Shown piece by piece: positions 1-62,520 of a DNA stretch of 62,520 nucleotides. The notes under the pieces are model-generated. The model made no database searches. It was given only the letters and a program-made list of their open reading frames with translations, and was not told the DNA's origin. A program made the position numbers and the translations under genes. This stretch comes from Thermoplasmata archaeon. GTDB taxonomy: Archaea; Thermoplasmatota; Thermoplasmata; Lutacidiplasmatales; UBA184. The stretch covers positions 1 through 62,520 of the forward strand of contig JAGWLG010000018.1 of NCBI GenBank assembly GCA_028864975.1, in the 5' to 3' direction. Each line of letters starts with the position of its first letter. Within the stretch, counting starts at the first letter, position 1.

Positions 1-584
1 GGCTCCGCCAGGAGCCGGTCGCAGAGCGCCAGGACGAACCGGCGGTTGTCGAACCGGTCCGGCCGGGTGATGATCTGGATGTCGAAGTCGAGCGCGTTCA
101 GAAAGCCCAGGAATCCCTGGATGTGCTCTTCGCGCTCCTCGGAGGAGAGGATGGCGAAGTTGACCCCCTTGACCTCCACGACGCGGACGTAGACGTCGTT
201 CGGTAGCAGGAGCGTGTCGTGGGTGAGGCCGGTCAACTGGACGTAGGCCTGGGCCGCCTCCCCCTCGAGCCTGGCCGGCCTCGCGCGGAACCGTTGGCGC
301 AGGGCCAGGTACTTCAGGAGCGGCAGGTCGGCCCGGCGGACGAACCCGAGGATGAGCCCCACCACGACCGCCCCGACGAAGGCGAGGATCCCCGTCGCGG
401 TCGCCCACACGGTGTGCGGAGCCAGGCCGTTGATGGAGTAGCCCAGGAGGGCGCCCAGGGAGGCGGAGCCCAGGAGGTAGCACCCCTGCTGGACCGTAAT
501 GGGGCCGATCCTTGTCGCCAGCGACCCGATGCGGGGCGGGAAGATCACCATCCCGTCCGTCGCGGTCTCCCCGTCCTCGCTCAT
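1..584 (-). CDS. PrgI/VirB3-like conjugation membrane protein with TraE/TrsD-like region (3' end outside window)
   Basis: Not in ORF track. Manual translation from ATG 584 (ATGA overlap with stop 581): MSEDGETATDGMVIFPPRIG..IGPITVQQGCYLLGS..2 TM helices..YVRVVEVKGVNFAILSSEEREEHIQGFLGFLNALDFDIQII; this pattern is typical of the gene preceding VirB4 in Gram-positive/archaeal T4SS. Confidence 0.7.
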   Translation of the reverse strand, partial: MSEDGETATDGMVIFPPRIGSLATRIGPITVQQGCYLLGSASLGALLGYSINGLAPHTVWATATGILAFVGAVVVGLILGFVRRADLPLLKYLALRQRFRARPARLEGEAAQAYVQLTGLTHDTLLLPNDVYVRVVEVKGVNFAILSSEEREEHIQGFLGFLNALDFDIQIITRPDRFDNRRFVLALCDRLLAE

Positions 585-1810
585 GCGCTCGCCCTCTTCC
601 TCATCTCATGGATGTACGCACTGTCGGCGCCGTACCAACCGCCGTGCGGGAGGACGAACCCCGACTTCGTGCGGTCGTTGAGGTCGATCTTGCCGGAGGC
701 CACCGCCTGGGCCGTGACCTTGGGGACCCCGCTCTTCTGGAGGGCCCGCGACCTCAGAGCGGTCCGTCCATGCCGGACGATCTTCTGGCCGGCCCACTTG
801 CTTCCGTGAATGAGGGAGATCGCGCCGATGGCCCCCATCCCGGAGACGCCGTGTCCGGCGGCGACCAGCCGCGCGGCCTGGCCGACCTTGCTGAGGACCC
901 CAACGGGTCCCTTGGCGGCCGCCGTCGCTCCCGAGATGGCCCCGCTCGACCCCTCAACGCCCGGGAGGCCCGAGCCGCCGCCCATGCTGCTCGCCCCCAG
1001 TACCCCGCCGAGGACGGCCTGCCCGACGCTGGAGACCGCCGACCCGCTCTCCGTCATGACCTTCGGCATGGCGGCCGCGAGGGCGAAGCTGCCGAGGACG
1101 AGCGCGATGTTCAGCGCGCCGTTCGAGGTCCCGTTCCCGTTGATGAAGAGGGACCCCAGGACCAGAACGATCCCGATGAAGACGTTGACGAAGGTCCACT
1201 CGAAGAACATCTTGATGATCTTCGTGCCGAAGGCCTGGGTGGTCGGGAAGGACCAGAGGAGGAAGGCCCAGGGGAGGATGGCCCCGGTGAAGAAGACCAT
1301 CAGGATGCGGACGCCCTGCTCGATGAGGAGGGTCACCAGCAGGATGATGGACATCAGGTAGAGGACCACGGCGAGGGGCCCCGACCCGCTGAACCAGTTG
1401 CTCCACCCCCCCGTCGAGAAGACGTTGAAGTTCCCCTGGGAGAGGATGGCCGTCGCGAGCTCGTTCGAGACGGAGATGCAGAAGTTGCCGATGAGCATCG
1501 TGGACGAGCCCAGGATGAGGGCATAGCCGAGCTTGATCCAGAGCTGCTTCAACTGGAACTTCTTCTCGGCCAGTGGGGAGAGAATGTACATCAGGCCGAT
1601 ACCGGCGATGGCGATGCCGAGTGCCCCGAGGAAGACGGCGTAGGTGATGCTCCAGACGGCGGCCACCGCGGGGTTGGAGAGGCTGGGGGTGGTCTGGACG
1701 GCCGAGACGCACCACTGGAGGAGCTGGTCCGACAGCGCGGCGAAGGGCGAGGAGATGGCGCCCCAGAGGCTGTTCCAGATCAGGTTCGCGAGGTCCTGCT
1801 CCCAGCTCAT
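581..1810 (-). CDS. VirB6/TrbL-like polytopic conjugation channel protein
   Basis: 409 aa, about 6-7 hydrophobic helices, 'VRILMVFFTGAILPWAFLLWSFPTTQAFGTKIIKMFFEW' core and Gly/Ala-rich basic C-tail as in VirB6/TrbL; coupled to neighbours. Confidence 0.75.
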   Translation of the reverse strand: MSWEQDLANLIWNSLWGAISSPFAALSDQLLQWCVSAVQTTPSLSNPAVAAVWSITYAVFLGALGIAIAGIGLMYILSPLAEKKFQLKQLWIKLGYALILGSSTMLIGNFCISVSNELATAILSQGNFNVFSTGGWSNWFSGSGPLAVVLYLMSIILLVTLLIEQGVRILMVFFTGAILPWAFLLWSFPTTQAFGTKIIKMFFEWTFVNVFIGIVLVLGSLFINGNGTSNGALNIALVLGSFALAAAMPKVMTESGSAVSSVGQAVLGGVLGASSMGGGSGLPGVEGSSGAISGATAAAKGPVGVLSKVGQAARLVAAGHGVSGMGAIGAISLIHGSKWAGQKIVRHGRTALRSRALQKSGVPKVTAQAVASGKIDLNDRTKSGFVLPHGGWYGADSAYIHEMRKRASA

Positions 1811-2394
1811 GGCCCCTCTTCCTCCCCGTGGTCGCCCACGATCTTGCGGAGGCCGGCGACGAGCAACAGCGTGAACGCGAGGAACAGCCCGACCCCGACG
1901 AGCTGGAGGAAGAGGGGAAAGGCCGGAGGGGGAGGAGAGAGCGAGCCGTTGCCGCTGGGAGGGGGCGGGATGGAGGGGGACGAGTTCGTCCAGACCAGGT
2001 CGATCGCGATGCTGGACTGAGAGGAGACGTTGTCGACCTCGACCTGGGCCTCGGTCGCACCTGGGAGCCCGCTCAGGGGGTGCCCCAGAACCAGGACGGT
2101 GCTGACGTTGGTCAGGTTCATCCCGGCGAAGTCGGAGTAGGTGTAGTTCGCTCCGTTGGAGACGGAGAAGTTCTCGACGGGCTCGAGGTCCGTCTCGTTG
2201 AGGAACAGGAAGTCGGCGACCGCCTGGGAGACCGGGACGGTCGAGTTCGAGGAGGAGTTGTGGAAGGAGAGGAAGACCTGGAAGGTCGGACCGTCAGCGG
2301 CGAACGCGGGGTGGGGAAGGAGGGGGGAGGCGGAGGATGCAGGGAGGAGAGGGAGGGCGAGGCACAGGGCGAGGGTGGCAGCGAGAGTGGCCAC
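1807..2394 (-). CDS. Secreted, C-terminally membrane-anchored protein of the transfer operon
   Basis: C-terminal part of ORF 1807..3180; GTG 2394 gives signal peptide (VATLAATLALCLALPLLPASSA), N/S/T-rich domain, Pro linker, TM helix; stop overlaps ATG 1810. Confidence 0.65.
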   Translation of the reverse strand: MATLAATLALCLALPLLPASSASPLLPHPAFAADGPTFQVFLSFHNSSSNSTVPVSQAVADFLFLNETDLEPVENFSVSNGANYTYSDFAGMNLTNVSTVLVLGHPLSGLPGATEAQVEVDNVSSQSSIAIDLVWTNSSPSIPPPPSGNGSLSPPPPAFPLFLQLVGVGLFLAFTLLLVAGLRKIVGDHGEEEGP

Positions 2395-2538
2395 GCATCG
2401 GTTGCGGAGCCTTCGGAGGTTCGACCGCCTCGCGGGGCTCAAGAGTGGGAGCGGGCCAGGATCGGTGACCTGTCCTGGAACCAAAGTATTTCTGGAGTCC
2501 GCGGCTCGCAGCGTTGACCCGCGGACGGTGGAGGAGGA

Positions 2539-2799
2539 ATGGGCATGCGGACCTGGGGCTCCTGGATCGTGGCGGTGGCACTGGCGGGTCTCGGTTTCGC
2601 CTTCTCCTGGCTCGCTTGGAAGAGCATCCCCTGCCAGACCGACCCTATGCTCAACTACCCGGGATGCTTCGACCGCTACACCGCCCTTGAGAACACGTCC
2701 GCCCAGCTCTTGTGGGCAGGGTCGATCCTCTTGATCTTGGTCACCACCCTCCGACACAGATTCTGGGTCCAACCCCGAACCCCGAACCCCGCATCGTAG
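2539..2799 (+). CDS. Small two-TM membrane protein (antisense to the operon)
   Basis: 86 aa, two hydrophobic segments around a Cys-Cys loop; AT-rich AAGTATTT about 50 nt upstream. Confidence 0.55.
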   Translation: MGMRTWGSWIVAVALAGLGFAFSWLAWKSIPCQTDPMLNYPGCFDRYTALENTSAQLLWAGSILLILVTTLRHRFWVQPRTPNPAS

Positions 2800-3180
2800 A
2801 TCGGGAACCTCGTGGTCGGCGGGCAACGCCACGAACGGCTTGCGCCGCCGTGGGATGCCCGCCGGAATGGGTTGTGGTCGCGGGGGGGTTGTGGGGCCCC
2901 CGGTGCGAGGGCCCCCGCGCTCCGCCGGATCCCTGGTCCACGGTGGGCGGACCGGCTCGGCGCGCCCCTCGTCGTCGTCGGGGGTGGCCCGGTGCAACGA
3001 AGCGAGGAGAGGAAGGGAGGCGAGCCCCGATCCGGAGGGGGAATCAGGCGGGGGCGGCCCCCGTGGCAGCCACCGGTCGAGCCCAGGGCTCCGTGTCCAC
3101 TTGCAGGTCAGGCAGGCTGTGACCTTCCCATCCTGGTTCTCGAGGGTGTGGACCCCCCCGCAGCGGGGGCAGGAGTTCAT
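2796..3180 (-). CDS. Zn-ribbon protein (CPRC..CLTC); true 3' end uncertain
   Basis: N-terminus of ORF 1807..3180 (MNSCPRCGG..ACLTCKW); ATG overlaps stop at 3177; remainder is Pro-rich low complexity. End coordinate is approximate. Confidence 0.35.
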
Positions 3181-3470
3181 GCGGCCCCCTGGAGGATCGC
3201 CTGGTCGGACCCAGGGGAAGAGAGGTTTTCGTCCGCGACGGATCGTGGGGTGCTACTGTCCCTCACCTTTCGGAGCTGACTCGCTCGCCGGGGCCGCGTC
3301 TGGGCACGCCTTACGATGGGCCACTTGCCCTTGATGGGGTCGAATCGCGGCCTCCGGGACTTCGGCAGATCGGGGTGCACCTCGTCCACGGTCGCGAAGT
3401 GCTCGGCCCAGGAGCCCAACCAAGTCACGCAGAAGCGAACGATCTCCTCGTCCCGCGAGCGCCTCGCCAT
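3177..3470 (-). CDS. Hypothetical protein (could extend upstream to GTG 4247)
   Basis: MARRSRDEEIVRFCVTWLGSWAEHF.. looks globular; the upstream in-frame part (3471-4247) is low complexity and overlaps the promoter/hairpin array. Confidence 0.45.
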   Translation of the reverse strand: MARRSRDEEIVRFCVTWLGSWAEHFATVDEVHPDLPKSRRPRFDPIKGKWPIVRRAQTRPRRASQLRKVRDSSTPRSVADENLSSPGSDQAILQGAA

Positions 3471-3567
3471 GGACGGCGAGGAAGGGGTAGGGCTGACCGT
3501 GGGGTCGAGGTTGTCGGGTGACCCGTAGGAGCCCCCGGTCCGGCCCTCGGCGACCTGGCTGACGGAG

Positions 3568-4194
3568 CCCTTATCTCCGGTGAGAGTCTTCTCTCCTTGG
3601 CGAGTGGGGGCAGGGCCTGCACCCGGTCTTACCGGGAGTCCGGTAGCCCCCCGCTCGTCCCCTACAGCCGGTCGAGGTCCACTCCTGTCAGGCGACGGGG
3701 CCGTGGAGGGCCCGGGGCCTGCGGAGCTGGGCGGGGTAGCATACCTCCACTCGACCCCGAGGCGCGTCGCGTCGCTGGAGGGATCCGTCTCTGGGACCAG
3801 CGGATCGGCGGCTCTCCCCGCATCCTTATCTCCGGCGCCAGCTTCCTCTTTGTGGCGGAAGAAGGGCGGGGAGGGCCCGGCAAGGCACGGCTTGGTAGCC
3901 GCCTCCCCGCCTTGGTCCGTATCCACCCTGACCGTGTCCACGAGGAGGTCTTCGACCAGGGGTCCGCGGGAGGCACCCACTCCTCCCCGCTGGTTCGCCC
4001 CGGGCAACGAAGCTTCGGAAGATCGACCGACGACCGGAAAGCCGTGGCCGCTAGACGGACCCTCGACGCAGCCCTTATCTCCGGGTCGGACCTTCCCCCC
4101 CTGGCGGCCGGGGGAGAGGCCTGCGAACTTCGCCCCGACCGCCCCCGCTTGGAGGGGGGGACGGGCAGGAACGCGAACGAGGTCCTGCCCGTCC
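3568..4194 (+). repeat. Three-unit array: CCTTATCTCCGG-N-CTTC(Y)n-TGGCG followed by GC-rich stem-loops
   Basis: CCTTATCTCCGG at 3569, 3824, 4073; TTATCT-to-TGGCG distance is 27 nt in all three; stems 3600-3611/3646-3658, 3865-3874/3902-3911, 4104-4113/4133-4142. Confidence 0.8.
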
Positions 4195-4243
4195 GAGTCC
4201 ACGGGAAGGGCGTGCCTCGGAGGGAAAGCGCGGGGAGCGGCGT

Positions 4244-4861
4244 TCACGCCCCCTCCGTTGCCGCCCGTGCGCGCCCACGCTCCGGGATCCCCAAGCTCTC
4301 GCGTAGCGCCTTGACGGCGCGGACCTTCGTGTCGAGGTCCTGAGCCAGGAGCAGGTTCACCCGGGCGAGGAGGTCCTCGTCCGACTCCCCCTCGCGAGCG
4401 TGGGTCGCGAGCGCCGAGCGGCAAGAGGCGAGCGAGAGGGACCCGGAGACCCACGTGCGGCCCTGGTGAGGCGTGGGAGCGACGCCTTCGGTCTCGTGCG
4501 GTTCCTCTTCCTCTCCTCCCGAGGAGGATGCGACAGGACTCGGCGGGGGCGAGGGAGCCACGCAGGGTCTCGAGGAGGTCGGGGTCGGGGCGGGCGGCCT
4601 GGGAGGAGGGGAGGTCCTCGTCGGGCTCGGCGCGGGTCGGCCCGTTCCTCCGTTCGTGCCGTTCGAGGGGGACGGGCGCACCGCGGTCCTACTCCCGCCC
4701 CACGTCCCGGCGTCCGGGCTGTGTTCGGGGATCCACGCCTTACGGGGCCGCGCCTCCAGGTCGACAACGACCTTCACCTCGGGGCCCGCAGGGATCTCGG
4801 CCCCGCACCCGTCGGCACATTTCGCGGGCCAGCGCTGGCCCGTGAGGGTCCGCAGCCTCAT
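4244..4861 (-). CDS. Protein with one copy of an unrecognised C-x3-C..H domain, Pro-rich linker and short helical C-terminus
   Basis: MRLRTLTGQRWPAKCADGCGAEIP..VVVD..PRKAWIPEHSP; paralogous to 4858..5379; ATGA-coupled. Confidence 0.65.
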   Translation of the reverse strand: MRLRTLTGQRWPAKCADGCGAEIPAGPEVKVVVDLEARPRKAWIPEHSPDAGTWGGSRTAVRPSPSNGTNGGTGRPAPSPTRTSPPPRPPAPTPTSSRPCVAPSPPPSPVASSSGGEEEEPHETEGVAPTPHQGRTWVSGSLSLASCRSALATHAREGESDEDLLARVNLLLAQDLDTKVRAVKALRESLGIPERGRARAATEGA

Positions 4862-5379
4862 GCGGCCTCCGGCGGGAGGGCAGAGCGCTGCGGTGCCGCG
4901 GTGCCCATCGCCCGAGCCCGGTCGGCCTCGGGGCTGTGCTCCGGGAAGTAGACCCGGCGGGGCCTCGACCCCATCTCCACGACCAGCGAGACGCCCAGCC
5001 CTGCGGGGATGATGGTCTCACACCCGCACGCGCACTTGGAAGGCCATCGCTGACCCTCGACCGTCATGAAGTGGGGGCGCCGCGCGCTCGCCGAGTTCGG
5101 AGAGGTCGAGGAGGCTGGGATGGGTCGGGCCGCAGCTCCAGGATCGACGGGCTGCGAGGAGGGCCCCGTGGGGGGCGAGGGTGGGGTCGGTGCGGGGGTC
5201 AGGGCCCCCGCGTCGTTCCCGTCGGTAGTCGCCGGAGCGTGCTCGGGCAACCACGTCTTGCGTGGATGCGCGTCGACATCGACGACCACCTTCGCGTCGG
5301 GGGAGGGCTCGATGCGGCGCCCGCACCCGCAGGCGCACATGGCCGGCCATCGGGTCCCCGTGAAGGTGCGGAGCCTCAT
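4858..5379 (-). CDS. Protein with two copies of the same C-x3-C..H domain
   Basis: TFTGTRWPAMCACGCGRRI..VVVD..PRKTWLPEHAP and TVEGQRWPSKCACGCETII..LVVE..PRRVYFPEHSP. Confidence 0.7.
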   Translation of the reverse strand: MRLRTFTGTRWPAMCACGCGRRIEPSPDAKVVVDVDAHPRKTWLPEHAPATTDGNDAGALTPAPTPPSPPTGPSSQPVDPGAAARPIPASSTSPNSASARRPHFMTVEGQRWPSKCACGCETIIPAGLGVSLVVEMGSRPRRVYFPEHSPEADRARAMGTAAPQRSALPPEAA

Positions 5380-5744
5380 GCGGCACCTCCCGAAGGGACG
5401 GCGCGGGCCGGGGCGGCGACCTCGGTGGAGGTGGCCGCGTGGGCGAGGCTCGCCGAGGTCGGGACCCGTTGGGGGAGGGAGGTGGTGCCCTCAGGAGTGG
5501 CCGGCAGGGGGGCTTCACCGGGAGTGCACCGAAAGTACCGGGCCGGGGCGCCGTCGTACCCGACGGCGTGGAGCATCTCGGTCACCCGATCGTAGAAGAC
5601 GACGAGCTCGAGGTCGAGGCCCTCGCGGCGCAGGAGCGCCTGCACCTCGTCGGCGACGCGGTCGACCCACGAGTCGTCCTCGGTCGTCCGTTCGGCGCGC
5701 TTCGAGCGGAAGCGGGGGGAGGAAGGGGAGCACATCTTCCCCAC
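5376..5744 (-). CDS. Hypothetical protein
   Basis: 122 aa; GTG start abuts the pilin stop, stop overlaps next ATG; globular core SWVDRVADEVQALLRREGLDLELVVFYD. Confidence 0.55.
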   Translation of the reverse strand: MGKMCSPSSPRFRSKRAERTTEDDSWVDRVADEVQALLRREGLDLELVVFYDRVTEMLHAVGYDGAPARYFRCTPGEAPLPATPEGTTSLPQRVPTSASLAHAATSTEVAAPARAVPSGGAA

Positions 5745-5745
5745 C

Positions 5746-6234
5746 TCACCCGACGATGAGGCCCTGGGCGACGGAGACCAGGACCACGGACATCAGGACG
5801 ATGACGAGGCCGACGACGATGCTGTAGAACTGCCGGTTGCGAGTGGCCTTCTTGTTGGGGTCCATATCCTCCAGGGAGCCCAGCATGTGCTGGATGCCGT
5901 AGATGGCGAAGGCGATCCCCGCGAGGAGGATCGCGACGCCGATCAGGAAGTACTGGATGTTGGAGAGCGTCGCGGCGAGGTCGCAGGTCGCGTTCTGGCA
6001 GTTCGCTCCGGCCGTCGCGTGAACGACGGAGTGGGGGGTCTCCCCCACCACGGGGACCGGCTCGGCCTGGGCCGGCGCGACCAGCAAGGACGACATCGCG
6101 AGCAGGGCCGCGAGGGCGACCGTCCAGAGGTCCAGGCGGGGCCAGCGACCTCGTGCACGGGGGTGGGCGTGTTCGGCGTCAGGGGGGGCTCGGCGGCTCG
6201 TCTCTCGAGGAGAGGCTTGCATGGATGCCCCCAT
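5746..6234 (-). CDS. TrbC/VirB2-like conjugative pilin precursor
   Basis: Signal peptide ending AQA, then two hydrophobic helices separated by a charged loop (YFLIGVAILLAGIAFAIYGIQHMLG..KKATRNRQFYSIVVGLVIVL); first gene of the operon. Start ATG 6234 or 6222. Confidence 0.7.
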   Translation of the reverse strand: MGASMQASPRETSRRAPPDAEHAHPRARGRWPRLDLWTVALAALLAMSSLLVAPAQAEPVPVVGETPHSVVHATAGANCQNATCDLAATLSNIQYFLIGVAILLAGIAFAIYGIQHMLGSLEDMDPNKKATRNRQFYSIVVGLVIVLMSVVLVSVAQGLIVG

Positions 6235-6248
6235 ACTGCCCACGTATA

Positions 6249-6260
6249 TGATAATTATCA
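6249..6260. promoter_or_regulatory. Palindromic bidirectional TATA element TGATAATTATCA
   Basis: Perfect 12-bp palindrome giving TTATCA on both strands, between the divergent pilin operon and the AbrB-like gene. Confidence 0.6.
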
Positions 6261-6302
6261 CGCCATAGACACAGCGCACGCCCCGCTTACCACTAACGCC
6301 TT

Positions 6303-6929
6303 ATGTACCCCCAACCCCTCCCTTCTTCCGTGCCCTCCTCAAGCGACCCCGAGGCCTGGGTCGTGTTCAAGACCGGCCACCCGAGCTACGGGACGACGAT
6401 CCTTCCTCTCGAGCTGGCCGAGGCCCTGGGTCTTCCCCCGGTCCAGCCCAAGGGAGAGCGGCCGGACCCGAGCCGCAGGTCGGTCGCGTTCCTGGACCGG
6501 GGGGACGGCCGTCTGCGCGTCATCAGCGTCTCACGTTCTCCGATGGTCCTGGCCGCCGCCATCTCGCAGAGCAAGGTCGTGTCGCAGATCGGTCTCTCGG
6601 ACAAGCTCTACTTCAACCTCCCCGCGGCGGTCGAGTCCTTCCTCTCCCTGAAGGGGTTCCGCGACCCCGAGAACCATAACCGGGTGACCGACGAGGTCCT
6701 GGCATGGCTGATGCCGGCGGAGGAGTACTACACCTTCCGCGAGGCCAAGAGGGAGGAAAAGCCGCCCTTGGCGAGCCTGGGTGGCCCGGCCCACGTCTAC
6801 CTCATGAAATCCCACTTCCCGGGGCTCCTCCCGCCGCTCAAGGCCTTGGAGGAGGGCGAGGAAGAGGTCGCGCCGCGGCCCGTCGCCCCGCTCGCGGTCT
6901 CTCGCCCTGCTAGGAAGGTCCGGGCGTAG
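6303..6929 (+). CDS. Putative AbrB/MraZ-like (duplicated swapped-hairpin) transcription regulator
   Basis: Two AbrB-like segments (YGTTILPLELAEALGL; KLYFNLPAAVESFLSL); divergent from the transfer operon. Confidence 0.5.
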   Translation: MYPQPLPSSVPSSSDPEAWVVFKTGHPSYGTTILPLELAEALGLPPVQPKGERPDPSRRSVAFLDRGDGRLRVISVSRSPMVLAAAISQSKVVSQIGLSDKLYFNLPAAVESFLSLKGFRDPENHNRVTDEVLAWLMPAEEYYTFREAKREEKPPLASLGGPAHVYLMKSHFPGLLPPLKALEEGEEEVAPRPVAPLAVSRPARKVRA

Positions 6930-6979
6930 AGGAAGGGCCGAGAAGGCCTGCGTGCCTGCCTCGTGAGGCAGTGAAGAGT

Positions 6980-7267
6980 TCAGGACGCCGCGGTAGGCCT
7001 GCGACCCGATTGCGCGGGGCGGTCCCTGACGAGAAGGCAGACGCCTGTGGCTATCAGCGCCGCGCCTGCGATGAGAGAGACGATCTCTCCCCACCCATAG
7101 TAGGTTGGGCAGGAGGACGTGAGGCAAGCTGACTGTCCATTGCATGGCGGTGGACGTGGACATGGCCCATAGCCGGGGTCGAAGGAGAAGCTCAGTGCGA
7201 GCGCGAGGAAGACCACGAGGGCCACCGCCCCCAGGGTGAACAGGACCCGTTCACGCGCTCTTCGCAT
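6980..7267 (-). CDS. Small two-TM protein with Cys-rich external loop
   Basis: 95 aa, TM - CPRPPPCNGQSACLTSSC - TM. Confidence 0.55.
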   Translation of the reverse strand: MRRARERVLFTLGAVALVVFLALALSFSFDPGYGPCPRPPPCNGQSACLTSSCPTYYGWGEIVSLIAGAALIATGVCLLVRDRPAQSGRRPTAAS

Positions 7268-7291
7268 GACTGACCACCCTCCAGGGCCCCC

Positions 7292-8602
7292 TCACAGCAC
7301 ATCCGCGAGCAGGTCCGGTTCCTCCCCTTGGTTGGGGCTGACCGCCTCCCGACGTACTCCACTCGACGGGTTGACGGAGCCTCCCGGAGTAGGCCTCGTT
7401 CCGGGTTCCCCACCTCGTGGCACATCTGCAGGCTCGAGAGTGATTCCCGAGCGTCGGCGAGGTGCCTGCCCGTGTGTCTGCATCTTGCGTCGGACAAGAA
7501 CGCCGATCAGGGCCGCAGCAACCGCGAGGACGGCCACCAGGACGATCAACCATCCGAGGGCGAACGGCGAGCCCGTCCACGGGAGGCCGGGGCCGCCTCC
7601 GTACGCCGGAGGGTGCAAATGAACGGCTTCGATCGCGTTCCAGGAGGCCCCTGCGGAGTCACTAACCTGGAGTGTAACGAGGAAGGTCCAAGGCCCTGTA
7701 GTACGACGGAACGTGTGATTCACCGAGGCATTGGACTGTACTGGGCTCTGGCTCCCATCCCCAAACGTCCATTGGTACCGATACGGGGGCGTCCCGCCGA
7801 CCGCGGCCCCGTCCAGCGTGTAGAGTTCCTCGACCGTTGTTCCGTTAGAAAGCAAACCGGAGTCGAAGTACTGGGTGGCAAGAACGAACTTGCCGCCGGT
7901 TTGAACGAGGATGTCCAGAATGTAGTCGGCACTCGTCCCGCCCCCGGAATAGTTCGCATTCGTGCGGGCCGTGACAACGACCCGGAACTCTCCCGTGGAG
8001 TTGAAGGCGTGGGTGGGATTCTGAGCGTACGAGACGCCACCATCCCCGAAGTCCCACGCTACATCTTGAACTGGGGCTTGGTTCCCGCTCGCGGTGGAGG
8101 TGAAAGCCACAGCGGCCCCCGACGACGTCGCCGTGTAGCTCTCTACGGCGGCAGAGAAATCGAAGTTGTAACCTACATGCCCTGGGGGTGGAACGGTGAG
8201 ATTGTAGGATGCTGTCGCAGTCGTTCCGGCGCGATCAGTGACGATGACGATGTATGCGAATGTTCCGGGCCAGATGAGGTACGCCGCCACAGGACCGGGC
8301 CCCGTCTCACCACCATTCCAGATGTACGAATACGGAGGCAGTCCGCCTGTGGCGTTCGCCGTGAGATTCTCGTTGACATTGGCGTTCCCGGGTGTCGTGG
8401 ACTCGCTGATGGTGACCCGAAGGGGAGCTGCAGAAGGGTCGGCCGTTGACTTGGAGCTAGGGACGGAACCTGACACTTGAGAGGGGACGAGAAGGACCAG
8501 ACCGACCAGGAGCGCAGCGGTGACCCACATGACAGAGCCTACCCCGTGCCTCCCGGCTGGGCACACCCTGATCGTCTGGAGGTACGGCATGGTCCCGTAC
8601 AT
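7292..8602 (-). CDS. PKD-domain cell-surface protein with C-terminal TM anchor
   Basis: Signal peptide, WDFGDG/WTFGDG PKD motifs, TM helix followed by RRK; start may be ATG 8530. Confidence 0.85.
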   Translation of the reverse strand: MYGTMPYLQTIRVCPAGRHGVGSVMWVTAALLVGLVLLVPSQVSGSVPSSKSTADPSAAPLRVTISESTTPGNANVNENLTANATGGLPPYSYIWNGGETGPGPVAAYLIWPGTFAYIVIVTDRAGTTATASYNLTVPPPGHVGYNFDFSAAVESYTATSSGAAVAFTSTASGNQAPVQDVAWDFGDGGVSYAQNPTHAFNSTGEFRVVVTARTNANYSGGGTSADYILDILVQTGGKFVLATQYFDSGLLSNGTTVEELYTLDGAAVGGTPPYRYQWTFGDGSQSPVQSNASVNHTFRRTTGPWTFLVTLQVSDSAGASWNAIEAVHLHPPAYGGGPGLPWTGSPFALGWLIVLVAVLAVAAALIGVLVRRKMQTHGQAPRRRSGITLEPADVPRGGEPGTRPTPGGSVNPSSGVRREAVSPNQGEEPDLLADVL

Positions 8603-8628
8603 GAGTTGGTCGCCAACCTATTTACGAC

Positions 8629-9717
8629 GTGGTCCGGCTTTCCCTCGATAATCCGTTCCGAGTGCTAGACCTTGTAAGGGGGGTTCAGCTCTCCCGACAC
8701 GTGGAGGCCCTCACTCACGCCGAGGCCCTCGTCTTCGAGGCGCTCCTCGGGGGAGACGGCCTGGAGTCCGACCGGTCGAGGCGGACACGGACGGGCCTCC
8801 CCAAGTCCACCTACCAAGAGGCAAAGGGTCGTCTCTATGGCGAGGGCTGGCTTGAGGACCGATTCATTCCAAGCCCGCTCGCGGTCGGCGCCGACACGAT
8901 AGAGTTTCGCGTTTCGCAGCCTGTGGCCGAGCGTCGTCAGACCTTTGCGCTCGCTCTCGAGCAGGACCCAACGACCGTGCTGCTTTGGGAGGGGGTGCAG
9001 TCACTGTTCTCTGTGCGCTTCCTCAACCGGCGTCGTTCGAAGCAGGGGAACCTCGAGGAACGAGATGAGGAGGACTTCTCTCTGCGAGCTGAGCCGGAGC
9101 AAGTGCGGGTCTACTTCGACTTCGAGGGATGCTGGTCCGCGCTTCCGGGCCTCCTGCCACCATCCGTCTATCCCCGAACCCTTCCGGGGGCTTTGCCGCG
9201 GTCAGGTGGAACTCAGATGTCTCCGGCCCATCTCTCGGCGCTCCGCGAACTGGTCTCTCGTCCATTTACCGACAGGAAAGGGAGCGGGACTCCCCCACAG
9301 TCCGGCCCGCACTTCTTGCCGCGAAGCCAGCGCCATCTTCTATCGGAAAGCGTCGCCGCCTGGCGGGTCCTGCCGAAGTTGGGTCGACCCATCACCGTCG
9401 GCAGCGCGACCGTTCGTCAGCTCGTTCTCGTGACAGGGGCACGTCAGCCCGACTCGAGCTTTGACGGGCTCCTCCCGGCCTTGGCCGCGGATTGCGGTGC
9501 ACACCCTTTCCTCGTCGCGGAGGACGAAGAACAGGTCATCCTTGGACTCCTATCGCTCGGTCCCCTACCAGGCCAGGAAGTGCGGTCGTCGAGTCCCCGT
9601 CCGTCTGTGCTCGGAACGGTGAAACGGTTCGCCCGTCAGGTCAGGATCATCCGTGAGGACCTCGCTACACTGCGGGTCCCGGTCGATCACCGGTACGACC
9701 GCTTTTTCACGTCGTAG
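8629..9717 (+). CDS. Lrp/AsnC-like (tandem wHTH + RAM-like) regulator, paralog of 48987..50042
   Basis: TGLPKSTYQEAKGRLYGEGWLEDRFIPSPLAVG resembles an Lrp HTH plus linker; likely start GTG 8701; divergent from a PKD gene. Confidence 0.55.
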   Translation: MVRLSLDNPFRVLDLVRGVQLSRHVEALTHAEALVFEALLGGDGLESDRSRRTRTGLPKSTYQEAKGRLYGEGWLEDRFIPSPLAVGADTIEFRVSQPVAERRQTFALALEQDPTTVLLWEGVQSLFSVRFLNRRRSKQGNLEERDEEDFSLRAEPEQVRVYFDFEGCWSALPGLLPPSVYPRTLPGALPRSGGTQMSPAHLSALRELVSRPFTDRKGSGTPPQSGPHFLPRSQRHLLSESVAAWRVLPKLGRPITVGSATVRQLVLVTGARQPDSSFDGLLPALAADCGAHPFLVAEDEEQVILGLLSLGPLPGQEVRSSSPRPSVLGTVKRFARQVRIIREDLATLRVPVDHRYDRFFTS

Positions 9718-9753
9718 ATGAGCCGGGTGATCCGGCCAGCGTTCAGCCAGGGT

Positions 9754-10125
9754 TCAGGGTGCCGGTGGAGGGTGGGCCAGGATGAGGGCAGAGGCTGATA
9801 CCACTCCCGCCAGGACGAGAGAGGCCACGTAGATGATTGCCTCCCTTCCGGCGACACGCGCACGAATCATCGCGATGGAAAACAGGACGACGACCATGGC
9901 CGCCATGAGGAGGAACAGGAACAAGGATGCTCCTGAGCCGGGCTGGACGACGGCTCCGAACAAGATTTGGGAAGAGACAAGCCAGACTCCGACTGTGACA
10001 GCCCCAAGCAGTAGGGAAGGGCGGACTCTCATCCTTGAAGGGGGGGACGAGTGGGCGGCCGCTTGCATGATCTCGGTCACCTCAGAGGCTTTCCTGCGGT
10101 TCAACACATCGCCATTCTGGGCCAC
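9754..10125 (-). CDS. Small three-TM membrane protein
   Basis: 123 aa, three hydrophobic helices. Confidence 0.6.
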   Translation of the reverse strand: MAQNGDVLNRRKASEVTEIMQAAAHSSPPSRMRVRPSLLLGAVTVGVWLVSSQILFGAVVQPGSGASLFLFLLMAAMVVVLFSIAMIRARVAGREAIIYVASLVLAGVVSASALILAHPPPAP

Positions 10126-10207
10126 CTCGGAGAAGTAGGGCCGTCCGAGAAAGGCTCACTTGCCTCCTCCCTCAAGGGCGAGGCGCCCGTAGTCGCCCGG
10201 ACGGCGC

Positions 10208-13200
10208 TCACTCCTCTGGCGGTCGCTCGTCCATCAAGGAGGGTCCAGGCGGAGGAAGGGGGCCGGGCGGGTCCTTCTGCGCGTCCTTCAGCGTGAACGA
10301 AATCCTCGGCCGCGGCGGCTCAGGCACCGCGTTCTCGTTCTCCACCATCCGGTGGAACCAGAAACCCTCCTTCTTGCGGCCCTTGACCTTCCAGTGATTG
10401 AGCTCCTTCAGCTCCCCCACGTAGCCCCAGAATTCCCCGTCGCTCATGCCCAGGTCCGCGACCGCCTCGCGGACCATCCTCTCGGGAACGTAGCCCGCCC
10501 CTTCGGGTATCGCCGCGTCCAGGCGGTCCAGGGCCTCCTTCCGTCGTAGACCCAGCGCCTGCTCGGTCTCGGCCTTCTGCCGGTCGAGCTCGGCGGCAGC
10601 TTCCTCGGACGCGGCGCCGTTCGACCCGTTGGGGAGACGGTAGGTCGTCCGTCCGTTCACGCCCGAGGCCACGACCTTCCCGCTGCTGACGAGGACCACG
10701 AGCTGCGTCTCCACGTCCTCCCGGGGCATCTTCTTCGCCTCGGCGACTGCGCTGACCAGTCCGTCCTTCGTCTCGTTGGGGTAGGCCTTCAGGTGGGCCA
10801 TCGCTTCGGACGTGATGTCGTTCGGGTCCGAGGTAGAGGAGGAGCACGGGCTTCCCCCCGTGCGGCCCCTCGTCTTCCTCTTCCGGGAGAGCATCACGAG
10901 CCAGAGGACCGCCGAGAAGACCGCGACGACGATCAGGACGCCAGCGAGGAAGACCTCGCCGAGGGGGAGGGCACCGCCACCGGTCGGCGCCGGGAGGTAG
11001 GCCGAGAGGTCGGGCTGGAAGAGGAAGGGAGCGGAGGTGCGGTTGAGGCTGTTCTCTGCCTGGAGGTAGATGGAGGCGACGGGGTTCCCGCGGGTTACCT
11101 GAACGACGAGCGTGAGAAACCCGTAGATCGGGCCTCCCAAGGGATCGCCGCTCGCTGAGCTCCGCACCGGCCCCCAGGTCTCCGATGTGAGGCACGCTTG
11201 GGTCGCGAGGTCGGAGCAGGCGCGGGCAAAGCCGGTGCCCCCGTACATCCCATTGGCGTAGAACTCGAGGACCAGGGCGACGCTGTACTCCCCGCCAGAG
11301 AGCGCCTTGACGCTGGTCACGGAGTCGATGAAGCCATTGGTGATGACGGGAGAGAAGTCCGCGAGGCCGAGGACCGGGAGCCCGAGGGCGAGCGAGATAG
11401 CGGAGCCCCCTCCGCTGTCGTTGACGAGGACGTGAACCCAATGGCTCCCCGTGGTGGGGAAGGCGCGCGAGAACGACGACCCGCCCGCGTAGTGCCCGTC
11501 GTCGAACTCCCAGAGGTAGGCGTACGGGGAAGTTCCGTTCTTCACGCAGGTGAGATTGAGCGTGAAGGGGTCGCCGGCCCAGAGCGAGGTCGTGTTCGCG
11601 GTGGGAGCGCAGGGAACGGAAAGCCCGGGAACTGCCCGTACCTCGGTGCCTCCGCTCCTCATCTGTCCGTAGGCGTCCCAAACCTCAACTCCGACCCAGG
11701 TCCGGCCCGCGGCGGTCGGAGTGAACAGGTACCAGGGGACGCTAGTCACAGGGTAAGAGGAGTTACCGATGTTCCAATCGTAGGTCAACGTCCCGTTGCC
11801 TCCAGAGATCGCGACAGCGATGTTGTCCGGAGCGCCCACGTCGACGACGGGGGGCGAACTCGAGAGGACAGGCGAACTCAGGTTGTCCATGAGGACCCGC
11901 ACGTAGACGACACCTGACGCGGTGACACCTTCGACGTCCGTCACGTTGAACCAGAACGCGGCGAAGAGGTTCTGGATGGAGAGGCCTAGCGTAAAGTTGA
12001 GCCAAGGGCCTGGACCTGTCCTCTGTATCCACTGCCCCCACGTCTGACCCCAGTGCGACCACCAGGACATGTTGTATGGGCCTTGCCCTCCTGAGAGCGT
12101 TCCGTCCAGCTCGAAGTTGAGACCGGCGAAGGCGGTGAGCGTCTGTCCTTCGCCGACCGTGGACGGACCTGCCCGGGCCGTGATGTTCAGGATCGAGGGG
12201 TCTGCGACCACGGTAGGTTGGGTGATCGTCCGGAGCTGGACGCCCGTCGCGTCCTGGAGGTAGACGATCACGGTGTACACGGCCGTGCCCCCTACCCAGG
12301 CCTTAGCGACCCAGTTGGTGGCCGTTGTGGCGTTCGAACCGTCCCCGAAGTACCATAGGTACGAGAACGGCGCGAGCCCTCCCGTGAAGTTCAGGGTCAG
12401 GTTGTCCGGGACTCCAGCGTCGACCATGGAGAAGTGGGGGGAGAGGACGAGGTTGGAGGCGGTGGGGCTGACCCTGAGGTAGACGCTCGCCGCAGTGCTC
12501 TGCCCGACAGCGTCGACCACCCAGAAATTGACCGTGTAGTTCGCAGCATGGGACCACGAGTAAGAGAGGGCCGTGCCACCACCCATCGACCCGACGGTCC
12601 CGTTGTAGTCCCAAGTCGTCGTGTAGGGGGCCGTGCCACCTCTGAAAGAGGCAGCAAAAGACGTGGTCGCGGTAACCTCGTCCGGGAGGGTCCCCCAGGT
12701 CGTTACCGAGAAGCTTCCCACGCTGGCGTTGACGTAGAGACGGGCCAGGGCAGGGTTGACGAGGACCGTGCCGTTGGCGTACCAGGCCATCCCTCCTGCG
12801 TCGCGAATGGTCGCCTCGATGGTGTGGAGTCCGAGCCACGACGCGAGGATGGGGCAGACGAGGGGCCCGTCCCCCGAAGCGGTCGAGGAGCAGGCAACTC
12901 CCCCCCCAGTGGTGTCGTTCCACCAGAACGAGAAGCTTGGGATCCCGTGGACGAGTTGCGTGGAGGCGTTGCTGTTCATCCCGAAGTCTAGCACCGCAGG
13001 GAGGCTGATCGACGCGGGCGCGAGGGGCCAATATACGGTCTCGGTCAGGGTGACCGTCGTGTTCCAACCGGTGCTGTCCTCGACGCTGGCCGTGATGGAG
13101 TAGGTGCCCGGCTGGGTGTACTTCAGACCGAATTGGTAGTTCGGCCCTCCCTGCGGGGCGCCGCAGACGACCCCTACGAGAATCGACCCGGGGGCATCGA

Positions 13201-16200
13201 TACAGGGCCGATAGAAAGGAGTCCCCTGGCTGTAGTTGAGTTGGAGAAGGAGGCTCTGGTTTGCGTAGGCAACCGAACTCCCGCGAGCGAACCAGGGTAC
13301 GACAATTGGGTCAAGGGCGACAGTGAAGGACTTCTGAGGGCTGAACGACGAGCCACCCAGTGTATCGTTCACGTACGCAGTGACAGTGAAGGTGCCAGCG
13401 GTGGAGGGGTAACAGACCAGAGTGCTCGTGTTGGCTGTCGGGCAGGGCAACCCCTGGTACCAGATGCTGAAGGTCCCTGAACCTCCCGTCGCGTTGCCCC
13501 AGAGAGTCAGACTCTCCCCAAGGTCGAGGTTCGTTCGGTTCAGGGCGAGCGAGATCGAAGGATTGCTGTGGACAACGAAGGACAATGTAGGTGAAACCAC
13601 CTGGTACCCGTTCGTGTCGATTACGGTCACCCAGATAGGGAAGGTCCCTGCGGTAGTGGGTGTACACGATAGGGAACTGGTGTTCACACTCGAGCAGCTA
13701 CTTGGCAACCCTGCCCACGAATACCGATAGTAGTTGCTCGCCCCGCCGGTCGGGGCCGCGCCATAGGTCACCGGCTGGTTCACGTCGACCGAGTATTGGC
13801 TGGCAGACGGGGCGCCCACCGATGGATCCCCCAGGATGGTGAACGCGAGCGTCCCGCTCGTCGCGGTGAACCCGTGGGTATCCTTCACCTGTACCGAGAT
13901 GGAGGAGGACCCGGTCGCCGTCGGGGAGCACGAGATCGCCGAGGCGTTGGACGCGGCGCACCCCGCGGGGAGACCGCTCCAGGTCCACGTGTAGACCCCC
14001 GTCCCTCCCGTGGTCGTGGTGCTGAACGTCGTCGTCTGCCCCAGGTCGATCGACCAGGGGGAGGCGGCGGGCGAGGTCGTGGAGGGGACGGGATAGACCG
14101 AGAAGATGACCGCCCCGCCGGTCGCGGGCGGGCTTCCGTCGGAGTCGTCGACCACGACGTTCGTCGAGTAGGTCCCGACGGCCGTGGGGGTGCACGAGAG
14201 GCTCGCGGAGGTTCCCGAGGGGGTGCACCCGGGGGGCAGCCCGCCCCAGGAGTAGGAGTAGGAACCCATACCTCCCTCCGATCCGGCCGCGACGAAGTTC
14301 TCCGACTGCCCCAGCTCGACCTGGGGGCGGCTCAGGGCGGGGCCGATGGCCTCGAGAGCCCTCCCGAACGTCCAGGTGTCCTGATCGGCCCCTCCACCGT
14401 AGAGGAGGTCGTACCCCGCACCGGTGTCGTTCACGAGCCCCGGTGCGCCGCGGGGCCCGGGGGTCGTGGCGAACGGGAGCTGCGACCACTGGCCGTTGCG
14501 GAAGGACCAGGAGTCGCCAAGGTTCCCGCCGCTGGCGGCCACCCCTCCGAAGAGGAGGACGGGGAGACCGTCGGCCATCCCCGCGCTGTCCCTCGCGCTC
14601 GGCGCCGAGCTCGGGGTCTGCTGGGACCATGTGCTCCCCGTGAACTCCCAGGTGTCGCCCATCTCCGACCCACCGTACCCTCCGAAGAGGAGGACCTCGC
14701 CACCGGCGCTCAGGTCCGTCGCCATCGACGGGTCCTCACGGCTGGAGGGAGAGGTGGTCGGGGTGAGCTGCTGCCAACCGTTCGCGTACTGCCAGGTGTC
14801 GCTGACGAACCCGCTCGAAGGTGTGTTGCCCCCGAAGAGGATCACCGACGGGATGATCGGCCCGCCCTGCACGCGATAGTTCGCCATCCCTGCCGCGTAC
14901 CGCTCGGGCGGACACTCCACGAGTCCGCCCGACTGGACGAGCGTGCAGGAGCTCCCCGAGTTGTACGTGCTGAGCTCGTGCCAGGCGCCCGCGGTGAACT
15001 CCCACGTGTCGCCGAGGAAGGAGTTCCCGATCCCGGCGTTCCATCCGCCGTAGAGGAGGACGTACTGGTCGAACAGATCGTAGACCATGCTCGCCGCCGC
15101 CCGAGGGTCCGGGCAACCCACCGTCGCCCCGGTCTTGAGGAGCGTGCACTGCCCTGCGGTCGCCTGGGCGCTCTCGAGCTCGGTCCATGTCCCCCCCGCG
15201 TAGGTCCAGGTGTCGCCAAGAACGACCCCGCCCGAAGTGATCCCGCCGAAGAGGACCACGTACCCATCCGCCACGTCGTACGCCAACCCCTCGGAGTTAC
15301 GCGCCGCGGGGTCCTGGGCGGGAGCCAACGCGCCCCAGGCACCGCCCCTCCAGACGAACGTGGTCCAGGCCTCGTACGGAGGCGTGGCGGTCCCGCTCCC
15401 TCCGAAGAGGAGCGGGGCGCCCTCGGCCGGGTCGTAGGTGAGTCCCTCCCCGTACCGAGCGGAGATGGAAGTGGTGCCGAGCGAGGTCCAGGCGCCCGCG
15501 ACGTACTTCCACGCGTCCGTCATCGGAGAGCCGTCGTTCCCCGCGTAGAGGAGTACGTAGCCGTCCGTGGAGTCCCACGTGCTGGCCCCCCAGATCCTCC
15601 CGGGTGGCGCGGTCGGGAGCTGCGCGGTGACGTTGGTCCAGGTTCCCCCCAGGTACTCCCAGGTGTCGGAGAGGAGGTGGGTCGAGTCGCCGCTGAAGAG
15701 GAGGGCGTAGCCATCGGCCGCATCGAAGGCAAGGCTCGAGCCGAACCGGCCGGAGGGAGCGGAGGGGGGAGTGAGCTCGGACCACGCCCCTCCCTTGAAC
15801 GTCCAGGTGTCGTCGAAGAGGTAGCCGTTCGAGCTCTGGCCTCCGAAGAGAAGGACGTACCCGTCCGCGGCGTCGAAGGCCATCGAGGCCCAATGGCGTG
15901 CGGGCGGGGAGGAGGTGGAGGAGGCCTCGCTCCATTGGCCACCCTTGAACTCCCACGTGTCGCCAAGAACGCCCCAGTCGTTGGTCCCCCCGAAGAGCAG
16001 CACAACCCCATCGGCCGGGTCGTAGGCCATCGCCGCGCCGCTTCGCTCCCCGGGGGAGATGGTCGGCGTGAGCTGGGTCCAGGCGCCCGAGGCGAACTCC
16101 CACGTGGTCCCCGAGAACGGGCCGGTCGAGCCGTAGGGCGTCCCGCCGAACTCGACGACGTACCCGTCGGCCGCGTCGTAGGCCATGCTCACGTCATGCC

Positions 16201-16666
16201 ACGGTAGAGGCGTGGAGAGCTCGGACCAGCTATCGCCCGAGCCGGCGGTCTGGACGGCGAGCGGGGAGGATGGACGTGAAGATTCGTGCCCAGACATGGG
16301 GGCGGGTGGAGGGGAGGTTTGTGCGAAGGATGCAGGAGACGAGGCGGCGGGCCCCATCCCTCGGTCCAGCGAGGCCTGCGCAGCGGAGAGCTCCTCCGCC
16401 GCGACGCTCGAGGGATCGGAGGAGGAGGTGGACGGGGGGACGACGGGTCGAGAGGGGGAGGGCGAGCGCAGCACGAGGGACGGTGCGGGTCCTGGGGAAG
16501 GGGCGTGCGTCGGGAAGGCACCCGCCTCCGAGGGCGAGGGCATGGGGGAAGGCGCGAAGGGAAGGGGCGGGGCGTGGTGCGGGCTCCCCGCAGGAGCGAG
16601 AGGGAGGAACCCCGCGACAGCGAGGAAGGCGAGGAGGAGAGGGAGGGCGGTGAGGGGCCGCATCAT
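10208..16666 (-). CDS. Giant surface protein: Kelch-type propellers + Ig/PKD repeats + TM + cytoplasmic winged-helix-like domains
   Basis: 2152 aa; signal peptide; repeated P.AR..ASMAYD..DGYVLLFGG..DTW.F.GG.W; WYFGDG/WEFDDG PKD motifs; TM at VFLAGVLIVVAVFSAVLWLVML-SRKRK; about 220-aa charged tail. Confidence 0.9.
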   Translation of the reverse strand: MMRPLTALPLLLAFLAVAGFLPLAPAGSPHHAPPLPFAPSPMPSPSEAGAFPTHAPSPGPAPSLVLRSPSPSRPVVPPSTSSSDPSSVAAEELSAAQASLDRGMGPAASSPASFAQTSPPPAPMSGHESSRPSSPLAVQTAGSGDSWSELSTPLPWHDVSMAYDAADGYVVEFGGTPYGSTGPFSGTTWEFASGAWTQLTPTISPGERSGAAMAYDPADGVVLLFGGTNDWGVLGDTWEFKGGQWSEASSTSSPPARHWASMAFDAADGYVLLFGGQSSNGYLFDDTWTFKGGAWSELTPPSAPSGRFGSSLAFDAADGYALLFSGDSTHLLSDTWEYLGGTWTNVTAQLPTAPPGRIWGASTWDSTDGYVLLYAGNDGSPMTDAWKYVAGAWTSLGTTSISARYGEGLTYDPAEGAPLLFGGSGTATPPYEAWTTFVWRGGAWGALAPAQDPAARNSEGLAYDVADGYVVLFGGITSGGVVLGDTWTYAGGTWTELESAQATAGQCTLLKTGATVGCPDPRAAASMVYDLFDQYVLLYGGWNAGIGNSFLGDTWEFTAGAWHELSTYNSGSSCTLVQSGGLVECPPERYAAGMANYRVQGGPIIPSVILFGGNTPSSGFVSDTWQYANGWQQLTPTTSPSSREDPSMATDLSAGGEVLLFGGYGGSEMGDTWEFTGSTWSQQTPSSAPSARDSAGMADGLPVLLFGGVAASGGNLGDSWSFRNGQWSQLPFATTPGPRGAPGLVNDTGAGYDLLYGGGADQDTWTFGRALEAIGPALSRPQVELGQSENFVAAGSEGGMGSYSYSWGGLPPGCTPSGTSASLSCTPTAVGTYSTNVVVDDSDGSPPATGGAVIFSVYPVPSTTSPAASPWSIDLGQTTTFSTTTTGGTGVYTWTWSGLPAGCAASNASAISCSPTATGSSSISVQVKDTHGFTATSGTLAFTILGDPSVGAPSASQYSVDVNQPVTYGAAPTGGASNYYRYSWAGLPSSCSSVNTSSLSCTPTTAGTFPIWVTVIDTNGYQVVSPTLSFVVHSNPSISLALNRTNLDLGESLTLWGNATGGSGTFSIWYQGLPCPTANTSTLVCYPSTAGTFTVTAYVNDTLGGSSFSPQKSFTVALDPIVVPWFARGSSVAYANQSLLLQLNYSQGTPFYRPCIDAPGSILVGVVCGAPQGGPNYQFGLKYTQPGTYSITASVEDSTGWNTTVTLTETVYWPLAPASISLPAVLDFGMNSNASTQLVHGIPSFSFWWNDTTGGGVACSSTASGDGPLVCPILASWLGLHTIEATIRDAGGMAWYANGTVLVNPALARLYVNASVGSFSVTTWGTLPDEVTATTSFAASFRGGTAPYTTTWDYNGTVGSMGGGTALSYSWSHAANYTVNFWVVDAVGQSTAASVYLRVSPTASNLVLSPHFSMVDAGVPDNLTLNFTGGLAPFSYLWYFGDGSNATTATNWVAKAWVGGTAVYTVIVYLQDATGVQLRTITQPTVVADPSILNITARAGPSTVGEGQTLTAFAGLNFELDGTLSGGQGPYNMSWWSHWGQTWGQWIQRTGPGPWLNFTLGLSIQNLFAAFWFNVTDVEGVTASGVVYVRVLMDNLSSPVLSSSPPVVDVGAPDNIAVAISGGNGTLTYDWNIGNSSYPVTSVPWYLFTPTAAGRTWVGVEVWDAYGQMRSGGTEVRAVPGLSVPCAPTANTTSLWAGDPFTLNLTCVKNGTSPYAYLWEFDDGHYAGGSSFSRAFPTTGSHWVHVLVNDSGGGSAISLALGLPVLGLADFSPVITNGFIDSVTSVKALSGGEYSVALVLEFYANGMYGGTGFARACSDLATQACLTSETWGPVRSSASGDPLGGPIYGFLTLVVQVTRGNPVASIYLQAENSLNRTSAPFLFQPDLSAYLPAPTGGGALPLGEVFLAGVLIVVAVFSAVLWLVMLSRKRKTRGRTGGSPCSSSTSDPNDITSEAMAHLKAYPNETKDGLVSAVAEAKKMPREDVETQLVVLVSSGKVVASGVNGRTTYRLPNGSNGAASEEAAAELDRQKAETEQALGLRRKEALDRLDAAIPEGAGYVPERMVREAVADLGMSDGEFWGYVGELKELNHWKVKGRKKEGFWFHRMVENENAVPEPPRPRISFTLKDAQKDPPGPLPPPGPSLMDERPPEE

Positions 16667-16697
16667 GGGGACAGGGCGTGGGCAAAAGCTATGGCAT

Positions 16698-16729
16698 GAT
16701 AAATATGACGCTCGCCCCGGGCGAGCGTC
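16698..16729 (-). promoter_or_regulatory. TATA box (TTTATC) with adjacent 23-bp perfect palindrome upstream of the giant surface protein
   Basis: GACGCTCGCCC-C-GGGCGAGCGTC at 16707-16729 directly upstream of minus-strand ATATTTATC, about 35 nt from ATG 16666. Confidence 0.55.
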
Positions 16730-16794
16730 GATGCAGGGGCGTCAAGGGCGGACACCTGGCGAGGGGACATCGGCCCCTCGGGGCGGTCGGGGGG

Positions 16795-17121
16795 TCATGA
16801 AGGTGACGGCGTACTCAAGCGGCGCCGGGTGCCCCGCAAGCTAGGGCGTGACGCGGGGCCCTGCACCGCCTTGGCGGGGAGTCGAAGACCTCGCCGTGGT
16901 CGCAGAGGCGCATCGGGCGATGTTCCAGGGGCGGGTGGGTCCACGCCTCCCCCGCACTGCCGAAGCTTGGAAACGGCCGCGGGAGCAAGCGACATCACGA
17001 CGAAAGCGACCAGGAGACCTAGAACTAGCAGCGCAGCTCCCGTGGTTCCCTCTCCGACACTCCCTAGGACATTCACCCCGTCCAGGTAGGAGAAGAGGAG
17101 CGCGCAGCCGAACCAGGCCAA
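16795..17121 (-). CDS. Possible two-TM protein
   Basis: TTG start, two hydrophobic segments, low-complexity tail. Confidence 0.3.
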   Translation of the reverse strand: MAWFGCALLFSYLDGVNVLGSVGEGTTGAALLVLGLLVAFVVMSLAPAAVSKLRQCGGGVDPPAPGTSPDAPLRPRRGLRLPAKAVQGPASRPSLRGTRRRLSTPSPS

Positions 17122-17189
17122 GCGTCCGCCCGGCCCTTGAATTCAGATTGCGCGCTCACGTTTCCCAGCGTGGCACGTCCGAGCACTCC

Positions 17190-18140
17190 TCAGTTGCTGG
17201 GGACGTCGGACTGTTCAGGCTGTACCATGAGCCTCACCTGACGTGCCTTCTTCGGGAGCCGAACGATGACCCTGAGCTTTTCGTCAAAGTAGTCCTTCAG
17301 GAGCGGCGGTCTCGACGCCTTGAGGTATAGGTCCGGGTTCTGCGCTAGCGCTCCCCCGATCGCATCGAGCTCTTCCCTCCTCGATGCTTCCTGGACCAGG
17401 CACGGCACCTGCTTGAATCCGAGCTCGCGAAGCAGGTAGGCCCGGTGGCTTCCGTTGCTCAACACCAGGCGGTTCTCGCAGTGGACCGCCTGGAGGAAGT
17501 TGGGACCGTAGCCGACGGCTGCAACCAGGACATGGGTCACCGGGCCGCCGAAATGCGCGCCTTGGATTGGATTGCCCTCGAGGACTGTGACGTCCAGTAC
17601 CCGGAAGTCGGTGGAGGGAGAGACGAAGGAAAAAGCCGGGACCTGCGCGGGCAGCCGTATCGCGTGCACGTCTGGGTGGGGGTGGTCGGCGGGCAGGCAG
17701 AGACGGAACAGGTCCTCTTCGGAGAGGGGCGATGGCAATGCGCGCTTCTGGTCGCGCACCGCTTCCAAGTTGATGTCCTTCTGGAACACAACCAAGCGAT
17801 CCAGATCGACCATGCCAATGCGTGTGGGAAGGACAGAGAACGCCCGGCGGAAGATGGGGTCCACCAGGACCTCTCTTTCGAGGGCCTTCAGCTTGGCTGA
17901 CAGTTCACCGATAGGGGGGCCGTCGCAAAGTCCGGCTTCGTCCCGTTCCAATTCCTTCACGTGGTCATTGGCCGACCTCCACACCCCCGCCATCTGAGAA
18001 ACCACCTCTGGTGCCGCAGAGCCGGTTTGATTGAGCACCATCGAGAGGAACTCGGGCATGGGAGGCCGCCCGGCCAGGAAGACGTGGTCTTGGGTGTTCG
18101 AGGCTCGGATCGGCGTGATTGCGGGGGTATCCCTCTGCAT
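17190..18140 (-). CDS. ParB/sulfiredoxin-like domain protein
   Basis: 316 aa with LVLSNGSHRAYLLRELGFKQVPCLV, matching the ParB/Srx (D/N)G.HR motif. Confidence 0.6.
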   Translation of the reverse strand: MQRDTPAITPIRASNTQDHVFLAGRPPMPEFLSMVLNQTGSAAPEVVSQMAGVWRSANDHVKELERDEAGLCDGPPIGELSAKLKALEREVLVDPIFRRAFSVLPTRIGMVDLDRLVVFQKDINLEAVRDQKRALPSPLSEEDLFRLCLPADHPHPDVHAIRLPAQVPAFSFVSPSTDFRVLDVTVLEGNPIQGAHFGGPVTHVLVAAVGYGPNFLQAVHCENRLVLSNGSHRAYLLRELGFKQVPCLVQEASRREELDAIGGALAQNPDLYLKASRPPLLKDYFDEKLRVIVRLPKKARQVRLMVQPEQSDVPSN

Positions 18141-18230
18141 CGGCGAGTCGCTCCGAACGACCTTGAGCCTCGGGTGAGTTGTTAACCTTCAAGCGGAAAG
18201 TGTAACTACTTAGGAAACAATTGGGCGTCC

Positions 18231-19055
18231 GTGCGGAGGACGGTTCACATTGTCCCCCTTGGGTGGGAGTTCGACAGGGTCGTACTTCCAATCGATGCGA
18301 TGAAGGGTCACCGGGCCTACCTCCTTTGCGAACCTACCGCGGAGGAGCCGCAGCGGGCCCACTTCCTGCGCGCGGTCACGGCCGCCTTGAAACGGCGGGG
18401 GCTCGAGGTGGTCCATCGGTCGGTCGATGCGAACCTCGACTCAGAGGGGCTCGTCCGCGAGATCTCGGCAATCATCCAGCTCGAGCAAGGGGCCGAGAAT
18501 ATCGTACGAATCAACCTGGGTGGGGCGGGGAAAGTGGCGGCCTCCGCTGCAACTCTAGCGGCATCCGTCCATCTGCATCTTCTCACGGGGTCCCTCTATT
18601 ATTCCGAGGCAGAGAACTACTCGGAACCCGGGAGGGAACGACAGGCGCACGGGCTTGCTCTCGGGATGAAGGGTGAACCGTTCGACCTACCGTTCTTCCG
18701 GCTGGACATTCCACGGGACGACGCCCGACTTACCCTTGGGCTCCTCGCTGGAGTTCCAAGGCACGAGCTCCGGTATGGAGTGGTGATCGCGACTCTCCGC
18801 AAATGTGGGTTCAAAGAGTACATAGTCCCCGAGGAGGAGGATCCGAAGCGCGGACGCGCCCGGAATAGGGCCAACGTGATGCTCAACAAGCGGGTGGTAG
18901 GCAAGCTCAGACGACAAGGCTTCGTGGAGGTCGAGCCTCTGGGTCGTGAGCGGATCCTTAGGCTCACGAGGCCCGGACGTTACATGGCGAATCTCTGCGT
19001 TCCACCCCTACTTTCCCCCACGGACCCCGCGGTCTTCCCTAAGCCCATCGAATAG
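18231..19055 (+). CDS. HFX_2341/DUF6293-type regulator (CARF-like Rossmann N-domain + C-terminal wHTH)
   Basis: VHIVPLGWEFDRVVLP, INLGGAGKVAASAATLA, C-terminal KLRRQGFVEVEPLGRERILRLTRPG. Confidence 0.75.
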   Translation: MRRTVHIVPLGWEFDRVVLPIDAMKGHRAYLLCEPTAEEPQRAHFLRAVTAALKRRGLEVVHRSVDANLDSEGLVREISAIIQLEQGAENIVRINLGGAGKVAASAATLAASVHLHLLTGSLYYSEAENYSEPGRERQAHGLALGMKGEPFDLPFFRLDIPRDDARLTLGLLAGVPRHELRYGVVIATLRKCGFKEYIVPEEEDPKRGRARNRANVMLNKRVVGKLRRQGFVEVEPLGRERILRLTRPGRYMANLCVPPLLSPTDPAVFPKPIE

Positions 19056-19166
19056 CCCCATCGAGCGAGGGGGAGCTCGTGGGCGCGCCCCCCAGGATTA
19101 TAGTCCGGGTCCGCGTTGGTCCTTGGGGAGGTCCCGGCCGCTGGCTTTCAAGCGCTCGGGGCACTC

Positions 19167-20294
19167 GTGAGTCTCGGACCCGAAGCCGAAGCCCGCAAGG
19201 AGATCGACCGGCAGTTGGCCGAGGCCGGCTGGCTCGTCCAAGATGCCCGCGACGCGAACCTCCACGCCGGCCCAGGGGTCGCCATCCGCGAGTTTCAGTT
19301 GATGCCGGGGCACGGCTTCGCGGACTACCTTCTCTACGTGAAAGGCCGGGCCGCCGGGGTCATCGAAGCCAAGAAGGTCGGAACGCCGCTCGCGGGGGTC
19401 GAGACCCAGACGGAGAAGTATGCCGACGGAGTCCCACCCGACCTGCCCGCACACGTTCGCCCGCTCCCCTTCCTCTATCAGAGCACGTCCGTCGAGACGT
19501 GGTTCACGAATCGATTGGACCCCGAGTTCCGCAGCCGCGAGGTCTTCTCGTTTCACCGACCGGAGACCTTGGAGTCCTGGCTCGAGTCGCAGCCCCTGGA
19601 CGGCCAGCGCTACCCCTCAACATTGAGGGGTCGGCTGCGGCACTTGCCTCCTCTTGAGCGAGGGAACCTCTGGCCCATCCAGGCACAAGCGGTCGAGTCG
19701 CTCGAGGATTCCCTGGCCCGAGGTCGGCCCCGAGCGCTCATCCAGATGGCGACTGGGAGTGGCAAGACCTTCACGGCGATCACCTCGGCCTACCGCCTGG
19801 TGAAGTTCGGCGGGGCCCGGCGCGTGCTCTTCCTGGTCGACCGGGCGAACCTAGGACGCCAGGCGCTGAAGGAGTTCCAGTCGTACGTCACGCCCGACGA
19901 CGGGCGCAAGTTCACCGAACTCTACAACGTCCAGCGATTGATCTCCAACAAGGTCGACCCCGTCGCCCGCGTCGTCATCACGACCATCCAGCGCCTCTAC
20001 TCCATCCTGCAAGGGAAGGAGGCAACAGATGAGGAGTTGGAGGAGGGCTCGCTCTGGGGGACCTCTGCCGGCCTCCTTGAGAGGCCTGCGGAGGTCCGCT
20101 ACAACCCCGGCCTTCCCCCCGAGTTCTTCGACGTGGTCTTCATCGACGAGTGCCACCGGTCGATCTACACGGTCTGGAAGCAGGTCTTGGACTACTTCGA
20201 CGCGTTCCTCGTCGGGTTGACGGCGACGCCCGGGAAGCAGACCTTCGGCTTCTTCCAGAGGAACCTGGTCCAGGAGTTCCTCGTCCAAAGTTAG
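19167..20294 (+). pseudogene. hsdR: Type I restriction subunit R (EcoKI/EcoAI-like), truncated after helicase motif III
   Basis: EAEARKEIDRQLAEAGW, GFADYLLY..IEAKK nuclease motif, QMATGSGKT, DECHRS, LTATP, then stop after about 376 aa; no motifs IV-VI and no hsdM/hsdS follow. Confidence 0.9.
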
Positions 20295-20735
20295 TCGAGG
20301 TATGCCCCTCCACGGCCCGTTCGGGCCAAGAAAGGGTAGGACGGAACGAGACCCGGTATCCCCGACGCCGTTCTGTGGAGCCCCGCCCGGACCATCAAGG
20401 CATCGCTCGACTGCACCTTCTCTTCCAAGGGATTGTCCGGCCGTGGAGGGTGGCAACCCGGCCCCCAGGACCTGCGCAGATTGGAACTCTCTCGATCCTG
20501 GTTCGGTCCGAGGAGCGTCGGCTAACGCACCGAGATGAACGCCGTGCCCTCAACGAGAGGCGCCGCGACGCGCCCAGAGGCGTGCGAAGGCCTCGCCACA
20601 GGCACCCAGCGCACTGACCAATCTTCCGCCCATTCGCGCCCCGGTGGGTCCCGGTCCCGATGTAGCGCTGCGTGCGACGGACCCCCGGGAGAGGAGTTCC
20701 AGAGAGCCTCCACGGTGGCCCCGCCACGGACGAGA

Positions 20736-20841
20736 CCATGCCAACCTGGCCAACCATGCCAACCAAGCCGAGCCATTCTAAACGGGCGTGTGCCTCGGCA
20801 AGGCCGCTAGGCAAGGTGTCTTGGCAAGGAGCATGGCATGG
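20736..20841. repeat. Iteron-like inverted arrays of 7-mers around a short AT-richer core
   Basis: CCATGCC/CCTGGCC/CCATGCC/CCAAGCC at 9-nt period (20736-20769), core ATTCTAAAC, then GGCAAGG x3 at 13-nt period (20797, 20810, 20823) and GGCATGG (20835). Confidence 0.7.
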
Positions 20842-20927
20842 TTGTCCGGGCCTACCCATCGGGCTGTCCTTTGACCCCTCTCGAGTGTAGCGCTCAGAAC
20901 GACGACCACCCCCGAATCACCCCCCTG

Positions 20928-20967
20928 CGGCGGGAGGACCCGTTCGCGAAGCGAACGGGAGGACCCG
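20928..20967 (+). repeat. Symmetric stem-loop with GAA triloop
   Basis: GGCGGG-AGGA-CCCGTTCGC-GAA-GCGAACGGG-AGGA-CCCGCC. Confidence 0.7.
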
Positions 20968-21179
20968 CCGCCCCCGTGCGTGGCGGGGGAGCCGCGACGG
21001 GGCGCGCGCGGCGGCTCCCCCTGACCGACCCAGGAAGGGGAGGGAGGGGGAGGTGGGAGATGGACGCGCGCCGCGCCCCTGGTGGCGGGGGAGCTCTTCC
21101 CCCCCACTCCCTACCCTACCCCCTGCTCCACCCGTGGGGGGGAAGGGCGGTGGTGGGCGGGCCGGATGGGGGGGAGGCG

Positions 21180-21207
21180 GCCTCTGCGGCGGGGACCCCG
21201 CCGCGGG
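21180..21207. repeat. REP-like palindrome CTGCGGCGGGGACCC(C)GCCGCGGG (other copies at 22671 and 27026)
   Basis: 19-nt identity between 21180-21198 and 22671-22689; near-identical full hairpin at 27026-27048. Confidence 0.65.
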
Positions 21208-21237
21208 TGTGACGGAGGCGCAGCGACAGATGCGGGG

Positions 21238-21801
21238 TCAGGTCCTTTCCCAGGCGGACGAGCTCCGGTCAAGGATCGTGGTCCAGACCGGGCGCGTCAA
21301 GGGAGCCCCGTTCAACGAGACGATCCACCCGCTCGGAAAGTCGCGCGCGCGGCGAGTGATGACAAACGCGAGCGTGACCTCCCGGCCTTCCCGAAGGACC
21401 CGGAGGTTGGGAGGGAGGGGCGTCGCCCATGTGAAATAGAACCGACACCCCGCGATGTCGTACGGCTCGGCGCCTGGCGCCCGGTGGGTAAGGGGAGTTC
21501 CGGAGACCTCCTCGATGCGACCGTCGGTGAGGACGGCGCGCGCTTGGTTCCGACGCTTGAGACCCTCCACGGCGGCCAAGGCAGCAAGCAGGGCCAGGAG
21601 CAAGGCGACCAGCGGCCAGAACCCAGCGAAACACCGGCCTCCGTGCGGAACACATGCCTGAGGAACGGGCCACACTGCGAGAGCGGCCAGAGCAAGGACG
21701 CCAGCCACGGCTGCGATCGCCCACACGGCGCCGGCAGCCCTCCCTATGGTCTCCCGCTCATCCCCGGTGAGCGGGCGTGTCCGTCGCCCTTCCTGGAACA
21801 T
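21238..21801 (-). CDS. Two-TM membrane protein with soluble C-terminal domain
   Basis: ATG 21801 within ORF 21238..22053; MFQEGRRTRPLTGDER, two TM helices, beta-rich tail. Confidence 0.6.
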   Translation of the reverse strand: MFQEGRRTRPLTGDERETIGRAAGAVWAIAAVAGVLALAALAVWPVPQACVPHGGRCFAGFWPLVALLLALLAALAAVEGLKRRNQARAVLTDGRIEEVSGTPLTHRAPGAEPYDIAGCRFYFTWATPLPPNLRVLREGREVTLAFVITRRARDFPSGWIVSLNGAPLTRPVWTTILDRSSSAWERT

Positions 21802-22157
21802 CTGACGAGGGAGGGCTGTTCCATTATGAGAATCGCTCGGCGGGCTCGTCTCGCCGTGAGGACCAAGGATCGCGGCGGGGGCGCGGCGGGGCCGCGTCGC
21901 TCGAGAGGGGGAAGAGGGGGAGGGGTCGCGCGGTTCGCAGGGAGGGGGTACCGCCCCTCTCGGGAGTTGGAACCCTCCTGCGGGGAGCAGGAGTTGGGGT
22001 TCGCGTCCCCTCCAGAGGGAAGTAGGCACGGGCCCGTTCTTGAACGTTGGCACGGGGCCCGACGCGCGTCAGAACCCGGGGGCCGCGAGGGCGGTCCGCG
22101 GGAAAACGGATCGCGACTCGCAAGAGTTGAAGGTCCGGGAGCAGCTCGGGGGGGCCC

Positions 22158-22502
22158 GTGAGGGTCCTCCTTCGGCGCGACGGGGCCATCGCGCTCGCGG
22201 TCCTGAACACATGGGTGGCGGGGGCCATCGTGTGGACGTGGGCGGGCGACGGGGGCTACGCCCCCCCGACCGCCCCCGGGTTCTATCTCGGCGTGGCTGC
22301 GCTTCTTGCAGGTGCTCTGGCGGGCTTCGCGGGGTCGCGATGGCGAACGCGATGGGTGGCGCTCGTATCCGGGAGCACGCTCGGCGGACTCGCGGCGGTC
22401 GCCGTGCCGCCCGATCTGGCCCCGGTCGCAGGTCTGGGAGTCGGGGCGCTCGCCGCGCTCTGGGGGGGCGCGCTATGCTCGATGCCGCTGGACGGGGCGT
22501 AG
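22158..22502 (+). CDS. Small four-TM membrane protein
   Basis: 114 aa, almost entirely hydrophobic. Confidence 0.55.
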   Translation: MRVLLRRDGAIALAVLNTWVAGAIVWTWAGDGGYAPPTAPGFYLGVAALLAGALAGFAGSRWRTRWVALVSGSTLGGLAAVAVPPDLAPVAGLGVGALAALWGGALCSMPLDGA

Positions 22503-22750
22503 GCAGGGCCCGAGTCCGCCGCGAAAGGCGCTCCTCCGGATCCGCCGCCCAAGGCGGTTCGGTAGGCCACGGGTAGCACGAGGGGGTCGCCGCCCGGGCT
22601 CGAGGCGCGTCGTCGGACCTGGTGTGCGCCCGGCTCCGGTGCGCGCGACTCGACCGTACGGGAGCAGGGGGCCTCTGCGGCGGGGACCCGGGGCGTGAGG
22701 CGACCAGGTTCGGCATGAAGAAGTAGGCGGTCGGAGGTCACGTACCCGTG

Positions 22751-22833
22751 GCGACCTCGCTCGGCCATGCCGAGAGCAGGGGGCAGTCGCCCTGGTCGAG
22801 GGAGGACCGTCCCCGAAGGGGCAGGTCCGGTAG
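22751..22833 (+). repeat. Dispersed hairpin element, copy 1
   Basis: GCGACCTCGC..GGGGGCAG..GAGGGAGGACCGT-CCCC-GAA-GGGG-CAGGTCCGGTAG. Confidence 0.75.
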
Positions 22834-23203
22834 GTGCGGGCTTCCCTGACCGCTCGGCCCGGACGCGCCCTCGGACGCGGAGGCCGCGGGCTCGACCGAT
22901 CCTCCGCACGCTTGTTGCAGGGTATGCGGGAGGGAGCTGAGGCAATCGGCGATGAGCGTCGCGCTGCCGGGGCGCCCTCGAGGGTGAGACGTGAGGATGA
23001 CCCCTCGCGAGCTGTGGACCGTCAACGGGGTGTTCACGGTTGTCGTTGAGCATCGGATCGCCTTCACCCGTGAGACAGCAACCTCTTGAGCGAGTCAGGA
23101 GCAGTGAAGTGTTCTCCCTGGTGCATTCACGGTCATTGCCCAACGAGAAGAACGAGGCGCCGCCGGCTCGATACGTCCATTACGGCCCCTATCGCTATCG
23201 AAC

Positions 23204-23788
23204 TTGATGGTCAAGCCCACTGGTCAAGAGTCCCGACCCTTGCTCTCGATCGTTCTGGTCGCTTTGGTCGTCGGAGCTTCAGTCCCTACGCAGGAGGCCA
23301 AGGCGACGCAAGTACAGGTATTGTCCGATTCCGTCCTCGAAATCATGGGGTGGGTGAACGAGACTTCTGGGCATCAAGCCCCGGCCTGTTCGACTCAGGC
23401 TGGTCAGCCAGTCTGGATCAACATTTCGCTGCAAGCGCGGGCATGGAATGGAACACCGCCGTTCAGATTCTCTTGGCAGATCACGGAGTACTCTGGCGGC
23501 CCCCCCATGGTCAACCTAAGCGGCCAGGATCTTCAGTACAATCTCACGGGGCGCATGGCCGAAGGACAACAGGGGGTCATCTGGCTGAACGTGACCGACG
23601 CAAGCGCGCGGAACTCGGGCATTAAGCTCGACAAGCCGTGGCTTGCACTACCTGCAGCGGCTTGCGGGCAACCTTCGCCCTTCCTAGCTCTGCTCATCCC
23701 TGCTGCGCTGACACTCGTCGCGGCTATCCTGCTCCTGATTGTGAGTTCTTGGATCATCAGACGACGGTCGCGGAAGCGGGAGGGATAG
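23204..23788 (+). CDS. Surface protein with a PKD/Ig-like domain and TM anchor
   Basis: Signal peptide, GTPPFRFSW, C-terminal TM + RRRSRK. Confidence 0.7.
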   Translation: MMVKPTGQESRPLLSIVLVALVVGASVPTQEAKATQVQVLSDSVLEIMGWVNETSGHQAPACSTQAGQPVWINISLQARAWNGTPPFRFSWQITEYSGGPPMVNLSGQDLQYNLTGRMAEGQQGVIWLNVTDASARNSGIKLDKPWLALPAAACGQPSPFLALLIPAALTLVAAILLLIVSSWIIRRRSRKREG

Positions 23789-24099
23789 GCACAGTCGTGG
23801 GGTTCTCGGTGGTTTCGGTGCTGGCACCGTGCTCTCCGCGGCTGGGACATGGGTGCGGGACCACTCTCTTCTTCCACGCGGCGGTCGCGGTCGCTGCGGC
23901 CGCGGGAGGGGTAGGCGTGGTGAGGGCGCGGAGGCGGTAGCGGCGGAAGGGGACGGGCGCGAGCCGAGAGGGGAGGTAACGAGCCGCACGCCGAGGGTGG
24001 TGACCGCGAGGCCGCCCCGTCGGTCGCGTTTCCACGAAGCGCAAGACGCGGTCGAATCACGACCAAATGGTCTATGATTCGGGACGGACATGGTGAACC

Positions 24100-24321
24100 G
24101 TGAGGGCGGCCCCACCTGCCCGTTTCGAGTTCCCGCCCGGGGCGCTGCGTCGGGCATTCCTGCCTCCCATCATCATCGTTGGAGTGCTCGTGAGCCTGGC
24201 GGTCGCAATGCTGCTGCTCGGTGTGCCGTGGGGGGCGGCCGTCGAGGTCGGGTTGGTCGGAGGAGGCGTCCTGGGGCTTGTCCTGGTGTTCGCCCCGCGA
24301 CCGAAGGGGCGGTTGAGCTAG
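24100..24321 (+). CDS. Small two-TM protein
   Basis: 73 aa, two hydrophobic helices. Confidence 0.5.
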   Translation: MRAAPPARFEFPPGALRRAFLPPIIIVGVLVSLAVAMLLLGVPWGAAVEVGLVGGGVLGLVLVFAPRPKGRLS

Positions 24322-24455
24322 CGCGAATGGACCGGTCGGACCGCGTGCGAGACCTCCCGCCCGCGGGCCGGTGCTCGATTAGCCCTGAGGCGATCTCGGC
24401 ACCGCATGGCGCGGAACTCCGGTAGGTTAAGCCGAGTCGTGGGCATGGTTCGGGC

Positions 24456-25484
24456 GTGCGGGTCTGGCGAAGTGTGACGGTCGTGCTGGCGCTGCTTCTG
24501 GTGGCTCTCGGCGATCCCGCCGGGACGCTCGGTGGCGCCCCCGTCCCGACGGGTCACGAAACACCAGCCGCTTCACCACACTCCGCGGTCGCCCCCTCCG
24601 GGCCGAGCGCACTGCGGTCGTCTCTTCGCCTGCCGGACCCCGGGCCTTGCTCATCCCCAACACGTGCTCCGTTAAACGTTACGCTCGGCAGCGTACCAGA
24701 GTACAACACCGCCTACACTGGCTGGTCCATGTTCCCCGGCCTCGGCCCCATTCCTGGGGTGAACGTCACCGGTGGATCCGGTGACACAAGGAACTACACG
24801 TACTGGTGGCGGGGAGTTCCGCCCCCCTGCCCCTCTTGGAACACTCGCTGGTTCGGCGCGTGCGCACCTGCGTATCCCGGGAACTGGACCGTGCACGTCC
24901 AGGTGAACGACACTTCGGGGGGCGAGACCGCGACCTCGCCCCCGTTCTGGATCAACGTCGTCCGGAGCGACAACTTCTCGGTGACCTTCCTCGTGCGGCC
25001 CGCCAGCTGTGGCCCGATCCGGACCGGATGGTACCCGCCCGGTTGGATCCGATCACCGTGGAACGTGACCCTCGCGAACGGCTCGGTCGAGACCTTCCGC
25101 ACTCCAGACCAGCCGCCCGATGTGCAGGCGGGCGTGCTCGCGTGTGCCGGGTACAGGTTCGTCGAGTGGCAAGAGTCCGGCGGAGTTGTCGAGTCGAGCG
25201 CGGGCCCGCTCCTGTACAACGGGACCCTCCTCCTCCCGTACGCGGTGGACCTGACGATCTCGGGGAACGGTAGCCTCGCGGCCGAGTTCGCGAAGGTGCC
25301 GACGCCGCCTTCTCCTCTCGCGCTCCTCCTCCATTGGCCGCTCGTCCTTGTCCCGATCGTGGCGGTGGTCCTCCCTGTGCTGCTGCTCCTCCTTCCGCGA
25401 TGGCTACGGAGGCGTGGCCGTCGACGGCTCGAGGAGCCACCGTCTGCGGACAACACCGGCATTCAGGAAGCGGTGCAGAGTTAG
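24456..25484 (+). CDS. Surface protein (PKD-like plus InlB-B-repeat-like domain, TM anchor)
   Basis: Signal peptide, NYTYWWRGVPPPC PKD-like motif, GYRFVEWQESGG, TM + RRRGRRR. Confidence 0.7.
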   Translation: MRVWRSVTVVLALLLVALGDPAGTLGGAPVPTGHETPAASPHSAVAPSGPSALRSSLRLPDPGPCSSPTRAPLNVTLGSVPEYNTAYTGWSMFPGLGPIPGVNVTGGSGDTRNYTYWWRGVPPPCPSWNTRWFGACAPAYPGNWTVHVQVNDTSGGETATSPPFWINVVRSDNFSVTFLVRPASCGPIRTGWYPPGWIRSPWNVTLANGSVETFRTPDQPPDVQAGVLACAGYRFVEWQESGGVVESSAGPLLYNGTLLLPYAVDLTISGNGSLAAEFAKVPTPPSPLALLLHWPLVLVPIVAVVLPVLLLLLPRWLRRRGRRRLEEPPSADNTGIQEAVQS

Positions 25485-25646
25485 GAGCGCCGGCCTCGGC
25501 AGGACGGGAGGCGCGCGAAGTCGCGGACACGGGCTTGTGGACATGGTCGTGGCACTTCCATGCCCAAGAGAGGACGAGGCGGTGGATAGACTCGAGGGGG
25601 AAGCGGACGGAGGGCAGCGACGGGGCGGGATCGGCGTTGTTCACGC

Positions 25647-26225
25647 TCAGAGCGTGACCGAACTGGAGGAGCCTGCACCGCTCGTGGTGGTGGGCGTGAG
25701 CTGGGCTCCCACGAGGTCGACCCCCGGGCCGGCGACGACAAGAACGGTTTGGCCGCCCTCGATGGCCACCGGAATTGACGCGTTGAGGGCGGTCCAACCT
25801 GCCGATCCCCAGACGGCCAAGTCGCCTGCCCCCCCTGCAGCAATGAGGACCGCGACCCAAGAGGTCGACGAGGTGGGGCTTCGGATGCAGTTGTCGGGCG
25901 AAGAAGGGGCGCCGGCAGGGGTGGTGGAGCCGGCTCCCGCCAGGGTGAGCGCGAAGCCGAAGTTGGCGGTGGTGAGGGTGTAGGCCGCGCCCCCGATGGA
26001 GACCGGAACCGTCGCGAACCGGGTCCGGGACGCGTCGCTGCAGTTTCCCATCAGGCCGGCCGTCCCCCATGGACCGCAGAGCGCGCGGCAAGGATTCCCG
26101 GATGGCCGGGGCGCGGTGAGAAAGAGCAGGGTCCCGACCAGCGCGACCGCGAGCGCGACCAGGAGCGCGGCCGCGAGGAGGCGCCGGGGAGAGCGGTCCT
26201 CGCGGGGACCTGGACGAGCGGGCAC
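25647..26225 (-). CDS. Membrane-anchored pilin-like/secreted protein
   Basis: N-terminal hydrophobic helix after a basic leader, Cys pairs, beta-rich domain ending GAGSSSSVTL, similar in style to Thermoplasmata pilin-like proteins. Start GTG 26225 inferred. Confidence 0.5.
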   Translation of the reverse strand: MPARPGPREDRSPRRLLAAALLVALAVALVGTLLFLTAPRPSGNPCRALCGPWGTAGLMGNCSDASRTRFATVPVSIGGAAYTLTTANFGFALTLAGAGSTTPAGAPSSPDNCIRSPTSSTSWVAVLIAAGGAGDLAVWGSAGWTALNASIPVAIEGGQTVLVVAGPGVDLVGAQLTPTTTSGAGSSSSVTL

Positions 26226-26387
26226 GCGCCTAGGAGGACGTGCGCCCCGATGAACTATCGTGGGGGGGGAATGGGGCGCGACGCGGGCCGCGGGGGCGCG
26301 CGAGGGGCCGCGGGGTTCCCTTGGCCTTCCCGAGCTTCCCTCGCCCACGCCGCCCGCGAGGCAAGACCAAGGGCGTGGGGGGCGCCC

Positions 26388-26834
26388 TCAGTAGATCCAG
26401 CGTTGACTTGGGGGGTTCCATGGAACGGGGGCTGGAAGCCTCGAGCGAAGAGCCCGCATGACCCGGGGGGATACTCGAACCCGGGCTCCCCCGTGGAAGA
26501 CGACCTCGTAGTATTCGGGGTCGTTCGGGTCGAGCACGCCCACCTTCTCAACGGCCTCCCAAGGCTCCAAGGTCCGCCGATGGAGGAGGTGCGTCGGGCC
26601 CCAATCGAGGACGAACCCACCTTGGGTGATGGCGTAGCGCGGGGGGAGCGTCCTTTGCGTGCCGAGGACCCAGACCGAGTAGCCGATGATCACAACGGGC
26701 CAGAGGAAGAACCCGAAGGTGATTCCGAACACGAGGATGAGCGCGAAGAGAGCGGAACCAAAGAAGAGCCCGTTGCCTACGAAGAACCGGACCACGTAGG
26801 AGTCGAACTCCGAGTTGACCAGGAGCTCGGCCAC
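26388..26834 (-). CDS. Two-TM protein with PH-like soluble domain
   Basis: 148 aa; TM pair followed by YAITQGGFVL..PWEAVEKV pattern. Confidence 0.6.
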   Translation of the reverse strand: MAELLVNSEFDSYVVRFFVGNGLFFGSALFALILVFGITFGFFLWPVVIIGYSVWVLGTQRTLPPRYAITQGGFVLDWGPTHLLHRRTLEPWEAVEKVGVLDPNDPEYYEVVFHGGARVRVSPRVMRALRSRLPAPVPWNPPSQRWIY

Positions 26835-27156
26835 GCAGGTGAAGGCACGAGGTGACGGAAGAACTCTGCGACGCGGGCGACCTGCGGGTGGAGGGGTTCA
26901 CGACTCAGACGGATGGACGTCGCAAGCCCCGGCGGGGGCCCGGCGGTGGGAGGGGCACTGGTGTGGGAGGGCCCGCGCGTGCCGAGCCGAGCAAGGCGAG
27001 CCGGGGGCGAGGGTGGATGGGGCGACTGCGGCGGGGACCCGCCGCGGGAGCGGGTGGAGGGGGGATGCCGGGGCGCGGCGCGGGCGGCGCGCGTCCCGCT
27101 GACGACCTGGGCGAGGGAGAGGAGAGGCCTTCTGCACCGGCGCCGTTCCGCGTAGC

Positions 27157-27282
27157 GTGGGCGATGCGACGGCTGGGCGGCGGTGGGTCCGTCCGCTCCG
27201 ATGGACCGACAAGGTGGCCATCGGGCTCGCGGCCATCCTTCTGTTGCTGATGGTGTACAGCGTGCTCTACCTGCGTTTCTGA
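27157..27282 (+). CDS. 41-aa single-TM peptide (below ORF-track cutoff)
   Basis: GTG..TGA: MGDATAGRRWVRPLRWTDKVAIGLAAILLLLMVYSVLYLRF. Confidence 0.4.
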   Translation: MGDATAGRRWVRPLRWTDKVAIGLAAILLLLMVYSVLYLRF

Positions 27283-27287
27283 TCCCC

Positions 27288-27848
27288 TCACCCGGCCCGC
27301 CGAGGCCGACCTGCGTCGGCCTCGCCCTCCAACGCGGCGTGCGCCTGTTCCAGCGCGTCCATCGAGTGCGGAAGCCACGCGCTGAACATCGCATCGAGGG
27401 TCGGGAAGCAGACCCGGTCGCACCGAGGGGCGAGGGGCAGGTGTCGCCCCGAGGGAGGCCTCACCGAGGCCCCGGGGGGGCCGAGGGAATCCGAAGGATG
27501 AGGCCGGCACCGCCAGCACGAGATGGAACCGAGAGACCCCCGACCCCCCGGAGAAGCCGAGGAAGATGGGGTCCCTCGGGAGGACTCGGCCGCGACCGAC
27601 TTGGCCCACACCCGAAGATCGGACGAGTCCGTATCGGGGGTCCAGGCGGGGCCGAGGAGCGGAGGCGCGCCTCGCTCCGAGGTAGGACCCGTCGGAGGAC
27701 CCTGGGGCCGAACGACGGGTCCGGTATCGGTGATGAGAGGACCGAACAGGGGCGACGGGTCTCCCCAGCGTGAGAACTGGCGGTGGTCGGTCCAGTCGTG
27801 GCCGCACCGAGGACAGGGGGCCGTCTCTCTGTCCGAGGGAGGACGCAT
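27288..27848 (-). CDS. Cys/His-rich Zn-binding hypothetical protein
   Basis: ATG 27848: CPRCGHDWTDH..CWRC..CDRVC. Confidence 0.45.
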   Translation of the reverse strand: MRPPSDRETAPCPRCGHDWTDHRQFSRWGDPSPLFGPLITDTGPVVRPQGPPTGPTSERGAPPLLGPAWTPDTDSSDLRVWAKSVAAESSRGTPSSSASPGGRGSLGSISCWRCRPHPSDSLGPPGASVRPPSGRHLPLAPRCDRVCFPTLDAMFSAWLPHSMDALEQAHAALEGEADAGRPRRAG

Positions 27849-28045
27849 CGCAGAAGACGGGTCGCTCTGTCGATGCGTCCGGAACCCCGGGACGGGGCAG
27901 GGCCGAAGGACGCCGTCAGCCCCGCGTCCTTCGGGAGGCCTCGGCCCCGACTCGCTTGGCCCCCCCGAGAGCTTCGGGACGAGGCCGGAGCCCATGGCCG
28001 CGTCGACGGGCCCGGCCGCGTCCCACGCACCGGCCCCCGACTCGC

Positions 28046-28336
28046 TCACCACCCCTCCAGGGCTCGGCGGTCCCCGCGGAACTCCGCACGGGCGCAGGGG
28101 GCTGGGTCGTGCGCGGGGTCCGTGCTTCCGCACCAGGGGCAGTCCTGGAACCCCGCCGCGTGGAGGCAGACGTTCCCCGCGAGGACGTGGCCGAGGAAGA
28201 CCCGAGAACTCCCGGACCGGCCGGAGGACCGGGGCAGGGGCTTCCGAGGGAGGCCCGTCCCCGGGGGCTCGGCCCACGGGGCAGGGCCGGTAGCGTGCTC
28301 GGCGTTCGTTGCGGTCTTGGCGCTCTTGGTCGTCAT
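28046..28336 (-). CDS. Small Zn-finger-like protein
   Basis: MTTKSAK..CLHAAGFQDCPWCGSTDPAHDPAPC. Confidence 0.4.
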   Translation of the reverse strand: MTTKSAKTATNAEHATGPAPWAEPPGTGLPRKPLPRSSGRSGSSRVFLGHVLAGNVCLHAAGFQDCPWCGSTDPAHDPAPCARAEFRGDRRALEGW

Positions 28337-28610
28337 CGCCCTCTGGGGGAACGCCGAGGGTCCCACGAGGACCCTCGGACGGACTCGGCCTCAAGATGAC
28401 CGGCCCCCGCGATCCGCGAGGACGAGTCCAGGTTCGACCCCATCCCCCCGAGCCGCCCGAAGGGCGGCCGCCCGGAGCGGGTCGCGGGCCGCCAGGGGAA
28501 GGCTCCCTACGTGTAGCGCGGAGCAAAGCGGAGCGCGGAGCCTAGGAGACTTCCGCGAAGGACCGAAGGGCCTTCGCGAGGACCCGTCCACGAGACGGGT
28601 CCGAACCTCC

Positions 28611-28693
28611 GCGACCTCGCCGAGGGTCCCACGAGGACCCGAGGGAGGACCTGACCGAAGGGCATGTCCGAAGGGGGAATGCGGTCGACCGTT
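28611..28693 (+). repeat. Dispersed hairpin element, copy 2
   Basis: GCGACCTCGCCGAGG..GAGGGAGGACCTG-ACCGAAGGG-CATGTCCGAAGGGGGAATGCGGTCGACCGTT; closely matches 45411-45525. Confidence 0.75.
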
Positions 28694-28972
28694 CCGGCGA
28701 AGGCGAGGCCGAGGACCTTTGGTCCGAGGGGACCCCGAAGGGGCCGAGCGAGGACCTGGCCCGAGGAGCGAAGCCCGCAGGGGCAGGTCGGAACCCGATG
28801 ACGACCGAGAGCGCGACTCACGCCGCGGACGGCGAGGGTGGACCTGCGAACTCGCGACCTCACCGCACGGGCGAGGGCCGCGACCGGGTGGCGCGGCCCG
28901 AGCTCGCGGGACGCTACGAGGGGCGGGCCGACCCGAAGGATTGATGGCGGGCGTCCCCCCATCAGTTCCGGG

Positions 28973-29659
28973 GTGAAGGAGCTGGCAGAGGGACGCTCGC
29001 GGGGTCGCGGGACCCGTCGCCCGATCGCTTCGCGGGTGGCCGCGGTGTCGCTCGTCATCGCTCTCGTCCTTCTCGTCCTGTTGCCGAGCGGCCCGGGGGG
29101 CGGTCTCGGGGGGTCCGCCGGCGCCCGAAGCCCCACGAACGCCTCCGACCATCCATCGATGGGGGCGAGCGCCCCCGGCACGGGCCCCGTCGCGGTCGCT
29201 ACCGCGTCGTCAAGCTGCTGGGGCGTCGTCGCCAACGTTCTCGTTGGGGAGAGTCCAGGTACGGTTGCCTACGACAGCGCAAAGGGCGAGATCTTCGTCA
29301 CTAGCTTCGGCTCGACCACCGTGAGCGTCATCTCGGACGCCACCAACACGGTCGTCGCCACGGTTTCGGTTGCGCCCGGGGCCTACCCCACGGGGGTGGC
29401 CTACGACAGCGGGAAGGGGGAGGTCTTCGTCGCGAACGAGGAGTCGAATAGCGTGAGCGTGTTGGCCCCGTCGTCCTGCGGCTCGACCGGTCCACGGACA
29501 GGCGTCGGCCTTCCAGGGGCCGAGGCCTTCGCCGTACTCGCTGGAGTCGTCGTGGTCGTGGCGATGGTCGTTGCCCTAGTCTTGGCCTCGCGGAGGCGGA
29601 GGAAGGCGCGGCTCCCCCAAACGCCACCGCCGCCTTCCCCACCGCCGACGCTCGGGTGA
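28973..29659 (+). CDS. YVTN-repeat surface protein with only two repeats
   Basis: VAYDSAKGEIFVTSFGSTTVSVISDATN and VAYDSGKGEVFVANEESNSVSV, N-terminal hydrophobic segment, C-terminal TM + RRRRK; start GTG 28973. Confidence 0.8.
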   Translation: MKELAEGRSRGRGTRRPIASRVAAVSLVIALVLLVLLPSGPGGGLGGSAGARSPTNASDHPSMGASAPGTGPVAVATASSSCWGVVANVLVGESPGTVAYDSAKGEIFVTSFGSTTVSVISDATNTVVATVSVAPGAYPTGVAYDSGKGEVFVANEESNSVSVLAPSSCGSTGPRTGVGLPGAEAFAVLAGVVVVVAMVVALVLASRRRRKARLPQTPPPPSPPPTLG

Positions 29660-30118
29660 TCGACTTCCGGTCGCCGCTGGCGAGCCGACCGCGCCGAAGG
29701 CGAGACGGAAGGGCGGAGCCCCGAGGGAAGTCCGAAGGACCCGAGCGAGGCCTCGGCCCGACCAGATGAGCCGCGGGACAGGTCGGGACGACGCCGTACT
29801 CCAGCGGCCGCCCGCGGGCGTCAAGGAGGGGATAGCGGCACTGACGTGAGAGGCGAGGCGCGGTCCCGAGAGCGAACGCCGAGCACGACCCCCCCGCAGC
29901 GGGGAACGCCACGCCAATCCCGAGAGGATTCGCGAAGCGGGTGGGCACGAGACGGGACCATTCTCGACACGCAGAGCCCACGGTGGTCGGGTAGCATCCT
30001 GGCGCCCACGCGAGCGCATCCATAGGTTGGGGCGGGGGGGGACGTAGCCTTCGCGGCGGGGACCCTGGACGTGGGAGGAGCACAGCCTTCAGGTCTCGAG
30101 GCCGTTCGTGGGACTCGG

Positions 30119-30625
30119 ATGATCCTTCACCTGGAGACCGACGCCTCGCTTTGTCAGCGGCACGGTGCCCGAGGAGCTGACCGAAGGTGGCGCGCCCCTG
30201 GCGGAGCGGGGGTGGTCATCCGCACCATGGGGATAGAGATGCTGGCGATGTTCGCCGTCAGCTTGGGCGACGTGGGGTCCACGGTCCACGCGGAGGGGCT
30301 CGCGCTCGAGTTCGGCCTGGAGCGAGTCCTCGCCCGGGGGGCCACGGGGGTGCGCGTTCGGGTGGACAGCACGGACCTGGTCCGGCTCGTGTCCGGGGAA
30401 ACCTCGAGCCCCTCCCCCGACATCGAGGGGATGGCCGAACGCCTCCGCCAGCTCACCCGTCGCTTCGACCCTTTCGACCTTCGGTGGGCGAGATCGACCC
30501 ACGTGACCCGTCGAGGCGACGGGGCCCTCTCGGCCGACGCCCTGGCGAAGATCGGGAGCGGAGTGCTCCGCCCCCGGGCCCTGCCCGCAGGGGTCAAGGT
30601 TGAGAAGTGGGCGGCGGAGCGATAG
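30119..30625 (+). CDS. rnhA: Ribonuclease HI (archaeal/RNase H-like)
   Basis: LETDAS..GAGVVI..HAEGLALEFGLE..VRVDSTDLV..ADALAK: all four acidic catalytic positions present. Confidence 0.8.
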   Translation: MILHLETDASLCQRHGARGADRRWRAPGGAGVVIRTMGIEMLAMFAVSLGDVGSTVHAEGLALEFGLERVLARGATGVRVRVDSTDLVRLVSGETSSPSPDIEGMAERLRQLTRRFDPFDLRWARSTHVTRRGDGALSADALAKIGSGVLRPRALPAGVKVEKWAAER

Positions 30626-30801
30626 CGGGTCCGCCCGCCAACCGCCCGCTCGGGGAGGAGGGTCGGAACCAGTGGGTCGCCCCGTCCCCGCTTGACCCGG
30701 GGAGGGTCAGAACTTCCAATCCGGAGGGCAGCTCGAGCGCCCGCGCTCGAGGTCCTCGAAGAGCTCCGACATTCCGCGAGAGAACGTGTCCGGCGCGGCC
30801 C

Positions 30802-31110
30802 CTAGCGCTTGCGAGCCTCCCTGAGAAGGTAGAACTGCGCATCGACCAGACGTTGCCGCAAACGCTTGCCTTGCATGATACCTATGACCATCACCGCCAA
30901 GGCGATGCCCCCAAGGGCAGTCGTGACCACGAGTTCTAGCCCACCCATGGTGCAGGGACCCGCGCCGGATGGACAACTCAGCGTCTGGAGGGCAGCAACC
31001 AGAACAATTCCCGAGACACCCCCGATGATCACTGTGTTCCACAGCGAGATGGCCTTCTTTGTTTCCTTGACCAGCTGTTCCAAGTCTGTCGCGGTCACGT
31101 CAGGCTCCAT
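30802..31110 (-). CDS. Two-TM membrane protein
   Basis: 102 aa, TM-Cys loop-TM; locally lower GC. Confidence 0.6.
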   Translation of the reverse strand: MEPDVTATDLEQLVKETKKAISLWNTVIIGGVSGIVLVAALQTLSCPSGAGPCTMGGLELVVTTALGGIALAVMVIGIMQGKRLRQRLVDAQFYLLREARKR

Positions 31111-31113
31111 CTC

Positions 31114-31587
31114 TCAACGCGGAGGCGCTAGACCCGACCGCTTCCACGCCTGCCATGCATCGTGAGCTCGGCGAGCTTCTCGAGGCGTGAGCGGGAACGT
31201 AGCAACGCCCTTGGAGCTGTAACGGTAGGCGAGCTCGGGTGCAAGGTTGACGTAGACATGCGTGATGCCTCGAAAAGGCATTTCAAACCTCCTTGGCCCC
31301 CCCACGGGTAATGGGTACCCGGTGGCGATTACGACAAACCCCGAAGCAGTCATCTCAAACTTCTTCGGGCTCCATAGGAGGACTGCCGGGAGGTTGACCC
31401 CTACGATCAGGATTGCTCCAAGGGCGAGCGGAATGAATCCCGTAATACTCCACAGGTGCAACAACCACAGAACCGTCGCGGCGCCCAAGCATAGTACTCC
31501 CAGCAATGGGAAGACAAAAAGGACGAATCGCCAGCAAACCCTTGCCCAGTAAGAGTTCGCGGAATCCGCGACTTGACGACTATGCAT
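31114..31587 (-). CDS. Two-TM protein with PH-like domain
   Basis: 157 aa; KFEMTASGFVV..EMPFRGITHV; tandem with 30802..31110. Confidence 0.6.
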   Translation of the reverse strand: MHSRQVADSANSYWARVCWRFVLFVFPLLGVLCLGAATVLWLLHLWSITGFIPLALGAILIVGVNLPAVLLWSPKKFEMTASGFVVIATGYPLPVGGPRRFEMPFRGITHVYVNLAPELAYRYSSKGVATFPLTPREARRAHDAWQAWKRSGLAPPR

Positions 31588-31788
31588 GCTTCAGGAGGAT
31601 TCAGAATGCGGTGAACGCGTCCGGCCGGAGCGTCACGGGTCCATCCCTCAAACCTGGCTCCCGGGGGGAGCCAGGGGGCCGGGGCTATTTGGGCACTTGG
31701 TCCCGGTCGACTGCCGGTCGGCCTTGTGGCCTGGGGTTAGGCTTGCCCCCACGTCCTGGGCTGAGGGTTCGGGGGAGCGCGGGCGGGT

Positions 31789-32148
31789 TCAGAACTTCGC
31801 GTGCGACCGGGGCGCGCGCTCGAGGGCCTCGAGGAGCTCCTCCTCGAGGGTGTCCTCGCACTCCCACGAGCAGGCCGAGAGACCCCCCATCACACCGACA
31901 CGACGAAGGAAAGGGGGTCTTCCGGGAGGACGCGACCCCGGCGGCCTTGGCGCCCACGATGGACCGGGGCGCGTCCGAATGTCGCCCCACCCCAGGAACA
32001 TGGCGACCTTCCCACACACGGAGCACGGGGCCGGGTGGGCCGCCTCCGTGCAGCCCCCCGTCCGATGGCGGGCGGTCCCCAGGAGGTGGCCGCACTCCTC
32101 GCAGGGGAACTGCGCGACCTCTTCCTCGGTCAAGCGTTCCGCGGGCAT
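31789..32148 (-). CDS. Multi-Cys Zn-finger protein
   Basis: MPAERLTEEEVAQFPCEECGH..H..C..PCSVCGK..ACSWEC. Confidence 0.55.
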   Translation of the reverse strand: MPAERLTEEEVAQFPCEECGHLLGTARHRTGGCTEAAHPAPCSVCGKVAMFLGWGDIRTRPGPSWAPRPPGSRPPGRPPFLRRVGVMGGLSACSWECEDTLEEELLEALERAPRSHAKF

Positions 32149-32367
32149 CGATAGGTATGCCCGCGAACGCTCCCAAGGCCCCCTCCACGCCGACCGACAG
32201 GAGTCGGGCTTATGGTCCGGGACGGCGATGAGAGGAGCGGCCCAGGACCGGGGGCGGAGAGAGAAAGGCGCGGGGAGTGGCACCTTGACGCCGTAGGCGT
32301 CACGGCACGACGACCTTCAGGTCGTCGGGGTTCGAACCCGTGAGAACCCCGTCCACGACCTACCTCA

Positions 32368-32964
32368 TCACCCGCTAGAGTAGACCGTGACGACCGGGTA
32401 GCCGAAGTGTCCCCCCGGTTGATCTGGGTACACCATCGACAAGTTGAGCTCTAGGTGAGCCCCTGCCCCCACCACCGCAGGGAATGCAGGAGATGCTCCT
32501 GTCGATCTCCATGGAGATGGGACGGATGCCCCGTTCAATAGGTGAGACGAGCTGCGGTCGGAATTGTAGAGCCACTCAGTCTCGACAAACGCCCCTCCGG
32601 CTTGCTCACGAGCGGTTCCGCAAGGTGTAGCCCAGGGGGGAGTGGAAACATTCGCCTGCCAAAAGTAACCTTGTCGCGGCCCTGTGTATGAAAAGTTGAT
32701 TGGGACCTCCGATGGACTGCCACATCCCGAGATGAAGACGATTGGTGGCACAATTCCGATCTCCCAAAGGAGCAAGAGAGAGACCGCCGATGCTGCTGCG
32801 ACCGACGCGAAGAGGAGCGCGAATCTTCGCCTGCGGCCCCGTCGCACGCGCCACCTGCGCCGCGGGGCCAACTCGGCGGCGGGAGAGGTCGGACCGGCCA
32901 CGCCCCCTAGAGCGCCACCGTCGGGATAGGGGTTTGGGAGAGGGAGTACGCGCCCTCCGGGCAC
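32368..32964 (-). CDS. Single-TM membrane-anchored protein
   Basis: Basic stretch RRRWRVRRGRRRR, TM, external beta-rich domain; start uncertain. Confidence 0.55.
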   Translation of the reverse strand: MPGGRVLPLPNPYPDGGALGGVAGPTSPAAELAPRRRWRVRRGRRRRFALLFASVAAASAVSLLLLWEIGIVPPIVFISGCGSPSEVPINFSYTGPRQGYFWQANVSTPPWATPCGTAREQAGGAFVETEWLYNSDRSSSHLLNGASVPSPWRSTGASPAFPAVVGAGAHLELNLSMVYPDQPGGHFGYPVVTVYSSG

Positions 32965-33036
32965 GCTCCCTCCGAGGGTGCGTCCGAAAGGACCCGTCCG
33001 AACCCGGCGGAGACCCCCCGTGCGGCGGGGCAGGAC

Positions 33037-33411
33037 CTACTTCAGGAACTCCACGTGGGCGATCCCCTCGAAGGCGCGGTCGCCGGTGAGGAACTTTCGA
33101 CCGAGGGCCCTGGCCGCCTCGTACCCCCAGGCGTCGATGTAGGAGCAGTTGCGTTTCCGCGTCACCATGTCCTCCTTGAACTCCGCCGCCGCCAAGGCCA
33201 CCTCCCGGGGGACGTCCGTCACGTAGGAGAGGCACGCCTGGGCATGCTTGAGCGCGACCTCGGGCGCGAGCTGGCGTCGGAGGACGTGGTAGACCTCGAG
33301 GACGTTCATCGCGGTCGTGACGACGTCGCGCTCGTGGAAGACCCGCTGGTAGCGCGGGTTCCCGCCGACGTGCTCGAAGAAGGCGTAGGAATCCGCCAAG
33401 AGGTCAGCCAA
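33037..33411 (-). CDS. vapC: PIN-domain toxin
   Basis: LADSYAFF..NVLEVY..SYIDAWGY..FLTGDRAF: PIN acidic tetrad. Confidence 0.9.
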   Translation of the reverse strand: MADLLADSYAFFEHVGGNPRYQRVFHERDVVTTAMNVLEVYHVLRRQLAPEVALKHAQACLSYVTDVPREVALAAAEFKEDMVTRKRNCSYIDAWGYEAARALGRKFLTGDRAFEGIAHVEFLK

Positions 33412-33616
33412 GGTCCTCCCCCTCGTTCGACAGACGGTTCAGCTCCTCCGCGCTCAGCTTGCCCTTGAGCAGTCCGAAGAACTCGTCCAACCGTGGGGCC
33501 TTCTCGAGTTGCGCGCGGACATGGTCGCCTTCGTGAAGCTTCAGCTCCTTGACGAGCGGCGACGGAAGGATGAGCGCGAGGGAGTTGCCCGCCCGACGGA
33601 CCACCATATCGGTCAT
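33404..33616 (-). CDS. vapB: AbrB/MazE-type antitoxin
   Basis: VRRAGNSLALILPSPLVKELKLHEGDHV; overlaps the vapC start. Confidence 0.9.
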   Translation of the reverse strand: MTDMVVRRAGNSLALILPSPLVKELKLHEGDHVRAQLEKAPRLDEFFGLLKGKLSAEELNRLSNEGEDLG

Positions 33617-33714
33617 GCGCCAAGAGTCATACATCGTGTAATACATAACCATTTCCGCCCAGGGCTCCCGACCCCCTGGTTCCGGGGCCGGACCGAGGAA
33701 CGGGAGGCACCGAA

Positions 33715-33766
33715 GGACGGGGGCAGGCCTCGTCCTGAGGGAGGACCTGGCCACAAGACAGGTCCG
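33715..33766 (+). repeat. Dispersed hairpin element, copy 3
   Basis: GGACGGGGGCAG..GAGGGAGGACCTG-GCCACAAGA-CAGGTCCG, about 100 nt upstream of vapB. Confidence 0.75.
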
Positions 33767-34038
33767 GCAGAGGCCGTTCCTCGGGCGGACTCGGCCGAGG
33801 GAGTCGCTTCATGGCAGGCTGACCGACGGGCAGGACTCCCGAGGGATGACTCGGCCAAGCGACGAGTCTGAACCTACGAGGACGGGTCCAGAGCCTCCCT
33901 TCGGTTGTCGAAGGGAGGCGGAGGCCCCCCCAAGCCTGCAGGATGACGGGTCACGCCCACGGCTCGTCCGAGCTATAGAAGACGGCATCGGGCGAAGGGA
34001 GATACGCCGGTCACGCCTTCCATGAAGTCGCAACGCCC

Positions 34039-35943
34039 ATGAGCGATTCCCTTCCTTCAACCGCCCTCTTGGTCTTGTCGGTCTGGGTATTGCTGGTCGG
34101 AGGGGCGACCCCCACAGTCGTCGAACCTACGCGGCCCTACGAACCCGGACTTTCCCATCCTGCGCCGCGACCCGCTGAGCACGGGGACGGGGCCGGTGTA
34201 GGGATCGTCGCGACCACCCCACGCGACTGCAGCTATTGTGTCCTGGCCAACTTCTCTGCAGGGCTGGACGCGGCTGATGTGGCCTTCAGCGCGCTAACTG
34301 GCGATCTCTACGTTGCGGAGCATGACTCGGACAGCGTCTCGGTCATCGACCCGAACTCGGGTCGCATCGTGAACTCGATCTCGCTGGCCTCGAATCCTTG
34401 TACGTGCCCGGGTCGCATCGTCGTCGACGACGCGCGCGCGACAGCCTACGTCTTGACTGGCGGGATGAACAGTATCACCGTCGTCAACATCTCGACCAAC
34501 CAGGTCGTCGGTTCCGTGTTGGTGGGGGGGGGGCCCGGGGGAGAGGCACTCGACACCAACACCGGAATCCTCTATGTCACCAACACCGCATCCATGAACA
34601 TCTCGCTGGTCAGTACCCAGACTGACAAGGTTGTCGCGTGGAGGGCCGCGGGTCGCGACCCCGCCGCGGTCGCGTACGATCGCGTGAACGGGGACGTCTA
34701 CGTGGCGAACTTCATGTCCGACAACCTTACGGTCATCGACGGACGGACCCAGCTCACTATCGGAAGCATTCCCACGGGTTCCACTCCGGGCGGTATCGCC
34801 GTGGACCCGTCCTCCGACCTAGTTTACGTCACAAACTTCGGGTCCAATAACGTGTCCATCATCAACGGTTCAACCAACACCGTCCTAGCGTCGGTTCCGG
34901 TGGGTGTCTATCCTCTCGGGGCAATCGTCGACCCCTTCAACGGGGAAGTCTACGTTGCGAACTCCTATTCGAACAACATCTCCGTCATCTCTGGACGCCT
35001 GGGTCAGGTGATCGCCACCATCGGGCCAGTTCCGACTCCCGAATTTTTCGCCTACGACGCCATGAGTGGCTACCTCTACAGCGCGGACGGGCCATCGAAC
35101 GAGGTCTCCTGGATAGCTCCACAACCGGCTCTTCTTGGCCTTCAGGTGACTCCTGGAACCGCGAGCACCACGGTAGGTCGGTCCGTGAGTTTCTCCGCGA
35201 CGCCAGCCTGTTTCCCGGTGGTCTGCGGCCCCGGGATCGTCTACCATTGGGCGGTTTCCAACCCCCTCGGGACAATGGCCTCGCCGGGGGGGGCTGTCGG
35301 GGTGTTCGTCGCGGGGGCCTCAGCAGGCAACCTCACCCTCTACGTGAACGCCACGCTCGCTGGATACAACGCGAGCGGTCAGCCTGTGGCGATCACGATT
35401 CTCCCAGAACTTTCCTCCGTCGGCATCGCTCCTCCATCGGTCGAGCTGTTCCCACGCACCCTCGTCACGCTAACTGCGAACGCGGTCTGCGCCGGCGGGT
35501 CGTGCGCACGCATGGTCAACTACTCATGGATGAGTGACGGGCAGGATGGTACCCTGCTCGGGAGCTCGGGCTCCATCGTGCAGTACCGTGCAGGGAACGT
35601 CTCGGGCACGGAAGCAATCTCCGTCACCGCGACCATCGCAGGAGAGTCCCCGCGAAGCGGCCACGCCAACGTCACTGTGGTCGTCAACCAGTCGCGGGTG
35701 TCCTCTCCCCATTTTGCCTTCGGGCTCTCTCCTAGCGAATGGACCATGATCTTCTCGCTTCTCGCGGCTTCGTTGCTTCTCGCTATCGTGCTCGTATTGC
35801 TCCTCCGGCGCAAGCGCCGGGGTACAACGGCCAATCTGTCTCCGGACTCGAAGAAAGCCGGGAACTCTGACCGTCAAGAAAGAAGGGGAGGATTGGCAGC
35901 CGAACTCGCGGGCCGGTCTGCTGCCCCGGAGCGGAAAGAGTGA
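34039..35943 (+). CDS. YVTN beta-propeller surface protein with two Ig-like domains and TM anchor
   Basis: About seven YV.N..SN.VSVI repeats, CFPVVC/CAGGSC Ig-like domains, TM + RRKRR. Confidence 0.9.
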   Translation: MSDSLPSTALLVLSVWVLLVGGATPTVVEPTRPYEPGLSHPAPRPAEHGDGAGVGIVATTPRDCSYCVLANFSAGLDAADVAFSALTGDLYVAEHDSDSVSVIDPNSGRIVNSISLASNPCTCPGRIVVDDARATAYVLTGGMNSITVVNISTNQVVGSVLVGGGPGGEALDTNTGILYVTNTASMNISLVSTQTDKVVAWRAAGRDPAAVAYDRVNGDVYVANFMSDNLTVIDGRTQLTIGSIPTGSTPGGIAVDPSSDLVYVTNFGSNNVSIINGSTNTVLASVPVGVYPLGAIVDPFNGEVYVANSYSNNISVISGRLGQVIATIGPVPTPEFFAYDAMSGYLYSADGPSNEVSWIAPQPALLGLQVTPGTASTTVGRSVSFSATPACFPVVCGPGIVYHWAVSNPLGTMASPGGAVGVFVAGASAGNLTLYVNATLAGYNASGQPVAITILPELSSVGIAPPSVELFPRTLVTLTANAVCAGGSCARMVNYSWMSDGQDGTLLGSSGSIVQYRAGNVSGTEAISVTATIAGESPRSGHANVTVVVNQSRVSSPHFAFGLSPSEWTMIFSLLAASLLLAIVLVLLLRRKRRGTTANLSPDSKKAGNSDRQERRGGLAAELAGRSAAPERKE

Positions 35944-35980
35944 CTTTCAGAGTGGATTCGGCGAATCGTTTTTCTACTCG

Positions 35981-38932
35981 GTGAGGAATGCCCTTCCCAT
36001 GCTTTCCAGTGGTGTGACCTTTTCGAGACCTCGCCGCTCTATCGCAGGAACGACATCGGTTCGTCTGTTCGTGGTCCTGTTCATCTCCTTCGCGATGGTT
36101 CTCAGCAGTTCCTCATTGCGAGCGGCCGCGAACAAGGTCGAGGAGAAGGGGCTTGCAGGCATAGGTACGGTTTCGACCGCAGCCGCGCTTGCGACCGACC
36201 ACGCCCAGAGCGCGCTCGCGGAGGCTAAGGCCTCTCTTGCAACAGGGGAAGGTCCGAGTGCACGGAGCTCGCCCGTGGGTGAACCGTCGGGTCCTCCGAA
36301 GCAGCTTCGCCAGGCGACGACACAGCCCTCGTGTGGGGTCGGAGGATCGAACTCATCGCTCTGTGCAATCGAATCGAGAGATTGGGAGATCTCCGTCGCC
36401 ACACCGTTCTCCAGCCTCACCTCGAACGCCCACCCCCTCCAGCTCGGGAAGACCTTGGCTCTGACGGCGGTGACGGCGACCGCCGAGCCGTACTGGTCCT
36501 TTCAGTGGTTCGACCTGCCCATCGGATGCTCAACCAAGAACCTGTCGGTCCTGAGCTGCGTACCGACTGTGGGAGGGGCATATCAGGTCACAAGCTTGGC
36601 GTCGGGTCCGTTCTCGCACTACGAAACGGGTCAAGTCTCACTCGCCATCCTGAACGGTGGCAATGCCACAACGTCCGGGCCGGCTCAGACGACTCCTGAC
36701 CTTCAGGTAACGCTGCCCGGTTCGTCCAATCCGCCGCCGCCGGGTGTGTGGGGAGAAGCTCTGGCGTACGATTACTGGGATGGGTACGTGGTTCTCTTCG
36801 GGGGGAACAACGGTGGAACCCTCTCTGGGGACACTTGGGTCTGGAACGATAACGGTTGGGGGGAACTCTGGGCTGCATCTGCTTGCGCTTCGGGACAGAC
36901 TAGTTGCAAACCGTGCTCCCAGGCGCCCTACGGGTGCCCCACGGCCCGCCAAGTGCCGAGCGCAGCGACGGATCCAGAAGACCGGGGTGTCTTGATGTTC
37001 GGAGGGGCGAACTGTGGACGCGGCTGTGGAGGGTTCGGTTACTTCGGCGACACATGGCTCTTCGCAGGGGGTACCTGGATGAACCTGAACCCAACCAATT
37101 CTCCTCAGTCGGGATGGGGGGCCGCACTCGCGTACTACTATCCGTTGAGCGAGTCCATCCTTTGGGGAGGGGAGACCTCGGTATCCGGCACAGGTGAGTA
37201 TTATGAATTCGTCGGGGGGCTCAATCCGACCTGGAATCTCATGGGACCGATTTCCCCGACCCAACCCTTGAACTACCTCTGGGCTCCCTCGATGGTCTGG
37301 GACGGCCCCGACAACTACGACTTCCTCTTCGGCGGACAGGCCCCTGGCTCGGGGGCGGCCCAGGGCACCGCCTGGTCGTTGATCTGGTCCAACAGCTTGA
37401 ACGAATGGTTGTGGCAACAACTGTGCAAGGTCTGCGGGACGGCCCCGACAGCAAGGTATGGGGAGTCCATGCAGGCGGACGGGGGTGACAACATCGCGGT
37501 CTTCGGCGGCACCTCCGGGTCCAACTCGTACTTCAATGACCAATGGTCATGGCAGAATGGGAGTTGGTGGCCGATCACGGCTCCCCAGGGTCCAACTGAT
37601 TCATTGCTCAACATGCCAGTCGCCAGCCGTGCCCTTTCCGGCGCCGCAACTTTCAACGAGTACTTCGGTGGATCAACCGCCACTAACATACTCGTGATCT
37701 TCGGTGGGCAGGCCCCCAGCAGCAACGGGCTCGCTCAAGGCGGCACATGGGCCAACATTCACGGCAGGTGGTGGACCCCGGCGGGCCCTCCGAGTCGCTC
37801 CATCGCGAACTACGCGTTCGACCCCTCTACCGGATGGGGGTACGAGTTTGGGGGTATCAGTTTCACATCCAATCCGCAATGGCAATCGGTACTGACGGAT
37901 ACGTGGGAGTTTACTGGCTGGACCCAGACGTCCTCTTCAGATCCCTTTACAAACTGGTACTCGTGTTTGGGTTGCGCTTCCACCCATCCCGGAACTGCGT
38001 GGACCGGCCTCTCGGATGCAGTAACCGCCACCCTCGGGGAAAGCGACGGGTCGGCCATGGCCTACGACGCGAACGACGGGTACGTGCTCTATGTCTTTTG
38101 CCCCGTGTTTACAAGCACTGGAGGTGCGGACTGCACGAACCTAGGTACGTATGCGTTGCAGACCTGGAAGTTCACCCCGAGTTCCTCTGGCCCGGGGGGA
38201 ACAGTTGGAACGTGGACCCTCTTGACACCAGCCCTTGAACCTCAAGTCTGTCAGGACTTCTCCATGAGCTACGACTCCGCGGACAACTACATTGTCCTCG
38301 AGGGGGGATACGACTGCGTCACGAGCTCATACTCCGACCAGACATGGAAGTACTCAGGCGGGAGCTGGTCGGACCTGGGAGTAGCAGGACTCGACACCCA
38401 TGGTAGAACGGCTGGTGCGATCACCGATGCGGGGTCGAGCTATGGCGCAATGCTGTTCGGGGGTGCATACTACCCGGGGACGAGCGGGCCGGGGGTAACC
38501 TGCGACACTGGTGCGGTGTGCTACTATCAGAACACCTGCTTTTTCAAAGGGGGGGCTTGGAGCTGTAGCGTTCCTTCGACTTCACCGCCTCCACGATCGT
38601 TTCTTGGCCTTGCCTCAGACGGGACAGGGGATGTTTGGGTACAGGGGGGTTATGTGACGACAGGCGCATGTGGGGGTAGCAGCAGCAACTTCTGCTCGGA
38701 TGATTGGGAATACTCACTTTCGTCGGCTACTTGGACCCAAAAGTGTTTCTCTTGCGGGCCAGGAGCCCTCGCCAACGGGTTCATGGGTCCGCTCGTTACA
38801 CCCGGTTCTGGCGGCTCCCACGACATCGTCTTGATTGGCGGCACCCAGGAAACGACTGCGGGAATCCGATACTGGGGTGGGGTCTGGATCCTTCAGCCAT
38901 CGAGCAACACGTGGGAGTTGATGAATTACTGA
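35981..38932 (+). CDS. Secreted Kelch-type beta-propeller protein (Cys-rich, no C-terminal TM)
   Basis: LAYDYWDGYVVLFGG..DTW repeats, many Cys pairs, N-terminal hydrophobic segment. Confidence 0.85.
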   Translation: MRNALPMLSSGVTFSRPRRSIAGTTSVRLFVVLFISFAMVLSSSSLRAAANKVEEKGLAGIGTVSTAAALATDHAQSALAEAKASLATGEGPSARSSPVGEPSGPPKQLRQATTQPSCGVGGSNSSLCAIESRDWEISVATPFSSLTSNAHPLQLGKTLALTAVTATAEPYWSFQWFDLPIGCSTKNLSVLSCVPTVGGAYQVTSLASGPFSHYETGQVSLAILNGGNATTSGPAQTTPDLQVTLPGSSNPPPPGVWGEALAYDYWDGYVVLFGGNNGGTLSGDTWVWNDNGWGELWAASACASGQTSCKPCSQAPYGCPTARQVPSAATDPEDRGVLMFGGANCGRGCGGFGYFGDTWLFAGGTWMNLNPTNSPQSGWGAALAYYYPLSESILWGGETSVSGTGEYYEFVGGLNPTWNLMGPISPTQPLNYLWAPSMVWDGPDNYDFLFGGQAPGSGAAQGTAWSLIWSNSLNEWLWQQLCKVCGTAPTARYGESMQADGGDNIAVFGGTSGSNSYFNDQWSWQNGSWWPITAPQGPTDSLLNMPVASRALSGAATFNEYFGGSTATNILVIFGGQAPSSNGLAQGGTWANIHGRWWTPAGPPSRSIANYAFDPSTGWGYEFGGISFTSNPQWQSVLTDTWEFTGWTQTSSSDPFTNWYSCLGCASTHPGTAWTGLSDAVTATLGESDGSAMAYDANDGYVLYVFCPVFTSTGGADCTNLGTYALQTWKFTPSSSGPGGTVGTWTLLTPALEPQVCQDFSMSYDSADNYIVLEGGYDCVTSSYSDQTWKYSGGSWSDLGVAGLDTHGRTAGAITDAGSSYGAMLFGGAYYPGTSGPGVTCDTGAVCYYQNTCFFKGGAWSCSVPSTSPPPRSFLGLASDGTGDVWVQGGYVTTGACGGSSSNFCSDDWEYSLSSATWTQKCFSCGPGALANGFMGPLVTPGSGGSHDIVLIGGTQETTAGIRYWGGVWILQPSSNTWELMNY

Positions 38933-39301
38933 TCGGGGCTCCCTCGGCCTCCTCGCGGTGACCTTACCGGGAACTCTCGTCCCCGCTTCGGGGCGGACCG
39001 GACCGATGGGCCGACGGTTGCCCCTCGTGGCCCTCAGGTCGAAGACAGCGCCGACCGTCCGATCGCGGACTCGCAAGCGGGGGGACCCGTCATCGGGGGG
39101 GAAGGCGGCCCGTCAGGCGCCGATCCGCTGACGGAGCCGAGGCTCGTGCCCCCGCTGACAAGCGAGAAGCAAAGACGAGCCTCGGGAGGACGTGTCCCGA
39201 GGGCTCGCGCCCGATGCGATACGTCCGAAATGGACGAACCCCGATTGGTTCGGCCGAGGCCTCCCTCGAAAAGGGAGGGAGGCCGAGGGCCCCCCGTCCA
39301 T

Positions 39302-39781
39302 TCAGGGACCGAGCACCGCCATCGACGCGTTGCGCCCGAGGGAGAGCTGGAGGCGGCCCCGATACTCCTTGACCCAGGCCCCCGCGAGGCGGACGCGCTG
39401 CCCTGGCTGGAGCTTCGTGGTCTGAGGCCCCCAGAGGACCAACTTCACCGTGCCCGACGCGTCCTGGAGCACGGCGTCAGCGACTTCGGCGGGACCACGG
39501 GAGGTGACGACTTCGCGGGTGGGACCGACAGAGGCCACGGTGGCCTCCAGGGTGGCTTCTGCGTTGGGGCGGAGGGCGGCAATCCCCGCTGAGGCGGGGG
39601 CGGCGCTGGCGAGGGGTCCCCCTTCTCCCCAAGAAGCCGAAGGACCGGTGGCAGGGGACCCCGAGCGAGGCCCCGTTCCCTGGCCCAACGGGGCCGAAAT
39701 GGGGCGGCCGCAGGTCGGGCAGGTGGCGCGGTCGGCGTTGGCGGCTGGTTCGGAGGCGCTGTTGGCGCTGCTCGCGGACAT
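39302..39781 (-). CDS. ssb: Single OB-fold ssDNA-binding protein with N-terminal CxxC extension
   Basis: IAALRP..ATVASVGPTREV..VADAVLQDASGTVKLVLWG..VKEYRGRLQLSLGR: archaeal SSB/RPA OB fold. Confidence 0.85.
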   Translation of the reverse strand: MSASSANSASEPAANADRATCPTCGRPISAPLGQGTGPRSGSPATGPSASWGEGGPLASAAPASAGIAALRPNAEATLEATVASVGPTREVVTSRGPAEVADAVLQDASGTVKLVLWGPQTTKLQPGQRVRLAGAWVKEYRGRLQLSLGRNASMAVLGP

Positions 39782-40205
39782 CGGTGAGATTGTCCGCGAG
39801 ATGCGATGGCTCGTGGGGCTGTGGCCCAAGCCCGCCGAAGGCGGGCATGCGCCCGAAGGGCGCATCTCGTGCACACGGAGCGGAGCGCAAGCGGAGCGGA
39901 GTGTGCGCGTTCGATCGCTCCGACCAGGACCCGGACTTCCTCCACTCGTTCACGCGAGACGACCAGCTCCTTTGGGTGCGGCCGAGCGGAGACCCACATG
40001 CGTCGGAGCTCGGCCGCACCGCGGCCCCCCAAAGGTCAGCTGGGCCTTCTCCGAGCTACAGGGCGGCGACCCGGGAGGGGAGCGCGAAGCGCGTTGGGGA
40101 GGTGTCCCTTCCTCCCCAAACGACAACAAGATGCGCCCCGCCTGCGGGTGAGGAGGCGGCCCAAGGAAGGACAAGGCGGGGGCTTGCGGCCCCCGCCCCC
40201 ATGCT

Positions 40206-40600
40206 TCACCCGTCGTCGTAGTCCGACCCCGGCATGACCGCAAGCTCCCGGGCCCTCACCTCCGACATCCAGTCGTGCGGCGCGGCGAGGAGCTCCTCCG
40301 CGTCCTCCACGTGGACGGGGTGGAACCGAGGAGCGGGGGGCAGGGGCCGCTCCGAGGCCGGACCTTGTCGCGGTGTCCTTTCAGGACCCGCGATAGGTCC
40401 AGGGCCGTTGTGGAGCCCCCGGCACCGACCGCACCCCGTCCCCACCGGTGACGCTTCGTCCGCGCGGGGGCAGGTGTCCTGCGGCGCGACCGACACCCTC
40501 GCGCAGAACCTCGCCAGCTTGACCTGGTCGTGGAAGACCTGGACGGCGACATCCGGGCCGCTGCGGCGAGGGCTGCGCGGGCGGCCGCCACCCGCCCCCT
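40206..40600 (-). pseudogene. Frameshifted 3' fragment paralogous to 44119..45132
   Basis: RVAAARAAL / frameshift / PDVAVQVFHDQVKLARFCARVSV..HVEDAEELLAAPHDWMSEVRARELAVMPGSDYDDG; 5' part replaced by a TA module. Confidence 0.75.
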
Positions 40601-40604
40601 GCGA

Positions 40605-40952
40605 TCAGCGCTCGTCGTCCAGGCGCTCGACGGCCTCTCGCAGGCGCGCGAGGCGGCGGTAGAAGTCCTCTCCGGGCCCGATGCGCGGGCCGAATCCGAA
40701 GAAGACGAGGTCTCGCCCTCGGCGGAAGAACGAGCCCCGCCAGTGTTCCATCACGTGGAGCGAGAAGAGACCCTCGCGCGCGACCCGTTGGTTCTGTCGG
40801 GTCTCTTCGACGTACCAGTCGCGCCCCCGTTGCACCGGGTCGTCGGCCAAGGCGAGGGCGTGAAAGGCCGTGATGAAGGTCTCGCGGACCTCGACGGACA
40901 AGGCGAGGAACTCGCTGTCCGCGAGGAGCTTTCGACGAACGCGGAACGGCAC
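40605..40952 (-). CDS. Divergent RelE/HigB-like toxin
   Basis: LFSLHVMEHWRGSFF resembles the HigB/YoeB 'wS.rv...wR..f' motif; downstream of an antitoxin. Confidence 0.55.
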   Translation of the reverse strand: MPFRVRRKLLADSEFLALSVEVRETFITAFHALALADDPVQRGRDWYVEETRQNQRVAREGLFSLHVMEHWRGSFFRRGRDLVFFGFGPRIGPGEDFYRRLARLREAVERLDDER

Positions 40953-40959
40953 GGGCTCC

Positions 40960-41175
40960 TCAGTACGGCTGCCGTCGGCTCTTCGCGATGAGCTCCTCGA
41001 TCGGTCCCTCGGGCTCCTCGTCGCGGATGCGTCGGGCGACCTCGGCGGCCGTCATGCGCGCCGGATGGCTCGCGAGCAACGCCCGGATGACGTCGTCGTA
41101 CGTCTCGCCCCCCGCCTTGAGCGACTCCAACAGACGGCGCGTCTCCTGGGTCACCGCGATGGTCGTAGCGGCCAT
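40960..41175 (-). CDS. RHH-like antitoxin 1
   Basis: TTIAVTQETRRLLESLKAGGETYDDVIRALL. Confidence 0.75.
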   Translation of the reverse strand: MAATTIAVTQETRRLLESLKAGGETYDDVIRALLASHPARMTAAEVARRIRDEEPEGPIEELIAKSRRQPY

Positions 41176-41324
41176 AGAAATGCTCCATAATGGACATGGG
41201 GTGAGAGTACTTAGCGGTGCGGAGCGCCTCCACCTACCCGTGGCCCCGCGATCTCCGACGCGGGTCGGGCGGCCGCACCGAAAGAGCTCCCTCACAGCGG
41301 GAACCGACCGGAAGACCGGGCCGA

Positions 41325-41392
41325 GGACGGGGGGCCTTCCACCGTCAGAGGGAGGACCGTGTCCGAGCTACCGCGAGGAGCAGGTCCGGTAG
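41325..41392 (+). repeat. Dispersed hairpin element, copy 4
   Basis: GGACGGGGGGCC..GAGGGAGGACCGT..CAGGTCCGGTAG. Confidence 0.75.
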
Positions 41393-41493
41393 CACGGCTC
41401 TTTCGGGAGGACCCGGCGTCCGCGGTCCCACCCTGACGACGGGTCCGCAGGTGGGGCAGGCCGAAGACGAGGGAGAGGATGCCGGCCGCGTCC

Positions 41494-41793
41494 CTACGTG
41501 CGCCGCCGCAACTCGGCCAGGGTTCGGGCCGTCACCCCCGCAGCGCGTTCGACCAGGACCACGATGATCGCCTCGTCGCGTACGACATAGAAGACGCGGG
41601 TCCTCTTGTCGAGATGGAAACGCCAGACCCCGCGCAGGTCCCGAAGCTCCTTCACCTGTAGCCAAGGATAGGACCGATGCGGACCGGAGCGAAGGTACTC
41701 CAGGTCCTCGCGCAGACGACGTTTGAGCACGAGGGAGAGATGTTCTGTCTCCCTGTCAACCTCGGGGAGCCTCTTGACCTGGTAGAGGCTCAC
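41494..41793 (-). CDS. relE: RelE/ParE-family toxin
   Basis: VKELRDLRGVWRFHLDKRTRVFYVVRDEAIIVV; GTGA overlap with the antitoxin stop. Confidence 0.85.
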   Translation of the reverse strand: MSLYQVKRLPEVDRETEHLSLVLKRRLREDLEYLRSGPHRSYPWLQVKELRDLRGVWRFHLDKRTRVFYVVRDEAIIVVLVERAAGVTARTLAELRRRT

Positions 41794-42011
41794 ACCCCCC
41801 ACCTGCGGTAGAGTTCCTCGATGGGTCGGGCCCGCGCGAGGGACCGGGGAGCGATGCGACGCTTCAACTCCTTGAGAAGGACGGGCGAGTAGCTCTCCTC
41901 CACGAGAGCAAGGAGGAGGTCGTCGTAGCTCTCACCGGCCGCCTTGACCGCCTGGAGCACCTTGAGGGTGCTCTGGCGGATCGTGATGGTCGTCTGAGGG
42001 TCCGCGAGCAT
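41790..42011 (-). CDS. RHH-like antitoxin 2
   Basis: TTITIRQSTLKVLQAVKAAGESYDDLLLAL; GGAG RBS. Confidence 0.8.
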   Translation of the reverse strand: MLADPQTTITIRQSTLKVLQAVKAAGESYDDLLLALVEESYSPVLLKELKRRIAPRSLARARPIEELYRRWGV

Positions 42012-42148
42012 CGCTCCGAGTAATGGACGGGTCATAGATAACGGCTCCCTTCGCGCGTCGGACACGGTACGGGCCGCGCCTTGGGTCTCGCCCCGCCGTG
42101 CGTCCGGGTGGCGCGGCCGAGGGACCCGCGGCCCCCGTCCGGGTCCCT

Positions 42149-42193
42149 AGGGAAGACCGTCCGAGTCGGGGAACCCGACGAGGCAGGTCGGGT
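42149..42193 (+). repeat. Dispersed hairpin element, copy 5 (variant)
   Basis: AGGGAAGACCGT..GTCGGG-GAA-CCCGAC..CAGGTCGGGTA. Confidence 0.6.
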
Positions 42194-42309
42194 ATCGGCG
42201 GTGCTGGCGGGTTCGGAGGCGGTCTTGCCGCTTCTCTCGGACAACCCTACCGATGTCCGAGAGGAGCGGTGAGGTGCGAAGTTCAAGTCCTGGACGGCTT
42301 GAGGCGGCG

Positions 42310-42813
42310 ATGAGCCGCGGCCCTTCTCGCGAACGATTCCCGGGCCCGGACTACCGCGTATCGGTTGTTGTGCGGGCCCCAAGGGAGTTCGTGTTTCGGT
42401 GGTTCACTCGATTCAACCCCTCTTGGCCGAAGCTGACCGGAGAGCGCTACCTGCATCGACTGATCTCGGACGAGGGTCCGACCCAGGTCTTCGAGAACCT
42501 GGGGTGGACCCCCTCCGGGTGGTTCTGGTCCAGGCACACCATGACCCTCCACCCCCCCGAGAGCTGGCATGATGAATCCACCGGGAACCACGCCGACATT
42601 TCCTTCGACTACCGTCTCGCGTCGCTCGGTCCGACACGGACCCGCCTGGAGCAACTCTGGCGAGTGCAGTGGAAGGAATTGACGACTCTCCAGCAGCGAA
42701 GGGCCTACACCATGGCCTCCATCCGCCGCACCGGTCGGAAGGAGTGGGACCTCCGAGCGCGCGCCTGCGAACGGGCGTGGCGCGCGCGCGAAACTCAAGG
42801 GAGAACGGGCTAG
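42310..42813 (+). CDS. SRPBCC/START-like protein
   Basis: YRVSVVVRAPREFVFRWFT..YRLASLGPTRTRLEQ..long C-terminal helix. Confidence 0.7.
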   Translation: MSRGPSRERFPGPDYRVSVVVRAPREFVFRWFTRFNPSWPKLTGERYLHRLISDEGPTQVFENLGWTPSGWFWSRHTMTLHPPESWHDESTGNHADISFDYRLASLGPTRTRLEQLWRVQWKELTTLQQRRAYTMASIRRTGRKEWDLRARACERAWRARETQGRTG

Positions 42814-43007
42814 TAGGGTCGGTCCCTCCCTCCCACGGGACCGACCCGCAGGGCCGGGGCCCTCCCCCCTACGCCTCGCTCCCTGGTAGGCACGCCACCT
42901 CCCGAGTCCTCACCTCCGCGAGGTGGTCGCAGGGCGAGCGGAGGGTCTCGGTCGGGTCGTCGACGCGGATGGGACGCAAGACGCGGCGCCGCCCGAGCGC
43001 GCCCCCC

Positions 43008-43325
43008 CTACGCCGTGCCAGGGAGCCGGTGGAACATGCGTCGCAGTTCGCGGATGTGGGTCTTGTCGTAGGCGGGGGGACGCAGCCAGAACTTCCCGAT
43101 CCAGACCGTCCTCCCGTCCACCTTGAAGAACACCCGGTAGGGGCCGAGAGGGAACCGCCAGACCCCCGGGACCTGCCCGACCTCCTTCACCGGCAGGAAG
43201 GGGTAGGAGCGGTACGGGTTCGCCTCGAGGTACGGACGGAGCGCCTTCAACCTGCGCTGAAGGTCCTTCGACAGACGGTAGAACTCCTTCTCGGCGGGGA
43301 GAAGGAAGCGGACCTCGTAGGTCAC
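43008..43325 (-). CDS. relE: RelE/ParE-family toxin
   Basis: YEVRFLLPAEKEFYRLSKDLQRRL..GVWRFPLGPYRVFFKVD. Confidence 0.9.
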   Translation of the reverse strand: MTYEVRFLLPAEKEFYRLSKDLQRRLKALRPYLEANPYRSYPFLPVKEVGQVPGVWRFPLGPYRVFFKVDGRTVWIGKFWLRPPAYDKTHIRELRRMFHRLPGTA

Positions 43326-43537
43326 ACGCCCGCCCGCTCGAAGACCTCTTCCGCGCTCGGGCCGCGCAGGTCGGCAAAGCGGTGCTCGAGCTCCTTGACC
43401 AGGCGCGGGGGGAAGTGCTCCTCGACCATCTCGAGGATCAACTCCTCGTAGGTCTGCCCTGAAGCCTTGAGCGCGTCCAGGAGACGGCGCGTGCTCTCAT
43501 GGACCTGGAGGGTCGTCGTGGGGTCCTTGGCGGCCAT
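43322..43537 (-). CDS. RHH-like antitoxin 3
   Basis: TTTLQVHESTRRLLDALKASGQTYEELILEM; promoter CCTTATCTCC followed by palindrome ATAGCGCGCTAT. Confidence 0.8.
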   Translation of the reverse strand: MAAKDPTTTLQVHESTRRLLDALKASGQTYEELILEMVEEHFPPRLVKELEHRFADLRGPSAEEVFERAGV

Positions 43538-44118
43538 CGCTCCTCTATAGCGCGCTATGGAGATAAGGGCGCGCCCCCTTCGTCGAGCGGTCCGGGCGGC
43601 GGTACGGAAGATCCCCCAAGGATTCGGTCCTGCCGAGGGGGAGAGGGGTCCCTCACCCGTCGTCCCAATTGCTCTCGGGGAAGCGCGCGCTGGCGCGGGC
43701 CTCCACCTCCGTTCGCCCGTCGTGCGGGCTCGATCGCTCGGGGCAATTGGGAAAGGACCGCCGCAGGCGGTCCAGGCGGCCGAAGGCCGCCTCTCGTGCA
43801 CTCGGCCAACGGCCGAGTGCGCGCAGGAGGGGATGCCCAAGCCCATGTACGTCCCAGATCAGTTCTCCCGGGATGGCCGGCTCTCGTTGGTGGGGCCTCG
43901 GGGCGACCTTCCGGCGTCGTCCCGAGGCCGCCCGCGGCCCCCAATGAGTCAGCCGGACCCTCTCCGAACGGCCCGGGGCCCGCGAGAGGGTAGCCCGAAC
44001 GGGCGTAGGGAGAGTTGCTCCCTGCCATCCTCGAGAAGATCGACCCCGGGTCGAAAGACCGACGAGGAAGGAGGGAAAGGGGCGGGGGCGCGGGGCCCCC
44101 ACCCCCCTGCCCCGGGCC

Positions 44119-45132
44119 TCACCCGTCGTCGTAGTCCGACCCCGGGAGGACGGCGACCTCCCGGGCCCTGACCTCACTCATCCAGTCCGCCGGGGAGGAG
44201 AGGACCTCCTGGAGGTCCTCGACGTGGATGGGACGGAAGGCCCCGTGGGTCCCCCGGCACCACCCGCAGCGCGCGCCCGCGGGAAAGACATCCTCCCGGC
44301 GCGGGCAGATATCGACCGGCGTAACGGAGAAGCGCGCGCAGAAGAGACGAAGGCGCGTCTGGTCGTGGAACACCTGCGCCCGGGCCACCGGGTGGGCCTC
44401 GAGCGCGGCGAGGGCCGCCGCGACGCGCCCCTTGCGCTCAGCCTCAACCTGGGCCCTGACGCGCTGGTCGTCCTCCCGCGTGTCGTCCGCGAGCCCGCTC
44501 GTGATGTCGAGAAGGGTGAACCGAGAGAGGCGCCCGAGGCTCTCCCGCTCCCCCTTCGGGAGGTAGGCTTCGACCGAGGTCTTGGCGTGGTCGCGCGGTC
44601 GCCGGGGGGCGGACCCCTGTGGGTCGCGCGGCTGGCGGCGTCCAGGGACCGAAGGACCCCTGGGGAGGCTTGGGAGTGGGGCCACCCCCGAGCGGACCAT
44701 CACCACGAGGCCTAGGCTCTCCAGGGAGGGGATGTCCGAACCGAGCACGACCCCCGTCCACTCGCGGGCGACCGGGTCCCACCGGAGATGGAGGGCCTTG
44801 AGCTCCGCGCGGTGGGCGTAGCTTGCGGGCCCCGCCCCGACGCCCACGAGGTAGTAGCTCGAACCCTCGAGGTTCGAGCGAGGACTCGCCGACGGGGGGC
44901 AGGGGCCGTCGGTGAGTCCGGACCCCTTCTCTTCGCGCGTCAGGGGCTCGGCCCCAAGCGTCTGGACGGGAGCGACCTCGACGGTGGCCCGGGCCGCGTC
45001 GAGCTTCGCCCTCAGCTTCACTGGGTCGACCGGGTGGCCGACCAGGCGCTCGATGCGGGCGAGCGTGGGGGCCCTCTTCGGGTCGTGGTAGGCGAGGTTG
45101 GCGGGGGCGCTGTTGCTCAGCACGTCCTCCAT
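44119..45132 (-). CDS. Mobile-element protein with DUF5710-like (K..G.RWD....W) motif and Cys-rich C-terminus
   Basis: SYAHRAELKALHLRWDPVAREW; C-terminus FCARF..ICP..CGWC..WMSEVRAREVAVLPGSDYDDG. Confidence 0.6.
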   Translation of the reverse strand: MEDVLSNSAPANLAYHDPKRAPTLARIERLVGHPVDPVKLRAKLDAARATVEVAPVQTLGAEPLTREEKGSGLTDGPCPPSASPRSNLEGSSYYLVGVGAGPASYAHRAELKALHLRWDPVAREWTGVVLGSDIPSLESLGLVVMVRSGVAPLPSLPRGPSVPGRRQPRDPQGSAPRRPRDHAKTSVEAYLPKGERESLGRLSRFTLLDITSGLADDTREDDQRVRAQVEAERKGRVAAALAALEAHPVARAQVFHDQTRLRLFCARFSVTPVDICPRREDVFPAGARCGWCRGTHGAFRPIHVEDLQEVLSSPADWMSEVRAREVAVLPGSDYDDG

Positions 45133-45410
45133 CTTCTCCTTCCGCTCGGGGGTGGGGAGGCACCCGCTCGCGGTGGTCGTTCGGCTCTCGGCGTTCGTGG
45201 CGCTTTCCGCGCACGTGGCTGTCATCGCCCGAAGGGTCAACGTAGCGAGCGACACCCCGACAAGATTGGATGTCAGGCGCGCGAAGCGCGCACTTCGCTT
45301 GTGGTCGACCCCACCCCTCCGAGGTCGCTGGCGACGCGGGGTCCCGATATGCGTCCTCGCTCCGTCGAGGACCTTACGGGACCCCGCCGAGCGGAGCGAG
45401 GGAACGTCCC

Positions 45411-45525
45411 GCGACCTCGCCGAGGAGCGGGGGGCAGGGGCCGATCCTCGGGAGGACCTGGACGACCTCCTGACCCGAAGGGTCGGCGGGAGGACAGGTC
45501 CGAAGGGGGAGTGCGGTCGAACGTT
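45411..45525 (+). repeat. Dispersed hairpin element, copy 6 (longest)
   Basis: GCGACCTCGCCGAGG..GGGGGCAG..GGGAGGACCTG..GACCC-GAA-GGGTC..CAGGTCCGAAGGGGGAGTGCGGTCGAACGTT. Confidence 0.75.
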
Positions 45526-45872
45526 GAGGCTTCAGCCCGATGACAGCCACGTGCGGCCCGGCGACACGAACGCCGCGCCGCGAACGGGCCCCGCGAGCGG
45601 TCCCCTCCCGCCAGTCTCCCGACATGGGGACGGGCGGGGTCGCGCCGCTGCGCCCGGACGAGCCATGACGCGGCGGAAGGGGAGAGGAGCGACGCGGGCG
45701 GAGCGAACGCTGCCATCCGCCCGTCAGGGGAAGGAGCGGGGAACTCCCCCTCCCTCCCGCTCAACTTTCCCTGGGTAGGAACGTGGAGACGGGATGACGA
45801 ACTCACCTGGTCGACGGAGAAAGATGGACGCGACCGGCGAGAGCCCAGATCATCATGCAGGTCCTCACGATT

Positions 45873-55723: not shown

Positions 55724-56011
55724 TTACGCGTGGGCCTTCGCGACCCGGGCGTGAAAAACCGGAGTCTCCTCGTGCCGCGCGGGCCCCCAAACGCCCTTCG
55801 CCTTCGCCACCTGGTCCAGGGTTTCGGACGGGCCAGGGGGAACGACGGTCTCCCCGCACTTCTCGCACGTCCAGAAGACGTAGTGGCCCAGGAAGACGCC
55901 CTACGTCGAGAAGACCTGGACATCGAGGAAGAACCGCCCGCCACAAGGGCAGCGCCGACGGGGAACCCAGTCCCGGGAAGCCTTCGCCCGTGAGACCTTC
56001 TCGCTCGACAT
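55724..56011 (-). pseudogene. YgiT-type Zn-finger antitoxin-like gene with an in-frame TAG
   Basis: Manual translation: MSSEKV..CPCGGRFFLDVQVFST*GVFLGHYVFWTCEKCGETV..LDQVAKAKGVWG; TAG at 55901-55903. Missed by the ORF track. Confidence 0.75.
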
Positions 56012-56014
56012 GAT

Positions 56015-56233
56015 TCACCGGCGAGGGGCCGTCCTCACCTCAAGAGTACAGCGACCGATCTTCACCGCGAACTGCCAGTGGTCGTGGGCCACCACGAAGA
56101 CCCCGGAACCTGCCGCACGCCAGTCCCCCTCCCGCACCAGCCGCTCCAGGTCGACGGCCGACAGGCTCCGGTCCAGCATCCGCTTCTTCAGTTGGAGCAA
56201 CGGCACCACGAGGAAGGCCTTCCGGGGATCCAT
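56015..56233 (-). CDS. DUF4258/BrnT-like toxin, possibly degenerate
   Basis: KKRMLDRSLSAVDLERLVREG motif, immediately upstream of the YgiT-type gene. Confidence 0.55.
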   Translation of the reverse strand: MDPRKAFLVVPLLQLKKRMLDRSLSAVDLERLVREGDWRAAGSGVFVVAHDHWQFAVKIGRCTLEVRTAPRR

Positions 56234-56242
56234 CGTCCGCCC

Positions 56243-56734
56243 TCACGAGGTCGAGGGCGGGCGGGAGACGCGCGTCGCGGTGAGGCCCCACGCCTCCAGC
56301 TCCTCGAACGTCCGTCGCACGGCGGCCTCGAGCAGCCCCCACTGGCGCGCGGTGGCGGGAACCTGCTTCGCGTGGTACGCCCTCCAGGCGACTCGCGCCA
56401 CGTACTTGGAGTTCGCCTTCCCGGCGTCGGTGTAGAGGCGGCGGCCGAGGTGGTCGGGGGCGAGGGACCCCCCATCGCGGGCACCGACCGAAGGGAACGG
56501 GGTTCCTCGCGAGGACCCGGCCCCCCGAAGCAAGGCGCCCACGCCACTCGGGGCCGGGTCCGAATCTCCTCGCGCGAGGTCGCGGAAGTGGTCTCGTGCC
56601 TCCTTCCAGGCGTACCCACCCGGAGGTGCGGCCCGCAGGGCCTTCATGCGGTTCGCGGTGCGATCTTCCGAGGGGAGAGCGCGAATCCCTGGGGTCGCGC
56701 GCATCTCCCGGGTCACGAACTTCGGGTCGGTCAA
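56243..56734 (-). CDS. Hypothetical protein
   Basis: 163 aa, GTGA-coupled in the minus-strand chain. Confidence 0.5.
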   Translation of the reverse strand: MTDPKFVTREMRATPGIRALPSEDRTANRMKALRAAPPGGYAWKEARDHFRDLARGDSDPAPSGVGALLRGAGSSRGTPFPSVGARDGGSLAPDHLGRRLYTDAGKANSKYVARVAWRAYHAKQVPATARQWGLLEAAVRRTFEELEAWGLTATRVSRPPSTS

Positions 56735-56952
56735 CGCTCACACCTCCCGACCGTTTCTCCGCGTCCGTGACAGGGCTTCTTCCCGTCCCAGTAGAAGGTG
56801 TTGGATGGGGCGTGTCCTTCCGTCGAATCAACCACGAGACACCTTTGGCACTGGCGCTGCAGCTCGGTCCCAAGGTTGCGCCACGCTGACCAGTCATGCT
56901 TCAACCGCTGGCGCTTGGGAGCCCCGGGGGGCCCGCGGTTCTTGGGCTTCAT
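56731..56952 (-). CDS. Small His/Cys protein
   Basis: MKPKN..KHDW..CQRC..PC; ATGA overlap with the macrodomain stop. Confidence 0.5.
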   Translation of the reverse strand: MKPKNRGPPGAPKRQRLKHDWSAWRNLGTELQRQCQRCLVVDSTEGHAPSNTFYWDGKKPCHGRGETVGRCER

Positions 56953-57389
56953 GTGGTGTACACCTCGATCGGGATGGACATGGACGACGGCGCCCTCACG
57001 ACAAGAGGGCGGACGTCGGCCCACGCGAGCCCGCCCAGCCCGCACCCGAGCGCAGGGAGGGACAGCGAGGTGATGCCTCGGGCCTCGGCGTCGTTCGCGA
57101 TGCGGGAGAGGCCCTCCTGGATCGCGCCCAGCGACGCGGGGTCCTTCCAGTGGGCCTTCGTCGGGAAGCGGAGCACCCAGGGACCTGTGGGGTGCCGCCA
57201 GAGGTAGGGATGGCCTGGCCCGAGGGCCCCTTCTCGGCAGGCGAGGACGTACTCCTGGAACATCGTGTGGAACCGGCGCTTGAACTCCAGGGCGAGGCCC
57301 GCACCCATGACGCCCACGCAGTTCACGGGGTTCGGAAGCGTCTGAGCGCGCGACGCAAAGATGTCGCCGCGGACGAAGGTGAGCGTCAC
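56949..57389 (-). CDS. DarG/TARG1-like macrodomain (ADP-ribosyl glycohydrolase)
   Basis: GDIF..NPVNCVGVMGAGLALEFK..FPTKAHWK..SLSLPALGCGLGGLAW; start GTG 57389. Confidence 0.9.
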   Translation of the reverse strand: MTLTFVRGDIFASRAQTLPNPVNCVGVMGAGLALEFKRRFHTMFQEYVLACREGALGPGHPYLWRHPTGPWVLRFPTKAHWKDPASLGAIQEGLSRIANDAEARGITSLSLPALGCGLGGLAWADVRPLVVRAPSSMSIPIEVYTT

Positions 57390-57694
57390 TGGGGTGGCTC
57401 CATGACCGGGCGATCGTAGCTCACGGTGGCATGAAGGGTGCGGACGCAGAGCTCGCACACGCGCGCGAGGCGCCTGGGGGGAGAAGGAGGACCAGCGTAG
57501 ACCCCCACGAACTTGGTCCCCTTCGGGATGCGCTCGGCGCAGATGCGGCATGTTCGGCGACCCCGAGGGACCCGCCTGACCGGGGAGGGGCCAGCGGACC
57601 GGGGCACGGGTCCCTCGGGAGGCCCGTCCCCGAGGGGATTGCCCCGAGGGGCAGGGCCGGAGTCGGCGGTGTGGACGTAGAACCTTCGGGTCAT
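57386..57694 (-). CDS. PARP-type-like Zn-finger protein
   Basis: RRTCRICAERIPKG..VCELC; stop overlaps the macrodomain start. Confidence 0.55.
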   Translation of the reverse strand: MTRRFYVHTADSGPAPRGNPLGDGPPEGPVPRSAGPSPVRRVPRGRRTCRICAERIPKGTKFVGVYAGPPSPPRRLARVCELCVRTLHATVSYDRPVMEPPQ

Positions 57695-57748
57695 GGACCT
57701 CGTTCCTCACGAGGGAGGAACGAGGGACTGCGGGCGGCCGCGTCGGGC

Positions 57749-58231
57749 TCAGGCCACTCGGACCGGCCCGCAGAGCGGGCAATAGACCCAGTCGGGGATG
57801 AGACGCCAGCGCTGCTCCGCCACGTCGTTACGCGAGTAGAGGGGGAGGACCCCCGTCGCCGGACTTGGCGTGTGGGCGGGCGAGGGCCCGTCCAGCTGCC
57901 CCGTCGTGAGCTCCCAGATCTCGTCCCCCTCCCCGTCGACGCGGCGTCTCGCGCGCCCGTGCATCTCCAGGAGACCGAGGGCGGCCTCGCCGTCGGACCG
58001 GGCGACCCCGTGCTCCTCCGCGAGAACGAGGAGCGACTCCCGGGTCTCCCCGGGGAGGTGGGCGATGATCTCCTCGAGCGCCCCTGCGGCTTCGCGCGAT
58101 CGCTCGGCATCGTGGCTTGGCTTCGTTCGGGCTGGGCTCGGCCGGTTTCCTCTGGTGGCCAGCATGGGCATCCTCGCTGGTAGAGGATGCCCATGTGGTG
58201 TGGAGTCCATCCTGTTGGGCCGCGTGTTCAT
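57749..58231 (-). CDS. Hypothetical protein with wHTH-like segment and C-terminal CxxC
   Basis: LLVLAEEHGVARSDGEAALGLLEMHGRARR..WELT; YCPLCG. Confidence 0.5.
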   Translation of the reverse strand: MNTRPNRMDSTPHGHPLPARMPMLATRGNRPSPARTKPSHDAERSREAAGALEEIIAHLPGETRESLLVLAEEHGVARSDGEAALGLLEMHGRARRRVDGEGDEIWELTTGQLDGPSPAHTPSPATGVLPLYSRNDVAEQRWRLIPDWVYCPLCGPVRVA

Positions 58232-58686
58232 GAGGCGCGTGCGCTCCCCGTGGGAGGGGGTGGGGTGTGCCCGAATCCGAGGTTGAGATGGAGAAGGAGG
58301 GGGAGTCGACCCGATGCCCATGTTGCCTCGGCGCGCGCGAGCACCACTTCCCTGATGTCCGCCCCCTCCCCGTTCCGTGCCGCGCTTGCGGGGGGAAGGG
58401 CGTCCTCGAGTGAGGACGGCTTCAGCCGATGGCCGGCCGGCTCAAGCGCGACCAGGTGGCTGAAGTGCCACCTTCGCGGGACCGGCGCGCCTGGTAGACT
58501 CCGCCGGCAGGTGGCACGCCTCGCGGCATGGGCCGTCGAAGGCGTCAGCCTCACGGAGGAGCGGGGCGACCCTTCGCTCTCACCGGGCCCGGCGGCGGAC
58601 CGCCGCCGGTTCAGACATCGACCGCCTCCTTCGCGAGAACGAGGAGCGCCACCGATACCGAGCGCTCGAGGAGACACCCGTCGGCG

Positions 58687-58911
58687 TCAGGTGTGCTCGA
58701 GGAACTCTTCCACGCTGACCCCTGCGTCGCGGATGATGGCCCGAAGGGTCCCCTTGCGGAGATCCTCTCCAGGGTGCACCGGGACGGTCACGATCCGCCC
58801 GTCGGGATGCTTCAGGTGGAGGTGGCTTCCCCGTTGGTGGTCCTGGACGAAGCCCAAACGCTCCAAGGCGCGGATGACCTTCCGTGCCGTGAGCGGAACG
58901 AGTCGCGTCAC
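58687..58911 (-). CDS. hicA: HicA toxin
   Basis: ARKVIRALERLGF..RGSHLHLKHPDGRIVTVPVH..GTLRAII. Confidence 0.95.
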   Translation of the reverse strand: MTRLVPLTARKVIRALERLGFVQDHQRGSHLHLKHPDGRIVTVPVHPGEDLRKGTLRAIIRDAGVSVEEFLEHT

Positions 58912-58915
58912 GTCC

Positions 58916-59125
58916 TCAAGCCTTCACGGGCTCGAGGATGACGAAGTGGGTGGGGGGGACCGCCCTATCGCGGGTTTCGAGATAGCCCAGGATTGCTTCC
59001 TCCATGCGCTCCAAGACCTGCTTCTCGGTCTTCCCCTGCGTGATGCAACCAGGAAGTTCCCTAACGGTCCCCACGAACCACCCATCCTCATCCTTCTCCA
59101 CGAGGATGTGGTACTTCGTTGCCAT
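58916..59125 (-). CDS. hicB: HicB antitoxin (short form, upstream of the toxin)
   Basis: YHILVEKDEDGWFVGTVRELPGCITQGKTEKQVLERMEEAI. Confidence 0.95.
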   Translation of the reverse strand: MATKYHILVEKDEDGWFVGTVRELPGCITQGKTEKQVLERMEEAILGYLETRDRAVPPTHFVILEPVKA

Positions 59126-59133
59126 CGCTTCAG

Positions 59134-59541
59134 TCAGGCGCTCAGCTCCTCTTGACATTTCCGAGAGACCTCTCTCGGCAGGGGAGAGAGGTCTCGAGGG
59201 GGCGGGCACTCCTCAGGCTCCCAGGCCCCGCACCCACACTCCGGCCCGCGCCAGATCCCGACCCCGACCTTCAGCATCGCCCCATGGTGCACACAGTGCG
59301 GGGTCGGTTTCAGATCGGGGCTGTCGGCCTTCAGGAAGACGAGCCCGCGCGAGACAGAGTCCGCCCCGTTCTTCGGAGGGTTGGCGGACCTGGTAGGCAT
59401 CTCCCGGAGGTCTCGAATCTGCATCGCGGTCTCCCTCACAAGCTGAGGGGGACCGCGCGCGGCTCCAGGGGGTAACAGGGGAGGCTCCACCGTCTCGAGA
59501 GGATCCTTGACCTCTGCGATGCGGCCTCGAGACGGGCTCAC
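59134..59541 (-). CDS. Hypothetical protein with CVHHG..CGC motif
   Basis: 135 aa; PHCVHHGAMLKVGVGIWRGPECGC. Confidence 0.45.
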   Translation of the reverse strand: MSPSRGRIAEVKDPLETVEPPLLPPGAARGPPQLVRETAMQIRDLREMPTRSANPPKNGADSVSRGLVFLKADSPDLKPTPHCVHHGAMLKVGVGIWRGPECGCGAWEPEECPPPRDLSPLPREVSRKCQEELSA

Positions 59542-59627
59542 AGCCTCCCCAGTGCAGCGTGACTACGCGAGGGCGCCCTCTCCCGCTCTCAGGAGGAGGG
59601 CGCTCGCGGCCGCGCGCTCGAACCGAA

Positions 59628-59666
59628 GGACCTGCCTCCGGGGACAAGCCGAACGCCAACAGGTCC
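59628..59666 (+). repeat. Dispersed hairpin element, copy 7 (core only)
   Basis: GGACCTG-N25-CAGGTCC. Confidence 0.5.
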
Positions 59667-59921
59667 TTCGGGAGGACGAGCTGCCGAACCCTATCCCCGG
59701 AGAAGCAGGGCGCTCGCGGCAGCTCGTTCGAACTCCCTCGACCGCGCTGGGGACACGCGTGGAGCGATCTCGTGGGTGATCGCCGAGGTGGCGACCGAGA
59801 AGACCGCCATCCTCGGCCACAAGCCGGAAGACCGGGGCACGGGCTTCTCGGGAGGACGCGCACCTCGAAGCGGAAGCGAGGGGACGCGTCCGAAGGTTGT
59901 ACGCCGCGAGGGCGTTGCACC

Positions 59922-60782
59922 TCAGACCCCTGCTCGGCCCCGAGGGGGGACGAGCAGCGCGGTCGCGGCCATCCGTTCGAAGGCGCGTTCGCGGTCAGGA
60001 TTGACCCGTACCTGATGGGTCAGGACGAACGTCGCGGCCTGATAGGCGGACCACCGTGACAGGAGGCCGTTATGGGTCGCGGCCACCTCCGCCCGCGCGC
60101 CGATGTCGGACGCGTAGCAGAGCGGGAGCCCCGCCGCGACCAGGGAGGGTTCCACGTCGCTCGATAGGACCTCCTCCCCCATCGCGGTCTCGTAGAGGCG
60201 CGTGGCGTCTCGGAACTTGTCCAGGATGCCGTGGATGGCCCGCTCAAGCATCCCGAGAAGGTCCGTCGCGCTCGACAGGTGAATCTCACGGAACGCGACC
60301 ATCGCGTCCATCCCTGCGGAGAGCTGGTTGGCACAAGCGAGCCTCACGCCCACACCCTCGCACGTCAGCGCGAGCATCGAATCCACGGAGTTCACCACGC
60401 GGATGCCAGGGTAGACCGCATCGCGACCGGGTAGCTCGTAGCGCGTCCCGACGACCAGGCGGACCTCCATCCGACGGCCCCCGCTGAAGAGGGTGATGCG
60501 CTCCCGCGGGAACGCGGGCGCCCCCTGCTCTGGGGCGGGCTTGTCGAGGGCCTCGCCGATGGCGTGGACGGCCTCCGCGACCTGGTGGTGGGGGAGGAGT
60601 CCGTAGCGATGGCTGACCACGCTCACCACAGCCCCGTTGTCCGACCTGCGGACCCCGCGGTACTGGGCGAGCCTCCCGCCGTCCGGTCCGAAGACCGGCA
60701 CCAGGTCGAACCGGGGGACCTGGTCGGGGGTGGCGAAGTTCTCGGTGGCGGCGCGGCGATCGGGTGTTTCCTTGGCGAGCAT
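59922..60782 (-). CDS. DUF932/DUF945-family mobile-element protein
   Basis: VVSVVSHRYGLLPH..V.E; IRVVNSVD..VRLACANQ. Confidence 0.85.
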   Translation of the reverse strand: MLAKETPDRRAATENFATPDQVPRFDLVPVFGPDGGRLAQYRGVRRSDNGAVVSVVSHRYGLLPHHQVAEAVHAIGEALDKPAPEQGAPAFPRERITLFSGGRRMEVRLVVGTRYELPGRDAVYPGIRVVNSVDSMLALTCEGVGVRLACANQLSAGMDAMVAFREIHLSSATDLLGMLERAIHGILDKFRDATRLYETAMGEEVLSSDVEPSLVAAGLPLCYASDIGARAEVAATHNGLLSRWSAYQAATFVLTHQVRVNPDRERAFERMAATALLVPPRGRAGV

Positions 60783-61149
60783 TGTCGTCCTCGGGGACGA
60801 CGGACGACAATGCGCGTCGCGGCTCCACGGACGGGGAAGCTCGCCAGCGCGGAGCAGGCTTACGTGTCGCTATCGAGGGCCCGGGAGTCGGCGGTGGAGG
60901 ACGCGGACTCGCCTGACCGACGCGCGAGGCGTGGGGGGAGTGGAGGGGGAAGGAGAATGCGGGGGAGCATGTCGGGATGGGAGGATGGCGAGAATACGGT
61001 GAGCCTGAGAAGGATCGAGGAGGCTTGGACAAGCCGTTGAAGTTGGGGGCCGAGCACGGGCTCGAGGTGGACGTGGAAAGAGGACTCGAACCCAGCGGAT
61101 AGGGGCGCTCCGCACCTCGCGAACGGGCTCGGAAGATGCGCCGGTGAGG

Positions 61150-62505
61150 TCAACCGACCCGCGTACCCTGATCGGGCCCGCACTGTTCCCCGGTGTGGTC
61201 GGCCGGGGTGACCACGCCACCCGCCCTTTTCCGGGGCACGCTCGCAGCGAGGGCGTGGCTTGAGAGGGACCTCGTTCGACTCGCCCGCCTCCGTCTCCTA
61301 GCGAGCACAACGACCCATGCGGTGGCCACCGCCGCAACGGCTCCTACCAGCGTCCAGACGACCCAGGCGGTGAAGTTCCCTGTCGTTGGTGTACCATGCC
61401 AGATCACCTCCACATCGTTCGAACCAGCATTGGCCACGAAGATCTCGCCTCTCCCGTCGTCCATTGCGATGGCGATTGGTTCGTTTGCGACCGAGATGGT
61501 CGCGACCACCGCATTGGTGGCGTCTGAAATCACCGAGACGACGCCCGGGGTCAGCCCGAGATCCCCGCCGGGGTCGGCCACATAAACTTCCCCCCGCCCC
61601 CGGTCGTACGCTGCATCGACGGGGTACGACTCCGCGCTCACGTTCGCGACCACGCGATGGGTCGCATCCGAGATCACGCCCATGCTGCTCGCGCAGGAAT
61701 CCGCGACGAACACCTCGCCTCGTCCTGAGTCATACGTTAGACCACTGGGCCCACAGCCAACCGAGATCTTGGCGACCACCCCCAGGGTCGCGTCCGAAAT
61801 GACAGTCACGTTGTGCTCGCCCATGTAGGCAGGCCGACCAACGTTGTTCGTGACGTAGACTTCCCCCACCCCGCCGTCGTATGCTATACCACTGGGGCCC
61901 GGACCGACGCTCACCGAGGCGACCACAGCGTCTGTGGCGTCCGAGATCACGCTCACGTTGGCCGAGCCCCCGTTCGCGACGAACACCTCGCCCCTCCCAG
62001 GGTCGTACGCCACGGCTTGCGGACCCGATCCGACACCCACGGACGCGACCACCTTGTTGGTCGCGTCCGAGATCACGCTCACGTTGGCCGAGCCATAGTC
62101 CGCCACGAAGATCTCGCCCTTGGCCGAGTCGTACGCTGCGCCCCACGGACGGTTTCCAACACCTACGGTGGCGACCACGCTATTCGTGCTGTCCGAGATG
62201 ACGCTGACGTTGTCCGACCGGAAGTTCGCGACGAAGACCTCGCCCTTGCCCGTGTCGTAAGCCAAACCCGACGGGCCGGCACCGACGCTAATGGCGGCGA
62301 ACAGGCAAGGGAGCGTGCATGAGGGTGGAGAAGGGTTCACCGCACCGACAACGAAGGACTGACGGACTCCACCGGAACGCGTAGAGGGTCCGGTACTGGT
62401 AGCGTGAGGAAGCGCGATACCGCCATGCAGGTCCTGCGCCTGCAACAAGACGAGGGCGACCACAAGGAGTGAGATCGCCGCACAGGTCACTCCGGGTCGT
62501 CCCAT
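61150..62505 (-). CDS. YVTN beta-propeller surface protein with TM anchor
   Basis: Seven AYD..KGEVFVAN..S.NVSVISDATN repeats, signal peptide, TM + RRRRR. Confidence 0.9.
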   Translation of the reverse strand: MGRPGVTCAAISLLVVALVLLQAQDLHGGIALPHATSTGPSTRSGGVRQSFVVGAVNPSPPSCTLPCLFAAISVGAGPSGLAYDTGKGEVFVANFRSDNVSVISDSTNSVVATVGVGNRPWGAAYDSAKGEIFVADYGSANVSVISDATNKVVASVGVGSGPQAVAYDPGRGEVFVANGGSANVSVISDATDAVVASVSVGPGPSGIAYDGGVGEVYVTNNVGRPAYMGEHNVTVISDATLGVVAKISVGCGPSGLTYDSGRGEVFVADSCASSMGVISDATHRVVANVSAESYPVDAAYDRGRGEVYVADPGGDLGLTPGVVSVISDATNAVVATISVANEPIAIAMDDGRGEIFVANAGSNDVEVIWHGTPTTGNFTAWVVWTLVGAVAAVATAWVVVLARRRRRASRTRSLSSHALAASVPRKRAGGVVTPADHTGEQCGPDQGTRVG

Positions 62506-62520
62506 CGAGCTAGTGGAGAC

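Follow-up and report, generated by a model that had tools for sequence, protein, structure and literature searches.

Three in-frame copies of a promoter word within an accessory gene of a Thermoplasmata transfer operon, candidate sources of antisense RNAs

Conjugative plasmids of bacteria are known to control themselves with cis-antisense RNAs, such as FinP against traJ in F-like plasmids, Anti-Q in pCF10, and CopA in R1; these RNAs are 60-110 nt long, have defined terminators, and target the 5' leader. To our knowledge, no antisense control device has been described in a T4SS-like transfer operon of archaea. The locus analysed here resembles the plasmid systems, in which a short promoter in or beside a transfer or replication gene gives a stem-loop RNA of the opposite strand that lowers expression, although for our locus this is a prediction. 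It differs from them in that a coding region contains three promoters, each with a body of its own, in that a terminator is lacking, and in that the host is archaeal; it has no relation to them in sequence or in Rfam.

The locus is also similar to the leaderless BRE/TATA promoters of archaea, in which an AT-rich box precedes the start by ~26-30 nt; leaderless genes are numerous there. Antisense starts are indeed common in archaea: dRNA-seq of Haloferax volcanii gave 1244 antisense start sites, with ~30% of genes touched (PMC4983044), and promoters inside coding sequences and operons are reported to be prevalent in Halobacterium (PMC2710873). The array described below differs from such mapped antisense starts in that a perfect copy of the strongest promoter word of the genome is triplicated in frame inside one gene and in that synonymous-site conservation and a covarying hairpin accompany it; its starts are predicted ones.

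The window, i.e., the whole stretch of DNA that was analysed (62,520 nt), is an entire contig of a 3.6 Mb assembly with 68-70% GC. The 12-mer CCTTATCTCCGG is found on its + strand at 3569-3580, 3824-3835, and 4073-4084, at intervals of 255 and 249 nt, and a genome-wide word search located these three copies, all in the array, and no other in the assembly. A shorter 10-mer, CCTTATCTCC, has an extra fourth copy at 43559-43568 on the - strand; its four matches in the window compare with 0.06 expected, and at least four were reached in 0/100 shuffles. In all three units, the gap from the 12-mer to TGGCG is exactly 17 nt, with CTTC and a pyrimidine tract between them, and TGGCG starts 27 nt after TTATCT. 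The word search thus confirmed the three 12-mers and their spacing as claimed in a sequence-only reading of this DNA, and the TGGCG spacing claimed there was likewise seen in every unit. Read on the minus strand, the repeats give R-x-x-x-K/E-x-x-x-G-D-K-G/D, and both spacings are multiples of three. The features to be discussed are as follows.

3546-3602, + strand: head 1, with an upstream block, RGCC-CTTATCT (12-mer at 3569-3580), a pyrimidine tract, and TTGGCG at 3597-3602
3599-3659, + strand: three-tier hairpin (12 + 5 + 6 bp) where the transcript of unit 1 is predicted to begin, from the RNAalifold consensus
3691-3728, + strand: second conserved hairpin region (GGCGACGGGGCC ... GGCCCG), helix 5 of the consensus, with 13 pairs, 92% paired, and one-sided changes only
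3812-3857, + strand: head 2, with the 12-mer at 3824-3835, a pyrimidine tract, and GTGGCG at 3852-3857
3865-3911, + strand: unit 2 hairpin, with a 10-bp perfect stem (3865-3874 with 3902-3911) and a 27-nt loop
4061-4106, + strand: head 3, with the 12-mer at 4073-4084, a pyrimidine tract, and CTGGCG at 4101-4106
4102-4142, + strand: unit 3 opening stem, 5+5 bp with one mismatch
4159-4209, + strand: 12-bp perfect hairpin and its conserved 3' flank CGAGTCCACGGGAAGG, recurring in three contigs of relatives (G010:C9, G001:C54, and G001:C50)
3177-4247, - strand: 356-aa protein gene that occupies the variable slot of a T4SS-like operon, overlapping with its neighbours and having the homologue P0004
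3180-3470, - strand: C-terminal conserved part of the protein, with 45/97 residues identical to P0004 and the best coding frame by hexamer score
43536-43568, - strand: fourth occurrence of CCCTTATCTCC, which is the putative promoter for a small gene interpreted as an antitoxin, 31 nt before the ATG and overlapping a 20-bp near-palindrome

The likeness between units is limited to 34-60 nt of each ~250-nt unit, the remainder being unrelated; heads 1 and 3 are 73% identical over 60 nt, and units 2 and 3 have only the promoter head in common. Each unit had been claimed to open with a stem, and such stems are present (12 bp with two G-U in unit 1, 10 bp in unit 2, and 5+5 bp in unit 3), as is the perfect 12-bp hairpin, in which 4159-4170 pairs with 4183-4194. 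Of the words described as shared in the loops, GGTAGC is at the positions given (3642, 3735, and 3894), but AG(G/A)GGCC holds only approximately (AGGGCC in units 1 and 2, AGAGGCC in unit 3), and its location in loops is putative.

The 8-mer CCTTATCT, which is the core of these heads, is a promoter word of this organism. It occurs 18 times genome-wide (3.6 Mb), four of the copies being on this contig, namely those of the array plus the copy at 43559. Outside the contig, 13 of 14 copies stand 18-69 nt (mostly 27-37) before the start of either an ORF with a positive coding score or a tRNA, and these comprise tRNA-Gln and 12 protein genes; for a reversed control word, only 3/31 were before gene starts. 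Upstream of tRNA-Gln is AGCCCTTATCT, the same 11 bases as in units 1 and 3, and in both the tRNA-Gln gene (C32:51747) and the gene at C104:88004, AGCCCTTATCT is accompanied by a pyrimidine tract and by ATGGCG 27 nt after the start of the word. Several genomic CCTTATCT promoters indeed carry a pyrimidine tract and ATGGCG or GTGGCC at the distance of the TGGCG of the array, which is 28 nt after the start of CCTTATCT in 3/3 units and is replaced by TGACG in the homologous contig described below. More generally, the 43 tRNA genes have AT-rich boxes (CC-TTTA/TTAT) ~25-35 nt before the mature 5' end, and 905 aggregated gene starts show an AT peak at -33 to -26. The proposal of TATA-like promoters is therefore borne out by the same word at the same distance before tRNA-Gln and 12 protein genes. 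While these promoters of the genome (e.g., tRNA-Gln and C104:88004) stand before genes, the copies in the array point antisense into an operon, with no gene downstream. As a working promoter word, RGCC-CTTATCT at ~28 nt before the start would be usable for annotating this high-GC archaeal group.

The extra 10-mer on the - strand (43559-43568) lies 31 nt ahead of an ATG, in agreement with the claim that the same word precedes an antitoxin gene; the small gene is taken for an antitoxin in view of the RelE/ParE-like ORF behind it (43008-43325). The near-palindrome CTCCATAGCGCGCTATAGAG (20 bp; within 43536-43568, - strand), which comes after the promoter word and directly before the ATG, is likely to be the operator of this putative antitoxin gene.

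The array is embedded in the minus-strand gene 3177-4247, which starts with GTG at 4247 in a GTGA overlap with the TGA stop of 4244-4861, has GGAGG just upstream of the GTG, and ends with a stop overlapping (ATGA) the start of 1807-3180. It is thus coupled to both neighbours in a T4SS-like operon of a Thermoplasmata element, and the operon spans from a weak TrbC/VirB2-type pilin match in Pfam (5746-6279) to a weak PrgI-like match (3-584); Pfam gave no match for the gene itself and most of its neighbours. A word-indexed search with the 356-aa protein returned zero homologues, an exhaustive protein search returned a single one, P0004 (250 aa, E 1e-39), and a second indexed search with P0004 as the query returned P0004 itself only. 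P0004 aligns to residues 159-356 (198 codons) ungapped with 46% identity, and its source is a 3.1 kb metagenome contig (L234), in which the same operon slot is occupied: the gene order is pilin, 4858-like, 4244-like, slot gene, and 1807-like, again with 4-nt overlaps. The neighbour genes of the two contigs are 44-49% identical, and the slot gene therefore diverges at a similar rate. Its alignment to L234 is ungapped over 594 nt at 63% nucleotide identity, which argues for a maintained reading frame and hence for a real gene; judged from these alignments, 3177-4247 is a real but fast-evolving accessory gene. The caveat of the sequence-only reading, that the repeats are in frame on the minus strand, accordingly holds, as they sit within a conserved protein gene.

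P0004 has nothing that corresponds to the N-terminal 158 residues, in which units 2 and 3 are located. GC3 is 0.92 in 3327-3476. In 3471-4247, no frame beats the non-periodic model in hexamer score; the open minus frame would arise by chance with p about 0.005-0.016. An AF2 model from a two-sequence alignment (mean pLDDT 44) is coil to around residue 250 with one helix at 258-283 and, at this low confidence, has no sign of a folded repeat domain. The N-terminal ~250 aa are hence predicted to be disordered, and the C-terminal ~97 aa are modelled with a helix at low confidence.

In relatives, the slot is variable: it is empty in G003:C45, where ~14 nt replace window 3191-4271, and in G003:C9 and G010:C152 it is filled by other small genes. 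The first 31 residues of the small gene in G003:C9 (L017, 1298-1390) are 87% identical to P0004 and are followed by a wholly different sequence, which suggests that these two slot genes have a common leader and swapped bodies. We also considered a transposon insertion with target duplication, given GTTCA(T/C)GC at both ends, and rejected it in view of the absence of terminal inverted repeats and the other genes that fill the slot in relatives.

Within this gene, the motif looks to have been selected as DNA, on a comparative base of 2-3 sequences. Over codons 222-234, 11/11 identical residues are encoded by identical codons in the window and the homologue, compared with 43/78 (55%) elsewhere (Fisher p = 0.003). 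GGA GAT AAG is found in all three copies and in the homologue, though GGA and GAT each account for only ~17% of usage among Gly and Asp codons, respectively. L234 retains the full 12-mer, and nucleotide identity to it peaks at ~93% over 3549-3578 against 63% overall; furthermore, mismatches in head-to-head comparison are spread evenly over codon positions 1, 2, and 3. The protein and DNA constraints are confounded here, because GDKGSV.QVAE is also conserved as protein and, as kept in P0004, is the best conserved protein block outside the C-terminal part. A conserved GDK with variable third positions had been named as the outcome that would speak against RNA genes; the opposite was found in the sole homologue, where all 11 codons are identical and the synonymous sites of the motif are conserved. 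In the related heads of G001 and G010, TTATCT of the window is replaced by CTCAAG, and they hence are not TATA-like there.

The opening stem of unit 1 (12 bp including two G-U, ~3599-3659) was analysed with RNAalifold in an alignment of three sequences: window 3597-3762, the reverse complement of L234, and G001:C53, a same-genus contig in which the unit 1 piece stands just before a + strand ORF. The full consensus has 44 pairs with 94% of cells paired and six pairs with compensatory changes, whereas slid controls gave 41-51% of cells paired and 0-2 compensatory pairs; six compensatory pairs were reached in 24/500 shuffles. The three helices of 3599-3659 have 23 pairs, five with compensatory changes. 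Between the window and L234, indels of -1 and +1 bracket the hairpin, so that the two genes translate it in different frames; ~71% nucleotide identity in this segment goes with 1/18 residues identical, and its core, TGCACCCGGT..TACCGGGAGTC, matches L234 at 21/23 positions. Such conservation of the hairpin across different frames is hard to explain by protein constraint. For the second region (3691-3728), the cause of conservation is ambiguous, since it is also conserved as protein (G.GPS.APSP).

R1, a covariance model built on the hairpin of unit 1, gives 85 bits on the + strand and 22-31 bits on the - strand. Its search of the window, the related loci, and 41 genomes returned only the three training members and missed units 2 and 3, which indicates that the three unit bodies are not one RNA family. 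The consensus energy is -63.8 kcal/mol on the + strand and -54.3 kcal/mol on the - strand, to which we give little weight, as the difference is largely a matter of composition and a shuffled + strand also folds more stably; whole-unit MFE z-scores on the + strand are ordinary (-0.4 to -1.0). Rfam 15 had no family match to the window (the sole chance match, to a miRNA, was at E 0.79) and none to the related loci, and a tRNA scan was negative. R1 may be a small candidate RNA family with three members, absent from Rfam. As for the claim of structured RNAs, the unit 1 hairpin with its compensatory changes and the retained stem of unit 3 speak for it, the ordinary whole-unit energies do not, and one shared family is contradicted by the failure of R1 to find units 2 and 3.

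For unit 2, no homologue was found in our searches. In unit 3, 4112-4158 is homologous to G010:C9, and the hairpin that follows recurs in G010:C9, G001:C54, and G001:C50 with an identical stem and loops of 11-14 different bases; one variant copy has G:C replaced by A:T on both arms, i.e., a compensatory change. Three of these relatives are in apparently intergenic DNA. The segment 4159-4209 corresponds to the 5' half of a two-hairpin module in the relatives and is truncated at ~4209, the second long hairpin being absent in the window. This GC-rich module, which is not in Rfam, comprises the stem GACGGGCAGG/CCTGCCCGTC, whose loop varies, and then CCACGGG-AA-GGTCTTCC-loop-GGAAGACC-GA-CCCGTGG. 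Its sites are the following.

G010:C9 (L041), 3377-3640: two-hairpin module
G001:C54 (L040), 2276-2387: two-hairpin module
G001:C50 (L049), 797-866 and 2939-3187: two-hairpin module

In G001:C50, copies of the module and a 75-nt direct repeat flank a DUF885 gene on both sides; the 2-kb insert there was tried as an IS and turned out to be this gene between repeated modules. The copy in G001:C54 is located 57 nt after a DDE transposase gene. The hairpin flank was also considered as a tRNA T-arm or an att site, which was unsupported (the tRNA scan was negative). The DNA that follows the module in G010:C9 is present in the window at 39021-39113 and 39236-39584, 35 kb away from the array and downstream of a large adhesin gene, and the elements are hence mosaics of shared short blocks; in this DNA, 39302-39584 is conserved in common with G001, G003, and G010 and lies within ORF 39302-39874 (- strand), which is OB-fold-like by sequence. 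Beyond these loci, a genome contig scan with the 17-base hairpin-flank pattern gave almost only chance matches and the known G001 contigs, a search of metagenomes with the hairpin pattern yielded 61 palindromes that were otherwise unrelated, and in viral sequences the head pattern had two chance matches, both unrelated. One weak DNA match was found in genome G172, and we base no claim on it.

From the motif and its promoter specificity in the genome, the nucleotide-level conservation, the covarying hairpin, and the real gene, all of which are observed, we infer transcription, RNA ends, and a regulatory effect as follows. The array may be dual-use DNA, in which promoters embedded in a coding sequence fire cis-antisense RNAs, and to this reading we would give an even chance. 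The minus strand would encode the disordered N-terminal two thirds of an accessory gene in the transfer operon of a mobile element, while on the plus strand each repeat would be a full copy of the host TBP/TFB promoter (RGCC-CTTATCT, pyrimidine tract, and TGGCG). Transcripts would start near 3597, 3852, and 4101, antisense to the slot gene, and with no T-run terminator following would run on into the upstream transfer genes; indeed, no T run of at least four is found on the + strand in 3230-8000. Each transcript would open with a GC-rich stem-loop, and the 60-nt three-tier hairpin of unit 1 would protect or mark its 5' end. At window 6298-6307 on the - strand, TACATAAG stands 28 nt before the GTG of the pilin-like gene and probably serves as the transfer operon's leaderless promoter; transcripts from the heads on the + strand would run against it head-on. 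The RNAs would thereby damp the slot gene and its neighbours, either by pairing into duplexes or by colliding with the operon's own transcription, which comes from the pilin promoter near 6300. Of the earlier proposal of three small antisense RNAs, the promoter word and the constraint are upheld, but "small" is not, given the lack of a terminator-like T run, and nothing supports roles as antitoxin RNAs or guides.

The repeats could instead be a protein motif only (R-x3-K-x3-GDKG), present three times in a disordered region, with the promoter likeness on the other strand being accidental and untranscribed. The in-frame spacings of 255 and 249 nt, a real gene conserved ungapped over 198 codons, the conservation of GDKGSV.QVAE as protein, and the low probability of a chance open frame (p about 0.005-0.016) would all suit such a motif, and the surroundings, predicted at low confidence to be coil, are the usual setting for linear motifs of disordered proteins, which the repeats also resemble in being in frame and conserved in a homologue. 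Unlike such motifs, however, the array has invariant codons, including rare ones that are the same in four copies and, at 11/11 positions, in the homologue, and its flanks show no codon-position bias, the differences between heads being even over the three positions. The 8-mer is, moreover, almost confined to promoters elsewhere in the genome, and the adjoining hairpin is conserved though read in different frames; we thus regard the protein motif by itself as rather improbable. A somewhat different possibility is that promoter-bearing intergenic DNA of related elements has been recombined into the slot and kept open for translational coupling; its promoters might still be active, but antisense transcripts would be by-products with no evolved role. 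The bodies of units 1 and 3 indeed have DNA homologues in relatives, which sit just before a + strand ORF, beside a transposase gene, and on both sides of the DUF885 gene; the module of unit 3 is truncated at ~4209 compared with the copies in relatives, the slot is empty or filled with other genes in G003 and G010, and the array has no hexamer coding signal, no terminators, and three mutually unrelated bodies. Yet the head and the unit 1 hairpin are conserved beyond the need of the protein in an independent element at 63% identity, which indicates selection and not decay, and all three TATA words are perfect here, unlike in the G001 and G010 copies, from which they have been lost. Captured relics of this sort therefore have a real but minor share of our expectation.

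The conservation at the nucleotide level would also suit sites bound by a protein in place of promoters, for instance the operator of a regulator, a transfer origin, or a recombination site. The fourth copy abuts a 20-bp palindromic operator-like site, and the hairpin of 4159-4209 with its conserved 3' flank is laid out like a relaxase or recombinase site; nonetheless, the 8-mer marks the starts of unrelated genes and a tRNA, as a general promoter word would, and the Pfam scan of ten operon ORFs (3-8602) revealed no relaxase or recombinase family, so that we hold this explanation to be very unlikely. Least probable of all would be a protein gene on the + strand, either as the leaderless ORF 3597-4343 or as nested isoforms from TTG 3597 and GTG 3852. 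While NTG-GCG has the position of leaderless start codons, one open + frame includes all three, and this frame scores about as well in hexamers as the minus frame, the product would be Arg-rich and looks like an out-of-frame reading, and its third start would be CTG. The frame is, furthermore, broken in G001:C53 (a stop after 22 codons) and shifted in L234, and the ORF runs into the conserved 3' end of 4244-4861.

Returning to the antisense promoters, we consider the following to set this locus apart: the in-frame triplication of a consensus promoter, its synonymous conservation, a covarying 5' hairpin in two frames, and the archaeal T4SS-like setting. Should the promoters fire, the array would make a candidate for antisense control within the T4SS-like transfer operon of an archaeon, and it would clearly exemplify a piece of DNA on which protein and promoter/RNA constraints act together, here in a Thermoplasmata lineage that is uncultured. 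The TATA box could be abolished by recoding GGA GAT AAG synonymously, which would leave the protein as it is and separate the two functions in a simple way. We further entertain, as a doubtful extension, that the head-plus-body units are modular cassettes of a promoter and a structured RNA, which move between mobile elements of Thermoplasmata and have been stacked in frame in the slot gene. If so, a disordered region of a transfer protein would have been built from, and would still be working as, an array of antisense RNA genes, which would exemplify a coding sequence born from the DNA of RNA genes.

Some features of the neighbouring genes were also noticed. The gene 1807-3180 (457 aa) has a window-specific insert of ~146 aa (window 2338-2823), which is missing in G003, G010, G000:C92, and L234 and in which its own frame scores as non-coding. 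Antisense within this insert is the + strand ORF 2539-2799 (86 aa, two hydrophobic helices), with GGAGGAGGA directly before its ATG and an AT-rich box ~50 nt upstream; a search of 60 family genomes found no homologue. The same genome has a second, shorter copy of the operon core (G000:C92:366-1806, L016), in which the pilin-like gene is directly followed by the 1807-like gene, without the three middle genes and the slot gene. Finally, 4244-4861 and 4858-5379, compared with L234, L014, and L017, have an internal repeat common to both genes and their homologues (49-63% identity over ~50 aa, tblastn), and the two genes diverge as fast as the slot gene.

Follow-up and report, generated by a model that had tools for sequence, protein, structure and literature searches.

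The window, a 62,520-nt stretch of DNA from an uncultured Thermoplasmata archaeon, carries toxin-antitoxin pairs and other small genes, along with short repeated hairpins that are copies of a miniature, noncoding mobile element. One of its genes (44119..45255, minus strand) encodes p378, a 378-amino-acid protein of no known family, with neither a Pfam nor a PHROG match. By tblastn, p378 is multicopy and often fragmentary, and copies of the element frequently land there; all six genomes that bear the motif have p378, as does genome G019, and four more genomes of the family give weak matches (E 1e-8 to 1e-11). The gene at 39302..39829 (minus strand) encodes an OB-fold (RPA/SSB-like) protein whose Pfam OB-fold matches fall below the cut-off. 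It also belongs to a multicopy family by tblastn, and alignment shows that its homologue on contig C9 of genome G010 is split by a copy of the element.

With our covariance model (R1), the window has at least 16 copies, on the plus strand only. The copy at 22768..22834 (69.3 bits; DNA fold z of -2.7) is complete, with a hairpin 1 and a hairpin 2 tipped by GAA. A dense cluster (27421-28796) opens with the copy at 27421..27511 (46.6 bits), which is 84% identical to a copy on contig C58 of G001, and continues with copies at 27650..27728 (63.3 bits), 27805..27886 (54.4 bits), 27901..27992 (weaker, 38.5 bits) and 28219..28294 (48 bits), the shortest form of 58 nt at 28618..28675 (52.2 bits), and a degenerate copy with an extra small hairpin at 28707..28796 (24.8 bits). 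By-eye comparison with 45508-45545 indicates that this degenerate copy was inserted in the sequence following the 28618 copy; GCGACCTCG, directly upstream of the latter, is flank and is homologous to the flank of the copy at 45418. The copy at 33708..33771 (62.8 bits; DNA fold z of -3.2) is nested between the arms of an 11-nt perfect inverted repeat (CCGAGGAACGG / CCGTTCCTCGG), with the start of vapB 56 nt downstream, and the weak second copy beside it at 33793..33875 scores 33.5 bits, which is the level of the best chance match (32.9 bits). Further copies lie at 39135..39232 (37.7 bits), at 40324..40412 (41 bits), at 41319..41393 (62.4 bits), where the copy separates two toxin-antitoxin pairs on the gene map, at 42115..42196 (55.2 bits), 80 nt upstream of an antitoxin gene ending at 42035, at 45418..45507 (58.8 bits), 163 nt upstream of the p378 gene, and at 57597..57664 (40.2 bits), where the flanks of hairpin 1 are atypical. 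The feature at 59600..59676 (plus strand) is a hairpin-2-like hairpin alone (nhmmer E of 0.002-0.3; no R1 match), and its membership is doubtful. The initial annotation had thus described a real family that is larger than it claimed: its copies at 22751, 28611, 33715, 41325, 42149 and 45411 all score 52-69 bits, and the copy at 40340 that it considered weak is genuine (40324-40412, 41 bits). Those at 59628 (here 59600..59676) and 29723 are hairpin-2-like only and doubtful (nhmmer E of 0.3-3), and the dense cluster, 33793, 39135-39232 and 57597-57664 had been missed.

Across copies the unit is about 58-97 nt long and follows a fixed order, in which CCGAGG is followed by hairpin 1, CGAGGGAGG, hairpin 2 and G(R)NA; the single hairpin described previously is therefore replaced by two. 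The 5' end, CCGAG, is sharp, and the 3' end is the G-R-N-A just beyond hairpin 2. Hairpin 1 has a covarying stem, is flanked by a tandem G.A motif and often carries the loop GGCAG, which is what had been read as an upstream GGGGGCAG box. Hairpin 2 has a GGACC/GGTCC base and a variable tip; the GAA triloop emphasized in the initial annotation is found in some copies, but others have GAG or longer tips. Outside the stems, conservation extends to the hairpin 1 loop and to the single-stranded CCGAGG and CGAGGGAGG. The GCGACCTCGC box, formerly assigned to the element, is flanking host sequence, given that the empty paralogous site on contig C83 has it too. Both stems are maintained through compensatory changes: 92% of pair cells are paired, and both sides change in 12 of the 15 pairs. 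For this alignment, which was fitted to the model, covariation scored 0.416; shuffles gave 0.134 (0/500), and sliding the partners gave no more than 0.10. Folding is better for the motif strand than for its complement in 41 of 47 copies with RNA parameters and in 44 of 48 with DNA parameters, G.T pairs outnumber A.C pairs on it (20 versus 10), and three of the four copies examined have DNA fold z scores of -2.7 to -3.2.

Each method of detection favored the plus strand. Allowing at most one mismatch, GAGGGAGGACC matched 17 times versus 6.0 expected (0/100 shuffles), with 14 of the 17 on the plus strand. All 13 matches on the contig to an nhmmer profile seeded with the seven originally claimed copies were on the plus strand. 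At E<1, R1 gave about 23 matches in the window, and the sole exception to the plus strand was a partial match overlapping a plus-strand one. The strand bias first proposed is strict. As a specificity control, R1 was run on 610 kb of bacterial DNA that was GC-rich and chosen beforehand for matches to the conserved letters of the element; the best score there was 32.9 bits. At 38 bits or more, six related archaeal genomes contain at least 48 copies, which are spread over at least 10 contigs, and orientation was uniform on all 15 contigs bearing two or more copies. Genus g1 carries the element in 3/3 relatives and genus g3 in 2/5, and searches of 31 further genomes of the family and of 24 from other families of the class found none; all genomes are metagenome-assembled and 64-98% complete. 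Copies are few, in the tens and not the hundreds, and are limited to the mobile part of the genome. They are diverged (median identity 65%), with a few pairs 91-97% identical, one of these between genera.

Eleven comparisons of filled and empty sites each show a discrete insertion of 78-93 nt, with flanks that abut exactly or within 1-2 nt. The copy at 39135 is a clean 93-nt insertion relative to a paralogous region on C83, where blastn shows its flanks (39094-39137 and 39231-39342) abutting at 15739/15738; the copy at 45418 is likewise a clean insertion of 85-87 nt relative to C83, and an 86-nt copy on C9 of G010 interrupts sequence that is contiguous at 39236-39556 of the window and in C83. 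By tblastn, the p378-family gene into which the copy at 40324 is inserted (antisense, 78 nt net) is a C-terminal fragment, and the copy forms a filled/empty pair with C58 of G001. Net lengths were 78, 78, 85, 86 and 93 nt, in addition to the 93 nt of the copy at 39135, and further pairs involve C74 (two), C121, C393 of G024 (two) and C71, where the copy at 893-980 is nested in the loop of a copy consisting of hairpin 2 only that is uninterrupted on C92 (29063-29111). From these comparisons the unit is very probably a mobile insertion. Most pairs are paralogues or come from different species, such that insertion and excision look alike, and they speak to the position of copies and not to recent activity. 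Among the eleven comparisons, no terminal inverted repeats, target duplication or constant target were found. Left flanks differ (CTCG, GAGC, GGTG, GCG, TGGG, GGAA, CTGG and GGAG), and right flanks start with CC in 5 of 9 cases, which is a weak signal in DNA of 67% GC.

These insertions bear directly on the two functions originally proposed. One of these was that the hairpins are attC-like sites of integron-like gene capture, akin to those of bacterial and archaeal integrons (PMC9668308), with toxin-antitoxin pairs and small genes as cassettes. The co-oriented arrays, the toxin-antitoxin-rich cargo (as in sedentary integrons; PMC9668308), the conserved base and variable tip of hairpin 2, the folded strand lying antisense to genes like the attC bottom strand, and the small modules shared in shuffled order by related genomes all recall such a system, and here, too, a folded single strand could plausibly be what is recognized. 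However, attC-like sites are expected at borders between different cassettes, whereas the copy itself is the sole difference between collinear homologues. The site is itself mobile and enters ORFs, it has two hairpins instead of one, its ends (CCGAG... and ...GGTCCG(R)NA) lack the RYYYAAC / GTTRRRY (R''/R') cores, clusters reach ten sites in 1.4 kb without genes, and no integron integrase (IntI) reaches the family cut-off in the genome (best 80 bits versus 265, on another contig). Gene capture is thus largely refuted, and we consider it very improbable. The other proposal was of single-strand promoters or priming sites (Frpo or ssi type). Sites of this kind, acting on the strand that a conjugative or rolling-circle element transfers or displaces, would suit the strand bias, the stable DNA hairpins and the mobile-element cargo of the region (DUF932, toxin-antitoxin pairs and the OB-fold, ssDNA-binding-like protein). 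Such sites are expected to be fixed features of a leading region, not insertion polymorphisms on many contigs of six genomes and within coding sequences; the conserved parts contain neither a -35/-10 nor an archaeal TATA-like pattern, and no origin of transfer was found in Pfam scans of most called window genes. We regard this as the least credible of the alternatives. What stands from the initial interpretation is a single strand-biased, folding family for which a single-stranded form is reasonable.

Copies land between genes (most of them), inside the hairpins of other copies and inside ORFs. All 17 intragenic copies are antisense to their host ORF, on home-made gene calls (codon log-likelihood) in which about 10 of the 17 hosts are well supported and some are short, doubtful ORFs. 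Genes flanking copies are on the opposite strand in 47 cases and on the same strand in 20. Copies are as often downstream of a stop codon as upstream of a gene, and their reported placement 90-300 nt upstream of minus-strand modules is explained by insertion in one orientation between and within genes. Several copies are in frame within apparently intact genes, including a 26-amino-acid block, with conserved domains on either side, carried by those members of a 355-433-amino-acid protein family that lie on C8 and C92, and a 31-amino-acid block that distinguishes the C121 paralogue of an Orc1/Cdc6-like AAA+ protein from that on C92. We considered that the family could be a structured RNA, either a retroposed small RNA gene or cis-acting RNA, or a DNA element kept for a function of its transcript (mRNA end protection, termination or antisense control of toxin-antitoxin genes). 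The strength of covariation matches that of RNA families, the tandem G.A and the G.T excess on one strand would fit, and many small operons have copies in their untranslated regions. The better-folding strand, however, runs antisense to almost every host gene, which leaves the mRNAs with the poorer fold. No Rfam family matched even at E up to 5, there is no poly-A, truncation series or retroposon-like target duplication, no reverse transcriptase was seen in the window (the RVT_3 match at 30212-30625 is an RNase H-like domain), and copies in ORFs and in one another are hard to account for. An RNA gene or RNA function is accordingly improbable.

The shape of the stems is kept rather than their sequence and the two ends are unlike, suggesting that the element is probably recognized and moved as a folded single strand. 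It might be a true IS200/IS605 member, a PATE-type MITE or REP-like sequence moved by a Y1 HUH enzyme (TnpA or RAYT) that is unbinned, carried by a virus or plasmid, or lost. The absence of inverted ends and target duplication, a hairpin near each end and strand-specific orientation are consistent with this, as are the Y1_Tnp genes of G024, at least five TnpB genes in G000, and the incompleteness of the assembled genomes. IS200/IS605-type elements insert adjoining a fixed target of 4-5 nt, but no constant flanking tetranucleotide was seen in 10 pairs. Y1_Tnp was not found in G000, G001, G002, G003 or G010, five of the six carriers, one of which is 98% complete; in these five genomes, the mobilizing enzyme is apparently not a Y1 HUH transposase. 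No copy or half-copy adjoins any TnpB gene, no longer element with the same ends was found, and none of 220 array proteins has an HUH-plus-Tyr motif. Strict membership is therefore unlikely. Even so, the PATEs of Haloquadratum, which derive from IS200/IS605 elements (PMC3119063), and RAYT-moved REPs are likewise short, noncoding and strictly strand-specific, and are found in clusters and nested copies; they too lack terminal inverted repeats and target duplication and have a hairpin close to each end, the shape of which is important. The element differs from both in the Y1 HUH and tetranucleotide observations above, in ends that are shared with no TnpB or TnpA element of the genome and in numbering tens and not hundreds of copies restricted to the mobile genome part, and from REPs in lacking a GTAG head and inverted pairs.

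Other small mobile elements offer partial parallels. Rickettsia palindromic elements (RPEs; PMC10969869) are also small palindromic mobile elements without a known transposase, and they too occur in frame within genes, adding a peptide segment while the gene is kept. RPEs are, however, bacterial elements of about 100-150 bp with no sequence relationship to the family described here, most copies of which are intergenic. They are not known to keep a uniform strand orientation per region. Classical prokaryotic MITEs (Correia, Sulfolobus SM1-4 and others) are similarly miniature, nonautonomous, multicopy and mostly intergenic, but their terminal inverted repeats and target-site duplications, products of DDE transposases, are both absent here.

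Collectively, our findings favor a nonautonomous element that probably moves as a folded single strand, with an enzyme supplied in trans, and lands in one orientation; taken separately, the chances that movement uses a single-strand mechanism are about even. Mobilization in trans could occur by peel-and-paste or a related single-strand recombination. Integration into one strand would produce the uniform orientation, and could take place at replication forks or in mobile elements passing through an ssDNA stage. Either strand may be the active one; if transcription of the host genes is codirectional with replication, the strand that folds better would be on the leading-strand template and not the exposed strand. 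Selection against the sense orientation in genes could underlie the 17:0 antisense bias, given that sense copies would bring a strong GGAGG ribosome-binding-like site and stabler hairpins into the mRNA, and in-frame copies may survive in disordered protein linkers. On the best reading, this archaeal element belongs near the REP and IS200/IS605-MITE kind.

The two-hairpin repeat of this contig is very probably a mobile insertion, and the decisive result is a set of 11 pairs of homologous sites with and without a copy, in which only the site differs, the flanks are collinear, and several of the sites lie within ORFs. An 86-nt copy on contig C9 of the related genome G010 interrupts sequence that is contiguous both in the window at 39236-39556, inside an OB-fold gene, and on C83 of the source genome, G000 (alignment A3). 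Relative to a paralogous region on C83, window 39135-39232 is an exact insertion of 93 nt and window 45418-45507 one of 85-87 nt; other clean pairs were found on C74 (two), C121, contig C393 of the related genome G024 (two), at window 40324, and on C71. The 5' border is CCGAG in every pair (once GCGAG), and the 3' border lies 3-5 nt beyond stem 2 with A as its final base; neither end (CCGAG... or ...CCGGTA) is an inverted copy of the other. We detected no target duplication at these pairs and no constant word common to their flanks; the left flanks differ among 10 pairs, and the right flank begins with CC in five of nine. The GCGACCTCGC box that the initial annotation counted as part of the element occurs at the empty C83 site and is therefore flank.

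Two copies bear on the choice of insertion site. The copy at C71:893-980 occupies the loop of a hairpin-2-only copy whose C92 version is unbroken, and window copy 33708 is placed between the arms of an 11-nt perfect inverted repeat. Loops of hairpins thus appear to be preferred for landing, which would also account for the cluster of copies at 27.4-28.8 kb. We considered insertion polymorphism in contigs from four DNA runs compared with window 26.5-46.4 kb, given that joints in one run skip 45419-45507, 39137-39231, and 28554-28673. The letters at these joints agree with those of the empty paralogous site on C83; the joints therefore probably come from the paralogue or a relative and were set aside.

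The hairpin family itself, as well as its bias to one strand, bore out what had been read from the sequence initially. A conserved 11-mer is enriched and strand-biased in the window, and an HMM built from the seven copies first claimed gave 13 matches on the contig, all on the + strand, with more copies on nine other contigs. Our covariance model, R1, gave about 23 window matches at E<1, all on the + strand save one overlapping partial match, and 48 matches of at least 38 bits in sequences fetched from six genomes. In a specificity control of 610 kb of GC-rich bacterial DNA preselected for the conserved letters, the R1 maximum was 32.9 bits; this DNA came from a regex scan of 185,579 species genomes, in which the matches listed were chance ones in GC-rich bacteria. 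No Rfam 15 family reached its gathering score, and none matched the copies at E up to 5. Six of the seven main copies and one of the two weaker ones claimed initially were confirmed, with 59628 and 29723 remaining doubtful, while the cluster of about ten at 27.4-28.8 kb and the copies at 33793, 39135, and 57597 had been overlooked.

The consensus of the 48 aligned copies reads ggCCGAGG ... CGaGGGAGGaCc ... gGtCCGg, and folding copy by copy revealed a common layout of CC-GA-GG, stem 1, CC-GA-GG-GA, stem 2, and G-R-N-A. Stem 1 has 6-9 bp and a loop that usually contains GGCAG. The base of stem 2 is GGACC/GGTCC (or GGCCC/GGGCC), followed by a 2-nt mismatch or a TG/CA step and two or three more pairs, under a tip whose length ranges from 3 to about 45 nt. 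Across the alignment, which was fitted to R1 so that pairing is somewhat inflated, 92% of pair cells are paired and 12 of 15 pairs show changes on both sides, with shuffled and slid controls far below; despite this fitting, hairpin 1 stems are plainly different words from copy to copy. The copies are old and varied: their median identity is 65%, and a few pairs reach 91-97%, one of them across two genera. The pair that spans the genera, L019:1501-1588 (a fetched stretch of G024:C162) and C71:893-980, is 97% identical, which suggests that the carrying element recently moved from one genus to the other. All three remaining species of the genus carry the hairpin element, as do two of the five in a second genus; searches under stricter filters did not detect it in a further 31 genomes of the family or in 24 from other families.

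Orientation is uniform on every contig with at least two copies, eight from G000 and seven from its relatives, including 14 copies on G010:C9 that are all on the + strand. Between 20 and 62 kb of the window each strand carries about half of the coding length, yet no copy lies within a + gene. Each of the 17 copies within genes runs antisense to its host ORF (about 10 of these ORFs are well supported), and the genes flanking copies lie on the opposite strand in 47 cases and on the same strand in 20. We propose that this pattern has two layers: a mechanism that would insert one strand in one direction across long distances, and selection that would act against sense copies in transcripts.

In 41 of 47 copies under RNA parameters and in 44 of 48 under DNA parameters, the better fold is that of the motif strand and not of its complement. 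For four copies the DNA fold z-scores were -2.7, -3.2, -1.2, and -2.8 versus -1.3, -1.3, -0.6, and -2.5 for the complements, and G.T pairs number 20 versus 10 A.C pairs. The CCGAGG words flanking stem 1 can extend the stem via a tandem G.A mismatch on the motif strand only, which is suggestive, not proof. We consider the chances roughly even that the element moves as a folded single strand; its circle or excision junction would read ...GGTCCGGTA joined to CCGAGG....

Comparison with known systems places these properties. As in integron arrays, the sites share one orientation. However, the integron integrase IntI, a tyrosine recombinase with an extra domain at the array head, was not encountered, the attC R''/R' cores RYYYAAC ... 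GTTRRRY do not appear in the 48-copy consensus, and an integron site is gained or lost with its gene at a cassette border, whereas here the site alone is the indel. The attC-like cassette function proposed by the initial annotation thus fails on the integrase, on the core sites, and above all on the site being the indel. Its other proposal was a single-stranded promoter or priming site. Frpo/ssi sites occupy a fixed leading-region position beside an origin of transfer or replication, and their folded strand has promoter or primer activity; Pfam scans of most called window genes revealed no relaxase-type domain. The initial annotation was right on folding and strand and probably wrong on function. 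Classical MITEs, derived from DDE transposases, have terminal inverted repeats and a fixed-length duplication, neither of which the present element shows. It does share with IS200/IS605 MITEs (PATEs) and REP/RAYT systems the lack of terminal inverted repeats and target-site duplication, as well as structure-conserved hairpins near both ends. Its anatomy and behavior are of the single-strand "peel-and-paste" kind. In contrast to those systems, five of the six carrier genomes yielded no Y1 HUH transposase (TnpA or RAYT), no constant tetra- or pentanucleotide immediately precedes the insertions, and ends common to a full-length tnpA/tnpB element were not seen around the TnpB loci sampled. Since these three defining features are lacking while the integron and classical MITE readings fail, we file the element, as a working assignment, as a variant of the hairpin-element kind that operates in the manner of a REP or IS200-type miniature.

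The search for the mobilizing enzyme covered several candidates and did not reveal it. The Y1 HUH transposase domain (PF01797) was found in G024 only and was not detected in G000 (89.6% complete), G001, G002, G003, and G010 (98%), which are incomplete MAGs, so this is not proof of absence. No R1 match was found in 5-6-kb stretches around six of seven TnpB-domain loci, there was no HUH-plus-Tyr motif in 220 array proteins, and a search for a long version of the element (0.15-4.5 kb, with matching hairpin-2 arms) gave chance-level matches only. The best score for the integron integrase model TIGR02249 in the whole G000 genome was 80.5 bits (contig C73) against a cut-off of 265, and scores fell below the cut-off in all 14 control genomes too. 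Contig C73 carries five tyrosine-recombinase genes (at about 5.5, 8.2, 12.6, 13.8, and 35.6 kb), all under that cut-off. On C102 (42900-43060; 6901-7060 of the fetched stretch L014), an IS110-family (DEDD) transposase gene begins some 60 nt past a weak half copy resembling hairpin 1, and IS110 may have landed in or beside an element copy there. IS110 elements require a fixed 11-14-nt target, which the varied insertion sites contradict, and IS110 was rejected as a partner.

The 378-aa protein p378 (44119-45255, - strand) had no known domain in Pfam and no usable match in the ESM Atlas. Every carrier genome has it, as does G019, with weak matches in four others, and it is multicopy and mostly fragmentary in G000 and its relatives. 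Although it co-occurs with the element, many of its loci have no copy nearby and copies sit in it as insertions, so that p378 looks more like a target or fellow passenger than like the enzyme; it may belong to integrated elements invaded by the hairpin unit. Of the three ParE-type toxin-antitoxin pairs, two are immediately adjacent to fragments of its C terminus (40209-40556 and 42875-42979), as would be expected were the end of the gene a recombination or integration hot spot. The OB-fold (RPA/SSB-like) protein at 39302-39829 (- strand) has an N-terminal CxxC stretch, and hairpin arrays of several genomes contain 10 or more copies of its family; it may be a single-stranded DNA-binding protein of the invaded mobile elements. 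A 4-5-kb module of four or five uncharacterized genes recurs on four contigs (C8:27055-31096, C92:28395-32585, C17:1764-7669, and C71) and includes an HTH protein and a 355-433-aa protein with a zinc-ribbon-like N terminus. The module probably represents a family of integrated mobile elements that serves the hairpin unit as its main host. Among viral contigs, neither p378 nor the 355-433-aa family had a relative.

Copies also reside inside proteins. Members of the 355-433-aa family (on C8, C92, C17, and G024:C393) have several blocks of 17-31 residues in proline/alanine/serine-rich linkers, each limited to a subset of members and bordered on both sides by conserved domains that stay in frame (alignment A4); the 26-residue block shared by the C8 and C92 members corresponds exactly to copy C8:28238-28319. 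On C121, an Orc1/Cdc6-like AAA+ paralogue has a 31-residue block (93 nt) that is absent from the C92 paralogue, while the remainder aligns end to end. Two p378-family genes contain 78-nt copies, and the OB-fold gene of G010 is broken by its 86-nt copy. A single constant reading frame was rejected, as at least two are used (...SLG... and ...LPR...). Rickettsia palindromic elements have likewise been described in frame in otherwise intact protein genes (PMC10969869), a likeness of behavior and not of sequence.

The G000 MAG comprises 3.6 Mb in 124 contigs at 67% GC, the window being one entire 62.5-kb contig (C72), and its source is an archaeon, given that ribosomal protein L31e was found. Public runs containing the window stretch are mine-drainage and soil metagenomes, none of them of RNA. 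Gene calling relied on a codon log-likelihood model trained on G000, which superseded GC3-only calling (just 34% coding), and annotation on Pfam; a tRNA/tmRNA search found none. From 20 to 62 kb the region encodes large PKD/Kelch/NHL surface proteins, a vapBC pair, three ParE/RelE-type pairs, the OB-fold protein, DUF932, Macro, and SLOG proteins, and numerous ORFs of no known family. The genes for an RNase H-like (RVT_3) protein (30212-30625, + strand) and, on the - strand, for the SLOG (YspA-related; 54555-55187), Macro-domain (56949-57389), and DUF932 (59922-60782) proteins are cargo typical of defense or mobile islands. The 392-aa ORF at 19116-20294 (+ strand) matches a type I restriction R subunit in its N-terminal and ResIII helicase part only and probably represents a truncated hsdR. 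Directly upstream of an antitoxin gene starting at 43537 lies a perfect 12-nt palindrome, ATAGCGCGCTAT (43546-43557), which is probably the autoregulation operator; a similar word precedes an 80%-identical pair in G024:C44. In related genomes the modules of the region recur as short pieces only and in shuffled order, which fits a mosaic mobile region.

In summary, small hairpin elements that lack inverted ends and footprints are known chiefly from bacteria (REPs) and from a few haloarchaea (PATEs), and to our knowledge these are always tied to Y1 HUH transposases. The present family, from an uncultured archaeon, exhibits the same behavior without this enzyme in most carriers. It is a useful test case, given its uniform orientation over tens of kilobases and in-gene copies that are all antisense and in part tolerated in frame. 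The covariance model and the exact ends provide a defined substrate for an enzyme hunt, and the element marks the mobile fraction of the carrier genomes and explains why array regions assemble into many short contigs. Putative integrated elements encoding the p378, OB-fold, and 355-433-aa proteins both co-occur with the hairpin unit and are invaded by it. We tentatively raise the possibility, which we regard as rather unlikely, of an undescribed class of archaeal single-strand mobile element, two-hairpin and footprint-free, with a non-Y1-HUH enzyme perhaps encoded by this element family. If so, in-frame copies would be a source of new linker peptides in archaeal proteins.
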